Part shown: piece after piece, positions 1 through 64,000 of the stretch
Position numbering within the stretch: the first letter of the stretch is position 1
How the letters are laid out: each line of letters begins with the position of its first letter
Virus record (IMG/VR): IMGVR_UViG_3300028800_000001
Span: 248,001 to 312,000 of that record
Reading direction: 5' to 3' (one strand)
Length of the DNA: 64,000 bases
Made by a program: the position numbers and the translations under genes
The notes under the pieces: model-generated
What the model saw: only the letters and a program-made list of their open reading frames with translations
Told to the model about the DNA's origin: nothing
Database searches by the model: none

Positions 1-46
1 GCAAGCAAAGATCACCATCAGGCAAGAAAATGCCAAAGTAAAAACC

Positions 47-1285
47 GTGGAGGAAGGTGTTGCAACCCTCTGGCAGCAGTTTCTTGATGGTGATCTTATT
101 CTTGATCCTGATTTCCAGCGAGAATTTGTGTGGGATCGCAAAAAGAGCAGTCTTTTTATTGATTCGCTTGTTTCTGGTTATCCCACACAATCACTCTACT
201 TTTCTCGTGAGGCTGACAACCGGCGCATTGTGATTGATGGACGCCAGCGGCTCACAGCACTCTTCAACTACCTGAGTAAGGTGTGGAGTCCAGATGGCTC
301 TGTCTTCCGTCTCTCACGTGATCTGGATGACAGTAGGTTGCGTGGACGTGCTTTTGATCAATTGGACGGCGTCACAGCGCGTGCCATTATGGGCGCATCA
401 CTTGCGGTCTCAACGGTAGATGAGCCACTACGACCAGATATTAAGCGTATCATCTTTATGCGGCTCAATGATAAGCCAACGCCACTTGACCCACAGCAAT
501 TCCGCAATGCCTTGTACTATGGGCCATTTATGCACTTTGTGCGTGATCTGACCAAATTTGAGAAGTTTCGTGAACTGGCACATCCTAGTCGTAAAACCAA
601 AGAGTCACAATATCAGGAGATGATCTTGCGCTTCCTGGCACTGGACACGCATGATGTCAATTCGTTTCGTGGCTCACTGCGTGACCTCTTAGATGCCACT
701 TGCCAAACCTATCAACATGAGAAGCAACAGGAGATTTATGATACCATGCGTGGCCGCTTTCAAGAGGCTGTCTTGCGCAATGAAGTGCTCTTTGGTGATC
801 AGACCTTCACGCGCTTCAATCTGGGAAAGCGGCTGGTCAATCCCAATGGATTTTGGACAAGCAAATTTATTAACAAAAACATTTATGAACTCATGATGTG
901 GGGCGTCTTGCGTATTCAGGAAGAAGAGTTTTTGCTGTACCGTGACTCTCTTCGAGAGAGCATACTGCATTTCTTTGCCACCAATCAAATGATCAAAATC
1001 CACCTGGAGGGTGGACACAGCAATGGTAAGAATGCAGCCGTCAAGGAACGCTTTGCTTTGTTTCAGGCACGCCTGAACGCCACACTACAACAGATGCGTG
1101 AGGTGAATGAACCATTTACGTATGAGTGGAAATGGAGCCAGTTTCATTTGACAGATCGTTGTGCTGTCTGCGACAAGCCAATCTTGGAGCGTGACGATTC
1201 AGCCGTCTATGAGCACAGTGATTACTGGGCAGAACGTCCAAAAGAAAAAGTGAACTTTGCGCACCGCTGTTGTGTCAACTACTAA
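47..1285 (+). CDS. DUF262 (GmrS/ParB-Srx-like) protein with C-terminal degenerate HNH-like Cys/His motif; probably 5'-partial
   Basis: PDFQREFVW, IDSLVSGYP, VIDGRQRLTAL, IFMRLN motifs; C-terminal CAVCDKPI...EH...NFAHRCC; frame is open back to the window edge. Confidence 0.85.
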   Translation: MEEGVATLWQQFLDGDLILDPDFQREFVWDRKKSSLFIDSLVSGYPTQSLYFSREADNRRIVIDGRQRLTALFNYLSKVWSPDGSVFRLSRDLDDSRLRGRAFDQLDGVTARAIMGASLAVSTVDEPLRPDIKRIIFMRLNDKPTPLDPQQFRNALYYGPFMHFVRDLTKFEKFRELAHPSRKTKESQYQEMILRFLALDTHDVNSFRGSLRDLLDATCQTYQHEKQQEIYDTMRGRFQEAVLRNEVLFGDQTFTRFNLGKRLVNPNGFWTSKFINKNIYELMMWGVLRIQEEEFLLYRDSLRESILHFFATNQMIKIHLEGGHSNGKNAAVKERFALFQARLNATLQQMREVNEPFTYEWKWSQFHLTDRCAVCDKPILERDDSAVYEHSDYWAERPKEKVNFAHRCCVNY

Positions 1286-1292
1286 AAAACAC

Positions 1293-1314
1293 GGGAATCT
1301 GGGAATCTGGGAAT
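1293..1314 (+). repeat. Triple 8-bp direct repeat GGGAATnT, copy 1 of 3
   Basis: GGGAATCT GGGAATCT GGGAAT; same unit at 14104-14125 and 51936-51957. Confidence 0.7.
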
Positions 1315-1501
1315 GATGATTCCCGCAAAAAAGGGAAAAGACGATGTGGAATCCATTTAAGAAGAAAAAAGAGAAACCATTTGTGCCCATTATTGAACGG
1401 GGGCTTATGCCTGGACGGTATCCAACGAAGGTACCACCACTCAAAGCCATCACGGGAACCGTTGGTCAGCCTCGTCCTAATCGACATCTTTTGGAGGACT
1501 A

Positions 1502-1888
1502 GTGGAACATCAGTTTGAGCCATATAAAGAGGTTTATTATCAGTGTGCGCGCTGTCACTTGATTGTGCGCACCACAAACTTTACAGGGGGCAATGCCTTT
1601 GTGCAGGAGCTTGCTGTGTGTCAGGAGCAGCCTGTCTATCAGACCATTCCGAAAGAGCTTGCCAATAAATCCTGGTTTACAAAGCAGGCGCTAGAAACCA
1701 CCGCAGAAATTGTGGGCTACTATGTCAATCCTACACATGTGCGACCTGCTTTTATTGGGCTCTATCCAAAGAACACAGCGCGCCCCAAAGCAAAGAAGCG
1801 TCCAACTGATGCAACCTATCGTCGTGCTGCACGTGCTGTTGGCATAGTGATTAAAGATGAGGAGAAGAAATCATGGGGAAAAAGCTAG
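1502..1888 (+). CDS. hypothetical protein (CxxC, basic C-terminus)
   Basis: GGAGG SD before GTG start; 128 aa; overlaps next gene. Confidence 0.55.
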   Translation: MEHQFEPYKEVYYQCARCHLIVRTTNFTGGNAFVQELAVCQEQPVYQTIPKELANKSWFTKQALETTAEIVGYYVNPTHVRPAFIGLYPKNTARPKAKKRPTDATYRRAARAVGIVIKDEEKKSWGKS

Positions 1889-2427
1889 CCTTTCTTTTCC
1901 TGCTACTTCTTCTGCTTGCAGGGTGTGGAAGTGTGCAAGCATCTGCTTCACCAAAAGCCATCACATTTCCAAAGGACACACCACACTTTGCAGGGCCACT
2001 GTATTACTTTTCACAGCACTACGGTGTACCCAACAATCACAGTGATCCGAAGAGCAATACGTTTGCCTTTGGGCGCTACGCAGGCACACAAAAAGATGCA
2101 GTGGTGCTACGCACCGCAGGAGATAATCCACAGGTCAGTGCACAGCATGTCTTCTATCTAGTGTTGTACTCGTATCAGGTTGGTTGGGCAAGAACGCAGG
2201 CATTGAACATCTGTAGGGCACTCTTACCGTCTGATGCACATCCACTTCGTCACTTTGCCTATTCATGGAATAGCAATTTTGAAGAAATGTATACCTCTGC
2301 TTCACTTAAACCATTGTTTCCAAATTATGACTATTCAGGGGCCGCACCAGGAACCATCTCCATCTATTATGTCTTGCGCGATGATGGTAGTGTGGATCGG
2401 TGTTTGTTCCTTTTAGGAGTGGAGTGA
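1873..2427 (+). CDS. putative lipoprotein
   Basis: MGKK + hydrophobic stretch + LAGC lipobox; GGAG SD. Confidence 0.75.
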   Translation: MGKKLAFLFLLLLLLAGCGSVQASASPKAITFPKDTPHFAGPLYYFSQHYGVPNNHSDPKSNTFAFGRYAGTQKDAVVLRTAGDNPQVSAQHVFYLVLYSYQVGWARTQALNICRALLPSDAHPLRHFAYSWNSNFEEMYTSASLKPLFPNYDYSGAAPGTISIYYVLRDDGSVDRCLFLLGVE

Positions 2428-2550
2428 GGAAAGGACAGACGAGCGATCATAGCCAGAGATAACGTTGAAACAGTCCAGCGTGCTAGCGAGAGTTCGTCCC
2501 TTCCTCACGGCTTCCAATGTGCATCTTCTCAGTGCACTCTTGTCAACCTG
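2424..2550 (-). ncRNA. candidate small RNA (divergent unit of sRNA cluster)
   Basis: Minus-strand TG-G-TATACT at 2564-2556, short GTGCA hairpin, then 12-bp stem GTGAGGAAGGGA/TCCTTTCCTCAC; no credible ORF. Confidence 0.35.
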
Positions 2551-2578
2551 GAAAAAGTATACCATAAAAAGAGGTATG

Positions 2579-2637
2579 AATTAATTAATTTTTAAAAAAG
2601 AATTTCTTGCGCAAGAAGAAAAAATAATTAATTAATT
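2579..2637. promoter_or_regulatory. paired AATTAATT motif, copy 1 of 6
   Basis: Two AATTAATT blocks about 43 bp apart between divergent sRNA promoters. Confidence 0.55.
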
Positions 2638-2699
2638 TCACTCTCTACCCATTTTTCCTAGTTGCTGGAGTCTTTTCGCAAAGCTGTGCTACAGTGATC

Positions 2700-2839
2700 A
2701 GGCAGTAGTCGGTTGAAAAACCGAGGGAAAAGGCAGTGCAAAGAGTTATCTCTTTAGGGAGGAAAGAAGTCAGCTTTGGTGAGCGTTTCGCTGGGCTTCT
2801 TTTTGAAGAGGTATCACCACTCTTTGCATTGCCTTTTTT
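2700..2839 (+). ncRNA. candidate small RNA unit 1
   Basis: Extended -10 TGCTACAGT 2687-2695; GAAA-tetraloop hairpin 2709-2724; 19-bp basal stem 2728-2746/2819-2837 with further inner stems; U tract. Confidence 0.6.
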
Positions 2840-2862
2840 CTGAAAATCTGCTATACTTTTTA

Positions 2863-2963
2863 TGCGGTATCCTCTTTCTATAGGATCGCACTCAAGCAGA
2901 AATGGAACCTTGCTTTCTTTCCCAGGCGACAAGGAAAGGGAGCGCGTAAGAGGTTCCATTTTT
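2863..2963 (+). ncRNA. candidate small RNA unit 2
   Basis: TTGCCT-17-TATACT (2829-2857); 5' hairpin 2863-2890; long bulged hairpin 2900-2961 with G-U pairs on + strand; U tract. Confidence 0.6.
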
Positions 2964-2989
2964 GTTGTGCTTTTTGCTATGCTAGAGAG

Positions 2990-3061
2990 GTAGTGTGAAA
3001 GCAGCAGGGGGCAAGTGGCATTCGGTATGCGTCGGAAGTACTTGTCTTGTGCTGCTTTCTT
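2990..3061 (+). ncRNA. candidate small RNA unit 3
   Basis: Extended -10 TGCTATGCT 2975-2983; stems 2997-3006/3050-3059 and 3008-3016/3040-3048. Confidence 0.5.
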
Positions 3062-3094
3062 GACAGTATTTTTCCCTCCATGCTACACTTGGCT

Positions 3095-3201
3095 GTGTAG
3101 TGGAAACGCTATGCTTTGGTTTTCAAGAAAGAGGAAAGATACCTTCTTCCACAGAAAATTGGGTACTGTGTGCGTTTTTCTGTCGGTATCTTTCCTCTTT
3201 T
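3095..3201 (+). ncRNA. candidate small RNA unit 4
   Basis: TTGACA-18-TACACT with TG extension (3060-3089); GAAA-tetraloop hairpin 3095-3114; perfect 16-bp stem 3128-3143/3185-3200 plus inner 8-bp stem. Confidence 0.6.
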
Positions 3202-3205
3202 CCCA

Positions 3206-4141
3206 TTACAGCGGCCAGAGCTGTGCATTCGTAAAGGTAACGGTTGCAGCGACATTGCCAGGGGTAAGCTGCATTCCTACAAAGCCATGACTACTCTCTG
3301 TATCGGTATAGGTGCCCAGGTCATGCCCATTGAGCTGCACTGTGATTGTTGCATCAACGACGCGCACGTTGAGCACATTTGCCATTCCACGTAAAAAGTA
3401 GGGGGATGCACCAGGGCTTCGATAGAGATAATCGGTTGCAGAGTTGAGTGACCAGCCACCACTCTGGTTAAAGGACAATTGATAGCCTGCATCCACATCA
3501 TTGACACGAAAGAGCAGTCCAACCCCTGATTGTCCATCAGTTACCCCTTGTTGAATAGTCATGGTGACTTGATACACAAAATTGTGAAAATCGCCAGCAG
3601 CGCTCTCAGTATTGCAGCCAATTCCCTGCGTCTTTGCTACAGCAGTGAGGGTATACGCTCCCTGATGAAAATCACAGGAACCACTTTTGACACTATTTTG
3701 TCCTGTATCCCAGCTATAGGTTTGCCCATTATTCGCAAAAAGATCAATGGGCGTGCCTATAACAGGAGGAATGGTAGGTGCTGTAGTGGGATGAGGTGTT
3801 GCCGGAGGCAGAGTAGAAAGAGCCGTGGGTGCTGTCTCACTACTGCGGTGTGAATAGAAGTAATTATAGCCGCCAAGTCCTAAAGAGGCCAGCAATAACA
3901 GAGTGCCAATGAGTTGCAAGCCAATCTCTTTACTTTTCAGGATGAAAGTAAATGCATTCTTATTTATTTGCAAAATTGAGAGTGGAACAGCAACGAGTGC
4001 CAGCAAAAAAGCCATAAGCGCTGTGATCAGGTCTACTTTGGCAACAATGCCAATTACTCCAGCAATCAGGGAAGCTGCAAAGAGGAGAATACCAAACCAC
4101 TGTAAGAGAAGGACGCTTTTTCTCACAGGAGGAGGTGCCAT
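3206..4141 (-). CDS. membrane protein with Pro/Thr linker and extracellular DUF1080/LamG-like beta-sandwich domain
   Basis: 3 TM segments, PT-rich linker, NFVYQVTMTI/GVGLLFR/VQLNGHDLG/GFVGM pattern; start moved to ATG 4141 (AAGGAG SD). Confidence 0.65.
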   Translation of the reverse strand: MAPPPVRKSVLLLQWFGILLFAASLIAGVIGIVAKVDLITALMAFLLALVAVPLSILQINKNAFTFILKSKEIGLQLIGTLLLLASLGLGGYNYFYSHRSSETAPTALSTLPPATPHPTTAPTIPPVIGTPIDLFANNGQTYSWDTGQNSVKSGSCDFHQGAYTLTAVAKTQGIGCNTESAAGDFHNFVYQVTMTIQQGVTDGQSGVGLLFRVNDVDAGYQLSFNQSGGWSLNSATDYLYRSPGASPYFLRGMANVLNVRVVDATITVQLNGHDLGTYTDTESSHGFVGMQLTPGNVAATVTFTNAQLWPL

Positions 4142-4448
4142 AGTGTGCTCCTTATCTATAGGGGCCGCACCTACACCAAAAAAGATGCTTGCATCTTCAG
4201 AATGCCTTTGTAGACGCATTGAGAAGGGTAAGGGACATATTTGCCAGAAAAAGCCCTATCAACATACGTCTCACGCAGCGCGCCCTCAGATTTGCTTCTC
4301 CTTGGCAAAGGTTTTGTGATGAACATTTCTTTTCTAGTGCTTGTACGAAATATTTGTGCACTCTGTTGCATTTTTACCAAAAGGTCCGGTGGAACGTCCT
4401 TCTTGTATGCGCAATACCAAGACAAAAGAAAGAAATGAGGAAAAAAGA

Positions 4449-4880
4449 ATGCATGCATGTTGTTATCGAGTTGTTGGAGCTCTGATCTGGCAGGGAGACC
4501 GGCTACTCATGTTTGAACGTAATACGCCTCCAAAGGGCATAGCCTGTCCGGCTGGACATATGGATACTGCACTCTCACCGTATGCAGCCATGTGTAAAGA
4601 AGTGTATGAAGAGGTAGGGCTCACAGTCACCAGTGCTAAGCTGCTTTTACATCCGATTCATCTGTTGCCACCGTGTCGCCGCCAACAGGCAGCACAAGAG
4701 AATTATGGACATCTCTGGTTTGTCTATCAGGCAGAGGTGGAGGACTATGAAGTGAAACATAGTGAGCGAGAAGCCCAAAACCCACAGTGGTACACCGTAG
4801 AGGAAATACGTGAGCTTGCTCGTGCTGGTCGCCTTGAGGCTGATTGGGTCAGCATCTTTACCAAACTCTTCTTGCTCTGA
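4449..4880 (+). CDS. NUDIX hydrolase
   Basis: PAGHMD...AMCKEVYEEVGL Nudix box. Confidence 0.85.
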   Translation: MHACCYRVVGALIWQGDRLLMFERNTPPKGIACPAGHMDTALSPYAAMCKEVYEEVGLTVTSAKLLLHPIHLLPPCRRQQAAQENYGHLWFVYQAEVEDYEVKHSEREAQNPQWYTVEEIRELARAGRLEADWVSIFTKLFLL

Positions 4881-4899
4881 AAATAACAAGAAAAAAGTC

Positions 4900-4928
4900 T
4901 TGTCCTTCTCCTTTTTCTGGTCTATACT
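4900..4928 (+). promoter_or_regulatory. sigma70-type promoter
   Basis: TTGTCC-17-TATACT upstream of AAGGAG SD and ATG 4951. Confidence 0.65.
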
Positions 4929-4950
4929 TGCAAGAAAAAGGAGAAGTTCT

Positions 4951-5499
4951 ATGACGCTTATCTCTATCTCTTTGAGCATAACCTCTTTCAAGTATCATGA
5001 GATCACCATACGCTGCGATGCCTCAATGACACTGACGCAACAGGAATATATTCGCCGCGCCTTTGGCGTCTATCATTTACTTGCGGGGCCACTGCATGAC
5101 CTCAAAACATATCAGGCAAGAGTGCTACATGCAACGAGTCAAGACCTTTGCCCCATAGAACTACTTTCATTTTCTCCTAGCACAAAAGTAGTGGCACTTT
5201 TTGGACAAAGAATGTCTCTCTTTGACGGTTTTGTCTATAAAAATATTCGTGCAAGCACGATGGATTTGACGGTTTCCTTCCCCTCTCAGGTAAAGCAACC
5301 ACTCAATGAAGCAAAGCGCTGGTTGCAGGCAAAGAGCCGTGGAGAGGTCTTGCTTGCAGCGTGTAATTTGGCACTCTATCTTTCAGATCTCAAGCAGGAA
5401 TATTCAACACTCATTATTCGAGAGCGTGCTACAAATACACTGGTGAGTGCAGTACACCTGGATTCGCTGCTCAGTTTTCCACTTGAAAGTTACTTGTAG
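4951..5499 (+). CDS. tandem paralog 1 of 3; putative double ribbon-helix-helix-like protein
   Basis: EYIRRAFGVYHLLAGPL, WLQAKSRGEVLLAACN, LDSLLSF shared with the next two genes. Confidence 0.6.
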   Translation: MTLISISLSITSFKYHEITIRCDASMTLTQQEYIRRAFGVYHLLAGPLHDLKTYQARVLHATSQDLCPIELLSFSPSTKVVALFGQRMSLFDGFVYKNIRASTMDLTVSFPSQVKQPLNEAKRWLQAKSRGEVLLAACNLALYLSDLKQEYSTLIIRERATNTLVSAVHLDSLLSFPLESYL

Positions 5500-5512
5500 A
5501 AAGAGAAAAAGA

Positions 5513-6070
5513 ATGAATTTTAAAAGTTCTGCTACACATATGTATGTGACATCACAGAAATATTCTGAAATAAATTTGGCCTCAGTCTCAAAAGCAAATG
5601 GCATTTTTACTCCAGAAGAGTATATTCGGCGTGCCTTTGGTACCTATCATTTCTTCGCAGGGCCACTGCAAGACTCTGACAGCTACATTGGACGATTGTA
5701 TCATGCCAGAAGTGGGACAGGTTATCCACTTGAGATGATGATATATGGCAATGATAAAAGAGTATTGATTTTTCGAGATCACGTCATGGATCTTTTAGAG
5801 GGAGAGGCAGGCAAGATTGGTGCAGGCAATATACAAGTGCCTGTTTCTTTGCCGAAAGGAGCAAGGCAGCTTTTAAGTAAGGAGCAAAATTGGCTGGAGG
5901 TCAATAGTTATGGAGAGGTATTGCTTGCAGCCTGCAACTTTGTGTACTATCTTACGCTCTTTAAAGATGATTACACTGCCCTTACCATTCAAGATAAATT
6001 GCTTGGAAGAATCTGGTATGCAATGCGCCTGGACTCGCTCTTCACGTTGTCGCTTAATGAGTATGTGTAG
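5513..6070 (+). CDS. tandem paralog 2 of 3
   Basis: EYIRRAFGTYHFFAGPL, WLEVNSYGEVLLAACNF, LDSLFTL. Confidence 0.6.
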   Translation: MNFKSSATHMYVTSQKYSEINLASVSKANGIFTPEEYIRRAFGTYHFFAGPLQDSDSYIGRLYHARSGTGYPLEMMIYGNDKRVLIFRDHVMDLLEGEAGKIGAGNIQVPVSLPKGARQLLSKEQNWLEVNSYGEVLLAACNFVYYLTLFKDDYTALTIQDKLLGRIWYAMRLDSLFTLSLNEYV

Positions 6071-6084
6071 GAAAGAAGGAATCA

Positions 6085-6630
6085 ATGGCACGTAAAACAG
6101 GAGTGTTTCACATTGACCTCTATACCACACAACTCAAACGCCAGGAGATAGCACTGCTAGCAGGAACCTATCAGATTACCATTGGTGAACTGATACGCCG
6201 CTCCTTGACGCTCTACCGGTTGCTGGCAGCACCCTTGCAAGCAGAGACGTATCGTGGTGGCCTGCGTAGCAATCTGAGCATGATTACCTTTCCATTAGTA
6301 CTCAAGAAGATGCCAAGCGAGATTCATGTGGCCTCTTTTCGTGGTGCTCAGGGTGTGCTCTTAAATGGAGAAATGCAGGCAAAAAGGCATGGAGGTGTGC
6401 ACATTGATATTGTCTTTACCGAGAACGCCAAGCAAGACATTGATGAAGAGAAGCCCTGGTTAGGGGTGGACACCCGTGGAAAAGTCTTGCTCGCTGCCTT
6501 TAATTTTGCTCAGTTTTTGCGCTCCCATGCCCATGATTATGACATTTTGAAAATCGAAGAAGAGTACAGTGGAGAAACCGTAACGCTGCTTCGCATGGAT
6601 TCTCTGCTCTCTTTTTCTGAATATTCATAG
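6085..6630 (+). CDS. tandem paralog 3 of 3
   Basis: ELIRRSLTLYRLLAAPL, WLGVDTRGKVLLAAFNF, MDSLLSF. Confidence 0.6.
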   Translation: MARKTGVFHIDLYTTQLKRQEIALLAGTYQITIGELIRRSLTLYRLLAAPLQAETYRGGLRSNLSMITFPLVLKKMPSEIHVASFRGAQGVLLNGEMQAKRHGGVHIDIVFTENAKQDIDEEKPWLGVDTRGKVLLAAFNFAQFLRSHAHDYDILKIEEEYSGETVTLLRMDSLLSFSEYS

Positions 6631-6639
6631 AAGAAATGC

Positions 6640-6668
6640 TTGTCTTTTCTCCTGCATTAGGGTATACT
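6640..6668 (+). promoter_or_regulatory. sigma70-type promoter
   Basis: TTGTCT-17-TATACT, then TTCAAGGAGA SD. Confidence 0.7.
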
Positions 6669-6704
6669 TAGGGTAAGAAAGAAATATTCAAGGAGAAAAG
6701 AAGC

Positions 6705-6956
6705 ATGAAATTACAACACAAAAATACTCAAAAACACATTTTTATCTCGAAAGCAAAATTCGAGCGAGACGGCTATCGTATGGGCAAGACCTTGCGTCAC
6801 GGTCATCCTGGTCTCAATGAGCGCCAAGCACGCATCATTGCGGCAGCACTCACTGCAAATTACATCAAAGGTGTTGATCCGCGCTTCCACTGCAACGGTG
6901 GACATAAGTTGGGCTTCTTCCTGGGTGTGCTGCTCGGATACGGCTATTACGTGTAA
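6705..6956 (+). CDS. hypothetical protein
   Basis: Own promoter, AAGGAG SD and downstream terminator. Confidence 0.65.
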   Translation: MKLQHKNTQKHIFISKAKFERDGYRMGKTLRHGHPGLNERQARIIAAALTANYIKGVDPRFHCNGGHKLGFFLGVLLGYGYYV

Positions 6957-6971
6957 CCACTATGCCGCTTT

Positions 6972-7000
6972 ACCGTTTTCACGGTAGAACGGTTTTTTTT
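6972..7000 (+). terminator. intrinsic terminator
   Basis: ACCGTTTT/AGAACGGT stem followed by T-run. Confidence 0.65.
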
Positions 7001-7036
7001 ATTGAAGAAGATTTTCAAGAAAGAAGAAAAAGAATA

Positions 7037-7339
7037 ATGTCAAAAAGGATTGATATGATTCAGTGGTGTCTGAGCAATGCGCCCAAAGGCACACGCATCC
7101 TCTCAGTGGCTCACGCCCCACAAAAAGATACCTACACGGTCATCCTGGTGCGCCTCTTTAACGGCGAGGTCTACTATACTGAAATGAACAGCATTTTAGC
7201 TGCAATGGGTATTGGACAACTCAATGCAGTAGGGCAGCTCTTTTACGTGTGTAGTGGCGATAGTGCTTCTTCTCTTGCAAGAGAGCTTGGCACCGCCGTC
7301 TGGAATGATGAAAATGCTTATCAGTCGCATCAGGTATAG
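7037..7339 (+). CDS. hypothetical protein, paralog of 7349-7681
   Basis: APKGTRI, YTVILVR, MNSILAAMGIGQL, LGTAVW. Confidence 0.6.
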   Translation: MSKRIDMIQWCLSNAPKGTRILSVAHAPQKDTYTVILVRLFNGEVYYTEMNSILAAMGIGQLNAVGQLFYVCSGDSASSLARELGTAVWNDENAYQSHQV

Positions 7340-7348
7340 GAGAGGATC

Positions 7349-7681
7349 ATGGAAATAGCAAAAACGCTGGCACTGGACTTTTGTCATGTCAGTGCCCCCA
7401 AAGGGGCAACACTCTTTTGTATCTATCATCACAGTCTGGAACCCAATTGCTTTTGTGAAGAAAAGAGCTACACGGTGACGGTGCTGGTGGCACGCATGAT
7501 AAAGGGTGCGATTTATCACTGCAATATCAATGCAGTGCTTGCAGCATTGAACATTGGACGGCTGGACAAACAGGGCCACCTTGTTTACAGGGCAAAAGGT
7601 TCTGTGATTACAGATATTGCTAGCCGTCTTGGTGCACTGGTCTGGGACGATATAGATGCGTACCGAACAACACAGATTTAG
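7349..7681 (+). CDS. hypothetical protein, paralog of 7037-7339
   Basis: APKGATL, YTVTVLV, INAVLAALNIGRL, LGALVW; GAGG SD. Confidence 0.6.
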   Translation: MEIAKTLALDFCHVSAPKGATLFCIYHHSLEPNCFCEEKSYTVTVLVARMIKGAIYHCNINAVLAALNIGRLDKQGHLVYRAKGSVITDIASRLGALVWDDIDAYRTTQI

Positions 7682-7943
7682 GAGCATAGCTTTGGAAGAA
7701 TTATACATAATTTACCACAGTTGGATGCTGGCTACACAGGCCATAGAAGATTTGCTTGCTGATGCACTACGTGACTTTCTTGATGCACGCATCTCTAGCA
7801 AAATGGAAATAAAGCAGGAAAGAGCAGAGCAGTGTTTTTTAGCACCATTTGATGAAATCATCGCGCTTTTGGAAACACAGCAAAAGAAGATTGCCAAACA
7901 GTGTGCAGTTTCCTGGGAACGCTATAGTAAAGGAGAAAAATAA
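7656..7943 (+). CDS. small helical hypothetical protein (start uncertain)
   Basis: Fills gap in a co-oriented run; stop overlaps next ATG. Confidence 0.45.
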   Translation: MRTEQHRFRSIALEELYIIYHSWMLATQAIEDLLADALRDFLDARISSKMEIKQERAEQCFLAPFDEIIALLETQQKKIAKQCAVSWERYSKGEK

Positions 7944-8254
7944 TGCAAGAGATTTTTGATCTCTATGAAAAATGGAATGCAATGTTGCATAAGTATGAGG
8001 CAACACGCCAAAGAGCAGTGACAAATCGTCAGGAATGCTTGCAAATGGTTGAGACGGAATTTGCACCGCTCTCACAAGAAGAAAGAAATGCCATAGCGAA
8101 GCTCCTCCTGGTTGATATCAATACTACCATTCAAGAACTTGACCAACACATCCAAGACCTTCAGACGATCCGTGATGAAGCCTGGGAAGATTGCCAAAAG
8201 GCAATTATTATCCATGAAAAGTTTTCAGCGCTTCGAGAAGCAGGAAATATATAA
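7943..8254 (+). CDS. small coiled-coil hypothetical protein
   Basis: AAGGAG SD, TAATG coupling. Confidence 0.6.
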   Translation: MQEIFDLYEKWNAMLHKYEATRQRAVTNRQECLQMVETEFAPLSQEERNAIAKLLLVDINTTIQELDQHIQDLQTIRDEAWEDCQKAIIIHEKFSALREAGNI

Positions 8255-8544
8255 TGGCAACCACTGAAAAAAGTGCAGAACTGTATCGTATCTTTCTTGA
8301 GTCACAGCAGCAAATCAAGCGTGCAGAGGCCGCACTTGAGGCACTGAAAAAGGCACATGATCGTATTGCAAGGCGCGCAAGTGGTTCTTTGAAATCACTA
8401 CCACGCGAAGAGCGGTTGCGTTATCGCACCATTGCTCTTGGGCCACTAGAAGAATTGCTTGATGAACAGCGTGATCTGCTTGCAAACTTGCGAAAAGATT
8501 CTGATATCGCCTGGGACAACTATGAGCAAGAACACCTTCGATAA
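8254..8544 (+). CDS. small coiled-coil hypothetical protein
   Basis: TAATG coupling; heptad pattern. Confidence 0.6.
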   Translation: MATTEKSAELYRIFLESQQQIKRAEAALEALKKAHDRIARRASGSLKSLPREERLRYRTIALGPLEELLDEQRDLLANLRKDSDIAWDNYEQEHLR

Positions 8545-8611
8545 GTATCTGACGAAAAGACTGCTTGCTCTCACACAAGAGGGCAGGAAAACACCAGTAA
8601 GGAGAATACCA

Positions 8612-8938
8612 ATGGATTTCACACAAGAAAAGCGGCGCGTTGAGCTGCTTGAGCAGACCTATAATCGCCTGTGCCAGGAACGCTGTGATGTAACGAAGTT
8701 ATTAGAGGGGCTGGACCATGATCGAACACAGCTCATTGCAGAACGGCGTCTAAGCGGTACGGCTGAAGAGCTGCGCAAAGCACTGCACAGCATGTTGTTC
8801 CAGAATACTGCACAAATCATCGCTACCAATGAACTCTATGATCTGGTAGACAGTGAGGCAACTGCGGCCTATCAAATTTACAGTGAGGCTGAAAGCAAAC
8901 TACGTGCAAAGAAGAAAGCAGCCGGAAATGCCAACTGA
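8612..8938 (+). CDS. small coiled-coil hypothetical protein
   Basis: AAGGAG SD before ATG 8612. Confidence 0.55.
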   Translation: MDFTQEKRRVELLEQTYNRLCQERCDVTKLLEGLDHDRTQLIAERRLSGTAEELRKALHSMLFQNTAQIIATNELYDLVDSEATAAYQIYSEAESKLRAKKKAAGNAN

Positions 8939-9233
8939 GGAAGAACGAGAGGTACTGCGAGCACAAGAGTGCATCCAGCGTGATGAGTATGAAGACATTG
9001 CCAAGGCTGCACAGCGCGATTCGCAAGATGGGCAAATTCTGCTTGAAGCCCTGCAACAAAAACGTCGTGAGCTCTTGCTTAAAACATCCTTTACAGGCAC
9101 CGCAGCCGAGCGTCTACTCAAACTGCATCTCACAGTGCGTGAAAGTGATGAGGATATTGCACAAACGCGACTGCTTATTCACAATGCAGAAAAAACAGTC
9201 GAAGAAATTCGTAAGAAACTTTATGGAGGATAA
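8928..9233 (+). CDS. small coiled-coil hypothetical protein
   Basis: Overlaps upstream stop; shares GTAxE motif with previous gene. Confidence 0.55.
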   Translation: MPTEEEREVLRAQECIQRDEYEDIAKAAQRDSQDGQILLEALQQKRRELLLKTSFTGTAAERLLKLHLTVRESDEDIAQTRLLIHNAEKTVEEIRKKLYGG

Positions 9234-9236
9234 TCT

Positions 9237-9398
9237 ATGTGGACGATTTTAGGTCTTTTTATTGCAGTTGTTCTTACCATCCTTTTAGTCTTCTGGCTCT
9301 ACATCTGGATATGGTACACCAGACGTGGTGGCGTTGAAGGGCCATCCGAAGCCATTTCTGAGTGGATCAATGTGTGGATCGAATCTCACTCCAATTAA
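9237..9398 (+). CDS. 53-aa single-pass membrane protein (below ORF-track cutoff)
   Basis: GGAGG SD; MWTILGLFIAVVLTILLVFWLYIWIWY. Confidence 0.55.
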   Translation: MWTILGLFIAVVLTILLVFWLYIWIWYTRRGGVEGPSEAISEWINVWIESHSN

Positions 9399-9407
9399 CA
9401 CGCATTC

Positions 9408-9441
9408 CCCCGTTTCCTTTTTTGGAGCGGGGTTTTATTTT
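9408..9441 (+). terminator. intrinsic terminator
   Basis: CCCCGTTTCC/GGAGCGGGG stem + T-rich tail. Confidence 0.6.
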
Positions 9442-9465
9442 TCTGAAAATACAATGTAAAAACCC

Positions 9466-9545
9466 TTGACGGTAGTATCTTCTTACGGTATCATTCGTGT
9501 ATAAGAAATAAACGAAAACGTTATTTGAAAACTATTCAAGGAGAA
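9466..9545 (+). promoter_or_regulatory. sigma70-type promoter with conserved leader AGAAATAAACGAAAA
   Basis: TTGACG-17-TATCAT; leader motif 9504-9518; TCAAGGAGAA SD. Confidence 0.7.
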
Positions 9546-9551
9546 AAAGAA

Positions 9552-9779
9552 ATGAAGCTTTCACTGAGCCGCAAACCTTCCAACAATCAGGTACTTGCTT
9601 CTGCTGTTGAGTATGCAAACGAGCTGTACGCACAAAATAAGGTGGTGGATAATGAAACCCTTACGACTGTTGTGGCTGGTCTTGCAACGTTGTACGCCTC
9701 AGAACATAAAGGAGTAAATCAAGAGCAGCTTAATTTGTTCATGAGTGCACTCATTCATACGTACCGCTCTCAGCAATAA
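9552..9779 (+). CDS. hypothetical protein
   Basis: Own promoter, SD and terminator (9789-9813). Confidence 0.65.
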   Translation: MKLSLSRKPSNNQVLASAVEYANELYAQNKVVDNETLTTVVAGLATLYASEHKGVNQEQLNLFMSALIHTYRSQQ

Positions 9780-9855
9780 AACCCCTTCACCCGCTTTTTT
9801 GAAGCGGGTTTTTCTTGTTCTGAAAATAGCCTAAAGATATTTAAGGAGAGAACTA

Positions 9856-10242
9856 ATGCAAACTTCTTTCATCTATACACGAACCGAAAAGACTGGCAAG
9901 ACGCGCAAGACCACGTATCCTGATTTTTTAGCAGCCTCTTCACAAGCGTTGCGCGACAGCAAAAACGGATGGGCAACAGGCGTCAGTATTGCACGCACTG
10001 ATACTGGAAAGATCTGGAACGAGCTGGGAGAGATTGAAGCAACCACACGCATGATCCGCAAGGCCATCCTGCACGAACAGCTTGCGTTCACCAAATATGA
10101 TTTCCAAACAGCGGTCATTCAAGGCAGGTTTGAAAAGCTGGAGAGCACACCATTGGTTGTGGCCTGGGCACAGCATCCCTGGTGCAAGGAAAGCTACACC
10201 CGTTGTTATAACATTTTACTGCTGGATCGTGAAGTCTTTTAA
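9856..10242 (+). CDS. hypothetical protein
   Basis: AAGGAG SD; 128 aa. Confidence 0.6.
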   Translation: MQTSFIYTRTEKTGKTRKTTYPDFLAASSQALRDSKNGWATGVSIARTDTGKIWNELGEIEATTRMIRKAILHEQLAFTKYDFQTAVIQGRFEKLESTPLVVAWAQHPWCKESYTRCYNILLLDREVF

Positions 10243-10253
10243 GGAGCAAAATA

Positions 10254-10454
10254 ATGCAGAACAAAGACAACAACAAACAGGTTTCCCTCATTGGTTCAGC
10301 CTTACTCATCCTGGTGTGCAGCTTTCTTCTTATTCATCTCCTGGCCTGGGGTGCATCGCTCTTTGACATAGAACTTTCACAGGGCATTGATTTCATCTTG
10401 ATTTGTATCATGCTTGCCCTTTCTGGAGAGGTCAACGTCTGGTATACGCTCTAA
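10254..10454 (+). CDS. small two-TM membrane protein
   Basis: AAGGAG SD; two hydrophobic segments. Confidence 0.55.
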   Translation: MQNKDNNKQVSLIGSALLILVCSFLLIHLLAWGASLFDIELSQGIDFILICIMLALSGEVNVWYTL

Positions 10455-10471
10455 GGTTAGAACGGTATTGC

Positions 10472-10512
10472 CGTTCTACCACTATACAGTTTTGGTGGTA
10501 GAACGGTATTTT
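10472..10512. terminator. terminator between convergent genes
   Basis: CCGTTCTACCA/TGGTAGAACGG stem + T-run. Confidence 0.6.
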
Positions 10513-10519
10513 TATTGCT

Positions 10520-11386
10520 TCACATCCATACGGCCACGCTTGTTTTAGGATACCAGTGGCATATTCCACCAGACCAGTTTTGTGCTCTTACTGCAACACC
10601 GCGTGTATCTACTGTGTCATATTCTGGAGTAAGAGGAATACCACGGAACCTTCCTGCCAGCCGCTCTGGCCCATAGGCACTTTTAAAGATACCGCTATCA
10701 CGGGCTGGTAGCGTGCCATAAATTGCCACAAAGTATTTCTCCATGCTGTTATAGAGATCAACAATCATCTGGTTGGTGGTATCGGTCATTTTTGCTTCTC
10801 CTTGAGGTAATGCCGTGGTAGGACGCTCCATCCAGGGCGGAACAACAACGGTTGCGGAAACAAGTAAAAGGGCATGACTACTGTAGGTTCTGGGACCAGG
10901 GCGCAGGGAACCAGGATCAAAGAGATCAGTACAATTGGCACTATCGCGCACCAGATAGTTCCCGTTGCTTTCTCCTGAGAGCACAATAATGTGATTGCCG
11001 CTGGGAGTCCAGGGATATGGATTGTGCCCTAAGTCCTCATCGTAAACAGAGGCTTCCGCCACAGCGACCAGAACTGGATAGCCAACAGCAAGCCAGGAGA
11101 GGCAGGCAGCAGTGGTTGTTTCTGTTGCTTGGTAATGCAGCCCTACCTCTTTAAGCAAGGCGTATTCTTGCTCTAGGGTCATGCCAGCCGTATTGTCGCT
11201 GCTAGTCGAGCCATCATAGGTCTCATACGCTGTTTCAGCACGACTAATAACTTCTGCTGCGGAAAGTGTAGGCAAATGACCACAGGGGGCCATAGAGAGG
11301 CACATCATGACGGCAAAAAAGCCACACTCAAATTCTGATTTTGCAGGCTGAAATTGATCGGCCTGCATAAAGCTGGCAACTTCCAT
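10520..11386 (-). CDS. peptidase C39-like (papain-fold) protein with C-terminal LGFP-like segment; possible lysis enzyme
   Basis: ECGFFAVMM (Cys), GYPVLV, GNHIIVLSG (His), YLVRDS (Asp); FRGIPLTPEY...QNWSGG tail. Confidence 0.65.
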   Translation of the reverse strand: MEVASFMQADQFQPAKSEFECGFFAVMMCLSMAPCGHLPTLSAAEVISRAETAYETYDGSTSSDNTAGMTLEQEYALLKEVGLHYQATETTTAACLSWLAVGYPVLVAVAEASVYDEDLGHNPYPWTPSGNHIIVLSGESNGNYLVRDSANCTDLFDPGSLRPGPRTYSSHALLLVSATVVVPPWMERPTTALPQGEAKMTDTTNQMIVDLYNSMEKYFVAIYGTLPARDSGIFKSAYGPERLAGRFRGIPLTPEYDTVDTRGVAVRAQNWSGGICHWYPKTSVAVWM

Positions 11387-11397
11387 GTGAGTACTCC

Positions 11398-11970
11398 TTA
11401 TGGTTTAAAAATGGCGACAAGAATAGAAGCACTGGCAATGATCACTAAGATGATGCTGATACCGATGGTGATCATTGCCCTGGCATCAGTGGTATTTTGT
11501 TGTGCGGTCGCAGTCCCTTCTTTTGTACCAAGCTTTGAGGCTTCGATAGCGACAATACGACTTTTTAAATCATCGATTTTATCGTCACTGGCGCGGGTTG
11601 AGGCCGAGAGCAAGGTTTCAACAGCTTTAATGCGTTCAATAGTAGCCGTCTCGGATTTCGTGATTGATTTCTCACTAGAAGCTGTTTGCGCGGCCACTGC
11701 CTCTTTTTGTGCTGCAAGGGCTGCGTTTAGAGCGTTTGTAGTATCTTGTTTTTGCTCAGCCGTTCTGGCATCAAGCATAGAGAATTGCGTCATAAAATGA
11801 GTAGCCGTGGCAGAAAGGCGTTCTCTAAAAAGTTCATCGATGTGTCTGGTTTCTGCTCGTATCAAATTCCTCAGCGTTGCTTCTAAACGATCAGAAGCAG
11901 CGGTGGTAAGCGTCGTAGGATCGGGAACAGGCCGTACATCGTTACGCGTTCCGTCTTTCGTTTCATCCAT
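11398..11970 (-). CDS. coiled-coil protein with C-terminal TM anchor, paralog of 11982-12563
   Basis: AQKEAVAAQTASSEKSITKSETAT; C-terminal hydrophobic helix. Confidence 0.65.
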   Translation of the reverse strand: MDETKDGTRNDVRPVPDPTTLTTAASDRLEATLRNLIRAETRHIDELFRERLSATATHFMTQFSMLDARTAEQKQDTTNALNAALAAQKEAVAAQTASSEKSITKSETATIERIKAVETLLSASTRASDDKIDDLKSRIVAIEASKLGTKEGTATAQQNTTDARAMITIGISIILVIIASASILVAIFKP

Positions 11971-11981
11971 AGAGAGTTCCT

Positions 11982-12563
11982 TTATGTTGCAAAGTGGAAG
12001 ATGATTGCAAAGATCACGCTTGCGGTGGCAACCAGAATGCCAGAGGCCGCAATGATGTAGCTCCAGAGTTGGGATGCCCCTAGACTTCTCCCAACGGCTG
12101 AACTGTGTGAAGCACGCAAGTCATTGACCTGTCGTTGGAGCTCTTCATGACGTGTTTCATAGGCAGAAAGAGAAAGCAATTGTGTCATAGCAAGGCGCAA
12201 ATCAGCTTCAGCTTGACTGTGGGCATCCGAATTTTTCTCGATCAGTTTTCGTAAGGCTTCTATTTTTCCTTCAAGAGAGGTGGTAAGTGCTAATACTTCA
12301 TTGCGTGGAATATAGGTCTTGGTTTGATCAGCCATTGCTGCGCGAAAACCATTCATGGCCTCAAAGCGCTTGTCGGTTGCGGTTTCCGCTTTTAAAATGG
12401 CCTTTTCAGAAGAGGTAAAAGCAATGATCATTGCTTCTTTTTGAGCTGTATGAGAAGCGTCCATTGCAGCCTGCAAAGCATGAAAACGCTCTTCATAGTT
12501 TTTCTGTCGCTCTTCAAGAATGCGTTCAAAGAACGTCTTGAGATCAATGTTCATCTTCACCAA
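11982..12563 (-). CDS. coiled-coil protein with C-terminal TM anchor
   Basis: AQKEAMIIAFTSSEKAILKAETAT; C-terminal hydrophobic helix. Confidence 0.65.
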   Translation of the reverse strand: MVKMNIDLKTFFERILEERQKNYEERFHALQAAMDASHTAQKEAMIIAFTSSEKAILKAETATDKRFEAMNGFRAAMADQTKTYIPRNEVLALTTSLEGKIEALRKLIEKNSDAHSQAEADLRLAMTQLLSLSAYETRHEELQRQVNDLRASHSSAVGRSLGASQLWSYIIAASGILVATASVIFAIIFHFAT

Positions 12564-14134
12564 TCCTCAAAGATGCCACGCTCCATTGCGCCGCCATTTT
12601 GTTCAGTACTCTCGAAAGGTTTCTCAGGAAGTATCTCTTCTGTACTTTCTTCACCTAAAAGCCGCATATTCGGTTGATTAGGATTGAAAAGCACCTCGCA
12701 ACCACGACTCACAGTGTCCACGACATCATCATGCGCCCCTTTGGGGAAGTTGAGCAGTTCTTTCTCCATAATCGTGAGGTATTCAGCAAACTGGAGATGA
12801 TAGACTTGACCAGCTTCGTAAAAGACACTGGCAGAAATAGCACGTGACACTTTATCTTTGTGTGGTGTAAACGGACGTACTGGGATGCCCCAACGGACAA
12901 TAAGCTCTTGAGTCATCGTGAGCTGAAAAGCGGTCGCCTCGATTTCCACAAAATTATGCCGATACCGCTGGTAGCAGAGGGCAATTGCTCGTTGTATCTC
13001 AGGGCCGGTCATATGATCACGTTGCTGCTCTACTAAGAGCAGTTCATTATCAGGGGTTGCAGCCCAGGTGGAGATCACGGTGTAGTCAGCCGTTGTCTTG
13101 AGACTCGCTGCAAGGTCAACGGTGGCAAAGAGCCAACACTTTGCACGTGCCACATTTTTGTCACCATAGCGGGTATGCAGGGTATAGTGATTTTCATGAA
13201 TCGTGAAGTAGACAAAGTGCTCTTGTTTGAAAATATCGCCACCAAGAGGGGAAGGACTTTGCTGATACTGTGCTGCGTAGGCTGAAGAGCCCAAAGCAAC
13301 TTTTAACTTCTCCAGCTCTCGGTGTCCAACTTGTGCAGGCCAGAGCAATTGTCCTTCTTCAGTGCGCGGGTCTTCCCAGCCAATTTCGGTGTAGCAGCGG
13401 CGAGACGGCTCATACTCGGCTGGTAAGCAGAGATGCGTATAGCCACCTTGTTCAAGCACATGACCTGAGAGATCACGCTCGTGGATGCGCTGCATGATAA
13501 TGACTTTTGATCCCTTCTTCGGATCATTGAGACGCGAAGACATCGTCGTGTCCCACCATAACAGTGCTTCTTCGCGTTTTGTATCAGAATAGGCTTCAAG
13601 CACGTTATGCGGATCATCCACTAGTAGGGCGTCGCCACCTTCACCAGTTGCCGCTGAACCTACGGAAACTGCCATACGGTAGCCTCTGTGATTGTTCTCA
13701 AATCTTCCCTTGGCTTTTTGGTCTTTAGAGAGATAGAAGCAATTACCATAGCGTGCCTGAAACCAGTCTGATTCGATGAGGATCTTGCACTTGCGGTTGT
13801 CTCGAATAGCCAGCGACAGTGCGTAGGAGGAGCAGAGCCAGCGCTTAGCGGGGGTATCGATCCAACTCCACATCGGCCAAAAGACACTCACAATCAGGCT
13901 CTTCGCGTGTCGAGGAGGAATGTTGATCAGCAGGTTACGGATATCGCCTCTATTGACTGCCTCCAGGTGATCAATGAGTGCATCAATGTGCCAACCAGGA
14001 ACATACGGTGTGGTTGGCTCAATGACGTGCCATGCCTGCTTTACAAATTCACGCAGGTCACGGCGTCCTTGTTCTGCTTTCACCCGTTCTAATAAAGAAA
14101 GTGGGGAATGTGGGAATGTGGGAATCGCCACCAT
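12557..14134 (-). CDS. terL: terminase large subunit
   Basis: INIPPRHAKS Walker A, ATGEGGDALLVDDPH Walker B, IMQRIHERDLSG, AQYQQSP, TVDLA and HDDVVD RNase H-like nuclease motifs. Confidence 0.95.
   Translation of the reverse strand: MVAIPTFPHSPLSLLERVKAEQGRRDLREFVKQAWHVIEPTTPYVPGWHIDALIDHLEAVNRGDIRNLLINIPPRHAKSLIVSVFWPMWSWIDTPAKRWLCSSYALSLAIRDNRKCKILIESDWFQARYGNCFYLSKDQKAKGRFENNHRGYRMAVSVGSAATGEGGDALLVDDPHNVLEAYSDTKREEALLWWDTTMSSRLNDPKKGSKVIIMQRIHERDLSGHVLEQGGYTHLCLPAEYEPSRRCYTEIGWEDPRTEEGQLLWPAQVGHRELEKLKVALGSSAYAAQYQQSPSPLGGDIFKQEHFVYFTIHENHYTLHTRYGDKNVARAKCWLFATVDLAASLKTTADYTVISTWAATPDNELLLVEQQRDHMTGPEIQRAIALCYQRYRHNFVEIEATAFQLTMTQELIVRWGIPVRPFTPHKDKVSRAISASVFYEAGQVYHLQFAEYLTIMEKELLNFPKGAHDDVVDTVSRGCEVLFNPNQPNMRLLGEESTEEILPEKPFESTEQNGGAMERGIFEDW
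14104..14125 (+). repeat. Triple 8-bp direct repeat GGGAATnT, copy 2 (inside 5' end of terL)
   Basis: GGGAATGT GGGAATGT GGGAAT. Confidence 0.7.
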
Positions 14135-14139
14135 AGAAA

Positions 14140-14205
14140 AAATCCTTCATTGTGCACACAAAATTTAAGAAAGGATTTGCATTTGTGTTTTTCAATGAAG
14201 GATTT
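14140..14205 (-). promoter_or_regulatory. hairpin occluding terL ribosome-binding site
   Basis: 13-bp inverted repeat 14140-14152/14193-14205 covering GAAGGA upstream of ATG 14134. Confidence 0.55.
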
Positions 14206-14224
14206 AAAAGATGGTTCTTCTGCT

Positions 14225-15205
14225 TTAAATCTTGGGGGAACCAGTGTAGGGCTTAATGCTTGGATTGTTGCCAATATGCATCTTGCTCACTTCACTAAAG
14301 AAGTCTTGCACTGTTGTCGTCTTTGCGAGCCCTCGCTTTTTGAAGGTACTGACGCTGTTACTCAATTGATCAAAACGCTTTGAGATCGTGGCAAGGTCTT
14401 GCTTGGAGGTATAAGGCTCTGCTGCTTTGATTGCCTCTTTACTTTTCTCCACGATTTTTTTGATCGCATCAAGACCAGCATGTGTAATCGGCTCATCCTT
14501 TTTCTTCTTCAGGAGAAAGTTGTTGTCTGGCATCTTTGTGTCATCAATGGGATTTTTTGCATTGGGGCCATGATGAATATTCGTGTGTGAGACGGTGCCA
14601 TCTTGTTCCACCCGAATATTATTGCCATCTTTGCGGTCGCCCAGGCCGGTGACGTATTGCACTGCAAGGTTGCGCAGAGCATCATCCCCACTCATTTTAT
14701 CCACGCCTTTCACCCCTTCTTCTGACCCAGGCATGTGTGCACCAGTTGTATTGATGCCGTCTTCCACCAGATAGCTTGTTCCTTTGTCGTCTTTGGCAAC
14801 AGCAGCAGGGTGGATAATATCAGAGGCTCCAATAGCTTTTGCCATAGAGCTTGCACGCATTGCATTATTCTCTACTTCTTGTGCGGTGTAATTCTCTGTC
14901 TTGGTGCGCAGCGGCTCAATTTGGGTTGCACGATACTTTGTGCCATTAGAAGCGGTCATTGCAAACTGATGTGGATTGGCACGTAACTCTACACCACCGC
15001 CAAAGGAGACGACATCTCCAGCGGAAGTTTTTAGTGGAGCAAAGGTTGCCCCTTTGCCAAAGCTTTCAGGGAGTTTGCCACCCGCACCCGTTGAGGTGCC
15101 AGAAATAAATTGCCCATTGGCCGTGGAGTGATTCGTATTTCCTTTATAGTCTAAGACGGTTTCACGTAACTGCTGCATTGCTGCAACAAATTGATACTCT
15201 TCCAC
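14225..15205 (-). CDS. tagged effector with degenerate HipA/PI3K-like kinase domain
   Basis: N-terminal KGNTNHSTANGQF tag; MAKAIGASDIIHP, QYVTGLGDRKDGN, but no DxG motif; GAGGAG SD. Confidence 0.55.
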   Translation of the reverse strand: MEEYQFVAAMQQLRETVLDYKGNTNHSTANGQFISGTSTGAGGKLPESFGKGATFAPLKTSAGDVVSFGGGVELRANPHQFAMTASNGTKYRATQIEPLRTKTENYTAQEVENNAMRASSMAKAIGASDIIHPAAVAKDDKGTSYLVEDGINTTGAHMPGSEEGVKGVDKMSGDDALRNLAVQYVTGLGDRKDGNNIRVEQDGTVSHTNIHHGPNAKNPIDDTKMPDNNFLLKKKKDEPITHAGLDAIKKIVEKSKEAIKAAEPYTSKQDLATISKRFDQLSNSVSTFKKRGLAKTTTVQDFFSEVSKMHIGNNPSIKPYTGSPKI

Positions 15206-15281
15206 TGGGACTCCTCGCGCAAAAAAATCCTTCAGTCGTTGTATTTTTGTTGACTGAAGGATTTGGGAGTGCGTCTCTATT

Positions 15282-15515
15282 CTACCCTATGTGGCGACTT
15301 TCGCGCAACCATTTTTCTAGTGCATTTTGATTGCCTTGATATGCTTTCCAGGCATCTCTGGCACACAGAGAAATTAAGGGCATTGCTGGATAGAGTGTTT
15401 TCGTCTGCCGATCAAGCACCCGACCGCACGGAAGGTTTTGCCAACGTGGATGATTCTTCTCTTCATCATCCACCAGATACACATTTTCGTTTCTGAGATA
15501 TCCTATAATTTTCAT
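15282..15515 (-). CDS. small paralogous protein (putative immunity family) copy 1
   Basis: GRVLDRQTKTLYP...LISLCARDAWKAYQG...LEKWL. Confidence 0.65.
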   Translation of the reverse strand: MKIIGYLRNENVYLVDDEEKNHPRWQNLPCGRVLDRQTKTLYPAMPLISLCARDAWKAYQGNQNALEKWLRESRHIG

Positions 15516-15535
15516 ATTTCTTTCTTCTTTCTTTT

Positions 15536-16324
15536 TTAACAATTGTGGAAGCGATACGGGATCGAAGCCGCATCTAGCTTATCAGTGATTGCTTTGGTTG
15601 CATACTTACGCTCCATGAAGACCACTTCTTCAATGTGCTTCACGCGTAACCCCTTGTGATACTGCACCTCTGGATAGGAACGCACCTGCTGCACACTGGT
15701 ATAGGAGAGGACGGTGTTGAGGTAACTGGTATCCACTGCTCGGTGATCAGGCGCGGCTACTGGCATTGCCACCAGTTCCATATAGCCACCAAGAGATGCC
15801 TTTCCCAGGCTGTCATCAAACGTAAAGGTCGCTTTACGAGCCACTACATCACGCTTGAACTTTACGGCGATTTGGCCGTACATGCCAACGCTATCACGGC
15901 TTCCTCCCAGCTCACCGTCTGGACTATTGGTCATATATCCGTAGACCGGACGTTTGGTTGGCTCCATATCTTCTGGATAGGAGAACATTGCCAGCTCAAA
16001 CCTTGCGCGTCCGTCAGGATGATACGAGCCACAAGAGTTCCCTGTTTCAAACTGTGATTTGAAGCGTCCTTCCTCAAGAATCTTTTCGAAGGCCGTAGAA
16101 CGAACACGCATCCAAAGACCACTTTCGTCTACCAGCTTTTTGACGTGGGCGTCTACCAGCTTTAAAAAAGCTTCAGCCGTGATGCCACGATAATTTGCAT
16201 GATATTTGACGGTATTCTCAGCATCCTTGTCATAGACGGCCAACATCTTGTCAGAAGGGCGAACATCTTTCAGACGATTGGATGCACCAGGAAAGCGTTT
16301 TGTCGTTGCAACAGCGGTACCCAT
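15536..16324 (-). CDS. DUF3626-like domain protein (putative ADP-ribosyltransferase), no KYN tag
   Basis: WMRVR, GRFKSQFETG, RPVYGY, YGQIAVKFK, TFTFDDSL, YPEVQYHKGL. Confidence 0.7.
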   Translation of the reverse strand: MGTAVATTKRFPGASNRLKDVRPSDKMLAVYDKDAENTVKYHANYRGITAEAFLKLVDAHVKKLVDESGLWMRVRSTAFEKILEEGRFKSQFETGNSCGSYHPDGRARFELAMFSYPEDMEPTKRPVYGYMTNSPDGELGGSRDSVGMYGQIAVKFKRDVVARKATFTFDDSLGKASLGGYMELVAMPVAAPDHRAVDTSYLNTVLSYTSVQQVRSYPEVQYHKGLRVKHIEEVVFMERKYATKAITDKLDAASIPYRFHNC

Positions 16325-16337
16325 AATAATCTCCTTG

Positions 16338-16413
16338 AATTAATTATTTTTTTATTTTCCCGCGTAAATCTCTTTACAAAATTAATTATATGCCACTAGT
16401 ATGTAAAAGACAA
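16338..16413 (-). promoter_or_regulatory. sigma70 promoter overlapped by paired AATTAATT motif
   Basis: TTGTCT(16413-16408)-17-TATAAT(16390-16385); AATTAATT at 16338 and 16380. Confidence 0.75.
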
Positions 16414-16456
16414 GCTTTTCTTCTATGAATATTCAGAAATACAGAAAAGTGGTACT

Positions 16457-17398
16457 TTACGCATGTGGGTTTTTTGCACGATAGGGAATGCCCAATGCTT
16501 TCAGCTTTTTTACGACTGCGGGTTTGATGTCAGAGCCGTTCTCAAAGACGACTTCAGCAATGTGAGACGTGTTGACGCCACCATGATATTGTGCTTCAGG
16601 GTACGTAGGAACTTCAGCAAGACTGGCATACTTGAGAGGGCTGTCATATTTGAGTGCTGCGAAGCCTGTATGATCTGGCTTTGAGAGTGCAGAAGGCAGC
16701 AAATAGCCAGCAGAAGAGAGTGAATCGTTGCCTGTCCAGGTTGTGTTGTCTTTTATACTCTCTTTTAAGCGTACGGAGACAGAGCCGTACATATCAACGG
16801 TGTCACCCCAACCGGCCTTTGTGGGATCAGCACTTTTGAGGCGTCCATCGCCGTCAGCCGAGAGATAGCCGTATATCGGACGATCTTCATCTTCAGTTTT
16901 CATTTGGTCGTAGCCAAAAAGGTCTTCTTCCACACTAGCGCGATGCCAAACATCCAATAATCCGCCAGATTTACCGGTTTCATGTTGTGATTTGAAGCGA
17001 CCATCTGTCAACACCTTGCCGAGTATTTGTGGACGCACTCGTATCCAGGGCTGTGCATCCTTAAAGAGATCAACTGCTTTTTGATCAAGCGCTTTGGTGT
17101 AGTCTTCAACGCTCATGCCAGCTTTGGCTGCTTTAAATGCAAAGACCGTGGCCTTATTGTTGTTATACTTATCAATGATTGCTTGTGGTGGTTTGAGCTT
17201 TTGTAAAATCTTAGGCACAAGGTTATTGGGATGCAGTGGATTCTTCGGTCCTGGCGTTCTGGTGCCATCGCGTGCCACAATCAGGTGCGCTTCTCCTGCG
17301 GTAGAAAAGCGTCCAAGATGATCATGATGTGGGTTGTACTTCTCTTGAAGTTGCAGCACAAGACGTTTAATCAGCCGAATGTCTTTTTGAAAATACAT
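16457..17398 (-). CDS. KYN-tagged DUF3626-like protein
   Basis: EKYNPHHDHLGRFST; WIRVRP, GRFKSQHETG, RPIYGYL, YPEAQYHGGV. Confidence 0.7.
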   Translation of the reverse strand: MYFQKDIRLIKRLVLQLQEKYNPHHDHLGRFSTAGEAHLIVARDGTRTPGPKNPLHPNNLVPKILQKLKPPQAIIDKYNNNKATVFAFKAAKAGMSVEDYTKALDQKAVDLFKDAQPWIRVRPQILGKVLTDGRFKSQHETGKSGGLLDVWHRASVEEDLFGYDQMKTEDEDRPIYGYLSADGDGRLKSADPTKAGWGDTVDMYGSVSVRLKESIKDNTTWTGNDSLSSAGYLLPSALSKPDHTGFAALKYDSPLKYASLAEVPTYPEAQYHGGVNTSHIAEVVFENGSDIKPAVVKKLKALGIPYRAKNPHA

Positions 17399-17466
17399 AC
17401 AAATCTCCAGGCAGAAAAAAGTGTGGTTGCTTTTTATTTTGTGTGAAGATTTGTATGAACGAAGTT

Positions 17467-17715
17467 TTACGAAGCAGGAATGATTTTGACACCTTTGAGC
17501 AATTCTTCTAGCTTGTTTTGGTCACCATCATACTTTTGCCAGGGATCACGTGCTCCCAGCGATACTAAGGGAAGGGGTGGATACAGTGTTTTACTATTGA
17601 GATCTAACACACACCCATATTTCAGGTCTTTGTTTCCGTGTTCTGGCACGTCGGCTGAGAGGACATAAAGATTGGGATCGTCAGGATGCGATGCAATGAT
17701 TGTTTGTTTTCCCAT
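17467..17715 (-). CDS. small paralogous protein (putative immunity family) copy 2
   Basis: GCVLDLNSKTLYPPLPLVSLGARDPWQKYDG; AAGGAG SD. Confidence 0.65.
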   Translation of the reverse strand: MGKQTIIASHPDDPNLYVLSADVPEHGNKDLKYGCVLDLNSKTLYPPLPLVSLGARDPWQKYDGDQNKLEELLKGVKIIPAS

Positions 17716-17731
17716 TGGGGGTTTCTCCTTA

Positions 17732-18178
17732 CTATGCAACTTTCTTTACTACTACTAATAACAAATTTTTGAGTGCCAAAATTTCTGCATCCTGTGCTTC
17801 AAGATGCTTTTTTAGCTCTTCATTTTCATGAAAGATCTTGAGCGTGGTTTGATACGTTTCTTCCGCTTGCAATTGCTGATGTCTTCCTAACACGTCTTGC
17901 CCGACCGATAAAATTGATAAGGCAACTAATTGGATGAATGTCTGGCTTGTCCACTGCACATACTGATTGGCGGTTGCATGAAAACCAGGAAAGCCAAGGA
18001 TGGCAAGAAATACAAAGAAGTAAGCACACCACATGTTGCTGAGCACATTGGTTACAAAAACCGCCACACGTTGATTGAAGCCACCTGCTTTGCGTTCTAA
18101 TGCTTGCAACACATTGACGTTACGCACTTTGTGTGGGTGTTCTTTGTGTTCATATAAAGTTACTTTGTGATCACTCAT
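17732..18178 (-). CDS. DUF1003-like membrane protein
   Basis: FNQRVAVFVT...MWCAYFF, WTSQTFIQLVALSILSVGQ, coiled-coil tail. Confidence 0.55.
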   Translation of the reverse strand: MSDHKVTLYEHKEHPHKVRNVNVLQALERKAGGFNQRVAVFVTNVLSNMWCAYFFVFLAILGFPGFHATANQYVQWTSQTFIQLVALSILSVGQDVLGRHQQLQAEETYQTTLKIFHENEELKKHLEAQDAEILALKNLLLVVVKKVA

Positions 18179-18191
18179 CGCTTCCTACTTC

Positions 18192-19529
18192 TTACGAATA
18201 ATAAAAGGTCACACCAGGGCAGTTGGCTACCCCATTGGAAACAATGCCTACGGAAGCACGACCACCTCCACCAATGCTATAAATGCTGCCAACTGTAGCA
18301 TTGGCTGGAATAGAAAGCAGCTTTGTTCCACTATTGGTGGTGGCATTGTCATAGATATCAAGCTGCGCGGTTCCGGTCGTTGTCACTACTGCACTCCAAA
18401 GATAGCCAGGAGTGCCTTTGACCACCACATTACCTGCGGTATTGGCAGCTTGCGCAGCGTTCGCCGTCGCTCCAGCCGTGAGCCATGGATTCGTATTTTG
18501 TGTATTTCCAGGCTGCACTGTCCAGGTTCCTGCTTGCGCACTTTGCATCCCACCAGGAGCAGAACTACTGGTGTAGAGCTCTAGTGTCGCGTTTGCGGTG
18601 CCGCTGGTATACGCCGTCATGCGCACACGAAAGTAGCGAAACGTCACCGCTCGTTCATAGATGACACTCACTGTATTGGTAGTAGTTGAGAGTAGTGAGC
18701 CACTGGTAACATTGGTCATGAGCACATTGACAAAAGCAGCGCCATCATTAGAACCTTGAAATGTGAGTGTTCCTGAATAGGCACTAGAACTAATATGAAT
18801 ACTCAGCCATTTATACGCACTGACATCTGTAGAGGGAACCAGATCAGCATTGAGTGATGCGGCGCTCAGCCCTGTTTGTTCAGTAAAGTTTCCTCGTACT
18901 GCCTGTGAACCAGCGGCGTCTATCATTGCTTTATTTGTGCCAGCGCTATCAACCACAGTGACTCCACCGACAAGATTGCTTCCAGCAGGAAGGCTAGAGA
19001 GCAAACTAATATCACCGGTTGCAGCGCTTGCATTTAAGGTTACCGTGAGTGTTTCTGTACTTCCAAGCACACTTGCACGCACACGTATCTTTGTCAGCCC
19101 TGCACAATTTCCTCCTAGCTCCAACGGGCCAGGGCCAACAATGCTTTGCACTGATGTGCTGGTCAAAGAGCCGCCCACTTTTATCCCTTTGGCGATCCAG
19201 TTTGTGCCATCGACACTGCCATCGACCACGATTGTTGTTGCAGAAGTAAAAGTGCTCAGTGCCACAATTTCTGCTTTCCAGCTTCCTTGACCAGCACCAA
19301 GAGAAAGGACAACGGTGCCACCAGCAATCGGTGTTTGCTGCGTGCTTTGTGCAGCAGTAATCGTACCGCTTACGCTGAGATCGCTCGTGCTACTGTAAAG
19401 TGGGTTGACAGCAACTCCCAACGCATTATCAGACGTATCCACAAGCACTGTTGGGTGCACAATCATTACCGTACTGTTCGGGCCGGTGTCCACGCCTGGG
19501 ACGGTTGGCTCTGTTTGATTAATAGGCAT
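18192..19529 (-). CDS. Ser/Thr/Gly-rich beta-repeat protein, probable virion appendage
   Basis: GSVDGTNW and QGSNDG...RYFRVR repeats; N-terminal 45 aa nearly identical to 20665-21117. Confidence 0.55.
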   Translation of the reverse strand: MPINQTEPTVPGVDTGPNSTVMIVHPTVLVDTSDNALGVAVNPLYSSTSDLSVSGTITAAQSTQQTPIAGGTVVLSLGAGQGSWKAEIVALSTFTSATTIVVDGSVDGTNWIAKGIKVGGSLTSTSVQSIVGPGPLELGGNCAGLTKIRVRASVLGSTETLTVTLNASAATGDISLLSSLPAGSNLVGGVTVVDSAGTNKAMIDAAGSQAVRGNFTEQTGLSAASLNADLVPSTDVSAYKWLSIHISSSAYSGTLTFQGSNDGAAFVNVLMTNVTSGSLLSTTTNTVSVIYERAVTFRYFRVRMTAYTSGTANATLELYTSSSAPGGMQSAQAGTWTVQPGNTQNTNPWLTAGATANAAQAANTAGNVVVKGTPGYLWSAVVTTTGTAQLDIYDNATTNSGTKLLSIPANATVGSIYSIGGGGRASVGIVSNGVANCPGVTFYYS

Positions 19530-20663
19530 CTATTGTATCCTTCCACTGGTGTGCCGCATTTCCCTGATATAAGGAGAGCCCACCACTGCTTTATAGAGTG
19601 AGTTGAGAAAGAAGTTCAGCCAGAGATTTTGATAGGCTACGTAGCCTGCGGGAAGTGTGGGATGAATATTGTCCACATCAATTAAGCTTTGATGCGTAGA
19701 AAAATACGCATAGAGATCAGGGCCAAGAATGATGGACGGAAAACTGGCTTTGAGTGTCAAGATCTTGGTATTAATTGTAGGCGCATTCGCCAGTAAATTC
19801 GTCGTATTGCCCCAACAAATTGTCTTTGGTAATACCACCGTTTTCCCAGCACCAATCACGGCATTGATCATGGTGGTCATGTTACTGATAAAATTCGTGA
19901 CGTACGTTCCGCCCTGGTTTGCATCATTGGTACCGTAGAGGAGTCCCACATATTTACCAGGAAAGAGTGCAAGCCACGTCGCAATATTGGCCGCGCCTTC
20001 GACTGCCGTAAACCCACCAATGCCGCCATCCTCCATCAAAGGAAAATTGCTGACCTGGGCATTGATTTGTGCAGGGAGTGTGGTATCGGTGTGCAAAAAA
20101 CCTTGTTGCGCAATAGAGTCGCCATAAAAGATCCAATCATCAGCCAGCCCATTTGCTTTATGCACATCCATATTGATCTGCACATTATTGTTAGAAACCG
20201 ATCCATTGATTGCAGTGATGCGAATGCGCACCCATTTGTACCCAGTGAGATTCACACTATGCTGACGGCTGTGATAGACGTTTCCGGTTACCGTCGCAAG
20301 CGTTATCCATCCACTTGAGGGTAAACTTCCACCGGCTGCACTATTGGCATCAATCGTGTAAGCAGCAGGAACGTTATAGGAATTATTGCTAATCAAGGTC
20401 GGATCATAGGCACCCGTTGAGGGATCGTTATACCAGACCACAACAGCCGTCGTGAGACTACTCACACCAGAAAGATCATAGGCCAGATACACGGCTTGCG
20501 TCAGCGTGCCACTGTCTGTATTTCCTGTGGGTGCTGTGAGGCAACGCCAATAATTGCCATACGTGCTGTCGTTGGCTTGCGAGGCTGGAAACGCACCTGA
20601 AAAGTCATCATTGGTATAGGCAGGCACACCACGTGAGATCAGGGGCATTGGAGCTATCGTCAT
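19530..20663 (-). CDS. SGNH/GDSL hydrolase with N-terminal carbohydrate-binding-like domain
   Basis: FYGDSI, GIGG, YGTNDA, DNIHP blocks. Confidence 0.8.
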   Translation of the reverse strand: MTIAPMPLISRGVPAYTNDDFSGAFPASQANDSTYGNYWRCLTAPTGNTDSGTLTQAVYLAYDLSGVSSLTTAVVVWYNDPSTGAYDPTLISNNSYNVPAAYTIDANSAAGGSLPSSGWITLATVTGNVYHSRQHSVNLTGYKWVRIRITAINGSVSNNNVQINMDVHKANGLADDWIFYGDSIAQQGFLHTDTTLPAQINAQVSNFPLMEDGGIGGFTAVEGAANIATWLALFPGKYVGLLYGTNDANQGGTYVTNFISNMTTMINAVIGAGKTVVLPKTICWGNTTNLLANAPTINTKILTLKASFPSIILGPDLYAYFSTHQSLIDVDNIHPTLPAGYVAYQNLWLNFFLNSLYKAVVGSPYIREMRHTSGRIQ

Positions 20664-20664
20664 A

Positions 20665-21117
20665 TTAATTCCAAGCCCTGACTACAATATTGCTCGCGCT
20701 TGTTCCATTGACGTTGCTAATGCCTGGAGTATAGAGATGCAGCGCTGTTACCTGCACATCCAAAAATAGCGTTTGTCCAGCAGCGAGTACTGGGCTTCCT
20801 GCGGTAGCTGTAACATCTAAGTCCCATTGGATATTGCTAGCCGTGTTATTTTGCACCATCAAATGTGAGATAACGGTGGTGCCAGCGGCTCCCCATTTAA
20901 AACTATAATCAGTGGTAGCCGCCGTTGCCGCGCCATTAGAGGCGTAGGCTGCAACGTAGCCTGATTGGACGGTTTGTTCAACAAAGAGAGGGTTGGCAAC
21001 AATCCCAAAGGCATTATCAGAGGTATCTACAAGCACGCTTGGATGCACAATCATCGTGGTGCTATTGGGGCCAGTATCGACACCAGGAACGGTTGGTTCA
21101 GTTTGGTTGAGTGGCAT
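20665..21117 (-). CDS. small beta-rich protein, probable virion accessory
   Basis: MPLNQTEPTVPGVDTGPNST leader shared with 18192-19529. Confidence 0.55.
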   Translation of the reverse strand: MPLNQTEPTVPGVDTGPNSTTMIVHPSVLVDTSDNAFGIVANPLFVEQTVQSGYVAAYASNGAATAATTDYSFKWGAAGTTVISHLMVQNNTASNIQWDLDVTATAGSPVLAAGQTLFLDVQVTALHLYTPGISNVNGTSASNIVVRAWN

Positions 21118-21191
21118 TGTTTTCTCCAGTACAAATCATTGCAACAGAAATGCTATTTTTGTTTGTACTGAAGAATTTAGGAGAAATACAG

Positions 21192-22109
21192 TTATTTTTG
21201 TTCGTGGCCTTGCAGGGCAAATGCAGTGCGATCTTCCCCAATGCAGAGCCAGAGATTTTCAAACAAGAGTGCTTCGGCAGGAACACTCATTGTTGGAAAA
21301 GCAGCATCTTTGTCAATATACGCTAAAGTGCAGTGTGGTGTAAAGCCATGTGTGTTGTCAATAGGAACAGGCAGAGACGTTCGAAGCTGTTCACGCCACT
21401 CTGCTATCCCTGGAAGGTCTACAGAGGCGTAAAACGGCAGCGTAGCGCTCTCTGTGGGGGTGTTTGTGAAGCACCCGATCCCTGAGACAATGCCATGTAC
21501 CGGAACCGCGTTTGTCGCATAGTCACCGATTGCTTTTTTGAGCTGTGCGGAAAGGGCATCAGGAACATTCTCAGCGCTTCCTAGTATCATCAAAGTGACA
21601 TGCAGCTCTTGTGGCTCACATTTCCCTTCACAGTCCAGTGCTATTTTTTGTGCGGCATCTGGCTCCAGATAAAATGCCACCATGATTGGCAAGGCCGACA
21701 CAGGTTTAGGTTGCTCTGGTGTTTCTTCTTTGCGTAGCCACAGCGTCTTTAAAAAAGAAACATGCTCTTCGTTGGCGCGAAAGATTGGCGTCTGCAAAAA
21801 GTCTTTGACAGCTATATCGTGTGCTGCAAGATAGCCAATTAATTGTTCTTCATTCTTGACAGGCAACGTCCATGTCGTCTCTTCAAAGATGCTTTTCTTC
21901 TTTGCAGGTTCTTCATCTGAAAGGGTTGCGCGCTCCTCTTCTGGGAGATCATCAAGATTTTCACAAGGCAGCACACGATTCAAAAAATCTTCACGTGCTT
22001 CATCAGTCAATTGGTGCCGTTGCAAAAACTTGGCAACGCGGCGTGAGAGATCAGGTGACATATTGTCAGGTACACTGCTTTTTGCACTATCGTCTTTGAG
22101 TATTTTCAC
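21192..22109 (-). CDS. 2H phosphoesterase (Acb1/2'-5' RNA ligase-like) with N-terminal helical modules
   Basis: Two HxT motifs: ELHVTL and FTPHCTLAY. Confidence 0.8.
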   Translation of the reverse strand: MKILKDDSAKSSVPDNMSPDLSRRVAKFLQRHQLTDEAREDFLNRVLPCENLDDLPEEERATLSDEEPAKKKSIFEETTWTLPVKNEEQLIGYLAAHDIAVKDFLQTPIFRANEEHVSFLKTLWLRKEETPEQPKPVSALPIMVAFYLEPDAAQKIALDCEGKCEPQELHVTLMILGSAENVPDALSAQLKKAIGDYATNAVPVHGIVSGIGCFTNTPTESATLPFYASVDLPGIAEWREQLRTSLPVPIDNTHGFTPHCTLAYIDKDAAFPTMSVPAEALLFENLWLCIGEDRTAFALQGHEQK

Positions 22110-25100
22110 AAAGTGTCTCCATTCAAAATGGTTTTGCCTACACGGGTTGCTGTTCTATTTAAAACTACCAGAAAGTCAGCACGTTTATTGATCGAATCTA
22201 CATGAGAGCGATCAACATAAATGGCATCATAGCCCTTCATTGCGGCGTAGCGACCAGGATCGTTGGCAAGATCAAAGAGCCGATCAATGCGGCGTGACTC
22301 CGTATACTTCCCAGCATCATCCAAGGCTTTGCCCCGTGTACGCAAATCATTCTTGTAGTCAATCCACTCATTGATTAAACGTCCCTTCTCAATTGCGGTG
22401 GTATTTTTGAGTACGGACATATGCAGCACATCATCGCCATAAGTAGCGGCCACATGAGACGCACTATATCGGTCAGATACTCCTTCTGTGGTAAGCGCGG
22501 TATAGGTTCCGTTGCCATAGACGCCAAGTCCTGCAAAATAGTGCCCACTTTGATAGCTTGCAGCATAGCCCAGGCCGTCAGAGGGATCACCACCATCATC
22601 CACACCGCGATAGAGCTCAGCCTCACCGTCTTTAATGTGCTGCGCAAGCACATTATCTTCAACCACATGTGGAGGGCCATCAAACCCCTGTGCTTTATAG
22701 ATTTCCTGTAAGCAGGCGTCGGCATCCGTGGCGCTACTGCTTCCTGGGATTGGGCCTTTGCCTGTATCCATATAGTTTTTGACGTAGGGAATATCTTCAG
22801 GGTTGCTATATTTGGCTTCCGTCTTCTGAAATTCCTGGTTATCAGGGTGTTTCGGTCCTTTCTCGCGGGTACCATCAGCATGCACAAGCAGGTGTGCATT
22901 TTCTGTCGTGGTAAATTTCCCTACGTGATCATGCGCAGGGTTGTACTTTTCTTCAAACTGCTCAACACTTTTTGTTCCTGAGACGCGGTAAGAAATGCCT
23001 TTGGCTTTGAGTTGTGCCTCAAGCGGTGGTGTAAGCTCATAATCATTATGAAACACAATTTCTGCAATAGTTGAGGTGTTTAGACCACCATGAAATTGTG
23101 CCTCTGGATAGCCGCGTACATCACTCACGTTTTGGTAGGTCAGTGGATCTGGACCATGCACACTAAAATTGGTATGATCAGGATGCAGCATGCTTCCTGG
23201 CAAGAGATAGCCACCCATACCAAGTGAGTCATCACCTGTCCAGGTGGTTTTTTGCTTCACCTCTGGTTTGAAGCGAACCGCAACGCCTCCATATTCATCA
23301 ACAGAGTCGAACATGCCATGCCGCGTCTGTCTCAGGCTTGCGCCGTCAGGATGATCGCTTAGATAGCCGTAAAGTGGACGCTGCTCTTTGGCAAGATCGT
23401 CTGGATAGCCAAAGAGATCATGTTCTGCTTCAGAACGTGAATCGTGATCCATAATTCCCGCAGAGGTATTGGTTTCAAATTGCGACTTGAAGCGTTCATC
23501 ATCCAATATCTTTGAAAGAATTGTTGGGCGTACCCGCATCCAAGGTTCTGCATTCTTGAGCAGTTCCACGGCTTTGTCATCAACGGCTTTGTTGTACTCT
23601 TCAGCCGTCATGTTATGCGTCTGCGCATGCTTTTCAGCGAACGCTGCACCTTGTATGTCATATTTTTTGAGGACGGCGTCTGGTGGACGCACCTGTTCTA
23701 AGATATCTTTTTTCTGATTATCAGGATGCGCCGGTCCTTTTTCAGTGGTACCATCACGATGCACTAAAAGGTGGGCATTTTCGGTGGTCGTAAATTGTCC
23801 ATTGTGCCCGTGGGCTGGATTATATTTCGCTTCGCCTGTGAGCAGCTCTTGATCACGTGCGGATAAATCTTCTAGCGATTGCACACCCATCAAACGATTG
23901 AAAAAGTCCTGACGCTCTGCGAGTGTCCAAGAGGCCGCAACAGGGCCAGCAAGAAACTTTTCTACCAGTGGTACTAGATCAGGGGCAAGCGTATCAGGGA
24001 TTGTGTTAATGGCTTGATTTTCTGCATCAGTGATTTGATCTTTATGTTCTGGGGTATCATCATCTATTTCCTCGTCATTTTGCTTCTCCTCTGGTAAATA
24101 CAATGAAAGATCAAGTGGTTCATGCATCTTGCCGTGGCTGCGATGCCCTGGCTTTTTGCGCGGCACAGGGATAACGCCATGAGCAGGTTTGCCGTGAGGA
24201 GCCGCATGTGGTTTTGCAGCAGGTGCGCCGTGAGCAGCAGCAGGTTTCTTGAGTGGCTTCACGCTCGTTGGCACTGCTGGATGCTTTGGTGGCATTCCAC
24301 CGGTTTGTGACTCAGGGTGTGCCGTAATCTTGAAAAAGTCTTCCCAGGTGGGATTCTTCATTCCAGCTAGCTGATGCAAAATCTCAAAACGTTTTGCGAA
24401 ACCTAACGCTGCTTCATCATTGGCTGCATACTCTTTTGAGAGGATCAGGGCTTTGGTTTCTTTGGTGAGAAACTTTCCCAGGATGCCATGATCAATGCTG
24501 TTGCGCAGAAAACTTTTTCCAATGACTTTCATCAGAAAGCTATGCGACTGGATTGCAATATCTTTTTTGACGAGTGCCGAAGAAAGTTGTGTCAGGTTAA
24601 TCTTGCCGGTCTTTTGATTGAGGGTATAGTGTCCAGATTGATCTTGTTTCATGCCAAGAATATATTCCAACATGCCGACTTTGGTCACCTGATCAGGGGG
24701 CATTTTCTCCATTGCCTCGGTTGCCGTCTTATCATCCAGGGGAGTGCTTTTTACATCCTCAGAGACCACTACGGGCTCTTTGTCCACTGTTCCACTGTGG
24801 ACTACAGGCACCGTATCAGAGGCTCCTACCAGATCTGCAATGCGGCTTGCACCGGTCTGTGAAAAGGCAATGCGCGTGCTACCAGTGGGCACAATACGAT
24901 ACGTCTTGCCATTAATGTTGGCGGTATAGACGCCGTCAGCCCCTCTGGTCATTGCCCCTTTGTCGGAGAGGGCTTTCGCAATGTGGGCAGGCATGGTGGT
25001 GAGCACATCAGCGTGCACACCGCCTGCGCCATCATCAGCACCGATGAATTGTCCGGTCGTAGTGCTGTGATTACGGTTATATTTTTCTTCAGGAAGATAG

Positions 25101-25165
25101 AGTGTAAGGTCAGGTTTCTCCTGTTCTTCTATCTCTTTACGAAAGAGAGCATAATGATACTTCAT
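22106..25165 (-). CDS. 1019-aa multidomain effector polyprotein: degenerate kinase + helical module + DUF3626-like + ART-like C-terminal domain
   Basis: Three KYNxxH tags; RFKSQFET/RPLYGYL/YPEAQFHGGL; C-terminal QGFDGPP, LYRGV, GVYGNGTYT, GYDAI, VVLNRT. Confidence 0.7.
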   Translation of the reverse strand: MKYHYALFRKEIEEQEKPDLTLYLPEEKYNRNHSTTTGQFIGADDGAGGVHADVLTTMPAHIAKALSDKGAMTRGADGVYTANINGKTYRIVPTGSTRIAFSQTGASRIADLVGASDTVPVVHSGTVDKEPVVVSEDVKSTPLDDKTATEAMEKMPPDQVTKVGMLEYILGMKQDQSGHYTLNQKTGKINLTQLSSALVKKDIAIQSHSFLMKVIGKSFLRNSIDHGILGKFLTKETKALILSKEYAANDEAALGFAKRFEILHQLAGMKNPTWEDFFKITAHPESQTGGMPPKHPAVPTSVKPLKKPAAAHGAPAAKPHAAPHGKPAHGVIPVPRKKPGHRSHGKMHEPLDLSLYLPEEKQNDEEIDDDTPEHKDQITDAENQAINTIPDTLAPDLVPLVEKFLAGPVAASWTLAERQDFFNRLMGVQSLEDLSARDQELLTGEAKYNPAHGHNGQFTTTENAHLLVHRDGTTEKGPAHPDNQKKDILEQVRPPDAVLKKYDIQGAAFAEKHAQTHNMTAEEYNKAVDDKAVELLKNAEPWMRVRPTILSKILDDERFKSQFETNTSAGIMDHDSRSEAEHDLFGYPDDLAKEQRPLYGYLSDHPDGASLRQTRHGMFDSVDEYGGVAVRFKPEVKQKTTWTGDDSLGMGGYLLPGSMLHPDHTNFSVHGPDPLTYQNVSDVRGYPEAQFHGGLNTSTIAEIVFHNDYELTPPLEAQLKAKGISYRVSGTKSVEQFEEKYNPAHDHVGKFTTTENAHLLVHADGTREKGPKHPDNQEFQKTEAKYSNPEDIPYVKNYMDTGKGPIPGSSSATDADACLQEIYKAQGFDGPPHVVEDNVLAQHIKDGEAELYRGVDDGGDPSDGLGYAASYQSGHYFAGLGVYGNGTYTALTTEGVSDRYSASHVAATYGDDVLHMSVLKNTTAIEKGRLINEWIDYKNDLRTRGKALDDAGKYTESRRIDRLFDLANDPGRYAAMKGYDAIYVDRSHVDSINKRADFLVVLNRTATRVGKTILNGDTL

Positions 25166-25788
25166 TCGGACTCCTCAACTTCAGCCAGAACGCGCTCCAG
25201 CGCAATTAATTGTTCATTGGAAAGTTTTTCCAGATCAATTGTTAGCTTGTTATGGGTGACGCTTTCTGAGAGCCCTGGAATGTTCTCCATCGCAATTTGT
25301 TCCGTTGCTGCACCACGTGCCACACGCTCCAGGGAGGAAGCTTCTTTAAAGAGCATGACAGCAGCAGTGGCTCCAAAACGTTTCTCTTTAATCAGATCAG
25401 TGATTTGCTGTGCTGCTTTAATTGCCATACCAGAGCCGAGTGTGGCATGATTCTCATTCATCTTCTCAATTTCAGCATCACGCTTGCGCTTTTTCTCTTC
25501 TAATTGCTCTTTATCATAGCTACGCACCTGCTCTTGCCAGCCATAGGCACTGCTCCAAATGCCTATTTGCTTATGTGAAGAGCTAATTAATTTTTCTCTC
25601 TTCTCGTCCGTGACCTGTGGTGGAAAAACGCCACTGGCTAGCAGCCGTTCTTGTTCAGCACGCAGCCGCTCCTCCACCAATTGTTCAGCAAGCCTGCGCA
25701 AGCTTCTGGTGTAGCCTTGTTGTTTATAAAGTTCTAATGCATAGAGTGAACGGGTGGTTTCTTCACCCTTTGGCAGTTTACGCGCCAT
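25162..25788 (-). CDS. probable terminase small subunit
   Basis: ELYKQQGYTRSLRRLAEQL...WSSAYGWQEQVRSYD HTH pattern; C-terminal IDLEKLSNEQL. Confidence 0.6.
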   Translation of the reverse strand: MARKLPKGEETTRSLYALELYKQQGYTRSLRRLAEQLVEERLRAEQERLLASGVFPPQVTDEKREKLISSSHKQIGIWSSAYGWQEQVRSYDKEQLEEKKRKRDAEIEKMNENHATLGSGMAIKAAQQITDLIKEKRFGATAAVMLFKEASSLERVARGAATEQIAMENIPGLSESVTHNKLTIDLEKLSNEQLIALERVLAEVEESE

Positions 25789-25905
25789 ACTTGTCTCCCC
25801 AAGAGATAGTTTTCTTTTTCGTATTTGGTATTTCTCTTTGAGAAGATTTGGAGATTTGATGGGGGATTAATTTTTGAGGTTGTTTCTTTTTCTAAGTATT
25901 TTTTA

Positions 25906-26145
25906 TTACATGGTCTCAATAGAGAGTTCGTTGTCCTTTTTTTTAATTTCTTTTGCCCATAAGACACTGGTGAGCGTTTGCAACAAATAGAGGAGAATCT
26001 TTTCATCAGGAAGATGTGTTTCCTCTTTTGCACCAGCAATAACGTTGCGTAATTCTTCCTGTTTTTCTCCTGTATAGGTAAACACCGATGCAGCAAAAGA
26101 AATAGTTCCGTATACCGTTGGCCCGTAGCCAATTTCTAGCGTCAT
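25906..26145 (-). CDS. small protein downstream of kinase; candidate kinase immunity
   Basis: AAGGAG SD; 79 aa; directly follows kinase gene. Confidence 0.5.
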   Translation of the reverse strand: MTLEIGYGPTVYGTISFAASVFTYTGEKQEELRNVIAGAKEETHLPDEKILLYLLQTLTSVLWAKEIKKKDNELSIETM

Positions 26146-26160
26146 ATCATCTCCTTTTTT

Positions 26161-27111
26161 TTAATCAGTAAAGAAGGAAGCAGGTTTTCTTTTTTTGGCG
26201 TCCCTACTCTCCCATGGAATTGTTGCAATGACCGCATTCAATGCATTCATCGTCGGATCTTTTTTGCTTTTACTCAGTAGTGCAATTGCATGCAAACGTA
26301 ACTCCAATGCTTTGATCGTACGATCATTCGCTCCAGTGTAACGTGCCATCCGTACAATTTCGTCAGCATGCTCTACAAAAGATCTGAGTACTTTTTTATT
26401 AAATGGCTTCTCGTTTGGATCAGTAGAGCGGGTACCTGTCGCATCTTTAAAAGGGGGCGTGGTGTAATTCGTTGCAATCTTTGACTCAAAGTCATTGGTA
26501 ATTTCATCAGTGCGCAAAGCAAGTCCCATATCGATAAGTTTTAATCCCTTCTCGCCTTTTTGTGTTGAATCAACTAAATAGTTCCCTAAATGACGATCAC
26601 GATCATGAACGACATACTCATAGAGACGAAGTTTCGCATAATTCTCTATACTTAATTTGCTCACCGCAGCCACGCGCTGTTCTTTTGAGAGTGCAAGCAT
26701 TGGTGTTCCCTCAACCCACGGCTGGACAGTAACATCTTGTCCATTACGTGCCATTTTTTGCACTGGAAGAGTAAAGTCGCTCACTCCAAGCACGTCAGCC
26801 GTCTTCGATGAAAAAACTGCACGTTCTTCCTGATTGGAAATGCCCATTGCGTCTGCTTCATCGCTGTTCTTTTTTACCAAATAGTTTTTTCCAGCAATGG
26901 TTGTCTTGTAGGTTGCATTCAAACTATCGCCACGCCCAAATTGCTGCAATGATGCTGTTTGAAGTTGCCCCTGGCTAGGAAAGCGTTTATCACTATTTGG
27001 AGTCATATCTAGAGCCGAAGGCGATGACGCAAATCGACCATCTTCCTCATCGTGATAATAATTGTACTTGCGCTGATAGGCATATCTTCGTAACCGTACG
27101 GCTCGCGGCAT
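26161..27111 (-). CDS. KYN-tagged HipA/PI3K-PI4K-like kinase
   Basis: RKYNYYHDEEDGRF; YLVKK, VQPWVEG, YVVHDRDRHLGNYL, LIDMGLAL. Confidence 0.8.
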   Translation of the reverse strand: MPRAVRLRRYAYQRKYNYYHDEEDGRFASSPSALDMTPNSDKRFPSQGQLQTASLQQFGRGDSLNATYKTTIAGKNYLVKKNSDEADAMGISNQEERAVFSSKTADVLGVSDFTLPVQKMARNGQDVTVQPWVEGTPMLALSKEQRVAAVSKLSIENYAKLRLYEYVVHDRDRHLGNYLVDSTQKGEKGLKLIDMGLALRTDEITNDFESKIATNYTTPPFKDATGTRSTDPNEKPFNKKVLRSFVEHADEIVRMARYTGANDRTIKALELRLHAIALLSKSKKDPTMNALNAVIATIPWESRDAKKRKPASFFTD

Positions 27112-27138
27112 CTTACATCTCTCCTGATACAAAAGGAT

Positions 27139-27188
27139 AATTAATTATTTATTTTGTGAGTGCGAGACATTTCTTTTTAAAATTAATT
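27139..27188. promoter_or_regulatory. paired AATTAATT motif
   Basis: AATTAATT at 27139 and 27181 (42 bp apart). Confidence 0.55.
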
Positions 27189-27190
27189 AT

Positions 27191-27469
27191 TTACATCGTT
27201 TCGATATCATGTCTATCTTCTTTTTTCTCAGCCAAACTATCGGCAACAGGGGTTGCATCCTTTAGCCATTCTTGTAGTACGTCTTGAGAGTCGGTGTAAG
27301 GTTCCCACTCTTGTCTGCTTTGCAGTGTCGCAAGGGCATTGACTGGATACAGTTTTTTCTCATCACTGTAGTAGATTTGCCCCAGGTGTTGTGTACGTCC
27401 ATAGAGCATTCCTGTGCCCAGGTCAAGCAGGTAATACCCATCTTCGTCACGTCCAAGTATTTTTTTCAT
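27191..27469 (-). CDS. small paralogous protein (putative immunity family) copy 3
   Basis: GQIYYSDEKKLYPVNALATLQSRQEWEPYTD...LQEWL. Confidence 0.65.
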   Translation of the reverse strand: MKKILGRDEDGYYLLDLGTGMLYGRTQHLGQIYYSDEKKLYPVNALATLQSRQEWEPYTDSQDVLQEWLKDATPVADSLAEKKEDRHDIETM

Positions 27470-27482
27470 TTTCTTTTCTCCT

Positions 27483-28301
27483 TTAAAGCTTTACCGTAAA
27501 TGGAATGCCTGCGCTGTTCAGTGCCTTTTTTATAGGGGCTGTTGGTGCTTTCCCATGAAAGGTAACACTTTTGATATCGCTTGTTGAGACTCCACCATGC
27601 ACCTGTGCTTCCATATATTCATTTGCCAGATCACGTGGTCGCAAGGGATCAATACCGTTATAGAGTGGATAAATGCGACTATCAGGATGCGTCACTGGTT
27701 GTGGAATGACGCTTTCGTAGTGTCCACCAGAGGTCATTGCCAGTGAATCACCATAGGTCATAGTAGCACGATCTCGTGTTTCTGGCTTTAGTTCAACAGC
27801 TACGTTCCCATATTGAGAAACATCTGCATCAGTATTGTCTCCATGAGTATCTTTTGAGAGATATCCATAAATGGGACGGTTCTCCACCCCTGCTTTTGCT
27901 TCATCAAATCCAAAGGCACCAGATTCTAGTTTATCTCTTGAATCTTTGGCAACGCTTCCGCCACTCTTGTTTGTCTCGAATTGACTTTTGAAGCGACCGC
28001 CATCCAATATTTTTTGGAGTGCTGACGGTTTTACTCGTACAAAGAGTCCAGTATCTTTGACTGCATCTTGCGCTTGCTTATCAAGCGTTGCTTTGTAGGC
28101 ATCAGGTGAGAGACCATGACGCTCCCCAAAGATTTCGTAACGCAGATGGGTGTTGTCAGCAAACTCAGAGGCCCAGTGCTCTGTAGGATGTACTCCCAGG
28201 CTTTCTAGTGTCTTGCCGGAACCACCCTCAGAAATAAATTCACCATTTGCATCGCTATGCGCATGATTGTATTTCCTTTGGACTGCGTAGCGAAACCGCA
28301 T
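27483..28301 (-). CDS. KYN-tagged DUF3626-like protein
   Basis: Start moved to ATG 28301 (GGAG SD); RKYNHAHSDANGEF; GRFKSQFET, RPIYGYL, YMEAQVHGGV. Confidence 0.7.
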   Translation of the reverse strand: MRFRYAVQRKYNHAHSDANGEFISEGGSGKTLESLGVHPTEHWASEFADNTHLRYEIFGERHGLSPDAYKATLDKQAQDAVKDTGLFVRVKPSALQKILDGGRFKSQFETNKSGGSVAKDSRDKLESGAFGFDEAKAGVENRPIYGYLSKDTHGDNTDADVSQYGNVAVELKPETRDRATMTYGDSLAMTSGGHYESVIPQPVTHPDSRIYPLYNGIDPLRPRDLANEYMEAQVHGGVSTSDIKSVTFHGKAPTAPIKKALNSAGIPFTVKL

Positions 28302-28302
28302 A

Positions 28303-28515
28303 TTACTCTCCAACCTTCTTTGCCGTCTTGAGCCACTCATTGACTTTTTCTTGTACACCATCATAGGGCTCCCAGGCAGTTCCACGCGTGAGCATCGTGG
28401 CAATGGATTGTGGTGGATACAAGAGATGTTTCTCTTGATCATAAATCTGGCCCATTTTTTCATCTTCAGTCAGGATGAAGCGTACTCCATCATCAGAGAC
28501 AGCAAATATTTTCAT
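28303..28515 (-). CDS. small paralogous protein (putative immunity family) copy 4
   Basis: GQIYDQEKHLLYPPQSIATMLTRGTAWEPYDG...VNEWL. Confidence 0.65.
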   Translation of the reverse strand: MKIFAVSDDGVRFILTEDEKMGQIYDQEKHLLYPPQSIATMLTRGTAWEPYDGVQEKVNEWLKTAKKVGE

Positions 28516-28517
28516 GG

Positions 28518-29465
28518 CTATGATGCTCCTGCTACGCTATACGGAATATTTTCTCGTTGTAATAATTTAGTCAGCGCCGCGCTTGGTGCTTTACTATGAA
28601 AGACAACGTGTGCAATGTGACTTTTTGAGACACCGCCATGCATTTGTGTTTCGGTGTACACATCTTTGATGAGTGAGGTATTTCCTTCTGGACTGTTATA
28701 ATTGCTTGCTGCGGTCCCTGTTGGCTTGAGTACTGGATTAGGGAGCATTCGTGGTGCATCCTCACTTCCTCCTTCGTCAAGCGAATCGCCAAGTGTAAAC
28801 GTACTTTTTGCCCTCACTTCAGGTTTGAAGCGGATTGCCACATCACCGTAAGCTGAGGCAAAGTTTTGTTCGCCATTTGCACCATCACTTAAATACCCGT
28901 AAATTGGTCGATCTTCTGACTTGGTCTTTTGATCATAGCCAAACATCTGCTCTTCTTGTTCAGCTCGACTCTCAAGATAGTTGGTCAGTTTGATCTTATT
29001 GGCTCCAATAGCCGCGCCGGTCTTATTGGTTTCGAAGGCACTCTTAAAACGACCATCAGTAAGAATGCCTTGCAGTCCTTTGCTTGATGTTCGTGTCCAT
29101 AACTCTCCAGGCGTTACCAGGGCAACAATGTGTGCATCTTCGCGTGCTTTGAGTGCATCAGCCGTGATAGGTTTTCCTAAATCCGTCCATGAGTCAGCAA
29201 AGTTCTTGAGTCGCTGATTGTACGTAGCTTCAAAATTCTTTGTCCAGGCGGCACTCGGATGCACATTTTTCAGCACCGGATCAAGTTGATTGTCAGGATG
29301 CTTTGGCCCCAGCGTTCGCGTTCCATCACGTGCGACAGAGATATGAGCTTCGCCAGCCGTTGAGAACTGTCCCAAATGATTGTGATGTGGGTTATATTTT
29401 TGTGCCCAGGCATGTGCCAACATCCGCATCCGTTTCATACGATCATAGAGAAAAATGTCTTCCAT
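28518..29465 (-). CDS. KYN-tagged DUF3626-like protein
   Basis: QKYNPHHNHLGQFST; GRFKSAFET, RPIYGYL, YTETQMHGGV. Confidence 0.7.
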   Translation of the reverse strand: MEDIFLYDRMKRMRMLAHAWAQKYNPHHNHLGQFSTAGEAHISVARDGTRTLGPKHPDNQLDPVLKNVHPSAAWTKNFEATYNQRLKNFADSWTDLGKPITADALKAREDAHIVALVTPGELWTRTSSKGLQGILTDGRFKSAFETNKTGAAIGANKIKLTNYLESRAEQEEQMFGYDQKTKSEDRPIYGYLSDGANGEQNFASAYGDVAIRFKPEVRAKSTFTLGDSLDEGGSEDAPRMLPNPVLKPTGTAASNYNSPEGNTSLIKDVYTETQMHGGVSKSHIAHVVFHSKAPSAALTKLLQRENIPYSVAGAS

Positions 29466-29477
29466 CAGAGCTCCTTG

Positions 29478-29753
29478 CTATTTACTCGCATTTTTTCTTT
29501 TTGTTCGCATGTACGCTAATCGTTTTTCAAATTCTTCAGCAATAAGTTTATTGGTTTGATAAGTCAGATGCGGATGCCATCCTCCAGCTTCAGGAAGGCC
29601 ATTGACAATACGTAAGATATCTTCAATCATTTTCATACGTTCGTGGCGAATAGCCTGATCAATGCTACGCAGTGTGACAAAGATACCAAACAGCAAGATC
29701 AGGAGGAAACAGCCAAGACTGATCAGGCCATGAGCCACGATCCATTGGCTCAC
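29478..29753 (-). CDS. small membrane protein
   Basis: N-terminal TM helix; AAGGAG SD. Confidence 0.5.
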   Translation of the reverse strand: MSQWIVAHGLISLGCFLLILLFGIFVTLRSIDQAIRHERMKMIEDILRIVNGLPEAGGWHPHLTYQTNKLIAEEFEKRLAYMRTKRKNASK

Positions 29754-29861
29754 GTAAAGCGCTCCTTTCGAAAGAAAAGCACAAAGTAGTGTTTGGAGGA
29801 TTTTGTATTGGTGAAGAATTTGGAAGGATGTGTCTAGTATACCGCAGCGCGTGACAAAAGG

Positions 29862-30305
29862 CTATACTTTGTTGAGGGCTGTTGTGACTGCAATAGAAAC
29901 GCCAGCCGCCGCGCCAATAATAAGAAACGTTTGACCATAGGCTTTGAGGATTCCAAGGCTACTCACACGTGCTTGCGCAATGAGCACTCCAAGTGCACAG
30001 GTGATGAGCGCACATAAGAGCAACGCAAGTGGTTTGGGCGCAAAAGCAAAAGGTAACGAAGGGAGCAGTATGCCAATACAAGAAGCAACACCGATCACCA
30101 GGGCATACTTGACGGTGTTCACATTCGTCACATCAGAGAGATATGCCCCGCCTGTCATCGAAATACCAGAGGCCAGGGCCAATCCAACGGCTGAGAGTAC
30201 TAATGCATGTGTATCACCGATGATGTATCCGGCTGCAATCACGCCAAGAATGCAGGTCATCCCATCAAAACTACCAAAGATGGCCTTACTGACGATTTCC
30301 TTCAT
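29862..30305 (-). CDS. VIT1/CCC1-family membrane protein
   Basis: IFGSFDGMTCILGVIAAG, ASGISMTGGAYLS; 5 TM segments. Confidence 0.75.
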   Translation of the reverse strand: MKEIVSKAIFGSFDGMTCILGVIAAGYIIGDTHALVLSAVGLALASGISMTGGAYLSDVTNVNTVKYALVIGVASCIGILLPSLPFAFAPKPLALLLCALITCALGVLIAQARVSSLGILKAYGQTFLIIGAAAGVSIAVTTALNKV

Positions 30306-30681
30306 AATGCTGCTCCTTTAAGAGTTCTAGGATTTGGAGTTGTTGATGATTGATCTTCAGTAAAAGTGCATTTGTCTCATACATCTTTTCAACCTCTGCG
30401 GCTTCAATGGTGTCACGGGCACGATCTTTTCCAGCCTGTCTATTTTGACTCATGAGAATGAGCGGCGAGCTAAACGCTGCTTCTGCTGACATAAAGAGAT
30501 TGCACAGAGTAAAGGGGTAACTGTCCCAATGATAGAACCAACCAACACTGTTGAGTAAAAACCAGAGAAAGAGCAACGCTGCCTGAATCAAGATAAAGTT
30601 CCAATTACCTAACGCTTTGACCGCACCATCAGCCAGCCGATCACCCGCGTCATGCGGAAGATGTATATTCATACGCTTCAC
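30286..30681 (-). CDS. DUF1003 membrane protein
   Basis: GDRLAD...GNWNFI, WDSYPFTLCNLFMSAEAAFSSPLILMSQNRQ. Confidence 0.85.
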   Translation of the reverse strand: MKRMNIHLPHDAGDRLADGAVKALGNWNFILIQAALLFLWFLLNSVGWFYHWDSYPFTLCNLFMSAEAAFSSPLILMSQNRQAGKDRARDTIEAAEVEKMYETNALLLKINHQQLQILELLKEQHYEGNRQ

Positions 30682-31055
30682 GCATCTGCTCCAAATTCTG
30701 AGAGTGCTAACTTTGCTTCGTGTTCCTCCACCATGCGTTCAAGTTCTGCGGTCTCAATGCCATGTTCACGTAACATCTCAACCGCATACGTGACCAGAAA
30801 GAAGGCACTATCTAACAGCTTTTTGAGTTGCTCAAGATCATTGTCCATCAAGCGTTCCTCTCTTGACATGAATCCGAACTTTTGTGCATGTTCTGTTCCA
30901 TCTTCTCCACGCAACCAGGAAAGAAGAAGTCCAGAAAAATCCTTGACTTCTCCCAGCCCGTAGGGTGGATCAGTGACACACAAATCGATAGAGTTTGTCT
31001 GAAGGTGACGTAAGACTTCTAAGCAATCGCCATGAATGACCGTATCAAGCATCAT
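30678..31055 (-). pseudogene. truncated N6/N4 DNA methyltransferase N-terminus fused to an unrelated short ORF
   Basis: IHGDCLEVL...SIDLCVTDPPYG present, but no SAM-binding DPFxGxG motif; only 125 aa. Confidence 0.6.
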
Positions 31056-31921
31056 TTTGTCCTTCTGGTCTTTTTGGTGGGATCAAACCTTTCTCCGGTT
31101 AACTGGCGTTGCATGCGTTCTTCTTCGCGTTCTAAGCGAAAGCGCTGAATACGTTCTATCTCATCACGTGGTGGCAAACATTTCCACATCTGCTGCATAC
31201 TGTAGTACACAATAGAATAGCGAAACGAATCCTGTTCCAACTGTGTAATGGGCGTCACACCATGCAAAATGTTTTGGCCGTCAAACATGAGCAGCGAATT
31301 ATTACGCAGTTCAAAGCCCAGGCCGTATTCAGGCACCGCAAGATAGCCACCAAGCACGTTGCGTTTAAGCACAATCATGTTTGACCACACATCACGAAAG
31401 TTGCCTGCATCAAAGTGATAAGGGAGAGGATTATTTTTGTTCACGATGCCAGAGGTGAAGACGGATTCGTCAATCTTCCAATTTTCTAGCACTTTTTCGG
31501 TCATCTCCATGTGTTGTTGATAGAGCAGCGGCGCAAATTCTTGGTAGTAGTGCGCAACTTTGGCCGCATAACTCACAATGATGTCATGCTCATCAGGATG
31601 TTCTACATAACAACTCGTGGCAGTGCAGTAATCACGACGCAGCGTGTTGCGTGGCAAAAAGCCAACGGTGCGTGATTGAGCCATCATGCCACCTGTGCGT
31701 ATCTCCAGCTTGTAGTCAATCGTTTGCAGTGCTTTGATCAGCGCGCTGTTATCTTCTTGTAAGAGGAGATAGACAATCTTTGGCTCAGCATTCCCTGGCT
31801 CATAGATCACTGTTGGTTCGCTGATCAGCGTGTCATAGTCTTCGTCTTGCGCATGACGCAATTTGTACTGCGAAAGATCAAGTTGCTTTTTTGTTGCAAT
31901 CCTAGTGTAAAGATCTGCCAT
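31052..31921 (-). CDS. TET/JBP-family 2OG-Fe(II) dioxygenase, copy 1
   Basis: FTSGIVNKNNPLPYHFDAGN (HxD), GGYLAVPEY, LHGVTPI, RYSIVYY. Confidence 0.85.
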   Translation of the reverse strand: MADLYTRIATKKQLDLSQYKLRHAQDEDYDTLISEPTVIYEPGNAEPKIVYLLLQEDNSALIKALQTIDYKLEIRTGGMMAQSRTVGFLPRNTLRRDYCTATSCYVEHPDEHDIIVSYAAKVAHYYQEFAPLLYQQHMEMTEKVLENWKIDESVFTSGIVNKNNPLPYHFDAGNFRDVWSNMIVLKRNVLGGYLAVPEYGLGFELRNNSLLMFDGQNILHGVTPITQLEQDSFRYSIVYYSMQQMWKCLPPRDEIERIQRFRLEREEERMQRQLTGERFDPTKKTRRTK

Positions 31922-32735
31922 ACGCACCTTCCCTGTACGGGTTTTCCATCCCCAAATCAATGCCCTGCTCTTCTAAGTAGCGCGCCAAAAAGAATGCGAG
32001 CACATCTGGATTTGCTTTGATCTCTTCACGGGCGCGTACTTCGCGCAGGCCACTCACCATCCAGGCAAATTCGGAAGGGGAACAAATGAGCACAATTTGC
32101 CGAATAAGCCCATTTTCAAATTGCTCACGATTTTTGCTTGGAACACCTCGATAGACCGGTGGTGGAATATCTTCAACGACCCGTGGCAAATAGGGGGCCA
32201 GTGGTGCTTCTTCACCATCATCCTCGTCTTCTTGCTCTTCTGAAATCACAGAGAGATAGGAAGGTGTCACAGCAGGACGTACCATTTCAGGCAGCGCTTC
32301 AACAGTTTTTGGAATACTTGCGAGCAAGGTTTGCAACTCTTGTTCTGAAGAGCCCAGTGCATTCAGATCAAAACCGGCTTCATTTTGTTCACGAAGTAAT
32401 TGCAAAAACATCGTTTGGTCTACGTTTTGCTCATTATGAAGTCGGTTATCGGCCACTAGATAGGCTTCCACTTCACGCGGTGACCAGTTCTTCGGCAAAA
32501 TGTCGGCACGTAACTCATCCCACTGGAGATAGAGTGCCGCCTCGACCACACCATGACCGGCAACCAGCAAATAGCGCTCATCGTCTTGCTCCTGGCACAC
32601 AATAGAGCGTACCTGTCCGAAGCGCTTGAGACTGGCTGCAAGGCGCACAATATCCGCATTGGTATGGATTTTATAGTTTTTAGGATGTGCTCGCACTGCG
32701 GCAAGCGGAACAATCTTATTCGTTTTGAAGTGCAT
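31902..32735 (-). CDS. ParB N-terminal (ParBc/Srx) domain protein
   Basis: HPKNYKIH, SLKRFGQVRSIV, LVAGHG, LVADNRL. Confidence 0.85.
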   Translation of the reverse strand: MHFKTNKIVPLAAVRAHPKNYKIHTNADIVRLAASLKRFGQVRSIVCQEQDDERYLLVAGHGVVEAALYLQWDELRADILPKNWSPREVEAYLVADNRLHNEQNVDQTMFLQLLREQNEAGFDLNALGSSEQELQTLLASIPKTVEALPEMVRPAVTPSYLSVISEEQEDEDDGEEAPLAPYLPRVVEDIPPPVYRGVPSKNREQFENGLIRQIVLICSPSEFAWMVSGLREVRAREEIKANPDVLAFFLARYLEEQGIDLGMENPYREGAYGRSLH

Positions 32736-32758
32736 CTTCTCTTCCTCGGTGCGCAGTG

Positions 32759-32808
32759 AATTAATTATTTTTTCACGCTCTTCTCTTTTTTATTTTTTAA
32801 AAATAATT
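32759..32808. promoter_or_regulatory. paired AATTAATT motif (one mismatch)
   Basis: AATTAATT at 32759 and AAATAATT at 32801. Confidence 0.5.
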
Positions 32809-32810
32809 AT

Positions 32811-33008
32811 TTATTTCTTTTCGCATTTACACTGTTGGAAGAAGGGGAAGCGCAACTCAGACTGCGAAACAAAGCTATGAAATACCAGTGCCCCGCCACA
32901 GCGTGTACAGATCAGGGCACACCAACCATGTGCAACATAGAAGAGCCGATCCCCTTGATGATAAATTCTGACTTCGCTATGCTTTTCGGTCAGTTCTCGC
33001 ATACTCAT
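32811..33008 (-). CDS. small Cys-containing hypothetical protein
   Basis: ATGA overlap with upstream ParB; CTRC and CKC. Confidence 0.45.
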   Translation of the reverse strand: MSMRELTEKHSEVRIYHQGDRLFYVAHGWCALICTRCGGALVFHSFVSQSELRFPFFQQCKCEKK

Positions 33009-33601
33009 CCTAGCCTCGTGATATCCACCAATGATAAGAGGACACGAAAACGCTCTGTGTCATCGGGCGCAACAATATGGCGCATGAGCCGTTCATAGCG
33101 TTCTTTTATTTCTGGTGTAACACGCAAACGAATATACACTTCTTCTTTGGTTTCAAAAAAGATTTCCTGCTGTTCTAGCTTTGGCATACGGCTATTTTGT
33201 AACAGCTTTTGTAGCTCACCATCATCGTAGCCTACAGAGAAGAGGTCAAACCCTTGCTGCTCTTGCAAGAGGTCAAGGAGCGCTACTTCATCATCTTCTG
33301 CCAGTTGGCTCAGGCGATTATCTGCTACCATGATTGCATTGATTTCAGTCGGTGCAAGATCTGGTGGCAAAATATCGATGTGTACCTCCTGTGCCCCTTC
33401 AGCACGCATTGCCTCCACCATTCCGTGTCCAGCTACAATAAGGTAGGTATTGGGCGCGCCTTGCTGCACAACAATACTACGGAATTGTCCAAAACGCCGG
33501 TAACTGGCTTGTAAGTGTTTCATCTGTTTGGCTGGATGATGGCGATAATTGCCAGGGTGCGGATGTAGTTGCGTGAGGGCAACCCGTTTATTGGTGATCA
33601 T
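33005..33601 (-). CDS. ParB N-terminal domain protein with RHH-like C-terminus
   Basis: HPGNYRHH, SYRRFGQFRSIV, IVAGHG, MVADNRL; start moved to ATG 33601. Confidence 0.8.
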   Translation of the reverse strand: MITNKRVALTQLHPHPGNYRHHPAKQMKHLQASYRRFGQFRSIVVQQGAPNTYLIVAGHGMVEAMRAEGAQEVHIDILPPDLAPTEINAIMVADNRLSQLAEDDEVALLDLLQEQQGFDLFSVGYDDGELQKLLQNSRMPKLEQQEIFFETKEEVYIRLRVTPEIKERYERLMRHIVAPDDTERFRVLLSLVDITRLG

Positions 33602-34436
33602 GTTGCACCTTCTCAATGGTACTTTGTAATCGTTTTTCCTCACGCTCGGTACGCTTCTGGCGAATGCGTTGCATTTCTTGCCCAAGAGGCAAACATTTCC
33701 ACATACTTTGCAGTGAATAGTACACAATAGAGTAGCGATAGCCATCAGGGCGCGTTTGTGCAATAGGGGTTACCCCATGCAACAGGTTTTGTCCATCGAA
33801 CATGACCAGTGAATTATTTTTAACAGCAATGCCAAAGTTATATTCAGGAACCGACAAAAGACCACCACTGGTTCCTGCGCGAAAGACCAGCATATTTGAC
33901 CAGACGTGTTTGAAGTTTCCTGCATCAAAGTGATACGCCAGTGGGTTGTTTTTATTAATAATGCCAGAAGTAAAGACAGAGCGCTCAAGTGTCCAGTCTG
34001 GCAACACTTTTTCCACCTGCTGTTCGTGGTAACTATAGAGCTCTGGATTGTAGCGCTCGTAATAGGTTGCAACACGCTTTGCGTAGGACGTAATCAGGGC
34101 ATGCGCCTGCGCACTATCGCGAGCCAGAGAAGAAACGGTACAAAAATCATCACGAATGGTGATGCGTGGACGAAAACCAAAGATACGACTTCGCGTCTTC
34201 ATTCCACTGGTGCGCTCTTGCTCACGATACTCAATGCGCTTCAGGCAGTCAGTGATTGCACGACAATCATCATCGAGCTCTAGGTAGACAATAGAGACGC
34301 GTCCACTTTCTGCGTCGCGCACCACTGTAGACGTTTCAATGCGTTCTGCAAAGTCGGCTTCTGTGGCACTACGGAAGCGATAGGATTGCAAATCAATGAC
34401 ACCGCGTGTGCGTGTCATCACCTGTGGCTCTTGCAT
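33588..34436 (-). CDS. TET/JBP-family 2OG-Fe(II) dioxygenase, copy 2
   Basis: FTSGIINKNNPLAYHFDAGN, GGLLSVPEY, LHGVTPI, RYSIVYY. Confidence 0.85.
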   Translation of the reverse strand: MQEPQVMTRTRGVIDLQSYRFRSATEADFAERIETSTVVRDAESGRVSIVYLELDDDCRAITDCLKRIEYREQERTSGMKTRSRIFGFRPRITIRDDFCTVSSLARDSAQAHALITSYAKRVATYYERYNPELYSYHEQQVEKVLPDWTLERSVFTSGIINKNNPLAYHFDAGNFKHVWSNMLVFRAGTSGGLLSVPEYNFGIAVKNNSLVMFDGQNLLHGVTPIAQTRPDGYRYSIVYYSLQSMWKCLPLGQEMQRIRQKRTEREEKRLQSTIEKVQHDHQ

Positions 34437-35290
34437 TACGCCTCCACTGGCATTGGCTCAAGGGCATGTTCTTTGGCATAGAGCCGTAAGAACTCAGTAA
34501 AGACATCCGTATTGGTATCCAGTTGCCATTTTGCCCTGGCCTGTGAAAGGACATTCATCACCCAAATATATTCCTCTTGTGAATAAATCAGCACAATCTG
34601 GCGAATAGTTGTGGTGTTATAGGTATGTAAGAAGTCTTGTGGAGTGGTGCCAATAATTTGTTCGGGGGCCGCAAAGACGGTGGTTCCTTTTTCGTCAGAA
34701 GTGGCAACGGTTCCTGGTGCATACACAGGGCTATAAGGTGCTGGCGTAAAAAGTGGATTATGCGGGGCTGGAGGACCATCATCCTCTTCCTCAATATATT
34801 CTTGATTGACACGCATGGACTCACGAATAGCGCTTTGCGCTTCTTCTTGTCCACCAAAGGCCATTTCCTCTAGCATACGTGCCATATCTTGCTCAGAAGT
34901 TCCTAGCGACAAAAGGTCAGCACCAATGGTAGCTTGCTCACGGAGTAGCGCGAGTAACTTCTCTTGATCATCGTGGCCTGCGTCGCTGAGCTTATTGTCA
35001 GCAACCAGATAGCCAGAGACCATGCTGTCGTCCCAGGACGCAGGCAAGAGATCCGCACGTAGCTCTTGATAACCTAAACGGCGTGCCGCTTCGAAGACGC
35101 CATGACCAGCGACCAGCAAATAGGTACCATCAGGCTGTTCTTGACACACGATACTTCTGCCTTGTCCAAAGCGGGTGAGGCTAGAAGCAATATTGCGTAG
35201 TTGTGTTTCGGTATGGACACGATAATTCTTGGGATTTGGACGCACCGCAGAGAGGGCAATGCGATGGTTTTCTTTCAGCATTTCTATCAT
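34436..35290 (-). CDS. ParB N-terminal domain protein
   Basis: NPKNYRVH, SLTRFGQGRSIV, LVAGHG, LVADNKL; C-terminal IRQIVLI shared with 31902-32735. Confidence 0.85.
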   Translation of the reverse strand: MIEMLKENHRIALSAVRPNPKNYRVHTETQLRNIASSLTRFGQGRSIVCQEQPDGTYLLVAGHGVFEAARRLGYQELRADLLPASWDDSMVSGYLVADNKLSDAGHDDQEKLLALLREQATIGADLLSLGTSEQDMARMLEEMAFGGQEEAQSAIRESMRVNQEYIEEEDDGPPAPHNPLFTPAPYSPVYAPGTVATSDEKGTTVFAAPEQIIGTTPQDFLHTYNTTTIRQIVLIYSQEEYIWVMNVLSQARAKWQLDTNTDVFTEFLRLYAKEHALEPMPVEA

Positions 35291-35391
35291 AAAAACTCCT
35301 CAAAATGACAAAGCCAGAGATAAGTGGATGTTTTTCTCTACTGAAAATTTGAGGAATTTTGTATAGGAGGATTGCTGCTAGTATAGCATAC

Positions 35392-35952
35392 CTAAGAAAT
35401 AAACAAAAGAGAAAGAAGTGTTTCTACATTGCGCCGCAACTGTGTTGGAGTATCATTACGCAGGTGATAGCTTGGAATGGTGTGCTGATAGGCGAGAAAG
35501 ACGTTGTTGATTTGGGTCTGGATACCTTTCACCCAACTCTCACTCTGGTTCCCTCTGGCCTTTCTCCGCAGCAATGCGGCCTCGCTACACAGTTCCACGA
35601 GCGTCACTTTCCCAGGAAAATTGGTTGAGAATAATTCAATACAAGAGCGCGTAAAGATGCGGCTTCCTTCAGCCAGCAACGTGTACTCTTCGAAAAAAGG
35701 ATGCTGTAGCTTCTCGCACAGCGCTGGAATATCGCACAGCAGCGCGGTCGAGAGACGATCTGTCCCTGCAAAGACTTCGTTCTCTGCGTAGAGCCCAAGA
35801 AGAAGTACACGCGTCGAGGGATAGAGCTGCCCACGAACTGTACCACAACGAAACTGTGTACTGGCACAGGGGCCAAGGGCCGGAAGCAAACTGCGCACTG
35901 TGGTGGTTTTGCCAACTCCAGGCGCGCCGCCAAGAAAAACAAACGCTTTCAC
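35392..35952 (-). CDS. P-loop kinase, probable 5-hydroxymethyluracil DNA kinase
   Basis: GGAPGVGKTT, FAGTDRLS, EGSRI, RKARGNQSESWVKG; GTG start 35952 with GGAG SD. Confidence 0.75.
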   Translation of the reverse strand: MKAFVFLGGAPGVGKTTTVRSLLPALGPCASTQFRCGTVRGQLYPSTRVLLLGLYAENEVFAGTDRLSTALLCDIPALCEKLQHPFFEEYTLLAEGSRIFTRSCIELFSTNFPGKVTLVELCSEAALLRRKARGNQSESWVKGIQTQINNVFLAYQHTIPSYHLRNDTPTQLRRNVETLLSLLFIS

Positions 35953-36276
35953 AAAAAACTCCAAGAAGAAGATAGATGTTTGGTGTTTTTTGTGAAGATG
36001 AATATTTTTTTCTCTAACCCCTCTATAGGACCAGTCTTATACAAGAGTAATAACAATCTAAGAAGATATATTACTTCTCTCAGTCTTACTCATATACCAG
36101 TCTTTAGAAGAGTAAGTAAGTATAGTAATAACTATATATCTTCTATAGTATATAGTCTTTCTTTTTTTTCGGCGCTCTATAAGCTATATTCTCCAAAAAT
36201 CAGGACTTTATAAGAAAATCGAGACCAATTTTCACCAGTTTTGGGCGCATTTTCAAAACTCTCAGGAAAGTCGCAT

Positions 36277-36708
36277 CTAGTCCTCCCAACGTAATTTCCA
36301 AACGTTCATACGACTTTTCTTTCCTTGTACCGTGGCCGAAAGGACAAAGCCCTGCGCACGATAGAATTTGTTGGCGTCAATGGTTTCAATCGCTTTGAGA
36401 CTCACACAATGTTTTCCTGCCTGATGCGCGGCAAGAACGGTACGTGCTACCAGCATGTTTCCAATACCTTTGCGACGAGTATTTTGATCGACACAAAGAT
36501 AGGAAAGCGTGGTTTGTTCGTCACGACGATGGTGAAAGAGCACAAAGCCCACCAGTTTTTCTTCTTCCCAGGCCGTAATAAGACTTTCATGCTTTATTGC
36601 TTCAAAGTATTGTGGGTAGAGAATAAAGCCAAGCTCTTTTTTACTGGCAGAAGCAAGACGCGCAAGCAAAGGAACGTCTTCGTCACACGCGGGGCGTAGC
36701 GCAATCAT
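36277..36708 (-). CDS. GNAT acetyltransferase
   Basis: LCVDQNTRRKGIGNML, ANKFYRAQGF. Confidence 0.85.
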   Translation of the reverse strand: MIALRPACDEDVPLLARLASASKKELGFILYPQYFEAIKHESLITAWEEEKLVGFVLFHHRRDEQTTLSYLCVDQNTRRKGIGNMLVARTVLAAHQAGKHCVSLKAIETIDANKFYRAQGFVLSATVQGKKSRMNVWKLRWED

Positions 36709-37583
36709 ATGAGACTCCTCAATTGACTACAGAGCAGCGGTGCCATGCGTACTCCAGAGCCACCCATCGCAGGAGCATAATAGATGTCATCTTGTTTGTA
36801 GAGTTGTTTTTTGAGTGCCATTGCTGGCCTCCATCCTTCTATCAGGGGTTGCTCTTCTTCCGCAACCAGGACAAGATCACCGGTAAGCCGCGCAAAAAGT
36901 TCTTTCCAAAGCGCATACTTTGGCTCCATGCTGTAGCCTTTCAGTTTCTTTTGCGAGAGGGTAGAACTGCCTGCATAGTGATAGGGGGTATTCGGCACAA
37001 GATTGGCATAGGCAAACTGAAAACGATTCTCTCGTAAATAAAAGGTTGGCCGCGCTGGTGAGGCAATAAGCACTTCTTCAGAGACCAATAACTTTACTTT
37101 GCGTGACCAGCCCCATACATAGTGATCGGCAATGCGAAAGCCATGTGAAATGATCTGTTGTGCGCCAGTAGGCACATCGTCAGTGCGCCGTTCGGCAAAA
37201 AAGAGCCGACTTTGCTCAACAAAGCGCTGAACATTGAAGTGATAACTTGGATACGCACCAAGATAGAGAGGTCCGATATGGGTGAGAATATCATATTTGG
37301 CTCCATGTGGCGGATGTTTACTGGAAAACCAGAATGCGCCATTTTCACTCAGGCGTCCCAGGTGTGCCGTCCAGGGTGCGCCTCGCTGGTGCCACTTTGA
37401 CCAGCCATGGTAGGCTCGCATCTCTTCTGGCTCTCCGCTTGGATAGATGAGCCCTGTACTGGCTTTCCAGGCAACATGTTCCGCATCGATATCGTTCCAG
37501 GTAAATGCTTTTTTTGCGGCGAAGAGTTCCCAGGCAAAAAAGGCACCAAGAACGCCCATGCCATGTAAATGATAGTGTGTCAT
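36705..37583 (-). CDS. FAD-dependent oxidoreductase/lyase-like protein
   Basis: LHGMGVLG Rossmann motif, AWKASTGL, EGWRP, GGSGVRMAP. Confidence 0.7.
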   Translation of the reverse strand: MTHYHLHGMGVLGAFFAWELFAAKKAFTWNDIDAEHVAWKASTGLIYPSGEPEEMRAYHGWSKWHQRGAPWTAHLGRLSENGAFWFSSKHPPHGAKYDILTHIGPLYLGAYPSYHFNVQRFVEQSRLFFAERRTDDVPTGAQQIISHGFRIADHYVWGWSRKVKLLVSEEVLIASPARPTFYLRENRFQFAYANLVPNTPYHYAGSSTLSQKKLKGYSMEPKYALWKELFARLTGDLVLVAEEEQPLIEGWRPAMALKKQLYKQDDIYYAPAMGGSGVRMAPLLCSQLRSLI

Positions 37584-38485
37584 CGAAGAAGTAAGACTCC
37601 TGTCTTTTTATAGAGTGTTTTGCGCACGCGGTCTGGCCCATTCCAGCCATGCACTTCTCCCAGGTAGGCATCAGGGAACAACTCAGCGCGTAAACTAAAA
37701 AGTTCTTTAGCTTCTAGTGGAGAAAGCGTGTAAAGTTGCGCAAGCATTTGATCAATATCATGACCGATATAATAGCGTCCTTCATAGACGGCGTGAAAGT
37801 CACAGAGCATTGTTTCCAATTGTGCAATATGCAGCACGATATCATGTTTGTGTACACGGCGTAACAAATCTTCTCCTTGCTCGTCAAGTATGCGTACTGC
37901 CTGTGGGGTGTTACCAACAACGGTGGGATAAAAGAGAGCAAGTCCTTGTCGTGGGCCACTAGAAAACTCATTGCCCATATTGGGTGCAACGAGCGGATAG
38001 TGATGCACACTCATGAGTATTTCACAGGTCTTATATGCAGCCCAGCGGCCATTGCCCCAAAAGCGTTGCAGGCGATCTGTGAGCGTTTGCCAGTTTGCAT
38101 AGGGATCGCTACGGGACAATCCTTCTTGAAAAAAGGCCGTGAGACTTTCATAGGGGCGCGTGATTTCCTGCACAGAGAGCAGGTGCTTGCTGATAGTGCC
38201 GCCACGAAAGCCACGCCGTTCGGTCGCACAGGAGAGCCGCGCAAACTGCGCAGGCAGCGCACTGCGCACAGGAGTGTGAGGGTAGACGCGTGTTACAGAA
38301 CCAAGATGATAATAGCTGACGTAGAGTAGCGTATGCCAGAGCGCTTCTTCAGGAGTGAAGTGGCTGTAGAGTCGTTCAAGAAGTGGGTACACCGGATCAA
38401 CATCTTTGGTAAGCAACTGGGCATGACAAAAGGAAAGGAAATCTTGAAAAAGTTTATCTTCTGAAAAGAACATTGGATATTTCAC
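37580..38485 (-). CDS. amino acid:DNA transferase (aGPT-Pplase2 clade, HhH-glycosylase-like)
   Basis: DVDPVY, TERRGFRG, GNGRWAAYK, SSGPRQGL, LETMLCDF, YYIGHDID. Confidence 0.8.
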   Translation of the reverse strand: MKYPMFFSEDKLFQDFLSFCHAQLLTKDVDPVYPLLERLYSHFTPEEALWHTLLYVSYYHLGSVTRVYPHTPVRSALPAQFARLSCATERRGFRGGTISKHLLSVQEITRPYESLTAFFQEGLSRSDPYANWQTLTDRLQRFWGNGRWAAYKTCEILMSVHHYPLVAPNMGNEFSSGPRQGLALFYPTVVGNTPQAVRILDEQGEDLLRRVHKHDIVLHIAQLETMLCDFHAVYEGRYYIGHDIDQMLAQLYTLSPLEAKELFSLRAELFPDAYLGEVHGWNGPDRVRKTLYKKTGVLLLR

Positions 38486-38577
38486 TTTCTAGCAGCGCGG
38501 AGAAGAGCGTAGCAGGGTTTGCCCACCATCGCCTGAGTATTTCACGCTTTGAAGAGGACAAACCCTGAAAACGCTTC

Positions 38578-38943
38578 TTATTGTGAAGGAAGCTGTACCG
38601 CAGGAGGATTGCCTGGAACACTAGGGATCACTCCTGTTGTGCCACTAGGCAGTGTTCCCTTGCCACCCACATCTTTCCAGAAACGTTGCTCGGCTGTTTC
38701 TACAACGGGCTCTGCGGCAATGATAACTGGAGTTGCGTCAGGGACATTGACTCGCAGGTAATGCAGCGCGCCATTGATAAAGGAGAAAACAGCAAGCGTT
38801 GCGCCTTGCGTGACAATCAGTTTGATATCGTTGCTGTTTGGGGCAAGCAGGAGTGTTCCAATGGCCTCCAAGAAAACGATAGCAGCGCTGATAGCAAGCT
38901 GTAAAAATGTGTGGATGAGTGCGGCCTTTTGAGCAGAAGACAT
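38578..38943 (-). CDS. holin-like two-TM membrane protein
   Basis: KAALIHTFLQ followed by two TM helices; start uncertain (38943-38961). Confidence 0.45.
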   Translation of the reverse strand: MSSAQKAALIHTFLQLAISAAIVFLEAIGTLLLAPNSNDIKLIVTQGATLAVFSFINGALHYLRVNVPDATPVIIAAEPVVETAEQRFWKDVGGKGTLPSGTTGVIPSVPGNPPAVQLPSQ

Positions 38944-39049
38944 ATGCATCCCTTTCTTCATACAAATGAAAAAGTATCATGTTTTTTCTATGAAGATTTA
39001 GGATATGTTCCTCAGTATACCGGACTTCAAGAAGAGGTGCAAGAGTGGG

Positions 39050-39253
39050 TCAAAAACCATGCTCTTTTGCTTGGCGCACATCCTCTTCGCTATAAACAAA
39101 GGTTCCGGTAATTGTTGGATGCTGTTCACTATACTTTTTCATCAGCCGATCCATCGCTTTGCGTGCGATTTTATATGCTCTTGGTGTCGCGCCAGGATCA
39201 TATAAGACTTTTCGCAATCGTGCCTGTTCTTCAAGAAATTCACGGTCGTTCAT
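39050..39253 (-). CDS. hypothetical protein
   Basis: GAGGAG SD; 67 aa. Confidence 0.45.
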   Translation of the reverse strand: MNDREFLEEQARLRKVLYDPGATPRAYKIARKAMDRLMKKYSEQHPTITGTFVYSEEDVRQAKEHGF

Positions 39254-39420
39254 CAGGTTCTCCTCTTTTTAGTACTTTTTGTTTTGAGTATAGCAGCCGT
39301 GTCCTCCATCCCAGTTTTGAGTTTTCTCCAAAGTGGCTCTGATTTTATAATAGGATGGAAATTGGACAATATAGTAAATGAGATACGAAAAAAGTGCTAA
39401 AAAAAGAAAGTGAGACGGCT

Positions 39421-39924
39421 GTGAGCTGTACTGAAATTTACGTTGAACGAAAAAATGGAGATGTTGAACACTACGGTGATGCCCATAACGCCTGGGGTGG
39501 AGCGATGCATATCTGGATGACACTTAAAGAGCACTACGCCATCAGTGGTCGTGATCTCTTTGGTGGCTTTGAAGCGCTCTGGAGTCGCATTCAGGAATAC
39601 GCACCAATGGATCAGTGGGTGCTGGCCTCCACCTTTGATGGAATGATCATTCCTGTCGAGACACTGGGCATTTTCCTTGGGCATCTCAAGAACTTCATCA
39701 AAGCGCATCCAACGGACACCTTAAAAGAAGAGTTGAGCATTCTCACGCGAGCGCTTAGTGACACAGAGGTGGTAGGCGTGTGCTTCAATCAGACCAGTGT
39801 CAATAGTAATCCCTGGTATGTCTACAATTCTGAAGAAGACGAAGGACGACCATACAATACGCAGCAGGACAGCGACCATCAGCGTTTAACGCCGGACTAC
39901 TTTACTACTTCTGAAAATACCTAG
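39421..39924 (+). CDS. hypothetical phage protein
   Basis: NAWGGAMHIW, VCFNQTSV; start uncertain. Confidence 0.6.
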   Translation: MSCTEIYVERKNGDVEHYGDAHNAWGGAMHIWMTLKEHYAISGRDLFGGFEALWSRIQEYAPMDQWVLASTFDGMIIPVETLGIFLGHLKNFIKAHPTDTLKEELSILTRALSDTEVVGVCFNQTSVNSNPWYVYNSEEDEGRPYNTQQDSDHQRLTPDYFTTSENT

Positions 39925-39931
39925 AAAATTA

Positions 39932-39960
39932 TTGACTTTTCCCGTGAAAACGGGTATACT
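39932..39960 (+). promoter_or_regulatory. sigma70-type promoter
   Basis: TTGACT-17-TATACT followed by a 10-bp leader hairpin 39961-39986. Confidence 0.7.
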
Positions 39961-40008
39961 GAGAGTACGGTGAGTGCTGTACTCTCCAGGTTGCAAGAGA
40001 GAAAAAAG

Positions 40009-40560
40009 ATGTTTGAAAGCAATATGCACAGAGTGTACGGCGATGCCTACACCATCAGCGCCTCCTACCAATTGCAGGAAGATGGTCTCTATGTACATGA
40101 TCTGGACAAAGATGGCATACGACTCCTTTCTAGTGTGGAGATATCCACCATCAATACCTATCTGGATACGCATGTACGCGCCAAAGATTCTGTCAACGAC
40201 ATCGCTTTTATGGGAAACCTTTCAGGCTACGCATATCAGAAACTTCGCTTAGAGCAGACGCAAGCAGACATGCCAGAGGTTGTAGCGGGGCGCTGGATTG
40301 TGACGTGGCCGTATCTTACCAGAACTCCCACGTCAGGCAGTCTTGCGGTGCGCCACGATCTTTTTTACGATTGGGTATGTGTACTCAAAGCCAGCAAGCC
40401 ACAAGAAATTTTAGAGTATCTTGCAACGCATCTCTTACTCGATGAGCTGATTACCTTTCAGGAAGAGGAGGACGCCGTCTACGATTACCCGTCATTTCAC
40501 AAAGAGATACGAAGCAGGGAAAGAGAACGGCGCGTACAACGAAACGGCACTATCTTATGA
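40009..40560 (+). CDS. hypothetical protein
   Basis: Downstream of promoter; ATGA overlap with next gene. Confidence 0.55.
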   Translation: MFESNMHRVYGDAYTISASYQLQEDGLYVHDLDKDGIRLLSSVEISTINTYLDTHVRAKDSVNDIAFMGNLSGYAYQKLRLEQTQADMPEVVAGRWIVTWPYLTRTPTSGSLAVRHDLFYDWVCVLKASKPQEILEYLATHLLLDELITFQEEEDAVYDYPSFHKEIRSRERERRVQRNGTIL

Positions 40561-40892
40561 GTGATTACTACAACGAGTGCCTGGAGACGGTGAAGAACCG
40601 TTTTCCCGAATTGCTCTTTGAGCTCTATGACCGACGTGATCCGGTGTATCTGCGCAGCAATTTTGATACCATCGTACAGGGGATTGAGCATCTGATGCCG
40701 GTTGGTGCTCAGGTCTGGACGCTCACCCTCGCAGAGGCGCAAAGCGTCACCGCAATTGGCTATCTAGAACTGATCAAGCGCAGCGACGAAACCGTTAAGA
40801 TTGCTTTTATGGATGTTCCAGCACAGTATAAGCAACCAATTCTTGAGAGTCTTGCCCTGTTCTTTAGTATTCAGGAGTTGGAGAAACTATGA
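40557..40892 (+). CDS. hypothetical protein
   Basis: ATGA overlaps on both sides. Confidence 0.55.
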   Translation: MSDYYNECLETVKNRFPELLFELYDRRDPVYLRSNFDTIVQGIEHLMPVGAQVWTLTLAEAQSVTAIGYLELIKRSDETVKIAFMDVPAQYKQPILESLALFFSIQELEKL

Positions 40893-41191
40893 GCGTGTAC
40901 GTTGATCCGCTTTTTACTACCACGCCAAAGGCGAATTGGGCGTATAAAAAAGCATGCCATATGACGGCTGACACTGAAGAAGAACTGCACGCAATGGCAG
41001 AGCGTCTGGGACTCAAACGCTCCTGGTTTCAAAATCATCATCCACGCGCCGTCTTCTGGCATTACGATTTAACCGTAAACAAACGCAGGCAGGCCATTGA
41101 TTACGGAGCTGTTCCCATCACAGGGCAGCAAGTATTGGCACGTGTTCTGGCATACAACGAACGAGAACGAAAAGAGAAAGAAACGAATTAA
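40889..41191 (+). CDS. DUF4031 family protein
   Basis: VYVD, CHMTADTEEELHAMAERLGLKRSWFQ, HYDL. Confidence 0.85.
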   Translation: MSVYVDPLFTTTPKANWAYKKACHMTADTEEELHAMAERLGLKRSWFQNHHPRAVFWHYDLTVNKRRQAIDYGAVPITGQQVLARVLAYNERERKEKETN

Positions 41192-41236
41192 TTAATTTTT
41201 CAACCTTCTTTTTATAAAAATAAAAAATAATTAATT
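41186..41236. promoter_or_regulatory. paired AATTAATT motif upstream of helicase
   Basis: AATTAATT at 41186 and 41229. Confidence 0.55.
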
Positions 41237-41278
41237 ATTTATTTCCAATCTTACTATGAGAAGGAGGATCTTTTTTTT

Positions 41279-43855
41279 ATGGCACTAGCACTCGCACCGC
41301 GACCATATCAGCAAGAAGCATTTGATGCGATTATGGCACAGAATATCAAAGCATTGGTGAAGCTCCCGACAGGGTGCGGGAAAACTTTGTTGTTCCCGAT
41401 GTTGGCAAGGCATAAACGTTTTAGCAAAAAGATAACGCTTATTCTGGCAGAGCACGAAGAACTGTTAGAACAGGCCCGTGATAAGATTTTGCGCATGTAC
41501 CCCAATGCTGACGTTGGTATTGTGGGCTTTGGGAAAGCGGAGTGGGACCATCGGATAATTCTAGGGGGCGTGGATACGCTTTCCTATTCAAAGCGCTTAG
41601 AGAAATTGGCAACGCTGGATATCGGGTTAGTTATCTGTGACGAGTGTTTTCCGGCAGGAACACTTGTTGACGGGCGTCCTATTGAGACGTTGAAAGTTGG
41701 TGATACTGTCACGGCGTTTGATGAGAAAACGCAGACGTTTGCACAAAGACGTATCACTTCTGTCTCTCAGAAGTCGGCAGTAAGACTTTTAAAAATTATA
41801 GTAAATGGTGCATCGGTAGTATGCACGCCAAACCATCCATTTTACACTGAATCTGGATGGAAATATGCTGAGAACATTTTGGTAGGAGAGAGAATACTGT
41901 ATGCAAATCTTACTAGCAACGTGCCCGATTTGCGAGCAACAATTTCCGGTGTTGGAAAGTCACAAGCGAATCAAGTTCAGGAAAGGAATTCCAGTGTTTT
42001 GCTCACCAACATGCACAAAGATTGCAGTCTCAAAGATGAATTCAGAGAGAATGGCGAAGACAAACAAGAAATATGCTTCGCAGCGTATGAGAAGAAACAA
42101 TCCGATGCGCAACGAATCTTCGAGAAAGAAAATGAGATCAACTTTGGTGGCAATGGGACATGTTCCGAAGATTCGTGGGGGCAACGGAAAAGGATTAACA
42201 GTTCCGCAGCGGCTTTTGTTCGAGAGACTTGGTTGGGAACCGAAAGAAACTATTGTGAGAACGAACATAGTGAAAGCGGAGAATCTAGAGCGGTATCCAA
42301 CACATTACAAGGTGGACATTGGCAACGAAGCGCTGATGATAGCTATAGAAATCGATGGGGGGTCTCATTATTCGATAATGAGGAGAAAACAGGACGCGAA
42401 GAAAACGAAGTTTCTTGTTGGAAGAGGGTGGACGGTATTGAGGTTTACGAACCAGGAAGTGATGGAACATTTGGAGGATTGTGTCCAGGCGGTTCAGTCT
42501 ACAATTTTGAAGTCGAAGACCTCCATACCTATACAGCAAATGGCTTCGTAGTTCATAACTGCCATCATGCGGTCACCAAGAGCTATCTAGATATCTTTGC
42601 GGCCTGCAAAAATGCTTTTTTGTATGGCAATACTGCAACGGTGGATCGCCATGATCAGCGTGACATTACGGCTATCTTTGGCCCACCGGTTTACAGTAAA
42701 TCTATTAATGAAATGATTGATGCCGAATATCTTTGTGGCATCGTTCCTTTTACTATTCGAACACAGAACACCATCAATGTTGCGGTTTCTGCAACCTCTG
42801 GTGATTATAGTGAAGCGCGGCTGGAGCAGGCCGTCAATCGAAAGGATCGTAATGATTGCATCGTTCGGGCGTGTTGTGAAGAAAAGTATGGTGGACCTGA
42901 TTTGCCTACTGTTGTCTTTTGTGCTGGTACGCAGCATGCGAAAGAGCAGGCTTTGGCATATGTTCGAGCAGGAATACCTGCCGCGCATATTACGATGGAT
43001 GTTCCCAAAGAAATTCGTGAACAGCATTATGCTGATTTTGCTACCGGCGCAATTAAAGTCCTCACCAATGTCCAAATTCTTACTGAAGGATGGGACGCGG
43101 ATGTACGAAGGATTGTGTTTGCCCGTCCTACAAAAAGTCGCCCTCTCTTCACTCAAATGCTGGGGCGCGGGACTCGTATCGCTCCTGGTAAGGAAGCTTG
43201 TATTCTCTTAGATTTTACCGACAATTATCTTGACCATGATCTTGAGCCCTGCACACTAGAAGATGTTCTTGGTGTACCAGTACGCGAAGGGGTGGATTGC
43301 CGAGAGGTTATTCGTAAAGAGAAGGAGGCCAGTGGTGGCGCGGTTCCTGAAGACGGTGAAGAGAAGAAAAAGCGTGAGAAGCAGGAAATTGACGAGCGCA
43401 ACAAACTGGTTGAGAAGCAGCTCACGTTCCGCTACAAGTGGCAGCAGGTGCAAGGTGGCGCATACATTGCCACCGTTGGCGATAAGCGTGCCGGAGGCGA
43501 TTTGATCCTCTACCCATCAAAAGCCGGTGGTTATATCGTCGGGGTCTCCTATAAAGAAACACCAATGGCAAAGCAACCAAAAGAGGTGGTGGTTGCAAGA
43601 AACGTGCCGCTTTCCTGGGCTCAATCAATTGCAGAGCAGCAAGGGAAAAACTTGCAACTGGGCAATTATCAATTTATTGATCCTGATGCTCCCTGGCGGA
43701 AAAGTAAGCCATCGCAGGCGCAACTTGACCAAATCAAAATGCTTTCAAAAGCAACTTATGGGAAAATTCTTCCAAAGAAGAATATGACCAAGGGTGAAGC
43801 TTCAGAACTGATCTCTAAAGGGTTTGCGCTCTTGCAGCAAAAAGGGAGAAAGTAA
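41279..43855 (+). CDS. SF2 DEAD/DEAH-box helicase (ResIII/IRC3-like) interrupted by an intein
   Basis: PRPYQ, PTGCGKT, DE|CHH after splicing, TAT, LTEGWD, QMLGRGTR. Confidence 0.9.
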   Translation: MALALAPRPYQQEAFDAIMAQNIKALVKLPTGCGKTLLFPMLARHKRFSKKITLILAEHEELLEQARDKILRMYPNADVGIVGFGKAEWDHRIILGGVDTLSYSKRLEKLATLDIGLVICDECFPAGTLVDGRPIETLKVGDTVTAFDEKTQTFAQRRITSVSQKSAVRLLKIIVNGASVVCTPNHPFYTESGWKYAENILVGERILYANLTSNVPDLRATISGVGKSQANQVQERNSSVLLTNMHKDCSLKDEFRENGEDKQEICFAAYEKKQSDAQRIFEKENEINFGGNGTCSEDSWGQRKRINSSAAAFVRETWLGTERNYCENEHSESGESRAVSNTLQGGHWQRSADDSYRNRWGVSLFDNEEKTGREENEVSCWKRVDGIEVYEPGSDGTFGGLCPGGSVYNFEVEDLHTYTANGFVVHNCHHAVTKSYLDIFAACKNAFLYGNTATVDRHDQRDITAIFGPPVYSKSINEMIDAEYLCGIVPFTIRTQNTINVAVSATSGDYSEARLEQAVNRKDRNDCIVRACCEEKYGGPDLPTVVFCAGTQHAKEQALAYVRAGIPAAHITMDVPKEIREQHYADFATGAIKVLTNVQILTEGWDADVRRIVFARPTKSRPLFTQMLGRGTRIAPGKEACILLDFTDNYLDHDLEPCTLEDVLGVPVREGVDCREVIRKEKEASGGAVPEDGEEKKKREKQEIDERNKLVEKQLTFRYKWQQVQGGAYIATVGDKRAGGDLILYPSKAGGYIVGVSYKETPMAKQPKEVVVARNVPLSWAQSIAEQQGKNLQLGNYQFIDPDAPWRKSKPSQAQLDQIKMLSKATYGKILPKKNMTKGEASELISKGFALLQQKGRK
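41645..42559 (+). mobile_element. 305-aa intein in helicase motif II
   Basis: Block A CFPAGTLV, block B CTPNHPF, block F VYNFEV, block G VVHN followed by Cys +1. Confidence 0.92.
41901..42551 (+). CDS. DUF559/Vsr-like endonuclease nested in the +1 frame of the intein
   Basis: CPIC...FCSPTC Zn motif, NNPM...RKKMR NUMOD3-like, YKVDIG, IAIEIDGGSH, QDAKKTKFLVGRGWTVLRFTN; AGGAG at 41884-41888. Confidence 0.85.
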   Translation: MQILLATCPICEQQFPVLESHKRIKFRKGIPVFCSPTCTKIAVSKMNSERMAKTNKKYASQRMRRNNPMRNESSRKKMRSTLVAMGHVPKIRGGNGKGLTVPQRLLFERLGWEPKETIVRTNIVKAENLERYPTHYKVDIGNEALMIAIEIDGGSHYSIMRRKQDAKKTKFLVGRGWTVLRFTNQEVMEHLEDCVQAVQSTILKSKTSIPIQQMAS

Positions 43856-44161
43856 ATGCTTATTGGAATGTATCCAACGCTACTCAATACACAGGGGCTT
43901 CCGGTTTCGGTGTCCCTGTTCGAGTTCCTTGCCAGTGATTCGCTAGAGGAATTGAAACCATTTGCTGTACAGGAGGCGCAAGAGAAGAACAAACGTCAGT
44001 TCATTGCGCTACTTGGAGGTCGTTACGTCCTCATTGATACCCATTGGCGCGCAAGCGAGTACTTTCAAGCGTGTCCCATAGTAGCGCAATTTGCAAAAAG
44101 TGGCAAAGAGACCACACGAAAGAAGAAAAATCATGAGAATAAAAATTACCAAGTGGCTTGA
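43856..44161 (+). CDS. hypothetical protein
   Basis: Abuts helicase stop. Confidence 0.45.
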   Translation: MLIGMYPTLLNTQGLPVSVSLFEFLASDSLEELKPFAVQEAQEKNKRQFIALLGGRYVLIDTHWRASEYFQACPIVAQFAKSGKETTRKKKNHENKNYQVA

Positions 44162-44645
44162 AGTGAACATGACCGTAGAGGTGGAGGATGAAGAGGAAGC
44201 AGCGCAACTAGCAGGAGAAATCAGCGCACAGTCGCCAGTATTGGAGGAAATGCACTTACTTGCGTTTAACTATAAAACGGTTCCGCACACAACAGCATTT
44301 ACGAGAGAACTGGTACTGGAGGCAAACGAAGCACACATGGATAAGACAGTGCGATTACCTGGGATGGTGATGACACCGCCCATTGATAGCAGTTATTGGC
44401 TCTTTCGGGTGCAGCTCTATAAAGATCAGGCCATCGTAGGCTTCAAGAAATTTGGCACCATCGGCATTGGGTTTGCAAGAGAAGAAGATTGGAATACGAA
44501 CTTTCCTTGTAGTTGCTCAGTTGAAGAAATTTATGATCATATTGAGCACAACAAAGAATACGAAGAGATCAGCAAAGAGGAAGTGCTAGAGGCGATCACA
44601 TTGGTGCGTGATGCGGCTCTGGAGTATCAGAAACAGGAATGCTAG
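44133..44645 (+). CDS. hypothetical phage protein
   Basis: YWLFRV, KFGTIGIGFAREEDWNTNFP, IYDHIEHNK. Confidence 0.6.
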   Translation: MRIKITKWLEVNMTVEVEDEEEAAQLAGEISAQSPVLEEMHLLAFNYKTVPHTTAFTRELVLEANEAHMDKTVRLPGMVMTPPIDSSYWLFRVQLYKDQAIVGFKKFGTIGIGFAREEDWNTNFPCSCSVEEIYDHIEHNKEYEEISKEEVLEAITLVRDAALEYQKQEC

Positions 44646-44944
44646 AGAGAGAAGATTTCACCTATGCGGAACGTTATGCGCTGCTTTCTCGTGAGGCCAA
44701 CGCACTGCTTAGCACCTGGATGGATAGCCACGGCGACTTCATTCATACAGAAACGATAACCTGCTGGCATCTTTTGTGCTTTTTGGAGGACCATCATAAG
44801 AGTGAGACGTGGTCCTTTGGCTACAATGGCGTGTACTGGTTTGTAGGGACAGAGGGGAGCGGCTTCTCAGGCCGCACACCATTTACGGCACTGTGGAGCG
44901 CTCTGGTGCTTATCCTTGAGAAAGAATTACGGGGAAATACATGA
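44639..44944 (+). CDS. hypothetical protein
   Basis: Overlaps neighbours at both ends. Confidence 0.5.
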   Translation: MLEREDFTYAERYALLSREANALLSTWMDSHGDFIHTETITCWHLLCFLEDHHKSETWSFGYNGVYWFVGTEGSGFSGRTPFTALWSALVLILEKELRGNT

Positions 44945-45219
44945 CAGATATACATAATGCAACAAAAATACAAGAAGTAATGGAAGAAGAATACGAACGC
45001 GATTACGAAAATGGGCGCAAAACTTTTGCACGCGCTTACGCAGAATCGTCAGCACTCGGAGATTTTGAGACGGCGCTCACCACGGCCAAGCTTTCCGCAG
45101 AACTGCGCTATCGCAATTATCCGCATTGTAAAGAAACGATGGAGCGCATGTTGGCGTACGTCATGGGCCGCATGATGGGATGGAAAGAAACACAAGAGGA
45201 AAAGAATGAAAGAATTTAA
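44941..45219 (+). CDS. hypothetical protein, related to C-terminus of next gene
   Basis: EEEYERDYENGR...YVMGRM. Confidence 0.55.
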   Translation: MTDIHNATKIQEVMEEEYERDYENGRKTFARAYAESSALGDFETALTTAKLSAELRYRNYPHCKETMERMLAYVMGRMMGWKETQEEKNERI

Positions 45220-45679
45220 ATATTATCAAACTACTTGTTTTTTTTGCGATGAACAGGAAACAGTGCGTGTCGTTTCAGTAAGACAACGTGGTACTGGTGC
45301 TGCACTGGCAACTGATGTACCACTAAGTATAAATGGTTTTGGGCTGACTGATACGTACGATGAGCAGACGCGCTGTAGTAGTTGCGGCCACGAAGCAGAA
45401 CTTGAACTGTATGAGGTCTCAGGGCTGCGCATCCTGGTGGAAGAAGAGTATCTCAAAGACTATCAAAATGGACGCCATGAGTTCGAGACTGATTACGGCC
45501 ATGAATTAGAACTGACAGAGTATCCAACGCTCGGTGACTATTCCGCAGCATTTCCGGCAGGAAGAGTTGCCACCTTTCAGATCTATGAACACCAATCGCC
45601 ATCACTCGAATCGCTCTCGCGTGCACTCTGGTTTTTTACTGGCTGGATGCAACGTTGGACTGAAGTGGCAGAGGGGTAA
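45206..45679 (+). CDS. Zn-ribbon hypothetical protein
   Basis: CFFC, CSSC; EEEYLKDYQNGR...FFTGWM. Confidence 0.55.
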   Translation: MKEFKYYQTTCFFCDEQETVRVVSVRQRGTGAALATDVPLSINGFGLTDTYDEQTRCSSCGHEAELELYEVSGLRILVEEEYLKDYQNGRHEFETDYGHELELTEYPTLGDYSAAFPAGRVATFQIYEHQSPSLESLSRALWFFTGWMQRWTEVAEG

Positions 45680-45753
45680 AATCTTCTGCCACTATTATTT
45701 TTCGCAAGCCTTTTTTGCGAGAAAGAAAAAGATACACAGAAAGAGAAAAAGAA

Positions 45754-46071
45754 ATGAACTTCCTCGAACAATGTTTAGTAACCAATGGTCTTTTTAGTAT
45801 GCCCCAGGAAATGATCCTCTGTCAGCGCCACGCACAGTTTCGTCGCATGCAAGGTGAACAAGTTATGGCACAATGCCGTCTTCAGGGCGGTATGTGCAAT
45901 GACTGCATGCAACAGGGCATGATGAATAACAACGGCGGCTTCGGTATGATGAACAACGGTTTCAATCAGGGCTTTGGCGGTGGTGACACCATCATCGAAG
46001 AGACTGTTATTCAAGAGACCGTGATTGAGGCCGATCCTTTTAATGATCCCTTCAACAATAACGGCTGGTAA
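45754..46071 (+). CDS. small protein with Cys/His motif and Gly/Asn/Met low-complexity tail
   Basis: CQRH, CNDC, GMMNN repeats; followed by terminator 46081-46117. Confidence 0.55.
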   Translation: MNFLEQCLVTNGLFSMPQEMILCQRHAQFRRMQGEQVMAQCRLQGGMCNDCMQQGMMNNNGGFGMMNNGFNQGFGGGDTIIEETVIQETVIEADPFNDPFNNNGW

Positions 46072-46130
46072 TTCTTACCTGGAGTGAGGCGATTCTTCGC
46101 TTTCACTCCCTTTTTTTAAGAAGGGGAACG

Positions 46131-46373
46131 ATGAGTATTCTTCATTTTTGTGAACTTCAGTGGATGATCGACCAGCTTGAGATATGTGGGTATAAAGATT
46201 GTACTGAGCAGGTAAAACCTTATTATCAGGGAGAGTACCAGTACCTCTGTACGTTTGATCGACCGTTTGCAGAGCAGGACGCGGGGCCAATCTATTGCCA
46301 GACGGTCAAAGATCTGGTAGAACTATACCGCAGTGTGATCGTACAAAAAGAAGTAAAAAAAGAAAAAGAATGA
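46131..46373 (+). CDS. hypothetical protein
   Basis: AGGGG SD. Confidence 0.45.
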   Translation: MSILHFCELQWMIDQLEICGYKDCTEQVKPYYQGEYQYLCTFDRPFAEQDAGPIYCQTVKDLVELYRSVIVQKEVKKEKE

Positions 46374-46382
46374 GAAAAATAT

Positions 46383-46706
46383 ATGCCCAATCGAGAATTA
46401 ATGGTTTCTCTTACCGATAGCGAATGGATGTCGCTGATTGACAAAGAGCGCGGTGGACTACCACCTTGTTGCGCGAATATTAGTGAACTTCGTGATCAAA
46501 TTATTCTCCTGGCACGTGAGGGCGGCAATCTTCCACCCTGGAATGGTATGGCCTATCTCAGAGCGTATCGGGTGTGCCTGGATGGTCATCCTTTTACTGA
46601 GACACATTTTCCAGAACTATTAAAGTTGACGAAGGATGTTGCACGTAGTATGGGCGTAACACTTGAAGAGCTCGGTGCGTTTCCGCATGAGGGCAACGGC
46701 GAATGA
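46383..46706 (+). CDS. hypothetical protein
   Basis: ATGA overlap with next gene. Confidence 0.5.
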   Translation: MPNRELMVSLTDSEWMSLIDKERGGLPPCCANISELRDQIILLAREGGNLPPWNGMAYLRAYRVCLDGHPFTETHFPELLKLTKDVARSMGVTLEELGAFPHEGNGE

Positions 46707-47095
46707 CGACCATCATCCTTGGGCAGATCAGCAAGCGAAAGTATTATGAAGCCCACTACGGGCCTCTTTCTTGTTACACCATGACGGTGAAGTCGCTCCC
46801 AGGTATAGAAAACATCGCCTGCCTCACCCCCACGAAGGAACTTGTCTATGGGCACAAGGGCTATCAAGGCTACGAGCCGCTAGACGATGATGCGTACACG
46901 GAGCGCTATATAGGACGCCTGAACGCACATATGCGCCAGATTCGTCTGTGGTATCGTGCCCTGGCTGCGCAAGAAACAGTGCTTCTGTGTTGCTTTTGTC
47001 GCAAGGGGGCATTTTGTCATCGCAAGATTGTGTATGCGCTCTTTGGTTGGCTCAACAGCCGTCTTGATCTTTCCTATACGCTTATCTTGGAGTAG
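46703..47095 (+). CDS. DUF488-like protein
   Basis: LTPTKELV, YTERY, VLLCCFC...FCHR. Confidence 0.55.
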   Translation: MTTIILGQISKRKYYEAHYGPLSCYTMTVKSLPGIENIACLTPTKELVYGHKGYQGYEPLDDDAYTERYIGRLNAHMRQIRLWYRALAAQETVLLCCFCRKGAFCHRKIVYALFGWLNSRLDLSYTLILE

Positions 47096-48826
47096 TTGGT
47101 TATGGCAGCACATTTTCTTCTTCCCAAAAACCGTGAAGAGATTCGTCTTTTTGGCGCGGGGATGGCATTTCATCTCGCGCTGACGGAATACATCAAAGAG
47201 GAACCAAAGACCATTGAGGAGTTACAAAAGGCCGCAGAATATGCTTACGGCGTCTTAGAGCAGAGCGCTACACGCGTTGGAAAAACGCTGAGCAATGATG
47301 ATGCAAGCGCTAAAGCGTTACTTCTTGAGGCATTCTTTTGGGGTTATCATCATTGTACACGTATGCTCAATGAAGAAGGTTCGAAGTGGGCCAATCTGGT
47401 CAATCATGTCAAGAACACGAAAACAGAAGTAGCGCTGGATATTATTTTTACACAGCTACGTGCTGACTGGGAAATACTTTCTGCGACACTTCCACGCAAA
47501 GATGATGAGTATACCTGTGCCTATTCGGGGTGTCATGATCCGATTGTGGCGATTGTACGCACCATCACGCTTAAAAATGAACAGGGCAGACCGTTTACCT
47601 TTAAGCTTGGCGGCTGCAATGCGCATCTGGACGCACTTGCGGCGCAACTACGTGATAACGGGAAACTTCAAGTGCTCTTAGAAGAGATGGCTCCTGAGAT
47701 CTTTTTGACAAAAAAGATACTTGCGGCGCGCAAAGAGAAGTTGCTCATTGATCGCTTTCGCATTGCGCAGCGCTGGGACGAGAGTAGCGCTGAATATCGT
47801 GGAATGCAGCAACAATTTGGGGAACGCGGTGTGCAGTTCTCTTTTGCCTTTGTTGATGCCTACGTGGATATTGCGAAGAAGTATGAGCTGACACCATCAG
47901 CCGGTGCTTTTGTCCTCAGTCTGCCACCCATTCCTTTTTATAGAGCGATTGCCGAAGCTGTGGACTTTGCAGAGCGTGTCTTCATTACGTTTGAAGAGCC
48001 GATAGAATCGCCCTATGGCGCATGTTCTGGCTACTCCTTTGGTGTAAAATCATTAGAGAATCTTCTCTATGCAAACCGCATTGTACCGCATTCTAAAGGG
48101 CAGTTAGAGAAGATGCGCGCTATTATGTTGCAAGAAAACAGCACGACGGTTGGAATTGATGCCTTTGCGGAAAGTGGGCTGGCGATCTGGACACTCTCGT
48201 TAGAGCTTCCTCGTACCATCGTTCCTGGTGCACCACTTCAACCCATTTACTTTATGACGCAAAGCTGGCAGCAGTGTACGAGCGGCGAGTGTGGCGACGG
48301 TAAACCGGTGTGTGCAGCCTGTACAGCTATCAACGCGTGGTATTATTCACTTTACAGCAATATTTTACGGCTTATTGCTGGCGACTACGCAATGGAAGAA
48401 GAATCGTCAGGTCAGTTCCCAATAAAGAGTCGCACCTCCAAGCGAAGGCAACCCGATAAAGAGAAGTATTGGAAGATACGCGACGTGGAGGTGACATATG
48501 AGTACCATGTAGTGAGTATGGACGCGTTACTCAAGAAGAGTAGTGTGGAAGCCCTGCCAATAAAGCAACATCGTGGTTCCTGGCTGGAGAAACTTGATCC
48601 TGAACACATCGTGTATGTACGCAAAAGAATTAGTCTCAAGAAGGGGAGAACACTCAAAGATCCCCGTTACCATAAATACATTTTGGCACACGGGGGTAAT
48701 CCTGAAGAAGGATACACGATTGCGGTCAAAGACCATGAGAAACGCATACCAATGAAGCTTGAGACGCTGACAAAACTGGTAGAACGTGTGGAGGTCAAGG
48801 GGCCAACATTCTTGAAGAGGGAATAA
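47096..48826 (+). CDS. large hypothetical protein with Cys clusters
   Basis: 576-aa ORF; start probably ATG 47102. Confidence 0.65.
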   Translation: MVMAAHFLLPKNREEIRLFGAGMAFHLALTEYIKEEPKTIEELQKAAEYAYGVLEQSATRVGKTLSNDDASAKALLLEAFFWGYHHCTRMLNEEGSKWANLVNHVKNTKTEVALDIIFTQLRADWEILSATLPRKDDEYTCAYSGCHDPIVAIVRTITLKNEQGRPFTFKLGGCNAHLDALAAQLRDNGKLQVLLEEMAPEIFLTKKILAARKEKLLIDRFRIAQRWDESSAEYRGMQQQFGERGVQFSFAFVDAYVDIAKKYELTPSAGAFVLSLPPIPFYRAIAEAVDFAERVFITFEEPIESPYGACSGYSFGVKSLENLLYANRIVPHSKGQLEKMRAIMLQENSTTVGIDAFAESGLAIWTLSLELPRTIVPGAPLQPIYFMTQSWQQCTSGECGDGKPVCAACTAINAWYYSLYSNILRLIAGDYAMEEESSGQFPIKSRTSKRRQPDKEKYWKIRDVEVTYEYHVVSMDALLKKSSVEALPIKQHRGSWLEKLDPEHIVYVRKRISLKKGRTLKDPRYHKYILAHGGNPEEGYTIAVKDHEKRIPMKLETLTKLVERVEVKGPTFLKRE

Positions 48827-48943
48827 TTTCATCAACATTTAACAAAAGTACTTGTTTTTTCCTTGATTTTTGGGTACGCTTAACAAGCATTCGCTTTTGT
48901 AGCGCGTCCTTGAACTGTGAACAAATACTCAAGGGAGTTTTGT

Positions 48944-51292
48944 ATGCGCCACCTCAAAACATCTGTGACTCTTTTTGCATTATTCTTTGTAGTCTTCTTT
49001 TTGAGTACCTCCACTGTAGCCGCGAAACCTGTAGCTGGTCCTGTCGTACTTTCTGGGGACATCCTTCCTGGTATGAAACCAGTGAGCGGGGCAGTGGTCA
49101 ATTTACAAACGTCTATCCCGATAGAGTTATCCCTGTCAGTGCAAAATCAGCCAGGGCTCAATACATTGCTTGCAGAAATCTACAATCCGCAGTCCACAGA
49201 GTACCATCACTATCTAGCAAAAGGGCAATTTGCTACGATGTTTGGGTCGTCACCTGCGCAACAAACACAAATCAAACAGTTTCTTACCCGTAATGGCCTG
49301 ACATTTGATAACTTTGCCAATAGCAACTTATTGGTGCATGCGCATGGTTCACTTGCGGCCATTGATCAGGCGTTTGCCGTGAGCATGCAAACGGAACAGA
49401 TCAAAGGCACGAAGTTCCTGGCGAATACTGTAGAGCCATCGGTGCCAGCAGCAATAGCTCCACTCGTAACAGGTGTGCAGTTAGAACAAGCGCCACAATC
49501 GCTCTTCGTCAAGCCGCAAGGAAGAACAACTGGTCAACGTTTTCTCACGCCATCAGGGTATGGCCCTGCCGATATTAAGACGGCCTTTAGTGGCACGTCT
49601 TATCTTGGGACTGGAAGTGGACAAAAGATAGGGGTTGTCGGGTTCGATGTACTTGCAGCTAGTGACATTACTGCCTATGAACGGCAGTACGGTGTCATTT
49701 GTGGCACCTGTAATGTGAGTATAACTACTGTCACTACAGGAAACACCGCAACTGATGTCGATATTGAACAGGCATTAGATTTCGAGCAAATTATCGCACT
49801 CGCGCCATCAGCCACGTATTACTTCTATGACGAGGAAAGAAACGACTTTACTGGATTTCAGGATAATATTGCAACTGTTGCAAGTGCCGACGTGGTGAAC
49901 ACTGCTAGCTTGAGTTGGGGATGGGATTGTGAACAAGCGCCAGGTTCTACCATAAAATCATCTGTGAATACCTCCCTGGCTACCATGTCCAGTCAAGGGC
50001 AGTCATTCACAGATGCTTCTGGTGACGATGGTTCTGCGCAAGCAGATGTCTGTGGAGGTGGTGTACCTAATGTTGATTACCCTGGAACAGAACCGAATGC
50101 GCTCACAACTGGTGCGGTTCATGTTTCTGCAACGAGCCCACTTGCGCAGACGAATTGGTACGATGTTTCTGATCCCACTCCTGGTTTTCAGTGCAGTTCT
50201 GATCCGGTCTGTGAAAGTGGAGGTGGCGTAAGTACCTACTATGCAGCCCCCGCCTGGCAAACGGGCACAGGAGTCACTGAAGCTACATATAGCCAAACAG
50301 GAACGTATTGTGGACAGAGTACAGGTGTGCATTGTCGAGAGATGCCTGATGTTTCCGGCGATGGAGGCACAGATGGCAGTCTAGTTGGTGATCTTGCACT
50401 TTATGATAGTGGAACATGGGGATTAGTTTTTGGGACAAGTGCCTGTGCGCCGCAATGGGCAGCATTCATCGCCGATTTCAATGCTAGTTCAGGAACCACT
50501 ATTGGGACGCCAATGACTAGCCTCTACGGCTTTTGGAACGCGACCCAGAATGTTGGGTACAACGGTTTTACTGACGTAACCACTGGTTCTTCAGATTATT
50601 ATCCTGTTGGAACTGGATATGATATGGCAACAGGGCTTGGCACCCCGCGCCTTGACCAACTCCTTTGGGACTACGAAGGCTTTTTAGGTTGGGATAAATT
50701 TGGAAATCGTAACACGATTAGTAGTGGATGGAACGGCACAAAGAACGCGCAGGACGGTCAGGCGTGGGCTGGCGATCCTGTATCCAATGCTGCTTTTAGC
50801 GTACCTGTTGCAGGCGGTGAGGGTGATATCGCGCCTTCTGCCAATACGAACTTCAATGGACAGCTTGGACCATCTAGTAGCGATGATGAGCAAGTCGTAA
50901 TTGAGGCGCAGGCGTCTTCATGGACCAGTACCAATCTCGGCGCAGTAGCGAGATGGAGTTCCAACTCGAACTGGTACAGAGCCTACATCAATGGCACAAA
51001 TTTAAAAATTGATAAGCTGGTCGCAGGAACAGCGACCAATCTTGCTACCTTTGGCTTTACCGCATCAACCAGTACAAAATACTGGATTAAGTTCAAAGTC
51101 GTAGGGACCACGCTAGAAGCAAAAGTTTGGGTAGAAGGAGGTTCTGAGCCTGGAAGTTGGCAGGCAACGGTTACTGATTCTAGTTTCTCATCTGGGAAAG
51201 AAGGTATTCGCTTTGGAGTGGGGAATGGAGTGACCGCGAATCTCTTCGCGTTCTATGGAGGCAGTGGTTTGAAGTTTAAGCCAGTAGCATAA
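48944..51292 (+). CDS. secreted S53 (sedolisin/kumamolisin) peptidase with pro-domain and C-terminal beta-sandwich
   Basis: Signal peptide; YNPQSTEYHHYL pro-domain; EQALD, ASGDDGS, PDVS, GTSACAPQWAA, GYDMATGLGTP. Confidence 0.9.
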   Translation: MRHLKTSVTLFALFFVVFFLSTSTVAAKPVAGPVVLSGDILPGMKPVSGAVVNLQTSIPIELSLSVQNQPGLNTLLAEIYNPQSTEYHHYLAKGQFATMFGSSPAQQTQIKQFLTRNGLTFDNFANSNLLVHAHGSLAAIDQAFAVSMQTEQIKGTKFLANTVEPSVPAAIAPLVTGVQLEQAPQSLFVKPQGRTTGQRFLTPSGYGPADIKTAFSGTSYLGTGSGQKIGVVGFDVLAASDITAYERQYGVICGTCNVSITTVTTGNTATDVDIEQALDFEQIIALAPSATYYFYDEERNDFTGFQDNIATVASADVVNTASLSWGWDCEQAPGSTIKSSVNTSLATMSSQGQSFTDASGDDGSAQADVCGGGVPNVDYPGTEPNALTTGAVHVSATSPLAQTNWYDVSDPTPGFQCSSDPVCESGGGVSTYYAAPAWQTGTGVTEATYSQTGTYCGQSTGVHCREMPDVSGDGGTDGSLVGDLALYDSGTWGLVFGTSACAPQWAAFIADFNASSGTTIGTPMTSLYGFWNATQNVGYNGFTDVTTGSSDYYPVGTGYDMATGLGTPRLDQLLWDYEGFLGWDKFGNRNTISSGWNGTKNAQDGQAWAGDPVSNAAFSVPVAGGEGDIAPSANTNFNGQLGPSSSDDEQVVIEAQASSWTSTNLGAVARWSSNSNWYRAYINGTNLKIDKLVAGTATNLATFGFTASTSTKYWIKFKVVGTTLEAKVWVEGGSEPGSWQATVTDSSFSSGKEGIRFGVGNGVTANLFAFYGGSGLKFKPVA

Positions 51293-51295
51293 CAA

Positions 51296-51337
51296 AAAAA
51301 GAGTGGAGAAAGTTTTTCTTCTTTCTCCACTCTTTTT
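51296..51337. terminator. bidirectional intrinsic terminator
   Basis: 17-bp inverted repeat with A/T tails between convergent genes. Confidence 0.8.
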
Positions 51338-51345
51338 CTAGATTT

Positions 51346-51771
51346 TTACGAATGCGATTGCAGCATCCAGCCGCGCAACTGAGCATCTAGCTTTTGATTG
51401 TCAACCAGTGTTGCGAAGACCTTATGGCTATCAACGACATTTCCTTGATGGTAGAGTACGTACAGTGTCTCTTTTTGTTTAGCAGTGGAATGTGAGACGC
51501 ATACCCTCCAACTACCAGGAAGGATAAGATCGCCAAGGGAGAGCATTTCGTAGGCTTCAACGAAGTTTCTCGGCATACTCCCATTTTTATACTTGGGCTG
51601 CATGGCAAGATCGTCAATATCGCTCGCGTCGTACGACCGGTCTTCATTCGGGCACTGTTCTACAATGCCATTGATGACATAGAGAAGCGCATCCTCAATC
51701 TTTTCATCGTTGCCGCTGGCAAACGCAATCTCCAAACTTTTTCGAATATTGGGAAATCTACTCATTTTCAT
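51346..51771 (-). CDS. hypothetical protein
   Basis: GGAG SD; overlaps upstream gene. Confidence 0.5.
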   Translation of the reverse strand: MKMSRFPNIRKSLEIAFASGNDEKIEDALLYVINGIVEQCPNEDRSYDASDIDDLAMQPKYKNGSMPRNFVEAYEMLSLGDLILPGSWRVCVSHSTAKQKETLYVLYHQGNVVDSHKVFATLVDNQKLDAQLRGWMLQSHS

Positions 51772-52210
51772 CTATCTCCATATTGGGGCATCCACACCAG
51801 TAGAGCCCTTCGTCTAATTGTTCGGCTTCGTAAATGTTGACTTCGTGTTCACAAAAATTGCAGATGACCGTCTGTTTTGGGCCATCCGTTATCTCTTCAA
51901 AATCTTCTTCAAAATCGTATACATCCGCAATTGTGGGGAATCTGGGAATATGGGAATGGCGCGCATTGAGAATTTGCTTTCCCTCCGTGGCCTGGGCTAA
52001 CTTTTGCAACAGGCGGATAAAGTGTTGAATCTTCTGGTTATAAGGTGCGAACTCTGTTGCCTCTACTGTGCCATTTTTGCACAGTAACATCGTGCGTAAC
52101 TGTAAAATGAAGGGAACTGCTCGCTCAGGTTGTATGAGCGCTTCGAACTGTTCAAAGGCTTCTAACCCCTCTTCGATATGCTGCTGTAGCACTTTGTCAT
52201 TGATTTCCAT
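51758..52210 (-). CDS. hypothetical protein with C-terminal Cys motif
   Basis: CNFC...WCGC. Confidence 0.5.
   Translation of the reverse strand: MEINDKVLQQHIEEGLEAFEQFEALIQPERAVPFILQLRTMLLCKNGTVEATEFAPYNQKIQHFIRLLQKLAQATEGKQILNARHSHIPRFPTIADVYDFEEDFEEITDGPKQTVICNFCEHEVNIYEAEQLDEGLYWCGCPNMEIDENE
51936..51957 (+). repeat. Triple 8-bp direct repeat GGGAATnT, copy 3
   Basis: GGGAATCT GGGAATAT GGGAAT. Confidence 0.7.
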
Positions 52211-52222
52211 GAAAACTACTTT

Positions 52223-52429
52223 CTATGAGAAAATTTCTAACTGTGGATTGGCAGGCAATAAAACTTTTTTCACGCCTGGATAGGACGGATACTGTGCGAT
52301 AAATTCACTGGGCACGATGATATTGTTCTGCTGTAGGAACGTTTTGTATGCCGTGTAGGTAATCTCTTGCTCAACGGTTCGCCAGAGGACGCGATCCTCT
52401 TGCTCAGCGCGTAGCAGTGTCGGAATCAC
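52223..52429 (-). CDS. short paralog of the C-terminus of 52614-53297
   Basis: IPTLLRAEQEDRVLWRT vs IPAVLQAEQEGRILWRT. Confidence 0.45.
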   Translation of the reverse strand: MIPTLLRAEQEDRVLWRTVEQEITYTAYKTFLQQNNIIVPSEFIAQYPSYPGVKKVLLPANPQLEIFS

Positions 52430-52626
52430 AATTTCTTTCCAGGCCGTTCGATAGGCTTCTTGATTGCGGCTTTTCCTAGCTTTTCAATACAGAAGTTCAC
52501 CGCTTCTTGTTCGTGCATATTATAGTGCGTGAAGCCATCAACGATATCGCTAAAACGAGCGAGGAGCCCGTTTGGCTGTTGCAAAATTCTCCAGGCCATC
52601 TTTGTCTTCCTTTCTACGCAATCCAT
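52426..52626 (-). CDS. small phage protein
   Basis: WRILQQPNGLLARFSDIVDGFTHYNM. Confidence 0.55.
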   Translation of the reverse strand: MDCVERKTKMAWRILQQPNGLLARFSDIVDGFTHYNMHEQEAVNFCIEKLGKAAIKKPIERPGKKL

Positions 52627-53297
52627 ACCAGGACGCGTCTATTCAACTTTTCTAAGGCTTCTCGAATGGCTTGGAGCCCTGGATAGCCATTCAACTTTTC
52701 TGGCAGATGCACATCGTGGTGTGCAAAAAATTCTCTGTATTCCTCGTAAGGCGTACCATCATTCGTGCGCCAGAGGATACGTCCCTCCTGCTCGGCTTGC
52801 AGCACTGCGGGGATCAAAATGTTTTTCCATGCGCGTCTCTGTATTTCTTGGTCGTCAAGCATCAGTTCTAGTTGAGAGTCTGCGCCAAGCATATCAACAA
52901 CAAGCCGACGCCGCGCATTAAAAGTGAAGAGGCCAGTGCGCAGTGCTTGTTCTGGAATGGCGCTACTGGCAATCATAGGTATAAGAAAACTGAAAGATGG
53001 GAAGACGTGGAGTGCCTCTGGTTCTTGCGGCCACTCGTACGCCATAATCGGTCTCCAGCTCTGGTAGTTCTCGCCATAGGCTTTTTCACCAATTTCTTCT
53101 TCGAGACGCCTCTTTGGTGCTTTGAGTAGGATCTTTTTGCCACGTATCCAGAGGGTATATTGATCTTCAGACCAGGACTCAGGATCGCCTGCGTAGTGAT
53201 GAATAACGTGTCGCTCAACAAACATATCAGGGGCAAGAAAAAAGATATCGTCCTCGCCGTATTCTTCTTTGAGCCATTGTTCAAATGTTGTGTTCAT
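52614..53297 (-). CDS. hypothetical protein
   Basis: 227-aa ORF in co-oriented run. Confidence 0.55.
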   Translation of the reverse strand: MNTTFEQWLKEEYGEDDIFFLAPDMFVERHVIHHYAGDPESWSEDQYTLWIRGKKILLKAPKRRLEEEIGEKAYGENYQSWRPIMAYEWPQEPEALHVFPSFSFLIPMIASSAIPEQALRTGLFTFNARRRLVVDMLGADSQLELMLDDQEIQRRAWKNILIPAVLQAEQEGRILWRTNDGTPYEEYREFFAHHDVHLPEKLNGYPGLQAIREALEKLNRRVLVWIA

Positions 53298-53309
53298 TTT
53301 TCTTCTTTC

Positions 53310-53660
53310 TTATCTTCGTTGTCTTCGCTGGCGTGTTGCCAGCGGCAACTTGGCGCGAATGCTATCAGGGTATGCTACGTCAAGTACTCTGACAGTCTCT
53401 AGTCCAAATTCTTCAATCAAAGGCTGCATCGCTAACTCCAGCATGAGATCGCCATGCTTGCCTTCAGGCACAAAGATATCAAAGTAGCAATCCGGTCCTT
53501 TGACGCCAGTGTATTTCGCTTTGTACTCAAACGTGAGCGCGTGCATAACGGTGCGTATATTTTCCCAACATTTTCCATGCTCTGCTTCTGGACTCCCCCA
53601 TGGACTCGGATAGAATTCGATCACTACGATGGGCGTTTCTTCGCCAGGAGTAATGGTCAT
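53310..53660 (-). CDS. hypothetical protein
   Basis: AAGGA SD. Confidence 0.5.
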   Translation of the reverse strand: MTITPGEETPIVVIEFYPSPWGSPEAEHGKCWENIRTVMHALTFEYKAKYTGVKGPDCYFDIFVPEGKHGDLMLELAMQPLIEEFGLETVRVLDVAYPDSIRAKLPLATRQRRQRR

Positions 53661-53695
53661 TCACTTTTTCCTTTTTTGCAAAAAATGGGAGTGGC

Positions 53696-54883
53696 TTACG
53701 CCACTCCAGTTTTAACGGTGTCAAGCACCGCACAGTAGTAGAGAATAGTGGTTTGGATGCCTCTAAAGCTATCATCGTGCTTTTTAACTTTACCTTTGAT
53801 GACGTAACTCTCACCTTCAATCAGTAGGTCTTTCGGAGTGAACCATGTGTATTGGTTCCCTTCTGCATCCTCCAGGTGATAAATGTTATTGACAGAGCCG
53901 CGTTTAAAGCCAGGGCAATAGTTGACGCGTACCAGCGTCAACGTACGCGTGATTTCCTCGTCTACGTTTCCTTGAAATTGGCTCACCTTTTTCTCGGTGC
54001 GCCGCGAAATCTTATGCGCAAGATCATAGGCTACAAAGAGGGAAGCGACCGTTCCACAGAATTTCCAGGGGATACTGTCGCTCTTGCAGGCCACCCACAG
54101 ATTATGATGATAATCACTCGTGCTTTCGTTGATGACCAGTTCGCGTATCCAGGTGAGTGCCGTTTGTACGCGCTTTTCGTCTTCGTTGTTTGGTCGCGGC
54201 GCATCTTGATCTTTTCGCACATCGTCAATCATGAAGAGCGCGGTCTGTGACGTTTTTGCCAGTGGCTCGTAGCTTTCGTGCACCATCTTGGCGGAAACCC
54301 ACCCGTAGGTACGGATTGCGAGGGCCACCCAACGCAGGTAACTTTCAGTGCCGATTCCATCAATACGACCAGCGCATCCCTCCTCGTAGGCACCACAGGA
54401 GTCGCCTGCCAGTGACAACAGCTCTGCGTATGAGGCCATCGCCTCTGGGCTTTTGTGTCCTAAAAAGTCTTTTAAGCAGGTGCGACCAACCTGTTTGTAA
54501 ACGCCGGTTGCGTTTTGACGCAGAATAAAGGTGTTGTCGCGTCTGCGATTGGTGTTACACTGTTCGCACTGCTGGGGAACATGGCGAAACTGGACAAGCT
54601 CGCCTTCGTGGGTCATTGTTGGTACAGAGCGTAAAATATTGCCGTCTTCGGTGTGATCGACAATCGAGATGAAGCTCCATCCGTTGATAATAGGAGAATC
54701 GCCTGTGATCTCAATCTCAAAGTGGCACAAATCGATGCCACCGAGCTCTTCAACCTTGATCATCTGTGTACCAACAACAGAGAGCACAATAGGAGCGCAT
54801 TTTAAGCGTTTCGCCTTGCGGTTGAGGACATTAATCTTCTCTTGAAGTTTATCCATGTTGGGCTGTGGAATGAGGTAGGTCAT
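53696..54883 (-). CDS. conserved large-phage protein with Zn-binding motif and C-terminal OB-fold-like domain
   Basis: CEQCNTNRRR, QVGRTCLKDFLG, IKGKVKKH; own promoter and SD. Confidence 0.7.
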   Translation of the reverse strand: MTYLIPQPNMDKLQEKINVLNRKAKRLKCAPIVLSVVGTQMIKVEELGGIDLCHFEIEITGDSPIINGWSFISIVDHTEDGNILRSVPTMTHEGELVQFRHVPQQCEQCNTNRRRDNTFILRQNATGVYKQVGRTCLKDFLGHKSPEAMASYAELLSLAGDSCGAYEEGCAGRIDGIGTESYLRWVALAIRTYGWVSAKMVHESYEPLAKTSQTALFMIDDVRKDQDAPRPNNEDEKRVQTALTWIRELVINESTSDYHHNLWVACKSDSIPWKFCGTVASLFVAYDLAHKISRRTEKKVSQFQGNVDEEITRTLTLVRVNYCPGFKRGSVNNIYHLEDAEGNQYTWFTPKDLLIEGESYVIKGKVKKHDDSFRGIQTTILYYCAVLDTVKTGVA

Positions 54884-54898
54884 CGATTTTTCTCCTTG

Positions 54899-54976
54899 AA
54901 TTAATTATTTTATTTTTTCGTTTTCACAAAATCATTTTCTAAAATTAATTATAGGCCAGAACGGGTTAAAAGACAA
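54899..54976 (-). promoter_or_regulatory. sigma70 promoter overlapped by paired AATTAATT motif
   Basis: TTGTCT(54976-54971)-17-TATAAT(54953-54948); AATTAATT at 54899 and 54943. Confidence 0.75.
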
Positions 54977-55049
54977 GCATTTTTTCACTGTATTTTCAGA
55001 ATATAAATAAAAACCGCTCAAACTTCTTCAAGATGAGCGGTATGCGAGG

Positions 55050-55325
55050 TTAGGGAAGCAGGGCTGTTTGTGCATCAATGAGGTGCTGTAAGTTTTCTAC
55101 AAAGGCGAGACTAAGAGTGATTTGCTCTTTGACTCTGTTCACTTCTCCTTGCGCGGCTGCAATAAATTCGCGCTGTTTGGCGTAGAGCCCCTGCTTTACT
55201 TGTCTGATTTCATCTTCAATAGCGGGGCGCTCTTCGTCTGAAGAGGCGATGAGTCTTTGCCTGAGTGTTTCAATGGTGGTGTAGTGTTCGGTAAGTTGCG
55301 CGTCTAGCATTTGTAAATGTTCCAA
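55050..55325 (-). CDS. small coiled-coil protein (start uncertain)
   Basis: AAGGAG SD before TTG 55325. Confidence 0.45.
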   Translation of the reverse strand: MEHLQMLDAQLTEHYTTIETLRQRLIASSDEERPAIEDEIRQVKQGLYAKQREFIAAAQGEVNRVKEQITLSLAFVENLQHLIDAQTALLP

Positions 55326-55341
55326 AGAGGTCTCCTTTTTA

Positions 55342-55644
55342 TTAGAAACTAAAACCGCGCTTATGCGCGTACTGTTTACTGTGCAGATACAGGGTTGGCA
55401 CAATGCCCAGGTCAAGAAATTCGTCGAGGATATTGCAGATCCCACCAAGTGCCTCTTCGTCAGAGACAACTTTCATGAACGGATTCTTTTTGCTGTACTG
55501 CTCAAAATAGAAGTTTAGTTTGTTCAATTTCTTGAGTAGCGCTTTATCCTCTCTTGCCATGCGCAACATGTTCAGGCGGGTGCGCTCATCAATGACGGTT
55601 TCTTGGAGTCTTTTGACGACTGCGAGCATTTCATCGGTGTTCAT
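55342..55644 (-). CDS. hypothetical protein
   Basis: Own promoter and TCAAGGAGAA SD. Confidence 0.65.
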   Translation of the reverse strand: MNTDEMLAVVKRLQETVIDERTRLNMLRMAREDKALLKKLNKLNFYFEQYSKKNPFMKVVSDEEALGGICNILDEFLDLGIVPTLYLHSKQYAHKRGFSF

Positions 55645-55649
55645 TGTGC

Positions 55650-55715
55650 TTCTCCTTGATTTTTCGTTTATTTCTTCTATACGAGAAGTATACGCCAGGA
55701 AAAGGACAAAGACAA
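55650..55715 (-). promoter_or_regulatory. sigma70 promoter with conserved leader AGAAATAAACGAAAA
   Basis: TTGTCT-17-TATACT (55715-55687); leader 55675-55661. Confidence 0.7.
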
Positions 55716-55759
55716 GGGTTTTTTCATCGCATTGTCAGAGATGAAAAAACCCTTGAGAA

Positions 55760-56653
55760 CTACTTACTTTGGAACGGGTTGAGGAGAATATTACTGCCAT
55801 TGGTTGAAAGGGTGCTCGGCAGGTGTCCGTCCCATTTCTGTTGGTACATCTGAATTAAGAGGTACTGCAAGTATTGTGGTGACTTTGAGAGCTCAGCATT
55901 AATGATCTGAATTTGCTGTGCCTGTGACTGCGCTTGTATCTTGGCCGCGTCAGCCGTGTACTGTGCCTTCAGTTTTAAGAATTGCGCCTGTGTGGCATCT
56001 TGCTGGGCTTGCTGTATCGCATCAATACTGGTTTGCTGCGCTTTACTGTAGTGCGGCTGTCCAAGTGAGATTTGTTCAATTGTGACGCCATACTTATTCA
56101 TAATGGGGGTGAGTTGCCCCATCATTGCGGTCTCAATGGAGTTGCCGTGTGAACTGACATCTTGCCACTGATAAGCTCCACCGACCTGATTGAGAGCATG
56201 AATGACGCTTTGGCGAATAAGCTTGGTGCTGACATCGTTATTGAAGCTACCATCCAGCGGTACTCCAGGCATCAGAAAGTAGAGCTTGGCTGGATCGGTC
56301 ACGCGCCACTGCGTTGTGATATCAACCTTGAGTGGAATACCGTTTAAGGTGACAAAGGTGACACTGTCATCACCGCCTTGCTGGCCTTCGGCAGGATTGG
56401 CGACCATTGCCAATGTTTGCAAGGCGACAGGATATTCAAAAACCGCTTGTCCGTTCCACGAGTTGTACCAATTGAAGGTACTCTGTGGCAGGATGGTCAC
56501 ATTGGGTTGCCCATTGGCACTTCGCTGTGTGTAGTTGATTAAGAGCCCTACTTGCCCCGCGTTCACGCGGTAGGTAAAGCTACTCATAATAAAGACAATC
56601 AGAAGAATAAAGAGCACGAGCGCGGCTCCTACGCTGATAAGAAATTTGGTCAT
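55760..56653 (-). CDS. SPFH/Band 7/prohibitin family protein
   Basis: N-terminal TM, RVNAGQVG, VDITTQWRV, C-terminal A/Q coiled coil, QKWDGHLP. Confidence 0.85.
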   Translation of the reverse strand: MTKFLISVGAALVLFILLIVFIMSSFTYRVNAGQVGLLINYTQRSANGQPNVTILPQSTFNWYNSWNGQAVFEYPVALQTLAMVANPAEGQQGGDDSVTFVTLNGIPLKVDITTQWRVTDPAKLYFLMPGVPLDGSFNNDVSTKLIRQSVIHALNQVGGAYQWQDVSSHGNSIETAMMGQLTPIMNKYGVTIEQISLGQPHYSKAQQTSIDAIQQAQQDATQAQFLKLKAQYTADAAKIQAQSQAQQIQIINAELSKSPQYLQYLLIQMYQQKWDGHLPSTLSTNGSNILLNPFQSK

Positions 56654-56854
56654 TGGTTACTCCTCACGCCATGTCTGGCGAATAGTTGTTTTGGTTGTTC
56701 GAAAATTTTTGCGTATCCAGAGTGCAATTCTGGTAAGTTGTTTCGCAAAGAGTGCGATGCACACGGTGATCACGCTGAGTGCACCAAGTACAGGAAAGAC
56801 AATCCATTGCCACATTGATAGTTTCCTTTCATAAGAAGAAGAACGAAAAAGTTT

Positions 56855-57178
56855 TTAAACAATAAAAAAGCCATAGTTTTTGGCTTCCTCTAACCAGATG
56901 AGTAAATCCACTACACGCTTCTCGTAGAGTGTTCCCCACGGCTCTTCGCGCTCCTGTGCGAGGTATTCTTTGGTCAGCCGGTGAAGTCTGGCCGCAAGGC
57001 GCTTACTCACATAGTGCCCATCATTGGCATAGTAGTATTCTTCTTTCCCTTTGGTCAGATAGCCACGTGCTTCAGCCATGCGTATAATATCGCCCCAGGC
57101 TACAGAAGAAGGGAGGAAGTTTTCAAGCTCCACTCCCTCTGGTATGGCGTTGCGTTTGGCTGCAAGTTCATATCCCAT
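56855..57178 (-). CDS. hypothetical protein
   Basis: Start moved to ATG 57178 (GGAG SD); NDGHYVS motif. Confidence 0.5.
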   Translation of the reverse strand: MGYELAAKRNAIPEGVELENFLPSSVAWGDIIRMAEARGYLTKGKEEYYYANDGHYVSKRLAARLHRLTKEYLAQEREEPWGTLYEKRVVDLLIWLEEAKNYGFFIV

Positions 57179-57182
57179 TACT

Positions 57183-57542
57183 TTACTCCCACGGATAATC
57201 GGCAGGGCTTGCTGCCTGTTCAACGATTGCATCGAGCGCTTCACGTGAGCGCATTGCACCAGCCCAGGCAGCACGTAGATAGGTCTGCCCATGCCGCTTG
57301 TTTTCCTCCAGGTACGCTTCACGGATCTTGTCATGCTGCGCTTTGTTGGACGCAAGTGCTTCGCGTGCACTCTCCAGCGTAAATCCTTCTTTTTCGAGAA
57401 GGGCAATTCGCTCTTGTATGCCTTGAAAGACACCACCATCAGCTCTGGCCTCGCCGGAGGCGATTAAGCGCTCACAGTAGGTGATGAGGCGCACCGTTTG
57501 GTGCAGTGCGCTGTAGTGTTCGTAACTCGTAATTCCCTGCAT
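57183..57542 (-). CDS. hypothetical helical protein
   Basis: Start moved to ATG 57542. Confidence 0.5.
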   Translation of the reverse strand: MQGITSYEHYSALHQTVRLITYCERLIASGEARADGGVFQGIQERIALLEKEGFTLESAREALASNKAQHDKIREAYLEENKRHGQTYLRAAWAGAMRSREALDAIVEQAASPADYPWE

Positions 57543-57556
57543 TTTTCTTTTCCTTT

Positions 57557-58444
57557 TTAATAGTTCATTGGCGCACGCCAGTAATCGCAGTGATCTATCG
57601 TGCCGAGCGATTGACTGCTGAACCATCCGCCGTCGCCGTTATGCTTGCAGCGCACCAGGACGCCGTTGCCATCTTGCCAGAAGGTTTCCCATGGTTTTGA
57701 ACTGTCAGAGGTAACCGCTTCTAATTGTGGGTTAACCAGTCCTGGCGGGAATAAACTGCCATCAAAGGCCGGTAACTTTTTGCACTGTGTCGCAACACCA
57801 AAGCCGTCTTTGGCAAACCAGCTCCCGTCATTCGGTTTGGTATGCAGACACACGCTTCCATCGCTCCAGAAGCTTTGCGCATCAATATTTTGTCCAGCGT
57901 TAATGGAAACCAGCACCGCAGAAGGATCAACCCATTGCGGATGTGCAAATGGTTTACAACCGGTGACCGATGTTGCGGTATTGCCCCAAAAGGTATTATC
58001 ATGATTGCAAATGCTCATCTTGCCGTTCGGTAACAACCAGACGGATTGTGTGAGCTCGTTGTAGCCCATATTGATTGCGGCAAACGTTGCGGTACTTGGC
58101 AGTTGCGCTGGGACGGCAAAATGATCGCAATCTGACGGATCAGCAGTAAGATTATCCCAATCATTATCGTGGTAGCAGCGAATAACGTAGCCAGCGCGAG
58201 TCGGGTCATACCAATACGACTCTGTGGTTTTACTATACTTTCCCGCACCCGCAGAGGTGACATCAGCCAACAGCAACTTTGAGGTCGCTTCCTGCTTTGT
58301 GGGTTGCTGCGTTGCGTTATGAATACAGGAACCGACACCAAAGAGCAAGAAGCCAATAACGAGACTTACCAGTATTGTGCTTATTGCTGTTTGACAGCCT
58401 TCGCCGCTACTTGACGAGCGACGACGACCATAACGATCTTCCAT
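57557..58444 (-). CDS. membrane-anchored extracellular protein with three Cys/Trp repeats
   Basis: TM helix; repeats ESYW..RCYH..W..C, QSVW..ICNH..W..C, ETFW..RCKH..W..C. Confidence 0.65.
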   Translation of the reverse strand: MEDRYGRRRSSSSGEGCQTAISTILVSLVIGFLLFGVGSCIHNATQQPTKQEATSKLLLADVTSAGAGKYSKTTESYWYDPTRAGYVIRCYHDNDWDNLTADPSDCDHFAVPAQLPSTATFAAINMGYNELTQSVWLLPNGKMSICNHDNTFWGNTATSVTGCKPFAHPQWVDPSAVLVSINAGQNIDAQSFWSDGSVCLHTKPNDGSWFAKDGFGVATQCKKLPAFDGSLFPPGLVNPQLEAVTSDSSKPWETFWQDGNGVLVRCKHNGDGGWFSSQSLGTIDHCDYWRAPMNY

Positions 58445-58513
58445 AAAATCTATCCTTTTTTCAAGAGAGTATTCTTTACTTTCTTCAACGTATAATCAGA
58501 TCAAAGATCAAAT

Positions 58514-58978
58514 TTAAGAATCAAAGTAAATGTGCAGTGTTGGCTCTTTGGTAAGCATGAGTGATGCCTCTTTACAGATAAAGTGCATCCAGGCGAGAAT
58601 GGCTTTTTGCCGCTCCGCTGCACCTTTTTGCTGACTGTAATACGCGACTGCATCAGGGTAATCCTCATCGCAGCCTGCGATGATTTCGTTAAGCAGCGTG
58701 AGAAATTTGGGAGTGATCGCAAGGAATACGTTGTTCGTAGCCTCTTCCCACGGACCACCGTAGATGTAATCTTCCAGGCTTTTCCCTTTTGCATTTTCAA
58801 CCATGAGCACATCGCCCATTTCGTGCTCCAAGATGTTGATTTCGTTTTCTTTTCCAGCGAAGATTGAAAATCCTAACTCTTTGGTTTTTGTGCAGGACAT
58901 AGGTTCGATAACGCTCTGACGATGATTGTCCGTAGTTTCTAAAACAAGGTTGCCAACGCTGATCGTGACAAGGCTCAT
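58514..58978 (-). CDS. hypothetical protein
   Basis: AAGGAG SD; ATGA overlap. Confidence 0.55.
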   Translation of the reverse strand: MSLVTISVGNLVLETTDNHRQSVIEPMSCTKTKELGFSIFAGKENEINILEHEMGDVLMVENAKGKSLEDYIYGGPWEEATNNVFLAITPKFLTLLNEIIAGCDEDYPDAVAYYSQQKGAAERQKAILAWMHFICKEASLMLTKEPTLHIYFDS

Positions 58979-59703
58979 AGCTGTACTCCTTTATTATTTG
59001 CTGTGCGCACTCGTACTAAAAAATCCTCTAAAGTCTTTTTCGTCTCTTGCGCGGTGAAATCTGGCAGGCTGCTCAGCGCCTTGCATTCTTCTAGATAGTT
59101 ATAGAAGTGCTCAAGCGTGCGTTCATGTTCCCAACATGCCTGTTTTTCTATCCCCTCTATCCCTTCTTTGCGATACGCAAGTAGCGTTTGTATTGTGGGC
59201 ACATCATATTCTTCTGCGAGCGTTGGGAGGCAATACTCAAGGGAACCAGAGCGCATCAGGTGAACGGCCATCAGTAGACAGCGATAGCAATGCAACAACT
59301 TCTTCACGTCGTTGAGCTGCATACGTTTCTGTTGATTAAATGCCATGCCCCGATAATGATCAGCGCAGCGCTTCGAAAAACAACCAACAGCCAATTTTTT
59401 GAGTTCCTGGTGCGCAGCTCCACTCACCAGTGGATCAGGTGTATAGAGGTCTTCGAGCGCGCTTCCGTTTCCTTTGATGAGTAAAAGCAGGTGTTTCTTC
59501 AGGTCGTGGGTCACCACTTCTAGATTCTCTTCTGGACGCTTTATCTCGATAGTATCGCCACCAGAAGGGAAGCCAAGTACATGCTCTAATGGAAGGCAAT
59601 GCACGCCGTGAAAGTCTTGATCGGAAAACGATCCTTGCATGCCATAGAGGTGTGAACCGGAAAGCCCTAAGAATAAAATGGGGTATGGGTGGTCTAACTT
59701 CAT
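58975..59703 (-). CDS. Pol-beta superfamily nucleotidyltransferase (YcgL/RlaP-like)
   Basis: SGSHLYG...SDQDFHGVH, HDLKK, KGN, YRGMA, KKLLHCYRCLL. Confidence 0.85.
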   Translation of the reverse strand: MKLDHPYPILFLGLSGSHLYGMQGSFSDQDFHGVHCLPLEHVLGFPSGGDTIEIKRPEENLEVVTHDLKKHLLLLIKGNGSALEDLYTPDPLVSGAAHQELKKLAVGCFSKRCADHYRGMAFNQQKRMQLNDVKKLLHCYRCLLMAVHLMRSGSLEYCLPTLAEEYDVPTIQTLLAYRKEGIEGIEKQACWEHERTLEHFYNYLEECKALSSLPDFTAQETKKTLEDFLVRVRTANNKGVQL

Positions 59704-59713
59704 AAAAGATCTC

Positions 59714-60046
59714 CTACAAAAAGTATTCAATATTACATTCACCTTGATGAAAGGTGAACTCCATCGGGCCAGCCTCATCATCCAGGGTCAGCTTGCTGCC
59801 CTCTTGGACGTAAGGGGCAAGAAGAATGAAAAAGAGCTCAAGAAATGCCCCGTTACCATTGTGGCCTTGCACCGTCAGTTTATTTTTATGGACGGCAAAG
59901 GTGAAGTCCCAGGCCGTGAAGAAGTCTTCAACAGTCCTGGCCTGAGACAGCGCAGTATTGGTGCGGTGAAACTGTGTAAAGAGTTTTTGCTCAATCGCGT
60001 CACGTTCGTCAAGATTGAGCAAAAAAGCATTGGTCGCAATGTTCAT
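59714..60046 (-). CDS. hypothetical protein, paralog of 60046-60399
   Basis: EDFFTAW, FFILLAPYVQ, PMEFTFHQGE. Confidence 0.6.
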   Translation of the reverse strand: MNIATNAFLLNLDERDAIEQKLFTQFHRTNTALSQARTVEDFFTAWDFTFAVHKNKLTVQGHNGNGAFLELFFILLAPYVQEGSKLTLDDEAGPMEFTFHQGECNIEYFL

Positions 60047-60399
60047 TAAAAGTATCTCTTTTCCAGGGTGAGATACGCCATCGTCACTTCGCCGTCACGA
60101 AATTCGATACGCATTGGCGTTTCGTCTTTTGCCCATACCAGTAAGAAACAGTTTTGCACATAAGGGGCAAGTACTTCGAAGAAGGTGCGCAGTCCACTGC
60201 CGTATTGGTCTTTTATTTCGGTGATATAGACGTTATTTTCAAGAATCACCGTCTTGATTCCGTAGAAAGTGAAAAAGTCAGCAATGGTATCCTTATGCTT
60301 TGGCTCATGCGAGAGTCTACGTGCGTAAGCTAAAAGTGCAAGATATAATTCTGGGAAACGCTCGTTACTGAGTACGAAAGTATTCTGTAGTAAAATCAT
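60046..60399 (-). CDS. hypothetical protein, paralog of 59714-60046
   Basis: ADFFTFY, FFEVLAPYVQ, PMRIEFRDGE. Confidence 0.6.
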   Translation of the reverse strand: MILLQNTFVLSNERFPELYLALLAYARRLSHEPKHKDTIADFFTFYGIKTVILENNVYITEIKDQYGSGLRTFFEVLAPYVQNCFLLVWAKDETPMRIEFRDGEVTMAYLTLEKRYF

Positions 60400-61115
60400 A
60401 GATTTAATTCCTTTAGTTTTTCTTCAAACAGCGTGTTGCGCTCTGCCGTCAGTCCAATAACTTGATAGCCTCCAAGGTCTTCGTCAGGTTCCAAAAGTGC
60501 CACTGCGTTTCCGTAAGGTGGATCATCAGGCGTACACAACCGGTAATGATAGACGCCGTATTCAACACCATCAACGGTGACATCAATTGTGTCTTTCCCC
60601 CAGATACAGAGCTCCACCGTATGCTTTGGGTTGTCAAAGCGGAGTGTGCGTGCTGCGTCTTCTCGCAGGGCGTTAAGATGCTCTTCAACGTCTTCGAGAT
60701 AAGGTTGTGGGTCAACAGGATAGCGCGCTAAGAGTGTTCTCGCCTGTTCTACTGAAGTACACCAGAAGAGGTTCGCCTCAGTGACCGTTCCGTTATCGCT
60801 CACACGGATTAAAACATTGCGTTCATCATCGCTATCTTCATCAACGACCACAAGCAACTGCTCGTCATCACGGCAGGCCAGTAAGCGTTCACGTGCATCG
60901 CTGTAGTTGCGCTCTGCCATCCAACCAAGTTTGCTTGCCTCTTGGAGTGTTCTCGGTGGTGTCGCATTCTTAATAGGATTGCGAAGCAAAAATGCGCGTG
61001 CTTCACGCTCCCAGTGAGCAGAAAATGTTTGTTGGCTCAGCCAGTGCACATAATTGCGTGGCACCGCGCTCAGCCCTTTGCCTTTGTGTTTTCCAAACGG
61101 AAGTAGTTCTTCCAT
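60396..61115 (-). CDS. protein with N-terminal DUF3820-like (PFGKHKG) domain
   Basis: LPFGKHKGKGLSAVPRNYVHWL. Confidence 0.65.
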   Translation of the reverse strand: MEELLPFGKHKGKGLSAVPRNYVHWLSQQTFSAHWEREARAFLLRNPIKNATPPRTLQEASKLGWMAERNYSDARERLLACRDDEQLLVVVDEDSDDERNVLIRVSDNGTVTEANLFWCTSVEQARTLLARYPVDPQPYLEDVEEHLNALREDAARTLRFDNPKHTVELCIWGKDTIDVTVDGVEYGVYHYRLCTPDDPPYGNAVALLEPDEDLGGYQVIGLTAERNTLFEEKLKELNL

Positions 61116-61124
61116 ACGACTCCT

Positions 61125-61586
61125 TTAGAGAAAAATGAGATCAGTCTCGGTCACGCTTTCTGATTGCATAACAGTTAAGCGAGCGAGATCAAACGCTGGG
61201 TCTTTATACCCATCAAACATCGCAAAACGGCGTACCACGCGGTTGTCGTACGCCATCTCTGGCACGAGCTCCAGGTACAGGATGCAATCGTCGTAGGCGT
61301 ATGGTACCCACAGCCAGACGTAGCCGACGAGCTTGCCGTTGATGACGAGCGGATACTGTGTGTCTTCTTCGTACACCTTTGGACTAGTGGGGAGCGCATC
61401 GATTTTTCTAAAGTAGCGCTCTTCTTCAATGGTTAACCGCGCTACCACCTGACGACCTGTCCAGGCCCAAGGGAACGAACCGTCGCTGTTGCGTTTGTAC
61501 TTTGCGGTGTTCTTCATGAGACGCGCACAAGAATTGGCGAACGTTTGGATAATTCTTTCGGAAACGGCGCTATCGGTTGTAAACAT
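61125..61586 (-). CDS. hypothetical protein
   Basis: AGGAGG SD. Confidence 0.6.
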   Translation of the reverse strand: MFTTDSAVSERIIQTFANSCARLMKNTAKYKRNSDGSFPWAWTGRQVVARLTIEEERYFRKIDALPTSPKVYEEDTQYPLVINGKLVGYVWLWVPYAYDDCILYLELVPEMAYDNRVVRRFAMFDGYKDPAFDLARLTVMQSESVTETDLIFL

Positions 61587-61587
61587 G

Positions 61588-61887
61588 CTAGACCTCCTGG
61601 TTGTACTGGTTGAAATAACCGTTAATTTTTTCGAGAGAAGAAAACCAGAGATATGCGGCGTTTTGGCCGTCGATCTGTGCTTTTCTACAGAAGGTTGGAG
61701 CGAGCGCTTTGACTACATCCACCTGAACGTTTAACTGCATCACACGGTACAGACGCTCTTGCTCGTGCCAGTAGTAGGCGCTTCCGTCTTCTTCCTGCCA
61801 GACCTGTATCTTAAACTGACGCATGATCAGGTGTGCGGTCGCGGTCATATCCTCTGGTGCTTGTGCGTTCTTTGGAAGTTTATTCAT
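61588..61887 (-). CDS. hypothetical protein
   Basis: Start moved to ATG 61887; own promoter and SD. Confidence 0.6.
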   Translation of the reverse strand: MNKLPKNAQAPEDMTATAHLIMRQFKIQVWQEEDGSAYYWHEQERLYRVMQLNVQVDVVKALAPTFCRKAQIDGQNAAYLWFSSLEKINGYFNQYNQEV

Positions 61888-61894
61888 TGCTCTT

Positions 61895-61961
61895 TTTCTC
61901 CTTGAATGTTTTCGTTTATTTCTTATACAGGAAGTATAGCTGAAAGGCGCTTCTACGTCAA
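61895..61961 (-). promoter_or_regulatory. sigma70 promoter with conserved leader AGAAATAAACGAAAA
   Basis: TTGACG-17-TATACT (61961-61933); leader 61923-61909. Confidence 0.7.
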
Positions 61962-61994
61962 GTATTTTTACCATGTATTTTCAGAAAAAAGAGG

Positions 61995-62023
61995 TTGACA
62001 GCCAAAAAAGTCTCTGCTATACT
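61995..62023 (+). promoter_or_regulatory. near-consensus sigma70 promoter
   Basis: TTGACA-17-TATACT with TG extension. Confidence 0.8.
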
Positions 62024-62029
62024 AAGGAC

Positions 62030-62311
62030 TCAAGACTGGTGGCTAAGGCTCTTGCGGGTTGCTTCCCAATAAGAGAGTTGAAGGTGCGAAGAGATAGAAC
62101 GGTAGGGACTGTTTCTGCGGGGGTCGAAATGGAAACTATCAACGCGGAGCCACTCTCTTCCGTAGTAGGGCAGATGGTGTTTTTCTTGAAGACGGACAGC
62201 AGGCGTTGAGAGAGAAATATCTTTGTTCCCAGGCACCGACCTGGAAAACGGTAGAGCAAAAAGCTTGCTCGGCAGAAAAGAACCTATAAATTATAGGTTC
62301 TTTTCTTTTTT
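62030..62311 (+). ncRNA. candidate ~280-nt structured noncoding RNA
   Basis: Between strong promoter and terminator; no ORF of 60 aa or more starts inside; multiple hairpins. Confidence 0.55.
62274..62311. terminator. intrinsic terminator, likely bidirectional
   Basis: AGAAAAGAACCTATAA/TTATAGGTTCTTTTCT + T-run. Confidence 0.7.
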
Positions 62312-62635
62312 GCCAGCGTAGTACGCACCATCACGCAACATTGTGCGTACTACTTTTTGGCAGGCAGTGCATTGATGCTTGCGCACGAGTATCACATGTG
62401 GTGTTATGACACCGCTGGCATTTATGCTATTTTGATCCCACTGCTCTTCTGCAAGAAAAACAAATTCGTGCGGTCCTTTCCCTTTCTTGCAGAAATCTTT
62501 GGGATACTTTGCTGGGTGCCTTGGCAATTCTTCAGCCATCATGGAAACGAGTATATCATTTTTTGGGTGGCTTTGCTTTGGGAGCGGTTTTATCACGATT
62601 ATCAATCGTGCCATATTTTTCTTTATTAGGGGCAA
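62291..62635 (-). CDS. basic Zn-finger-like hypothetical protein (start uncertain)
   Basis: FCKKGKGPH...CTACQK. Confidence 0.45.
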   Translation of the reverse strand: MPLIKKNMARLIIVIKPLPKQSHPKNDILVSMMAEELPRHPAKYPKDFCKKGKGPHEFVFLAEEQWDQNSINASGVITPHVILVRKHQCTACQKVVRTMLRDGAYYAGKKEKNL

Positions 62636-62859
62636 GACGCATATCGGGCGCGGTTGCCTTTTTGGGTTTTCCCATAATAATCCTCCTTATGCTTTCGCGC
62701 CAAGCGCATAAATGATAGCGGCAACGAGTGCGAGCACTGCGACGATACCATAGATGATTGCGTGCACGTATTGGCGTGCCATTCCGGCAGTGATCGCGAT
62801 ATCACCGCAGCGAACAGTAATAAAGACAAGCATGACAAAAAGTGGTTGTACGAGCATGA

Positions 62860-63999
62860 TTAGTTTCCTGTAAACTCTGAAGGGACGACATTTTGTGTTG
62901 ATTTGAGTAATTCTTCCAGGTAACTGAGCACTTCGGTTGAGGTGATCTTTTGCGTTGTCGGCTGATTCGCCTGTAATGCACTCAGTTCTTTGGAAAGTGC
63001 GGTTGCGTTGGCGATAGCTGCGTCACGCTGTTGTTGCAAAATAACCATTTGTTTGCTCGTATCAGTCAGTGTTTGCTGGAGTGTTGCTGCTTGCTTTTGA
63101 AAGTTGGCCGCTTCTTCGGCTTCCTTAAAGAGATTGTCAATATGCGTCATATAGCAGTTGCTTGCCCCTGGAGGACTATCAAGCAGGTGGGAAGGGTCAT
63201 AACTGATTTCACCGCGTTCAAAACGCTGTCGCGTTGCAGTACGGCCCTGATGATCAACAACAGAATGTCCAACATTGTCGAGTGCTTTCTCTTCGTTGCT
63301 TATTGGCAGGCCAAGGAGCGTAATGCCGTTGAGGCCAATATTGCCGACGTTTTGATAAAAGGCGAGAATATCGCCTCCAAGAAAGCAGCCATTCTTTTTG
63401 CATTGCCAGCGATTTGTGCCAACCAACTTAAAATAATTGGCAACAACAGGATTTCCGATATCAAGCATGGTATTTGCTCCTAAGAAGGTGAAGAGGCCGT
63501 CCCACGGGTACGTACCTGGGCAGTCGCGTCTGCTGACAGGATCGATAGAAAAGTGGCCGGTGATACCGCCTGTGGCGTCGGCTTTACGCGTCGGAATATT
63601 CCAGCGCTGACAAATATGTTTAATGAGTGTAAAACTTGCCTGCTGCTGTTGTGGGGTGAGTGCGAGGCCATTGGTGACGTTATTGACGTGTTCAATAGAG
63701 ATAGTAACTAAGTTAGGATTGATTGACCACCAGGAATCCGCGCCTGCGGTAATCACCCCGTTTGCCCATGCCGCGTCATGTTCGCTGACGCATTGCACAA
63801 TAATTCCATCACGTCCAACGACGTAGTGAGCTGAGACTTGCGATGCAGGGTTGGCAAAATAGTTGGCAATATTTTGTGCGGTTGGATCGCCTTGTGATCC
63901 GGTACCATGCAAAATAAGATGTGTAGGGCTGTGCCCATAGCGATTCGTCCACATATTTGCTGTTGGTATCCAGAGCGCTCCTGGTTCGTCCATGATCAT
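62860..63999 (-). CDS. N-acetylmuramoyl-L-alanine amidase endolysin with LGFP-like and coiled-coil C-terminus; start may lie beyond window
   Basis: LILHGT, VSAHYVV, AWANG, ISIEH, GHFSID...DCPG; LGLPISNE...QRFERG. Confidence 0.9.
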   Translation of the reverse strand: MIMDEPGALWIPTANMWTNRYGHSPTHLILHGTGSQGDPTAQNIANYFANPASQVSAHYVVGRDGIIVQCVSEHDAAWANGVITAGADSWWSINPNLVTISIEHVNNVTNGLALTPQQQQASFTLIKHICQRWNIPTRKADATGGITGHFSIDPVSRRDCPGTYPWDGLFTFLGANTMLDIGNPVVANYFKLVGTNRWQCKKNGCFLGGDILAFYQNVGNIGLNGITLLGLPISNEEKALDNVGHSVVDHQGRTATRQRFERGEISYDPSHLLDSPPGASNCYMTHIDNLFKEAEEAANFQKQAATLQQTLTDTSKQMVILQQQRDAAIANATALSKELSALQANQPTTQKITSTEVLSYLEELLKSTQNVVPSEFTGN

Positions 64000-64000
64000 T

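What the first reader, a model, noticed from the sequence alone, without database searches (positions are those of the whole stretch)
2687..3201. Tandem array of four independently promoted long-hairpin small RNAs
About 510 bp without a credible ORF resolves into four head-to-tail units. Each starts with a TGCTAnnnT extended -10 (2687, 2849, 2975, 3081) and ends in a long bulged hairpin of different sequence, with basal stems of 19, 11, 10 and 16 bp. The 3' end of a hairpin overlaps or abuts the next -35 (TTGCCT, TTGACA). Units 1, 2 and 4 have a small 5' hairpin, with GAAA tetraloops in 1 and 4. Non-Watson-Crick pairs are mostly G-U on the + strand, which argues for RNA structure. There is no repeat-spacer identity, so it is not CRISPR. 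I do not recognise the family. Inference: decoy/antitoxin-mimic RNAs, RNA anti-defence factors or trans-acting regulators using their bulges.
Basis: partly seen in the sequence, partly recalled or inferred. Interest (0 to 1): 0.82.

Follow-up and report, generated by a model that had tools for sequence, protein, structure and literature searches.

The report
Four-gene small-RNA cassette in a jumbo phage
A 327-kb uncultured soil phage carries a compact ORF-free cassette of four back-to-back small-RNA genes, each with its own promoter and hairpin terminator; a second phage has the same cassette with base-pair-preserving changes, but what the RNAs do is unknown.

Summary
Window 2687-3201 contains four long hairpins plus a fifth at 2416-2520. 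All fold much better as + strand RNA: 30 G.U pairs against 6 on the other strand, and no A.C mismatches. Each is preceded by a TGCTAnnnT extended -10. P2 and P4 are among the three best sigma-70-like sites in the 64 kb.

The decisive evidence is comparative. Protein-anchored searches found a second rhizosphere phage contig (L097) with the same module in the same order: a leading hairpin, then four promoter-hairpin-U-tract units. Three of its promoters are near-consensus (TTGACA-17/18-TAnnnT). Most of the sequence has diverged beyond alignment. The exceptions are the 5' domain of unit 2 and the apical loop of the leading hairpin. The basal stem of unit 2 shows four compensatory double substitutions and no broken pair. 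No ORF or protein-level similarity is shared.

A third relative (L093) has only one bidirectional terminator at the syntenic site, so the cassette is accessory.

It matches no Rfam family and is not a CRISPR, ToxI, TIGR, tRNA, MITE or type I toxin-antitoxin element. No RNA data exist, so transcription is inferred.

The parts
2416..2520 (+). Leading hairpin H0. It starts at the stop codon of the upstream ORF. The basal stem is 2424-2436/2496-2508. The apical stem-loop at 2462-2482 is 90% identical in L097.
   Evidence: (z -4.5). In L097 the basal stem has a different sequence but still pairs.
2565..2647 (.). Paired AATTAATT boxes about 43 bp apart around a central palindrome. This is an operator-like element inserted between H0 and P1. 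It is absent from the L097 array.
   Evidence: Similar paired boxes sit between promoter and RBS of at least five genes in the window.
2662..2695 (+). Promoter P1: TTGCTG, a 22-nt spacer, then the extended -10 TGCTACAGT. It is the orthologue of L097 PA (TTGACA-17/18-TGCTATAGT).
2702..2843 (+). Unit 1 RNA, about 140 nt. It has a 5' GAAA-loop hairpin (2710-2723) stacked on a 118-nt bulged hairpin (2724-2841) that ends in a U6 tract.
   Evidence: -63.3 kcal/mol, z -6.9; minus strand -43.5. The positional orthologue in L097 folds at -60.5, z -6.4.
2829..2857 (+). Promoter P2: TTGCCT-17-TATACT with a TG extension. The -35 lies inside the 3' arm of H1.
   Evidence: It aligns with L097 PB (TTGCTT-17-TACACT).
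2863..2974 (+). Unit 2 RNA, about 105 nt.
- 5' stem-loop 2863-2890 with a CU-rich loop.
- An invariant segment, AGGATCGCACTCAA, at 2882-2895. Its last five or so bases are single-stranded.
- A long hairpin with basal stem 2900-2910/2951-2961.
- U tracts at 2959-2974.
   Evidence: 77% identity over 71 nt to L097, E 1e-9; 26 pairs, 4 compensatory changes at 2903/2958, 2905/2956, 2906/2955 and 2907/2954, and none broken.
2954..2983 (+). Promoter P3: a weak -35 (TTCCAT), an 18-nt spacer, then the extended -10 TGCTATGCT. The L097 counterpart PC is TTGACA-17-TATACT.
2990..3075 (+). Unit 3 RNA, about 80 nt: a hairpin at 2997-3059 followed by a U-rich tail. A strain variant has A to G at 3013, which turns an A-U pair into G-U.
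   Evidence: -37.5, z -4.4; minus strand -20.2. for the SNP in L085.
3060..3089 (+). Promoter P4: TTGACA-18-TACACT with a TG extension, abutting H3. The L097 counterpart PD is TTGACA-17-TAATAT with TG.
   Evidence: (second-best score in the window).
3095..3205 (+). Unit 4 RNA, about 110 nt. It has a 5' GAAA-loop hairpin (3095-3114, three G.U pairs) and a hairpin at 3127-3201 with a perfect 16-bp base. It ends at the stop codon of the convergent gene 3206-4219(-).
   Evidence: The syntenic site in L093 has a single bidirectional terminator with a related purine-rich 5' arm.

Best explanation
The region is an accessory cassette of four adjacent small non-coding RNA genes, preceded by a conserved leading hairpin.

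**How each unit is built**
- Each unit appears to be transcribed by a sigma-70-type (host) RNA polymerase from its own extended -10 promoter.
- The RNA is predicted to start within a few bases of a 5' stem-loop. In units 2 and 4, and in L097 units A and B, the stem-loop begins 6-7 nt after the -10. In unit 1 it begins about 15 nt after.
- Each unit ends at its own hairpin plus U tract, which directly abuts the next promoter.
- The predicted products are four discrete RNAs of roughly 140, 105, 80 and 110 nt on the + strand.

**Proposed function (inferred)**
- The RNAs act in trans early in infection.
- Unit 2 carries the only strongly sequence-constrained element. This is a 5' stem-loop with a CU-rich, anti-Shine-Dalgarno-like loop, followed by an invariant segment ending in single-stranded CUCAA. 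I read unit 2 as a base-pairing or protein-binding regulator of host or phage mRNAs.
- Unit 1 keeps an unusually long, roughly 45-bp bulged duplex in both phages, far more than termination needs. It may act as a structured dsRNA ligand or decoy, or as an RNase III substrate.
- In units 3 and 4 the hairpins seem to serve mainly as terminators and stabilisers, and they drift by compensatory change.

**What is shown**: structure, strand, promoter-like and terminator-like anatomy, conservation of the architecture, covariation in unit 2, and absence of coding signal.

**What is inferred**: transcription itself, the RNA ends, the timing, and every functional statement.
For: - The structure is strand-specific and far beyond shuffled controls.
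- P4 and P2 score second and equal third among all promoter-like sites in the window. The top site drives another ORF-less RNA at 62 kb. TATACT-type -10 boxes with a TTGAC-type -35 also occur in intergenic regions next to gene starts, at 39932 and 39314.
- L097 holds H0 plus four promoter/hairpin/U-tract units in the same order. It has 7 promoter-like sites against 1.9 expected, and 25 G.U pairs against 10 on the other strand.
- Unit 2 is 77% identical over 71 nt across the terminator tail, the promoter and the 5' domain.
- Unit 2 has 4 compensatory pairs, 100% of cells paired, and 29-62% paired in the slid controls.
- No ORF or tblastx similarity is shared. The ATG of the 43-aa ORF is absent in L097.
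- The only SNP in the array among strains keeps a pair, A-U to G-U.
- The cassette sits in a mosaic accessory island next to a C5 methyltransferase and an NsnA/GmrSD-like nuclease. It is absent from relative L093.
Against: - No RNA data exist: no RNA run could be listed, and the DNA runs are clonal.
- There are only two orthologous arrays, so the covariation statistics have minimal power. The shuffle control bottoms out at 32/500.
- P1 has a 22-nt spacer and P3 a poor -35.
- TGCTAnnnT is not enriched window-wide: 25 observed against about 31 expected.
- Units 3 and 4 are ordinary-sized terminators in L097, so the long hairpin is not a constant of the family.
- No complementary target was found in the window or in L097.
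- The host is unknown.
Confidence: 0.6

Rival explanations
1. The region is a stack of terminators and insulators between convergent transcription units. The hairpins exist to stop transcription from the upstream + operon and from the convergent gene 3206-4219(-). The promoter-like boxes are incidental, or give only abortive or short spurious transcripts with no function of their own.
For: - The array lies between convergent genes.
- In relative L093 the same gap holds exactly one bidirectional terminator, whose 5' arm resembles that of H4.
- Every long hairpin is followed by a U-rich tract.
- Units C and D of L097 are ordinary terminators.
Against: - In L097 the array is followed by co-directional genes, not a convergent one, yet the four units persist.
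- Near-consensus promoters are kept at all four positions in at least one phage.
- The 5' domain of unit 2, which is not a terminator, is the best-conserved sequence.
- The hairpins are poor terminators on the minus strand: there are no U tracts there and folding is much weaker.
- Five hairpins of 60-120 nt are far more than termination needs.
Confidence: 0.15
2. The region is one long structured transcript, such as a 3' UTR or a long ncRNA. It would start upstream, either from the operon or from the AATTAATT-box region, and be processed at the single-stranded linkers. The TGCTAnnnT motifs would then be RNA-level processing or binding sites rather than promoters.
For: - H0 has no U tract, so read-through from the upstream operon is likely.
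- The motif lies in every linker.
- P1 and P3 lack a good -35.
Against: - The motif itself is not conserved as a sequence in L097: PB has AGGTACACT and PC has TTCTATACT.
- What is conserved is the -35/-10 geometry, with TTGACA exactly 17-18 nt upstream. That geometry makes sense only at the DNA/promoter level.
- U tracts follow H1 and H2 directly.
Confidence: 0.1
3. The units encode small leaderless or hairpin-masked peptides, for example type I toxin-like peptides, whose mRNAs fold into long hairpins.
For: - SD-like purine runs sit in the 5' arms (GGGAGG at 2757, AAAGAGG at 3128).
- Small ORFs exist: 35 aa from 2776 and 43 aa from 2862. JGI called a 104-aa ORF on the minus strand.
Against: - None of these ORFs is conserved in L097, and tblastx finds nothing.
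- The 2862 ATG is absent in L097.
- SD-to-start spacings are wrong, and the ORFs run through terminators and promoters.
- The 104-aa ORF has no family hit and was not called in the ENA annotations.
Confidence: 0.04
4. It is a DNA-level element: a replication or packaging signal, a single-strand initiation hairpin, or decayed inverted repeats of mobile elements.
For: The inverted repeats are long and clustered. G.T pairs are also tolerated in single-stranded DNA, so strand asymmetry alone does not exclude a single-strand DNA function.
Against: - There are no further copies of any arm in the window or the related loci.
- No terminal inverted-repeat or target-duplication pattern is present.
- Promoter and terminator geometry is conserved.
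- The module is dispensable in relative L093.
- The 30:0 ratio of G.U to A.C argues against neutral decay of a palindrome.
Confidence: 0.04

Closest known systems
Phage- and prophage-encoded base-pairing small RNAs with their own promoter and intrinsic terminator. Examples from my own knowledge, not tested here: DicF, IsrK, the Pas sRNAs, and sRNAs reported from Pseudomonas phage transcriptomes (PMC10914365).
   Same: These are ORF-less 70-150-nt units with a sigma-70-type promoter, a 5' stem-loop, a single-stranded segment and a terminator hairpin. They sit in accessory regions of mobile genomes.
   Different: - Four unrelated units are packed head to tail, with each terminator abutting the next promoter.
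- No target or chaperone is known.
- No sequence family matches in Rfam 15.
Tandem sRNA gene clusters in bacteria, such as Listeria LhrC1-5 with CU-rich loops that pair with Shine-Dalgarno regions (own knowledge).
   Same: Several small RNA genes lie in a row, each with its own promoter and terminator. A pyrimidine-rich loop is present in the 5' hairpin of unit 2 and in L097 unit B.
   Different: LhrC copies are paralogues of one another. Here the four units share no sequence. The anti-SD-like 5-mer excess is only about 2-fold.
Adenovirus VA RNA I/II and other viral highly structured decoy RNAs (own knowledge).
   Same: These are tandem, independently promoted viral RNAs of about 100-160 nt built around a long imperfect duplex. 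The duplex evolves fast in sequence but keeps pairing.
   Different: VA RNAs belong to a eukaryotic pol III system that targets PKR. No bacterial dsRNA sensor or binding partner is identified here. This is an analogy only.
RNA anti-CRISPRs (Racr, solitary repeat units) and pseudo-ToxI antitoxin mimics.
   Same: They are phage-encoded, promoter-driven small structured RNAs that act as decoys against host defence.
   Different: Those are defined by similarity to a host CRISPR repeat, or by tandem 34-45-nt direct repeats. Neither is present here.
TIGR-Tas stem-loop arrays (PMC12045711).
   Same: They are arrays of hairpin units with differing stems, found in phage genomes.
   Different: TIGR arrays need an adjacent Nop-domain Tas protein and box C/D motifs in the loops, and they yield 36-nt guides from one precursor. 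Here there is no box C, no Nop protein, and the units are 80-140 nt with their own promoters.
T7-type RNase III processing hairpins and bidirectional intrinsic terminators.
   Same: They are long imperfect intergenic hairpins with internal loops, followed by U tracts. The syntenic site in L093 is a plain bidirectional terminator.
   Different: T7 sites lie between genes in polycistronic mRNAs. Here there are no genes between the hairpins, and each hairpin has its own promoter.

Membership tests
Any Rfam 15 family | Covariance-model score at or above the family's gathering threshold | tested here: not met
   There are no gathering-level hits in the window. The E-value scan gives only sub-threshold miRNA-precursor models, which are generic long hairpins. 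The L097 array gives nothing at all.
CRISPR array / solitary repeat unit (Racr) | Near-identical direct repeats of about 24-48 nt separated by spacers, or one unit resembling a host CRISPR repeat | tested here: not met
   The repeat finder gives only short direct families, none above about 91% identity. Resemblance to the host's repeat cannot be tested because the host is unknown.
Type III toxin-antitoxin RNA (ToxI-like) | Tandem direct repeats of 34-45 nt next to an endoribonuclease toxin gene | tested here: not met
   There are no tandem repeats. The flanking proteins have no ToxN/AbiQ-type hit in Pfam or PADLOC.
TIGR-Tas array | An adjacent Nop-domain Tas protein, with box C (RUGAUGA) and box D (CUGA) motifs in each unit | tested here: not met
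   There is no RTGATGA or TGATGA in either array. No Nop domain is found in the neighbouring proteins of the window or L097. The definition is taken from PMC12045711.
tRNA / tmRNA | ARAGORN-detectable cloverleaf or tmRNA | tested here: not met
   No genes are found in the window.
Type I toxin-antitoxin / small-peptide gene | A conserved small ORF with a ribosome-binding site | tested here: not met
   No ORF is shared between the two arrays, tblastx finds nothing, and the start codon is not conserved.
MITE / Correia-like repeat | Multiple copies with terminal inverted repeats | tested here: not met
   No second copy of any arm occurs in the window or in about 1 Mb of fetched loci. The rest of the 327-kb genome was not searched.
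Sigma-70-type promoter (each unit) | A -35 and -10 hexamer 16-18 nt apart, or an extended -10 TGnTAnnnT | tested here: met
   P2 and P4 pass the scan and rank equal third and second in the window. P1 and P3 have only the extended -10. The L097 counterparts PA, PC and PD are TTGACA-17/18-TAnnnT. Promoter activity itself was not tested.
Intrinsic (Rho-independent) terminator (each unit) | A stable stem directly followed by a U tract | tested here: inconclusive
   H1 and H2 are followed by U6 and U5 tracts. H3 and H4 have weaker pyrimidine-rich tails. The scan tool cannot score loops longer than 8 nt, so it flagged only the 5' hairpin of unit 4.
Trans-acting base-pairing sRNA | Own transcription unit, a conserved accessible seed, and a complementary target | tested here: inconclusive
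   The transcription-unit anatomy and a conserved segment in unit 2 are present. No target above chance was found in the window or L097. The host genome is unavailable.
Retron / DRT non-coding RNA | An adjacent reverse transcriptase gene | tested here: not met
   No RT domain is found in the neighbouring ORFs.

The most novel reading that the evidence does not exclude
The cassette is a new kind of RNA-only counter-defence or host-takeover module of jumbo phages. It would be a set of early, highly expressed structured RNAs. The roughly 45-bp duplex of unit 1 would act as a decoy or inhibitor of a host dsRNA- or structured-RNA-sensing factor. The anti-SD-like loop of unit 2 would silence specific host mRNAs. 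The module would be exchanged as a unit among phages within accessory islands that also carry methyltransferase and nuclease genes.
Probability: 0.15. Interest if true: 0.8.

Novelty: new member of a known kind. Interest (0 to 1): 0.5.

Why it matters
Non-coding RNAs of uncultured jumbo phages are almost uncharted. Annotation pipelines either leave this region empty or call a spurious 104-aa ORF across it.

This is a compact cassette of at least four unrelated sRNA genes. Two mosaic phages share it, a third lacks it, and its stems evolve by compensatory change. That gives a concrete, testable entry point into RNA-based phage-host interaction in soil bacteria. It also provides two new RNA families (unit 2 and H0) with enough conserved sequence to search for. 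If the RNAs prove to be decoys or host-mRNA silencers, the cassette would add an RNA-only module to the known anti-defence repertoire.

If the RNAs are merely stable by-products of promoter/terminator stacking, the cassette remains a useful example of how such stacks evolve.

Tried and rejected
**Searches that found nothing useful**
- Rfam at gathering and E-value thresholds, on both arrays: nothing meaningful.
- tRNA/tmRNA scan: none.
- megablast and blastn against 50,697 isolate phages: no match.
- Sequencing runs: ten rhizosphere DNA runs hold the region, but no RNA run could be listed. Laying the contigs of four runs gave zero differences, so there is no population variation to exploit.
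- The flanking 184-aa protein has no relative anywhere. The 181-aa protein has none in IMG/VR.
- Terminase relatives are about 40% identical phages of around 50 kb. One fragment is 77% identical but loses synteny after window position 10516.
- A sliding-energy and Lfold density metric for hairpin arrays was too unspecific to serve as a background test, so I dropped it.

**Target searches**
- Duplex energies of each unit against 95 translation-initiation regions were no better than shuffles.
- The complement of the invariant unit-2 segment occurs only at chance level.

**Motif search for unit 2**
- The motif search in viral, metagenome and genome collections returned only the two known arrays, one chance hit, and one CRISPR spacer.
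- The spacer matches only the 21 bases forced by the pattern.
- None of the other 39 spacers hits the phage, and no protospacer was found. I treat the spacer match as coincidence.

**Other**
- Covariance model R1 found no paralogue of unit 2.
- TIGR-Tas was considered and rejected.
- An AlphaFold model of the neighbouring 128-aa protein family was too poor to use, at pLDDT 47.
- Sequence-based alignments of H0 and of unit 1 against unit A are unreliable. Their alifold pair counts were not used as evidence.
Full report
**Origin and setting**

The window is part of IMGVR_UViG_3300028800_000001, a 327,295-bp phage contig from a rhizosphere metagenome.
- It encodes a large terminase at 12557-14134.
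- It also encodes Tet/JBP oxygenases, an amino-acid:DNA transferase and many DUF3626 paralogues.
- No isolate phage is close. The terminase is at most 41% identical to any, so the host is unknown.

The finding lies in a 778-bp gap (2428-3205).
- Upstream is a + strand operon: a C5 methyltransferase, an NsnA/GmrSD-like nuclease, a 128-aa protein and a 184-aa protein.
- Downstream is a convergent gene for a DUF1080-type protein at 3206-4219(-), followed by a NUDIX gene.

**Check of the observation**

- The inverted repeats are 2728-2746/2819-2837 (19 nt, 95%), 2897-2910/2951-2964 (14 nt, 93%), 2997-3016/3040-3059 (perfect 10-bp base) and 3128-3143/3185-3200 (16 nt, 100%).
- TGCTAnnnT occurs at 2687, 2849, 2975 and 3081. 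There are only 25 copies on both strands of the window, so about 0.1 is expected in 515 bp.
- The consensus scan reports TTGCCT-17-TATACT and TTGACA-18-TACACT, both with a TG extension.
- In my own scan of the whole window, these two score equal third and second. The top site is the promoter of another ORF-less RNA at 62 kb.

The region folds far better than shuffles and far better on the + strand.
- Whole region: -216.6 kcal/mol (z -9.3) on + against -156.8 (z -6.9) on -.
- Each unit taken alone gives z of -6.9, -4.6, -4.4 and -4.8 on +. Each is 8-20 kcal/mol weaker on -.
- The + strand stems contain 30 G.U pairs and no A.C single mismatch. The - strand folds have 6 G.U pairs. A palindrome decaying at the DNA level would give both kinds equally.

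The small 5' hairpins and the GAAA loops are as described.

**Finding relatives**

Direct routes failed.
- There were no Rfam, blastn or RNA-seq hits.
- The same clonal sequence appears in all DNA runs.

The flanking proteins gave the leads.

*L093.* The DUF1080 protein has a 45% identical homologue on an 11-kb Logan contig, L093.
- L093 keeps the synteny: NUDIX, DUF1080, a gap, one ORF, then a homologue of the 128-aa protein.
- Its gap is only 129 bp and holds a single bidirectional terminator. That terminator folds equally well on both strands, and its purine-rich 5' arm resembles that of H4.

*L097.* A profile of the 128-aa family then found a third member.
- It lies on a 14.4-kb ENA contig, L097. 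Identical shorter contigs exist in JGI 3300029957 and in a Logan run.
- In L097 that gene is followed by a 963-bp ORF-free gap.

**The second array**

L097 9263-9975 has the same plan as the window.

| Position | Window | L097 |
|---|---|---|
| Leading hairpin | H0, 2416-2520 | 9263-9339 |
| Promoter 1 | P1: TTGCTG, 22-nt spacer, TGCTACAGT | PA: TTGACA-17/18-TGCTATAGT |
| Promoter 2 | P2: TTGCCT-17-TATACT | PB: TTGCTT-17-TACACT |
| Promoter 3 | P3: TTCCAT-18-TATGCT | PC: TTGACA-17-TATACT |
| Promoter 4 | P4: TTGACA-18-TACACT | PD: TTGACA-17-TAATAT with TG |

- The apical 21 nt of the leading hairpin are 90% identical between the phages. The basal stem is entirely different but still paired.
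- Each L097 unit is followed by a structured RNA and a U tract.
- The scan finds 7 promoter-like sites in this stretch of L097 against 1.9 expected.
- As in the window, the + strand folds better (for example unit A, -60.5 against -39.0) and carries 25 G.U pairs against 10.

Most of the transcribed sequence cannot be aligned.
- The exception is a 71-nt block that is 77% identical (E 1e-9). It spans the U-rich tail of unit 1, promoter 2 and the 5' domain of unit 2.
- In the consensus fold of unit 2 and unit B, all 26 pairs are kept in both sequences.
- Four adjacent pairs of the basal stem have changed on both sides: window 2903/2958, 2905/2956, 2906/2955 and 2907/2954.
- Sliding the 3' partners by 1-3 columns drops pairing to 29-62% and removes all double changes.
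- With two sequences the shuffle test cannot go below 32/500. This is qualitative rather than statistical support.

No coding signal is shared.
- The ORFs in the two gaps do not correspond, and tblastx finds nothing.
- The ATG of the window's 43-aa ORF is missing in L097.

The only polymorphism in the array among strain variants is 3013 A to G in L085. It converts an A-U pair of hairpin 3 into G-U.

**What differs between the two arrays**

- Units 1/A and 2/B are long hairpins in both phages. Unit 1 and unit A each have about 45-50 pairs, at about -60 kcal/mol.
- Units C and D of L097 end in ordinary 11-18-bp terminators. The exceptional hairpin length is therefore conserved only for the first two units.
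- The window has an extra element between H0 and P1. It is a pair of AATTAATT boxes about 43 bp apart around a palindrome at 2565-2647.
- The same paired boxes lie between the promoter and RBS of at least five genes in the window.
- The right-hand neighbours also differ: a convergent gene in the window, co-directional genes in L097. The region is mosaic. The cassette behaves as a self-contained, dispensable module.

**Interpretation**

The best-supported reading is a cassette of four independent small non-coding RNA genes.
- Promoter geometry is conserved where the sequence is not. A hexamer exactly 17-18 nt upstream of a TAnnnT box makes sense only for DNA recognised by RNA polymerase.
- In units 2 and 4, and in L097 units A and B, a 5' stem-loop begins 6-7 nt after the -10 box. 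That is where transcription should start, and it is the usual arrangement for a stable RNA. In unit 1 the stem-loop begins about 15 nt after the -10.
- Each RNA ends in a hairpin with a U tract that abuts the next -35.

Function is inferred only.
- Unit 2 has a sequence-constrained 5' hairpin with a pyrimidine-rich loop (CCUCUUUCU in the window, UCCUUCUUUU in L097). This is followed by an invariant 14-nt segment whose end is single-stranded.
- That is the anatomy of a base-pairing or protein-binding regulator, and the loop resembles an anti-Shine-Dalgarno sequence.
- The excess of such 5-mers is only about 2-fold, and no target was found in the sequence available.
- The conserved, very long duplex of unit 1 suggests a role as a double-stranded RNA ligand, a decoy or an RNase III substrate.
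- The sigma-70-like promoters suggest early expression by the host polymerase.
- The setting among methyltransferase and nuclease genes is compatible with a role in host takeover or counter-defence, but does not show it.

**Rivals**

- *A terminator stack between convergent genes.* L093 supports this. L097, where the downstream genes are co-directional, argues against it, as do the conserved promoters and the non-terminator domain of unit 2.
- *A single processed transcript.* This is made unlikely by the conserved -35/-10 geometry.
- *Small-peptide genes.* The comparison rejects these.
- *A DNA-level element.* This fits neither the 30:0 G.U bias nor the absence of other copies.

**Comparison with known systems**

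The module fails the defining tests for CRISPR/Racr, ToxI-type antitoxins, TIGR-Tas arrays, tRNA/tmRNA, MITEs, type I toxin-antitoxin systems and retron/DRT RNAs (see the membership table). It has no Rfam family.

In kind it belongs with phage-encoded small RNAs. In layout it recalls tandem sRNA clusters such as LhrC1-5, and by analogy only, the adenovirus VA RNAs. I therefore rate it a new member of a known kind. It comprises new RNA families in an unusual four-gene cassette, with function unknown.

**Limits**

- No expression data exist.
- Only two orthologues are known.
- The host is unknown.
- Only 64 kb of the 327-kb genome, plus fragments of relatives, could be examined.

Noticed in passing
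window 61995-62360: This is the best sigma-70-like promoter in the window (TTGACA-17-TGCTATACT, 61995-62023). It faces away from the surrounding minus-strand genes. It is followed by an ORF-poor, structured stretch of about 280 nt that ends in a perfect 16-bp terminator (62274-62306) and a second hairpin (about 62313-62358). No Rfam family matches. It is probably another phage ncRNA gene.
   Followed up: partly
window 2579/2626, 16338/16380, 27139/27181, 41186/41229, 54899/54943 (degenerate copy at 32759): Pairs of AATTAATT boxes about 39-44 bp apart recur in intergenic regions. In several copies the first box overlaps the -10 of a TTGTCT-17-TATAAT promoter and the second lies just before the RBS. 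This looks like the operator of a phage regulator. One copy sits directly upstream of the RNA cassette.
   Followed up: partly
window 2836, 9439, 61978; L097 9397 and 9593: The palindrome TTTTCWGAAAA, or a near-copy, lies in or beside several of the sRNA-type promoters: the P2 spacer, upstream of the 62-kb RNA promoter, and at PA and PB in L097. There are 9 matches with at most 1 mismatch in the window against 3.3 expected.
   Followed up: partly
window 15536-29465 and 31052-38485: There is a large DNA-modification repertoire. At least six DUF3626-domain paralogues are present (15536, 16457, 22106, 27483 and 28518, among others). There are also two Tet/JBP dioxygenases (31052-31960, 33588-34436) and an amino-acid:DNA transferase (37580-38485). 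A C5 methyltransferase lies just upstream of the window. Together these suggest hypermodified cytosine or thymidine in this phage.
   Followed up: no
window 41279-43855: The 858-aa RadD/SF2-type helicase carries an intein. The intein C-terminal splicing motif is at residues 407-428, and the helicase motifs are split around it.
   Followed up: no
L085/L090 versus L086 (about 2-4 kb upstream of window position 1): Strain variants of the same phage replace the 384-aa C5 methyltransferase with an unrelated 325-aa protein, next to the NsnA/GmrSD-like nuclease. This is a hot spot of accessory-gene exchange adjacent to the RNA cassette.
   Followed up: no
L101 395-425 and L105 1541-1571: A spacer of a type I-C-like CRISPR array matches the two anchor segments of the unit-2 5' domain, 21 of its 34 nt, and nothing else. 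The repeat begins GTCGCTCCTCGCATGAGGAGC and ends GATTGAAAT. None of the other 39 spacers hits the phage, and no protospacer was found in IMG/VR. It is probably chance, but worth rechecking if relatives are found.
   Followed up: yes
window 21192-22109: This is a 2H-phosphoesterase (LigT-like, 2'-5' RNA ligase superfamily) protein. It indicates RNA repair or processing capacity in the phage.
   Followed up: no
window 1502-1888; L093 5982-6356; L097 8903-9277: A tiny protein family of three members among 1.8 billion representatives has a CxxC...C pattern and a basic KAKKRP tail. In two of the three phages it lies just upstream of the RNA cassette. Its function is unknown and the AlphaFold model is unusable.
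   Followed up: partly
window 2645-2959 (-): JGI annotated a 104-aa ORF here. It runs antisense through hairpins 1 and 2, has no RBS, no family and no counterpart in L097. It is almost certainly a false gene call.
   Followed up: yes

Follow-up and report, generated by a model that had tools for sequence, protein, structure and literature searches.

Hairpins that bury the SD before about two dozen genes of a soil jumbo phage, and their possible role as translational gates

Are the RNA hairpins that front many minus-strand genes of this phage opened by promoters lying inside them, or do they form on the genes' own messages? The window analysed (64,000 nucleotides) belongs to an uncultured soil jumbo phage of 327 kb, in which an SD-burying hairpin precedes about two dozen genes, including most of the particle-building genes. 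The hairpins front structural, packaging and DNA-modification units, with genes for TerL, TerS, tail tube, portal, protease/head, tail spike and minor head proteins and for ParB-like, kinase, Tet/JBP and ADDT proteins. An earlier note had labelled the genes as late, which suits the structural and packaging genes and does not suit the last four, which are DNA-hypermodification genes.

Hairpins in the window

Folding was evaluated by minimum free energies, with z-scores against 200 dinucleotide shuffles. The features of the block are the following:

14193-14205 / 14140-14152, minus strand: terL hairpin (gene start 14134), 13 bp plus an inner 7-bp helix
15252-15264 / 15225-15237, minus strand: 15225 stem, 13 bp, with the arm AAATCCTTCA as at terL, then T7
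16385..16413, minus strand: predicted sigma70-type promoter TTGTCT-17-TATAAT, inside the block, driving gene 16324
17444-17457 / 17396-17409, minus strand: 17398 hairpin, 14 bp, burying the SD and AUG
21162-21175 / 21122-21135, minus strand: 21117 hairpin, burying the SD of gene 21117
25794..25847, minus strand: weak TerS hairpin (small terminase gene, start 25788), arm containing CCAAATCTTCTCA
29811..29841, minus strand: leader of gene 29753, with the CCAAATTCTTCAC motif at 29811-29823 and a TATACT -10 hexamer at 29836-29841
35292..35385, minus strand: leader of the ParB-like gene 35290, with TATACT at 35380-35385 and arms 35348-35360 / 35292-35304
35980-35996 / 35948-35964, minus strand: hairpin of the P-loop nucleotide kinase gene (start 35952), covering the SD and GTG start
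38955..39042, minus strand: leader of gene 38943, TTGCAC-17-TATACT (39014-39042), then CTAAATCTTCATA

The five main hairpins (terL, 17398, 21117, ParB and kinase) and the 15225-15264 stem described in the earlier note were recovered in place, with z-scores of -3.5 to -6.8, and those at 25788 and 38943 are weak, as it had said (z about -2.4 to -2.5). At terL, the helix joins the 5' arm AAATCCTTCATTG to the SD arm CAATGAAGGATTT, with a T-run behind it (-22.2 kcal/mol, z -5.4; cognate p 0.0045 in the genome-wide test below). The 15225 stem (-19.7 kcal/mol, z -6.8) looks like a terminator and, in line with the earlier description, leaves the SD of gene 15205 free; read-through from the promoter at 16385-16413 would run into this stem and then into the terL hairpin.

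Gene 17398, whose product is a DUF3626-like protein, has a hairpin of -19.5 kcal/mol (z -5.1), while that of gene 21117, the first of five genes in a tight cluster, has -19.6 kcal/mol (z -4.4, cognate p 0.0045). The ParB-like leader runs from the SD arm (35292-35304) through T5 to the ATG, and its hairpin presents -19.6 kcal/mol, z -3.5 and cognate p=0.023; the kinase hairpin presents -15.9 kcal/mol, z -4.8 and cognate p=0.032. The G-U pairs reported in three stems are those of 17398, 21117 and ParB. The weaker cases are 25788 (-12.0 kcal/mol, z -2.4) and 38943 (-12.7 kcal/mol, z -2.5), the latter with an 8-bp arm (38989-38996) in CTAAATCTTCATA pairing with 38955-38962, which adjoins the SD. 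In the 29753 leader, TATACT lies 14 nt upstream of AAAT, with a promoter score at the 97.5th percentile, and no strong pairing partner was found for the arm-motif copy at 29811-29823.

Cognate pairing across the genome and in related phages

For the 220 genes preceded by a gap of 50 nt or more, the upstream 68 nt of every gene were paired with that gene's own SD window, and the resulting duplex was compared with 219 non-cognate pairings. This yielded p<=0.005 in 11 genes where 1.1 were expected, a roughly 10-fold enrichment of cognate arm-SD complementarity, and p<=0.02 in 18 genes where 4.4 were expected, with terL, 21117 and 17398 among them. Pairing of the SD with upstream sequence is seen in 16.8% of genes whose gap is 50 nt or longer and in 6.2% of those that are tightly packed. 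Helix lengths range from 7 to 25 bp. When 38 helices were scored symmetrically, 24 wobbles were G-U on the mRNA strand and 8 were of the A-C type (G-U if read on the opposite strand), which supports the earlier claim that the SD is occluded at the RNA level and on the mRNA strand. Whole-hairpin free energies of sense and antisense show no clear difference (12 versus 10 cases).

In four related phages terL is likewise preceded by a hairpin that buries the SD, with arm sequences that are unrelated and differ from phage to phage:

L082, TerL identity 81%: SD-covering terL hairpin, z -8.1
L083, TerL identity 81%: SD-covering terL hairpin
L087, TerL identity 67%: AT-rich SD-covering terL hairpin, z -4.8
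L088, TerL identity 63%: SD-covering terL hairpin

The hairpins are thus conserved by covariation of their arms between phages.

Shared arm, promoters and two proposed classes of gate

The shared arm motif proposed for these genes is real: AAAT[CT]{2,4}TCA occurs 23 times between genes, where 9.6 occurrences are expected, and sense-oriented copies before genes end 41-61 nt ahead of the start codon. In the family flagged in the window, hereafter class B, the arm has the form (Y)CAAAT-YCTTCA with A-rich sequence after it, and the SD is GGAGT or GAAGGA with a spacer rich in T behind it (49% T between SD and AUG in class B, 23% elsewhere). Of 20 class B upstream regions, 15 contain CAAAT and 11 contain CTTCA, compared with 17 and 11 of the 208 others, although the class B set was partly picked by eye and the p-values for this enrichment are optimistic. 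A wobble pair keeps CTTC opposite GGAG at 17398, 21117 and 171940, and at the kinase gene the motif pairs with the start codon instead of the SD. Given this enrichment, the retention of CTTC through wobbles, the unpaired copy at 29811-29823, the start-codon pairing at the kinase and the T-rich spacers, the arm is, judged from sequence, constrained beyond the needs of pairing.

Promoters were predicted by a matrix trained solely on the phage's own early promoters. A sigma70-type TATACT promoter, often with an extended -10, is predicted 8-28 nt upstream of the 5' arm in 7-10 of about 20 family members: genes 29753, 35290, 38943, 152580, 165559, 171940 and 174321 (94th to 99th percentile), and also 174536, the tail tube gene and the portal gene; the protease gene is likewise among the members with such a promoter. 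At the tail tube gene, TTGACG-17-TAGTAT precedes a terminator, which in turn precedes a 20-bp SD helix (-27 kcal/mol), and the module with a promoter upstream of the arm recurs in a related phage (L083 5309). With such a promoter upstream, the arm would therefore be co-transcribed as part of the gene's own leader. The predicted class B promoters are a class distinct from the early ones, with TGn in 10/33 (p 2e-5) against 0/30 and a median leader of 79 nt against 37.5 nt. The matrix recognised no promoter of any kind at terL, 17398, 21117, 25788 and the kinase gene, where the arm may thus hold a promoter of an unfamiliar type.

A different anatomy, class A, is found at seven promoters (60591, 6705, 89823, 7230, 4951, 86807 and 176437), where the top-scoring promoter reaches at least the 98.5th percentile and the anti-SD arm sits in the -35 hexamer or spacer of the sigma70-type promoter, upstream of the predicted start. 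Two of the seven (4951 and 6705) lie in the window; they and a further, probable gate are:

4900..4946, plus strand: class A gate of gene 4951, promoter TTGTCC-17-TATACT
6640..6701, plus strand: class A gate of gene 6705, promoter TTGTCT-17-TATACT
55649..55715, minus strand: probable class A gate of gene 55644, promoter TTGTCT-17-TATACT

All 14 nt of the spacer segment 4905-4918 are complementary to the SD region 4933-4946; the spacer segment 6643-6653 pairs with the SD region 6691-6701 (p 0.0045); and the arm at 55697-55706 faces the SD at 55649-55656 in a weaker helix (p 0.14). In a set of 28 early promoters, the cognate pairing outranks all non-cognate ones at 5, with 1 expected. Since transcription is predicted to start downstream of the arm, only read-through RNA could fold these hairpins, so the start-site-dependent logic of T4 and IS10 is readable from predicted promoter anatomy at the seven. 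The T4-like regulon put forward earlier therefore stands as a family with a shared arm, whereas its start-dependent gating is seen at other genes than those flagged.

In IS10 and IS50, transposase translation is blocked on transcripts entering from outside promoters. This fold-back inhibition was reportedly described by Davis, Simons and Kleckner in 1985 and by Krebs and Reznikoff in 1986. Class A shares with it a 5' arm upstream of the unit's own transcription start and an RBS-burying helix limited to RNA entering from outside, but involves at least seven separate sigma70-type promoters with the arm in the -35 hexamer or spacer, and is not the class that the earlier note had flagged.

Gating, release and competing explanations

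The preferred reading, at a probability of roughly 55%, is that the hairpins are cis-acting translational gates, in leaders or between cistrons, with the arm in the message at the flagged genes. We infer that a pyrimidine-rich, gene-specific anti-SD arm would pair with the SD, and often the start codon, of an expression unit's first gene, and that RNA bearing this 5' arm would be poorly translated; stems with a U-run behind them may also partly terminate the RNA. In class A, RNA from the strong sigma70-type early promoter itself would be free, and read-through RNA would fold. In class B, the arm most likely lies in the message itself, either in a leader that starts from a TATACT promoter 8-28 nt upstream, of the weak -35 or extended -10 kind, or between cistrons without a visible promoter (terL, 17398, 21117).

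Given very stable gates on the tail tube and portal genes, whose products are made in bulk, a release step would be needed, and it would have to act via the conserved arm. A phage factor that binds the arm or alters RNA polymerase is a tentative candidate; an unrecognised second start at the arm, which was the earlier note's idea, is doubtful; and throttling or insulation alone, with no release, is unlikely. No release-protein candidate was found, homologues of Com, Q, RegB, RNase III and S1 being absent from the phage. In Mu com-mom, a translational activator opens an RBS-sequestering stem-loop. The likeness lies in a stable hairpin that conceals start signals on the gene's own late message and in a phage factor at the 5' side of the stem, such activation being conjectural for this phage; Mu concerns a single gene, whereas a gene set with a common arm word is concerned here, and no Com homologue is present.

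The earlier note's model takes the CAAAT-YCTTCA arm for a compact late promoter or for a segment overlapping one. Late RNA would begin just after the arm and lack the anti-SD, so that silencing would be limited to early or read-through RNA, as for T4 e, soc and I-TevI. Class A, on its predicted starts, shows that the genome employs start-site-dependent gating; the conservation of the arm in excess of pairing, the position of its end, a promoter of early type (16385-16413) that would read into terL, and a sigma factor encoded by the phage also point this way, and bulk structural genes with very stable gates would require arm-less RNA. RBS-sequestering hairpins with an internal late promoter occur in T4 at e, soc, 49, I-TevI/II/III and segB, and at Aeh1 mobE (PMC3014915, PMC2988022), and T4 gene e shares the layout, with TATAAATA overlapping the 5' arm AAATACCTTC (PMC3014915). 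In both phages the SD or AUG is caught in a helix with an upstream arm, a short shared word stands beside the anti-SD (TATAAATA-CCTTC in T4 e, YAAAT-YCTTCA here), and several late genes lie within long co-directional arrays.

However, no gp55-type sigma was found in this phage and no TATAAATA-type motif in the arms, and an internal start is for this phage a proposal. The presence of both region 2 and region 4 in its one sigma factor implies a bipartite promoter, yet searches for a bipartite motif common to class B upstream regions came back empty. At about half of the sites a sigma70-type TATACT promoter closely precedes the arm, which would be transcribed with the gene, and a second promoter would be redundant; relatives with 81% TerL identity carry a different arm word, ACTCCAA; and more genes are involved than in T4 (about 20 plus 7), including DNA-modification genes. 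No promoter-like element was found in the arms and loops of the flagged hairpins either, so that the late promoter postulated inside them is not borne out: a T4-style internal promoter is probably not how they are released, and the model as a whole is rather unlikely.

It is improbable that the stems are mainly intrinsic terminators of leaders and intergenic regions that incidentally contain the SD, with late expression via antitermination. In lambda, the pR'-tR' leader terminator is relieved by Q through antitermination, and the Thermus phage P23-45 switches to promoters independent of the -35 element. The gp39 protein of P23-45 provides a precedent for antitermination at leader terminators, through poly(U) terminators (PMC3351154). 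As there, a U-run hairpin stands within 50-150 nt downstream of a promoter ahead of the ParB, tail tube and 63993 genes (a strong terminator in the latter two leaders), and two host-type promoter classes exist, with and without a consensus -35. T-runs follow the stems at terL, 15225, ParB, kinase and 190853 and in L087, and a TTTT run in the SD-to-AUG spacer is more frequent in class B genes (4/18) than in others (20/464; p 0.009). Most stems, however, lack a U-run, their loops are 14-43 nt and the stems AU-rich, and a consensus terminator scan flags none. A terminator does not require an SD, yet over 20 stems have the SD within the 3' arm, where antitermination would leave it buried in read-through RNA, and no Q homologue was found in the phage.

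RNase III-type processing, in which cleavage frees the SD or stabilises flanking messages as at the T7 R sites and the lambda N leader, is very improbable. Stems do lie between cistrons of long co-directional arrays, with near-perfect intergenic helices of up to 20-21 bp (tail tube gene, L082, L087), but most helices of the window are 12-17 bp, below the roughly two helical turns that RNase III prefers, lengths are variable and the phage has no RNase III gene. Hardly credible are DNA-level inverted repeats (operators of dimeric proteins, cruciforms) or chance arising from T/C-rich and purine-rich intergenic composition: antisense folds are overall about as stable as sense folds and true palindromic boxes exist in the genome (AATAATTAATT, TAGTATACTA), but the shuffle z-scores and the cognate test exclude chance, and the wobble bias, an SD or start codon that always forms one arm, the variable arm spacing (12-45 nt) and the covariation of arms between phages argue against a DNA-level role.

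Burial of the RBS by a hairpin is an already known way of silencing a message. Under the preferred reading of translational gates, class B hairpins would keep middle and late messages of this phage off by default.

Hairpins over the ribosome binding sites

The earlier note had placed hairpins over the ribosome binding sites (RBSs) of many minus-strand genes, and every hairpin arm was recovered where it had been put. As in a T4-type gate, a stable helix joins an upstream arm to the Shine-Dalgarno (SD) sequence, the start codon or both. Folding the mRNA strand at terL, the stem at 15225, 17398, 21117, the ParB-like gene 35290 and the kinase gene (bare numbers are window genes named by start position) gave -15.9 to -22.2 kcal/mol, with z-scores of -3.5 to -6.8. 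The hairpins of 25788 and 38943 are weak (z about -2.4), as the note had said. A search of window positions 10000-41000 against Rfam returned no family match, the single sub-threshold hit being a chance one.

Genome-wide statistics were computed on 564 genes obtained by our own crude calling. Pairing between the SD window and sequence upstream of it was seen in 16.8% of the genes preceded by a gap of at least 50 nt, versus 6.2% of tightly packed genes. In a conservative cognate test, the pairing of each SD window with the 68 nt upstream of its own gene was set against its pairing with the corresponding regions of 219 other genes: 11 genes reached p<=0.005 (1.1 expected) and 18 reached p<=0.02 (4.4 expected). 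The G-U pairs reported as valid only on the mRNA strand were likewise borne out: a symmetric scoring of 38 helices counted 24 wobble positions of that type versus 8 of the opposite-strand type. Given that regional composition favours the opposite outcome, this bias indicates the structures act in the message; comparing the two strands by the free energy of whole hairpins did not decide the matter, whereas the symmetric wobble count did. The reading of these elements as SD-sequestering RNA gates, which would stand at the heads of expression units, is well supported by the sequence.

The flagged family, hereafter class B, has a 5' arm that reads (Y)CAAAT-YCTTCA, is followed by A-rich sequence and ends 41-61 nt ahead of the start codon; its SD is GGAGT or GAAGGA. 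The shared arm motif holds, as class B upstream regions are strongly enriched in CAAAT, CTTCA and GGAGT, with p-values that are optimistic because the set was partly picked by eye. The spacer between SD and AUG is T-rich (49% T versus 23% in other genes). Four of the 18 class B genes, including those for TerL, the ParB-like protein and the kinase, have a TTTT run in it, versus 20 of 464 others; the 15225 stem also has a T-run. At the kinase gene the arm's partner is the start codon and not the SD, and at 29811-29823 the motif is unpaired. Outside the window, class B precedes the tail tube (a helix of 20 bp and -27 kcal/mol), portal, protease/head, tail spike, minor head and peptidase genes. 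The portal gene (genome 202296-202450, locus L091) probably begins at an in-frame upstream ATG right after a 14-bp SD-burying hairpin, so that at least this start was wrong in the crude calling.

Each tight gene cluster of the window block is headed by a class B cassette or by a AATTAATT-type cassette. A third kind of intergenic cassette, possibly an operator or a helix in the 5' leader, is the box AATAATTAATT, with 8 copies versus 0.06 expected. It is usually paired, one copy at or after the -10 hexamer and the other just before the SD; pairs occur at genes 16324, 27111, 32735 and 54883 and in regions 2565-2647 and 41175-41251.

Copies of box AATAATTAATT (window)
2623; 16338; 27139; 27181; 32759; 41226; 41229; 54899

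The genes of the block had been called late. TerL and TerS do lie there, but so do genes for thymidine hypermodification, so the block is not purely late; an RNA ligase gene also lies within it.

Gene content around the flagged hairpins (window)
Start 14134, minus strand: TerL, with no intein
Start 25788, minus strand: TerS
30286-38485, minus strand: thymidine (DNA) hypermodification cluster, comprising the next five lines
31052-31960 and 33588-34436, minus strand: two Tet/JBP oxygenases
31902-32735 and 34436-35290, minus strand: two ParB-like genes
35392-35952, minus strand: P-loop nucleotide kinase
36277-36708, minus strand: GNAT gene
37580-38485, minus strand: ADDT amino-acid:DNA transferase
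15536-16324, 16457-17398, 22106-25165, 27483-28463 and 28518-29465: five DUF3626 / phrog_8314 paralogues in one block

The kinase gene is preceded by a 324-nt repeat-rich spacer (35965-36276) that contains three copies of AAGACTGGT, several direct and inverted repeats of 11-17 nt and TATACT twice; genome gene 81883 has a similar stretch upstream. On the plus strand, a strong terminator-like hairpin (10469-10508; 16 bp, with a T-run) adjoins the downstream end of the minus-strand terL array.

Promoters and the two geometries

The genome contains about 30 near-identical early promoters. In each, an upstream A-rich element (TTCTGAAAATACAGAGAAAAAA) is followed by CTTGAC or CTTGTC, and TATACT comes after a spacer of 17 nt; the leader, of 33-46 nt, is conserved (..GAAATAAACGAAAAC..ATTCAAGGAGAAA). 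The AT-rich relative L087 has the upstream element as well, and the repeats are break points of metagenome contigs (loose ends at 16405-16439).

Early-promoter cassettes (window; about 30 copies genome-wide)
4880-4951; 6620-6705; 16385-16440; 39932-40009; 54883-54990; 55644-55760; 61887-61970

At seven sigma70-type promoters, hereafter class A, the -35 hexamer or the spacer is a specific complement of the SD region of the promoter's own gene. Six are of the early class and the seventh, 176437, has TTGTTT as its -35. When cognate pairs were ranked within the set of early promoters, 5 of 28 came first, versus 1 expected.

Class A sites
Window: 4951; 6705
Genome: 60591; 89823; 7230; 86807; 176437

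Since the complement sits in the -35 hexamer or spacer, the arm lies upstream of the predicted start. Given these predicted starts, class A anatomy alone shows start-site-dependent gating: the SD is buried only by RNA arriving from upstream. Class A thus resembles the IS10-type fold-back, where the RBS is likewise paired with a 5' arm located ahead of the unit's own transcription start; the likeness applies to class A only. IS10 and IS50 follow the same start-site-dependent RBS-burying logic. In the T4 genes e, soc and I-TevI, only read-through RNA from upstream folds the RBS hairpin (PMC3014915, PMC2988022). The earlier note had extended this T4 logic, with a start beyond the 5' arm, to the flagged genes; the anatomy agrees with it at the seven class A promoters, but nothing promoter-like was found in the arms or loops of the flagged hairpins.

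Class B upstream regions were scanned with a matrix trained on the genome's own early promoters, and the starts discussed here are predictions. A TATACT promoter (>94th percentile of random windows) was predicted upstream of the arm at 29753, 35290 (ParB), 38943, 152580, 165559, 171940 and 174321, and a promoter was also predicted upstream of the arm at 174536, the tail tube gene and the portal gene. Between the end of the -10 hexamer and the arm lie 8-28 nt, which places the beginning of the arm 1-21 nt inside the predicted RNA. As a class these promoters stand apart, with a purine after the hexamer and without a consensus -35. An extended -10 (TGn) is present in 10 of 33, versus 0 of the 30 early ones (p 2e-5), and their leaders have a median length of 79 nt versus 37.5 nt. 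The same module (TTGCAA-18-TAGAAT-AAGGG, then the arm) precedes gene 5309 of the related contig L083. The same scan found no promoter of the TATACT kind at terL, 15205, 17398, 21117, 25788 or the kinase gene; the promoter at 16385-16413 lies upstream of terL, in a layout that allows read-through into it.

In the tail tube leader (genome 153065-153371, locus L089), the predicted sigma70-type promoter TTGACG-17-TAGTAT is followed after about 30 nt by a strong A-tract/T-tract terminator hairpin, and then by the 20-bp SD-burying helix. The promoter-to-terminator piece would give a small transcript of about 75 nt that recalls lambda 6S RNA.

Dyad searches of class B upstream regions found no shared bipartite element, only the compact arm, and a de novo motif search by EM settled on A-rich runs. 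TATACT and YAAAT were considered as the -35 and -10 of one promoter, and rejected for their spacing of 6-26 nt, mostly too short.

The phage and its relatives

The virus record is 327,295 bp long with direct terminal repeats, the window covering bases 248001-312000. No near DNA match was found among INPHARED phages, and TerL is at most 41% identical to that of any cultured phage in INPHARED. One run search located the phage DNA in 13 rhizosphere metagenome runs, all of them DNA runs; in the four compared, the strains are near-identical, with 0 variants in any hairpin. Between genome positions of about 206000 and 214000, outside the window, intergenic T-arm-like words (GGTTCGATTCC, GAGTTCGAATCTC) suggest a putative tRNA gene cluster.

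The informative relatives came from a protein collection, whereas 80 IMG/VR terL loci of about 40% identity, with terL abutting the upstream gene, were of no use for hairpin comparison. TerL homologues 63-81% identical led to contigs L082, L083, L087 and L088, and an SD-covering hairpin precedes terL in all four. Its arms are unrelated in sequence among the phages (TTTCACTCCAATAC... in L082, AATCTCTAAATATTC... in L087, ACCAATCAC in L088), so that the terL hairpins show covariation at orthologous positions; such hairpins are a habit common to the clade. Other genes of these four contigs are also preceded by SD-burying hairpins, some forming perfect 16-21-bp helices. The terL gene of L084 (62%) overlaps the gene before it and has no hairpin.

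The same hypermodification gene set adjoins terL in L084 and L088. In L083 and L087, the neighbourhood matching the DUF3626 block carries several ADP-ribosyltransferase (ART / ADPrib_exo_Tox) genes. Several close TerL homologues (P0003, P0013-P0015, P0023; L083 10001-12014, L087 9504-11474) are split by an intein (PT-HINT / Intein_splicing).

Release of the gate

We favour, with a probability of roughly 0.55, the reading, offered as a frame, in which class B would be a leader or intercistronic gate whose release would act on the arm. The arm CAAAT-YCTTCA may tentatively be seen as the recognition site of a novel phage factor, either an RNA-binding protein that peels off the arm or a compact late-promoter recognition, which would turn on translation of about 20 messages for morphogenesis, packaging and DNA modification. 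Searches of the genome for gp55, Q, Com, RegB, RNase III, S1 and multisubunit RNA polymerase were negative. For Com, the zinc-ribbon activator of mom that binds RNA 5' of the stem, PF10122 yielded only a 12-bit match in a 30-aa frame; no RNA polymerase is among the 10 largest proteins either. With homologues of Com, Q, RegB, RNase III and S1 absent, any release factor would be new. The single sigma factor encoded by the phage is ECF/SigF-like, with regions 2 and 4. Translational coupling was rejected as a general release, as arms start 9 to >50 nt past the upstream stop codon.

Less probable is the model of the earlier note, in which transcription starts inside the hairpin from a late promoter. 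The arm is constrained beyond pairing (CTTC is retained opposite GGAG via a wobble pair), the T-rich spacers look forced by its AAAT part, and in T4 gene e, which has a matching layout, TATAAATA abuts the anti-SD CCTTC. Where gene products are needed in bulk, helices of -20 to -27 kcal/mol also call for arm-less RNA, or else for a factor removing the arm. The model is awkward, however, for about half of the family, which already has a predicted promoter just upstream, and no shared bipartite element supports it. A T4-type late apparatus was not found in this phage: a gp55-type sigma (phrog_234, phrog_12791) is absent from the genome, and TATAAATA, with only 10 copies on both strands of the 327 kb, occurs in no class B arm. 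No positive evidence for such an internal start emerged.

Control by a terminator and antitermination is improbable, despite some support from the U-runs, the promoter-terminator leaders and an analogue in P23-45 (PMC3351154). In an intrinsic terminator, a G+C-rich stem closes a loop of 3-8 nt and is directly followed by a U-run, whereas the loops here are 12-45 nt, and the consensus scan flagged none of the hairpins. RNase III sites are more doubtful still, given stems of 12-17 bp in the window and 20-21 bp in a few cases elsewhere, compared with about 20 bp or more for such a site, and a search of the phage that found no RNase III. That the repeats are DNA-level elements or chance is hardly credible.

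Hiding the RBS in a hairpin is a classic phage device, familiar from a few T4 genes and from insertion sequences. In this 327-kb phage, SD-burying hairpins occur at about 27 genes; related phages have them too. They take two geometries, which go with two classes of host-type promoter. The first would insulate early units from read-through; the second would be a conserved gate on tail tube, portal, protease, terminase and DNA-hypermodification messages. If the gate merely throttles expression, it is an ordinary feature, though an unusually systematic one. Should the reading of a novel factor or promoter be true, a whole regulon would be switched at the level of translation or of start sites in a clade of uncultured jumbo phages. 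A gate opened by a dedicated factor or a new promoter type would provide a simple, portable timing switch, and would help to assign uncultured huge-phage genes to temporal classes from sequence alone.

What the first reader, a model, noticed from the sequence alone, without database searches (positions are those of the whole stretch)
31052..38485. Complete post-replicative thymidine hypermodification pathway initiated by TET/JBP
One strand carries aGPT-Pplase2, flavoprotein, GNAT, P-loop kinase and two TET/JBP genes. In Pseudomonas phage PaMx11, kinase, glycyl transferase, flavin lyase and acetyltransferase convert DNA 5hmU to 5-acetylaminomethyl-U, with 5hmU supplied from the nucleotide pool. 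Here no dUMP hydroxymethylase is visible in the window, and dioxygenases could make 5hmU directly on DNA. Inference: T to 5hmU to phospho-5hmU to amino acid-T to aminomethyl-U to an acetylated base, possibly partial or site-specific.
Basis: partly seen in the sequence, partly recalled or inferred. Interest (0 to 1): 0.75.

Follow-up and report, generated by a model that had tools for sequence, protein, structure and literature searches.

The report
Dioxygenase-started thymidine hypermodification cluster
A 327-kb soil jumbo phage carries a full gene set that probably turns thymine already in its DNA into an acetylated aminomethyl-uracil; this kind of dioxygenase-started pathway is published, so it is a good new example, not a new principle.

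Summary
On the minus strand of 31052-38485 sit an amino acid:DNA transferase, a FAD amine oxidase, a GNAT, a P-loop kinase and two Tet/JBP dioxygenases.

ParB-like proteins are the published activators of one subclass of phage thymine dioxygenases (O'Toole et al., PNAS 2026).

- **No pool route:** the complete 327-kb genome has no thymidylate-synthase or ThyX homologue.
- **PaMx11 parallel:** the first four genes match PaMx11 gp46-49 in order and size, and three share its PHROG families.
- **Source exclusivity:** of 23 viral records with this flavoprotein, the 8 with an adjacent dioxygenase have no thymidylate-synthase homologue. Eleven of the other 15 have one 2-4 kb away.
- **5mC source:** none of the 21 newly fetched records among these 23 has a C5-methyltransferase.

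The idea was already predicted (Lee et al., NAR 2021) and its first step shown (2026). No product chemistry is shown here. This genome also has a C5-methyltransferase about 33 kb away, so some 5mC oxidation cannot be excluded.

Verdict: a new member of a known kind, of moderate interest.

The parts
37580..38485 (-). Amino acid:DNA transferase (AADT, aGPT-Pplase2), 301 aa. Predicted to displace the phosphate of 5-phosphomethyl-dU with an amino acid, probably glycine.
   Evidence: PF18724 E 1.6e-13. phrog_6364 E 2e-29, the same PHROG as PaMx11 gp46. A profile of 6 homologues hits PDB 8z2m (PaMx11 glycinyltransferase) at E 3e-17 and 25qc at E 5e-20. Invariant C228 aligns with the catalytic Cys247.
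36705..37583 (-). FAD-dependent amine oxidase/lyase, 292 aa. A functional analogue of PaMx11 gp47 (NGTO), predicted to cleave the aminoacyl-T to 5-aminomethyl-dU.
   Evidence: GxGxxG at residues 8-13. AF2 pLDDT 93. Foldseek: DAAO 4e-13, NGTO 8z2o 4e-10, TM 0.63. VIA: Z 23 to DAAO, 21 to glycine oxidase, 20 to MnmC. It lies close beside an AADT gene wherever one was detected: 19 of 22 newly fetched loci, mostly directly adjacent, otherwise within about 0.8 kb.
36277..36708 (-). GNAT N-acetyltransferase, 143 aa. Predicted to acetylate the unmasked primary amine.
   Evidence: PF13673, PF13508 and PF00583, E about 4e-12. The top PHROG, 1249, is the same as for PaMx11 gp48. 23% identity to gp48 over its full length. 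An iterated search from gp48 retrieves the 99%-identical copy in L008 at 6e-41.
35965..36276 (.). A 312-bp A+T-rich intergenic spacer between the GNAT and kinase genes. It holds three copies of AAGACTG(G/A) and may be an internal regulatory region.
   Evidence: Sequence read directly. The motif is not enriched elsewhere in the window. Promoter and terminator scans do not exceed the shuffled controls.
35392..35964 (-). P-loop kinase, 190 aa. Predicted 5-hmdU DNA kinase.
   Evidence: Walker A motif GAPGVGKT. PF18751 E 1e-4, below the cut-off. phrog_800 E 1.4e-9, the same PHROG as PaMx11 gp49 and Gordonia phage CaiB gp4, which scores PF18751 at 8e-59.
34436..35290 (-). ParB-like protein a, 284 aa: N-terminal ParB nucleotide-binding domain, acidic/proline-rich linker and short C-terminal domain. 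Predicted activator of dioxygenase a.
   Evidence: phrog_620 E 2e-24; weak ParB_N hit. Alignment A2. Its stop overlaps the start of dioxygenase a.
33588..34436 (-). Tet/JBP 5-methylpyrimidine dioxygenase a, 282 aa.
   Evidence: PF12851 E 1e-11. HxD, distal His and Arg are invariant in alignment A4, and a 34-residue tail follows the conserved Cys. 51% identical to dioxygenase b.
33005..33601 (-). ParB-like protein b, short form of about 198 aa: nucleotide-binding domain with no long linker and a truncated C-terminal domain.
   Evidence: phrog_620 E 3e-27. Alignment with the paralogues puts the likely start at the ATG at 33601, not the TTG at 33763 that overlaps dioxygenase a.
32811..33008 (-). 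65-aa ORF of unknown function between ParB b and ParB c.
   Evidence: No Pfam or PHROG hit. Found only in the 99%-identical contig L008.
31902..32735 (-). ParB-like protein c, 277 aa. Predicted activator of dioxygenase b.
   Evidence: phrog_620 E 2e-22. 44% identical to ParB a.
31052..31960 (-). Tet/JBP 5-methylpyrimidine dioxygenase b, 302 aa.
   Evidence: PF12851 E 2.8e-16. Catalytic residues H182, D184, H233 and R247 are invariant, and a 41-residue tail follows C261.
30678..31055 (-). 125-aa remnant of an N6/N4 DNA methyltransferase gene. A sibling strain has the intact 410-aa gene.
   Evidence: L008 is 99.8% identical from window 38961 to 30867. It then carries about 1,018 bp that the window lacks, and the alignment resumes at 30873. 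L008:9520-10752 scores PF01555 at 2e-29.

Best explanation
This is a post-replicative thymidine hypermodification island in a rhizosphere jumbo phage. The steps are inferred by homology and gene context unless marked otherwise.

1. Two paralogous Fe(II)/2-oxoglutarate Tet/JBP dioxygenases, each encoded directly after a ParB-like activator, hydroxylate thymine in double-stranded phage DNA to 5-hydroxymethyluracil. This is probably restricted to certain sequence contexts and therefore partial.
2. The P-loop kinase phosphorylates 5hmU to 5-phosphomethyl-dU.
3. The amino acid:DNA transferase replaces the phosphate with an amino acid through covalent catalysis by its conserved Cys. Glycine is the most likely amino acid.
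4. The DAAO/glycine-oxidase-fold flavoprotein oxidatively cleaves the adduct to 5-aminomethyl-dU.
5. The GNAT acetylates the amine, giving 5-acetylaminomethyl-dU.

The dioxygenase-ParB modules take the place that a dUMP hydroxymethylase holds in PaMx11-type phages. The likely role is protection of phage DNA from host nucleases.

Shown directly here: gene content, conserved catalytic residues, the flavoprotein fold, absence of thymidylate-synthase homologues from the complete genome, and the comparative pattern. Not shown: any chemistry.
For: **Families and residues**
- Both dioxygenases have an intact HxD...H...R set and a C-terminal tail beyond the last conserved Cys. That tail is the published feature of ParB-dependent enzymes (PMC13229309).
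- The AADT profile hits the PaMx11 glycinyltransferase structure at E 3e-17, with the catalytic Cys conserved.
- The flavoprotein fold is supported.

**Synteny with PaMx11**
- PaMx11 gp46-49 are AADT, FAD enzyme, acetyltransferase and kinase, at 292, 286, 140 and 189 aa.
- The window has the same order at 301, 292, 143 and 190 aa.
- PHROGs 6364, 1249 and 800 are shared.

**No pool route**
- There is no PF00303 or PF02511 match in the complete genome.

**Comparative pattern**
- Of 23 IMG/VR records with this flavoprotein, the 8 with an adjacent dioxygenase have no thymidylate-synthase homologue. Four of these are rated complete.
- Eleven of the other 15 have one 2-4 kb away. Fisher p is 0.0013, but the records are not independent.
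- None of the 21 newly fetched records has a C5-methyltransferase.
- Mosaics exist. PaMx11-like clusters (gp46, gp49, gp50 and gp51 homologues) carry this flavoprotein type. Dioxygenase clusters carry the true gp47 type (L041, L045). L038 has ParB, dioxygenase, GNAT, AADT, flavoprotein and kinase.
- 77 of the 80 nearest dioxygenase homologues have an adjacent ParB gene.

**Literature**
- ParB-dependent phage enzymes oxidise T in vivo and in vitro and are 'consistently linked' with kinases and AADTs (PMC13229309).
- The PaMx11 chemistry has been reconstituted (PMC8989533).
- The substitution of Tet/JBP for the hydroxymethylase has been predicted.
Against: - No nucleoside data exist for this uncultured phage.
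- The genome carries a C5-cytosine methyltransferase about 33 kb away, and characterised phage thymine dioxygenases also oxidise 5mC in vitro (PMC13229309 abstract).
- Three of the 80 nearest dioxygenase homologues sit beside a C5-methyltransferase (L009/L040, L066, L068). These include L009, the closest non-self relative of dioxygenase b at 54% identity.
- The flavoprotein is not a sequence-level member of the gp47 family. It has no phrog_16743 or PF01266 hit, and hhalign aligns only 36 N-terminal residues.
- The kinase scores below the Pfam cut-off and shows no significant pairwise similarity to gp49.
- Amino-acid specificity cannot be read from the sequence.
- GNAT substrates are notoriously hard to predict.
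Confidence: 0.7

Rival explanations
1. The route and logic are the same but the end product differs. The transferase installs an amino acid other than glycine, or the GNAT acylates something else or with a different acyl group. The final base would then not be 5-acetylaminomethyl-dU.
For: - AADT clade members use glycine, serine and other donors (PMC8989533 table).
- The window AADT is only 22% identical to PaMx11 gp46.
- The flavoprotein is a different sequence family from gp47.
- Related clusters drop the GNAT (L004, L010, L011, Gordonia phages) or the flavoprotein (L100, L012), so end products clearly vary between relatives.
Against: - The four-gene order and sizes match PaMx11.
- The flavoprotein's nearest folds are glycine, D-amino-acid and sarcosine oxidases and MnmC, which cleaves the analogous carboxymethylaminomethyl-U.
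- The GNAT shares its top PHROG with gp48, and an iterated search from gp48 retrieves it.
Confidence: 0.2
2. The substrates are split. One dioxygenase/ParB pair works on T. The other works on 5mC written by the phage's own C5-methyltransferase, giving 5hmC, possibly further modified, in addition to modified T.
For: - A C5-methyltransferase is present in the same genome.
- The two dioxygenases are only 51% identical and are most divergent in the N-terminal half, at 27-40% identity.
- The closest non-self relative of dioxygenase b, in L009, lies in a ParB-dioxygenase-ParB-C5-methyltransferase row with no kinase or AADT.
- Characterised relatives oxidise both T and 5mC in vitro.
Against: - The methyltransferase is 33 kb away and only 30% identical to the one in L009.
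- The tree does not resolve a separate 5mC-linked clade.
- An independent duplication with the same ParB-dioxygenase-ParB-ParB-dioxygenase layout occurs in L080, and no C5-methyltransferase was detected on that 10.5-kb contig.
- None of the 21 newly fetched flavoprotein-bearing relatives has a C5-methyltransferase.
Confidence: 0.1
3. The pathway is cytosine-only. The dioxygenases oxidise only 5mC, as do the clade A/B phage TETs of Burke et al. 2021, and the downstream enzymes act on 5hmC.
For: A C5-methyltransferase is in the genome. Phage TETs that act on 5mC are established (PMC8256090).
Against: - There is no adjacent methyltransferase.
- ParB association is the mark of the thymine-dioxygenase subclass.
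- The same AADT-flavoprotein pair is fed by a dUMP hydroxymethylase homologue in 11 relatives, so those enzymes act on uracil derivatives.
- Complete relatives with dioxygenase, AADT, flavoprotein and kinase have no C5-methyltransferase at all.
Confidence: 0.04
4. The result is a sparse mark rather than bulk protection. Only a small, sequence-defined subset of T is converted, and it serves a regulatory or packaging role rather than anti-restriction.
For: - Published enzymes have NTC or NTG preferences and modify 1-35% of T.
- Those authors raise an epigenetic-like role themselves.
- Terminases often neighbour such clusters.
Against: - Two diverged dioxygenase/ParB pairs suggest selection for broader coverage.
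- A five-enzyme elaboration of the base is typical of anti-nuclease hypermodification (PMC8989533).
- This rival concerns extent and role, not chemistry, so it is compatible with the best explanation.
Confidence: 0.2

Closest known systems
ParB-dependent phage thymine dioxygenases (5mYOX clade C1; e.g. 5mYOX176/ParB176; O'Toole et al., PNAS 2026, PMC13229309)
   Same: - Tet/JBP domain with an intact Fe/2OG triad.
- A ParB-like gene directly upstream, made of a nucleotide-binding domain and a C-terminal domain with no obvious DNA-binding domain.
- A C-terminal tail beyond the last conserved Cys.
- No adjacent C5-methyltransferase.
- Neighbouring P-loop kinase, AADT and GNAT genes.
   Different: - Here there are two diverged dioxygenases and three ParB paralogues in one row, one of them a short form. 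The paper does not mention duplications or paralogues.
- Direct sequence comparison with 5mYOX176 was not possible, because no sequences were held.
- Activity and ParB dependence were not tested.
Pseudomonas phage PaMx11 gp46-gp49 pathway to 5-acetylaminomethyl-dU (Lee et al., NAR 2021, PMC8989533; structures in PMC11472151)
   Same: - Same four enzyme types, in the same order and with near-identical sizes.
- The AADT keeps the catalytic Cys.
- PHROGs are shared for the AADT, acetyltransferase and kinase.
- The flavoprotein has the same GR2/DAAO fold and about the same compact size as gp47.
   Different: - The 5hmU source differs. PaMx11 uses a thymidylate-synthase homologue (gp51) with gp50 before replication. 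This phage has neither and uses dioxygenase/ParB modules after replication.
- The flavoprotein belongs to a different sequence family from gp47.
- Sequence identities are low, at 22-23% where alignable.
Metavirome clusters combining Tet/JBP with thymidine-hypermodification genes (Lee et al. 2021, Figure 2 sequences 22-25)
   Different: I could not check whether any of those four contigs has the flavoprotein and GNAT, or a duplicated dioxygenase. No accession list was held.
Cultured actinobacteriophages, e.g. Gordonia phage CaiB gp1-gp5 (ON108644) and relatives; Mycobacterium phages Phelemich and Reprobate
   Same: CaiB has ParB-like, Tet/JBP, AADT, P-loop kinase and this flavoprotein type as its first five genes.
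   Different: There is no GNAT and only a single dioxygenase/ParB pair. Identities are 28-39%. Their DNA chemistry is, as far as I found, unreported.
MnmC FAD domain (tRNA cmnm5s2U to nm5s2U)
   Same: The fold matches at VIA Z 20, and the predicted chemistry is the same: oxidative removal of a carboxymethyl group from an aminomethyl-uracil.
   Different: It acts on an RNA substrate, is fused to a methyltransferase domain, and shows no detectable sequence similarity.

Membership tests
ParB-dependent phage thymine dioxygenase (5mYOX clade C1) | Tet_JBP domain with the HxD...H iron ligands and the 2OG-binding Arg | tested here: met
   PF12851 scores above the cut-off for both genes. H182, D184, H233 and R247 are invariant in alignment A4.
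ParB-dependent phage thymine dioxygenase (5mYOX clade C1) | A co-located ParB-like gene with a nucleotide-binding domain and a C-terminal domain but no DNA-binding domain | tested here: met
   Three ParB-like genes are present, two of them directly upstream of a dioxygenase. 77 of the 80 nearest homologues have an adjacent ParB. Domain layout was judged from the alignment only.
ParB-dependent phage thymine dioxygenase (5mYOX clade C1) | C-terminal extension beyond the last residue conserved in both subclasses (a Cys) | tested here: met
   34 and 41 residues follow the invariant Cys, including a conserved RTERE motif. The feature is described in PMC13229309.
ParB-dependent phage thymine dioxygenase (5mYOX clade C1) | No immediately neighbouring C5-methyltransferase | tested here: met
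   The nearest PF00145 gene is about 33 kb away.
ParB-dependent phage thymine dioxygenase (5mYOX clade C1) | Oxidises T to 5hmU on dsDNA only when ParB is present | not testable with these tools
   This needs co-expression and UHPLC. The complex prediction for dioxygenase a with ParB a gave no verdict.
Amino acid:DNA transferase (AADT, aGPT-Pplase2, PF18724) | Family profile match and the catalytic Cys equivalent to PaMx11 gp46 Cys247 | tested here: met
   PF18724 scores 51 bits against a cut-off of 26. The profile hits 8z2m at E 3e-17, and invariant C228 aligns in the ET(I/L)LC motif.
Amino acid:DNA transferase (AADT, aGPT-Pplase2, PF18724) | Glycine as donor | not testable with these tools
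   Inferred only from the adjacent glycine-oxidase-like flavoprotein.
N-alpha-GlyT oxidase/lyase (PaMx11 gp47, NGTO) | Two-domain GR2/DAAO FAD fold of compact size (about 285 aa) | tested here: met
   AF2 pLDDT 93. Foldseek to 8z2o gives E 4e-10 and TM 0.63-0.64. VIA gives Z 23 to DAAO.
N-alpha-GlyT oxidase/lyase (PaMx11 gp47, NGTO) | Sequence-family membership (phrog_16743, PF01266) | tested here: not met
   There is no Pfam or PHROG hit. hhalign aligns only 36 N-terminal residues, probability 39%. The profile search of the PDB does not find 8z2o. I therefore treat it as an analogue, not a member.
N-alpha-GlyT oxidase/lyase (PaMx11 gp47, NGTO) | Encoded next to an AADT in 5hmU-fed clusters | tested here: met
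   It lies close beside an AADT wherever one was detected: 19 of 22 newly fetched loci, mostly directly adjacent, otherwise within about 0.8 kb. It occupies the gp47 position in clusters with gp46, gp49, gp50 and gp51 homologues.
5-hmdU DNA kinase (5-HMUDK, P-loop kinase) | Walker A P-loop and a family profile match | tested here: inconclusive
   The Walker A motif is present. PF18751 scores 22.4 bits against a cut-off of 27. phrog_800 E 1.4e-9 is shared with PaMx11 gp49. Pairwise BLAST to gp49 is not significant.
5-NmdU N-acetyltransferase (PaMx11 gp48) | GNAT fold, related to gp48, placed after the flavoprotein gene | tested here: met
   GNAT Pfam hits. The top PHROG, 1249, is shared. 23% identity over the full length, E 2e-4. 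The position is the same as in PaMx11. The substrate was not tested.
Pre-replicative 5hmdU route (dUMP hydroxymethylase) | A thymidylate-synthase-fold gene in the genome | tested here: not met
   No PF00303 or PF02511 match in the complete 327-kb record. The positive controls ring.

The most novel reading that the evidence does not exclude
The two diverged dioxygenase/ParB pairs, plus the third short ParB, are not redundant. They would have different target specificities. One possibility is different sequence contexts, which together raise the share of T modified. The other is one pair for T and one for 5mC written by the phage's own C5-methyltransferase. In the second case a single kinase, transferase, oxidase and acetyltransferase line would hypermodify both pyrimidines.
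Probability: 0.1. Interest if true: 0.75.

Novelty: new member of a known kind. Interest (0 to 1): 0.42.

Why it matters
Replacing the nucleotide-pool route with a DNA-level dioxygenase lets a phage hypermodify thymine without rebuilding its dNTP metabolism. It also lets the modification be sequence-selective.

This locus is one of the most complete candidate examples. It has source, kinase, transferase, oxidase and acetyltransferase in one row, in a complete genome that provably lacks the alternative source.

The comparative pattern found here is direct genomic evidence that the two sources are interchangeable modules. Dioxygenase/ParB or thymidylate-synthase homologue, but never both, sits beside the same transferase-flavoprotein pair.

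The analysis also does three practical things:

- It defines a second flavoprotein family, invisible to Pfam and PHROGs, that stands in for PaMx11 gp47.
- It points to cultured Gordonia, Mycobacterium and Rhodococcus phages that carry the core module, where the chemistry can be measured.
- It shows that tandem duplication of the dioxygenase/ParB module arose at least twice, which gives a handle on how sequence coverage is tuned.

Tried and rejected
- **Near-identity DNA search:** megablast of the cluster against 50,697 phage records found nothing.
- **PDB by sequence:** single-sequence searches for the flavoprotein and kinase gave nothing useful. The flavoprotein profile found only N-terminal Rossmann matches.
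- **Complex prediction:** dioxygenase a with ParB a scored 0.13 against a mark of 0.34, which is no verdict. I do not use it for or against binding.
- **Trees:** the dioxygenase and ParB trees were too poorly resolved to date the duplication or to test co-divergence of the pairs. Pairwise identities were used instead.
- **Promoters and terminators:** the scan did not exceed shuffled controls, so no operon boundaries are claimed.
- **Intergenic motif:** AAGACTGG is not enriched in the window.
- **Published sequences:** the supplements held for the 2025 preprint contain no contig identifiers matching my loci, and none are held for the 2026 and 2021 papers. I therefore could not place the window's enzymes in the published clades by direct comparison.
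- **Reads:** I did not lay reads on the window. The available runs are kept as assembled contigs and cannot show base modification.
- **Iron supply:** I considered that the downstream VIT1-like membrane protein supplies iron to the dioxygenases. It is not conserved beside the cluster in other lineages, so I dropped this as unsupported.

Full report
**Where the window lies.** The window is bases 248001-312000 of a 327,295-bp IMG/VR virus record. The record has direct terminal repeats and is rated 100% complete. Near-identical sequence occurs in at least nine rhizosphere metagenome runs, so the phage is real and recurrent. An 11-kb contig, L008, is 99.8% identical across the cluster.

**Observation.** The minus strand of 31052-38485 carries a tight row of ORFs. 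In order of transcription they are:

| Coordinates | Gene | Evidence |
|---|---|---|
| 37580-38485 | Amino acid:DNA transferase | PF18724, E 1.6e-13 |
| 36705-37583 | 292-aa ORF, no Pfam or PHROG hit | |
| 36277-36708 | GNAT | |
| 35965-36276 | A+T-rich gap, 312 bp | |
| 35392-35964 | P-loop kinase | PF18751 below cut-off; phrog_800 |
| 34436-35290 | ParB-like a | |
| 33588-34436 | Tet_JBP a | |
| 33005-33601 | ParB-like b | |
| 32811-33008 | 65-aa ORF | |
| 31902-32735 | ParB-like c | |
| 31052-31960 | Tet_JBP b | |

**The 'flavoprotein'.**
- The unannotated 292-aa protein starts with a GxGxxG motif.
- Fourteen homologues were found. Two of them carry a precomputed PF01266 (DAO) hit.
- An AF2 model built on their alignment has pLDDT 93 and pTM 0.91.
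- Foldseek against the PDB is led by D-amino-acid oxidases (E 4e-13), followed by glycine and sarcosine oxidases. PaMx11 gp47/NGTO (8z2o, 284 aa) comes at E 4e-10 with TM 0.63-0.64.
- VIA-align gives Z 23 to DAAO, about 21 to glycine oxidase and 20 to the FAD domain of MnmC.
- At sequence level it is not in the gp47 family. gp47 hits PF01266 and phrog_16743 and this protein hits neither. hhalign aligns only the first 36 residues.
- I therefore call it a flavin amine oxidase with the fold and genomic position of NGTO, not a member of that family.

**The other downstream enzymes.**
- A profile of six AADT homologues hits the PaMx11 glycinyltransferase structure 8z2m at E 3e-17 and a second AADT structure, 25qc, at E 5e-20. 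The catalytic Cys (Cys247 of gp46; PMC11472151) aligns with invariant C228.
- PaMx11 (NC_028770) encodes gp46 AADT, gp47 FAD enzyme, gp48 acetyltransferase and gp49 kinase in that order, at 292, 286, 140 and 189 aa. gp50 and gp51, a thymidylate-synthase homologue, follow.
- The window has the same order with 301, 292, 143 and 190 aa.
- The AADT, GNAT and kinase share their best PHROG with gp46, gp48 and gp49: phrog_6364, phrog_1249 and phrog_800.
- Pairwise identities are low: 22% for the AADT, 23% for the GNAT, and not significant for the kinase.

**The dioxygenases and ParB proteins.**
- The two Tet/JBP proteins are 51% identical. Identity is 60-80% in the catalytic half and 27-40% in the N-terminal half.
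- In an alignment of ten relatives the HxD, distal His and Arg are invariant. A 34-41-residue tail with a conserved RTERE motif follows the last invariant Cys.
- O'Toole et al. (PMC13229309) describe a C-terminal extension as exclusive to ParB-dependent phage thymine dioxygenases. They describe the partner as a ParB homologue with a nucleotide-binding domain and a C-terminal domain but no DNA-binding domain.
- The three ParB paralogues here are 37-44% identical. Two have a long acidic/proline-rich linker and a C-terminal domain. The middle one is short.
- IMG/VR holds 527 relatives of the dioxygenase. Among the 80 closest (42-54% identity), 77 have an adjacent ParB gene, 13 a kinase, 9 an AADT and 3 a C5-methyltransferase.
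- One contig, L080, has kinase-ParB-dioxygenase-ParB-ParB-dioxygenase. Its two dioxygenases are 61% identical to each other and 39-48% to the window's, so that duplication is independent.

**T or 5mC?** The complete genome has no thymidylate-synthase (PF00303) or ThyX (PF02511) homologue, while the controls ring. A pre-replicative 5hmdU route is therefore unlikely.

The genome does hold one C5-cytosine methyltransferase, at genome 245560-246903, about 33 kb from the cluster.

The comparative data favour T. I collected 23 IMG/VR records that encode this flavoprotein type.
- In 19 of the 22 newly fetched loci a detectable AADT gene lies close beside it, mostly directly adjacent and otherwise within about 0.8 kb.
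- Eight records have a dioxygenase adjacent to the module, and none of them has a PF00303 hit. These are the window's own genome and G003, G006, G007, G008, G016, G024 and G026. Four are rated complete.
- Of the other 15, 11 have a thymidylate-synthase homologue 2-4 kb from the flavoprotein. The four without one are fragments.
- Fisher's exact p is 0.0013, but related records are not independent.
- Two of those 15 records (G022, G023) have a weak, distant Tet_JBP-like hit of 17.8 bits tens of kilobases from the module. I regard it as another dioxygenase.
- None of the 21 newly fetched records has a C5-methyltransferase.

Iterated searches from the PaMx11 proteins show a mosaic:
- L021, L027 and L037 have gp46-, gp49-, gp50- and gp51-like genes with this flavoprotein type.
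- L041 and L045 have ParB-ParB-dioxygenase-AADT with a true gp47-type flavoprotein (PF01266 8e-25) and a kinase.
- L038 has ParB-dioxygenase-GNAT-AADT-flavoprotein-kinase.
- L100 has ParB-dioxygenase-GNAT-AADT-kinase.

So the same downstream enzymes are fed either by a dUMP hydroxymethylase homologue or by a dioxygenase/ParB module. This argues that they act on uracil derivatives and that the dioxygenases supply 5hmU.

The counter-evidence is limited.
- L009 carries the closest non-self relative of dioxygenase b (54% identity). It has ParB-dioxygenase-ParB-C5-methyltransferase and no kinase or AADT.
- L066 and L068 are similar.
- Characterised phage thymine dioxygenases also oxidise 5mC in vitro.

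**Comparison with the literature.**
- Lee et al. (PMC8989533) reconstituted the PaMx11 route from 5hmU to 5-acetylaminomethyl-dU.
[quoted passage not shown] The authors inferred in-situ formation of 5hmU.
- O'Toole et al. showed thymine oxidation by phage enzymes, ParB dependence and sequence preferences (NTC, NTG). They state that the ParB-dependent subclass is consistently linked with kinases and AADTs.
- Their genome-mining table lists kinase, AADT and GNAT co-occurrence but no flavoprotein. Their text mentions neither FAD enzymes nor duplications.

What this locus adds is:
- a complete PaMx11-type line behind a dioxygenase source;
- a doubled dioxygenase/ParB module with a third, short ParB;
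- a flavoprotein family that the standard profile libraries do not recognise.

**Cultured relatives.** tblastn finds the flavoprotein, AADT and dioxygenase in Gordonia phages (CaiB, CloverMinnie, LittleMunchkin and others), Rhodococcus phage Tonitrus, and Mycobacterium and Microbacterium phages. In CaiB the first five genes are ParB-like, dioxygenase, AADT, kinase (PF18751 8e-59) and this flavoprotein, followed by the terminase. These isolates allow a direct chemical test.

**Verdict.**
- My confidence that this is a dioxygenase-initiated thymidine hypermodification pathway is about 0.7.
- My confidence that the end product is exactly 5-acetylaminomethyl-dU is lower, about 0.4-0.5.
- The finding is a new member of a known kind, with some variant features.

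Noticed in passing
window 30678-31055, against L008:9520-10922: The 125-aa ORF just downstream of dioxygenase b is the remnant of a 410-aa N6/N4 DNA methyltransferase (PF01555, 2e-29). That gene is intact in the 99.8%-identical contig L008. The window lacks about 1,018 bp, with the junction at 30867-30873. Sibling strains therefore differ in a second DNA-modification gene beside the cluster.
   Followed up: partly
G000:C1:245560-246903 (L001:1306-2649), about 1.1 kb before the window start: This is the only C5-cytosine DNA methyltransferase of the genome: 447 aa, PF00145 8e-64. Its neighbours have no informative Pfam hits. It is 30% identical to the methyltransferase that sits beside ParB-dioxygenase-ParB in L009.
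   Followed up: partly
L080:815-5157: A 10.5-kb viral contig has kinase-ParB-dioxygenase-ParB-ParB-dioxygenase, the same doubled layout as the window. Its two dioxygenases are 61% identical to each other and 39-48% to the window's, so the duplication arose independently.
   Followed up: partly
L009:3549-7312; also L066 and L068: ParB-dioxygenase-ParB is followed directly by a C5-methyltransferase (PF00145, 1e-70), with no kinase or AADT. L009 also carries an integrase. These may be ParB-associated dioxygenases that work on 5mC.
   Followed up: partly
window 29862-30681: A small VIT1-like (iron transporter family, PF01988) ORF and a DUF1003 membrane protein follow on the same strand just downstream of the cluster. 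A link to iron supply for the dioxygenases is speculative, and the pair is not conserved beside the cluster in other lineages.
   Followed up: partly
window 27483-29465: Two tandem paralogous DUF3626 genes of 326 and 315 aa lie on the same strand. One related dioxygenase contig (L046) also has a DUF3626 homologue upstream of its ParB-dioxygenase pair.
   Followed up: no
window 41279-43855: An 858-aa ResIII/DEAD helicase on the plus strand is interrupted by an intein (PT-HINT and Intein_splicing hits between residues about 134 and 427).
   Followed up: no
window 35965-36276: The A+T-rich 312-bp spacer between the GNAT and kinase genes has three copies of AAGACTG(G/A) within 75 bp. The motif is not enriched elsewhere in the window.
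   Followed up: partly
L016 (Gordonia phage CaiB, ON108644, 1-3926) and relatives: Cultured actinobacteriophages carry ParB-dioxygenase-AADT-kinase-flavoprotein as their first five genes, next to the terminase. The annotations are mostly 'oxidoreductase', 'adenylate kinase' and 'hypothetical protein'. In RefSeq mycobacteriophage records the dioxygenase is often mislabelled 'queuine tRNA-ribosyltransferase'.
   Followed up: partly
G022:C1:79220-79444 and G023:C1:83067-83291: A weak Tet_JBP-like hit (17.8 bits, 221-aa frame) lies far from the AADT-flavoprotein module in two large records. One of them also has a thymidylate-synthase homologue with internal TAA stops.
   Followed up: no
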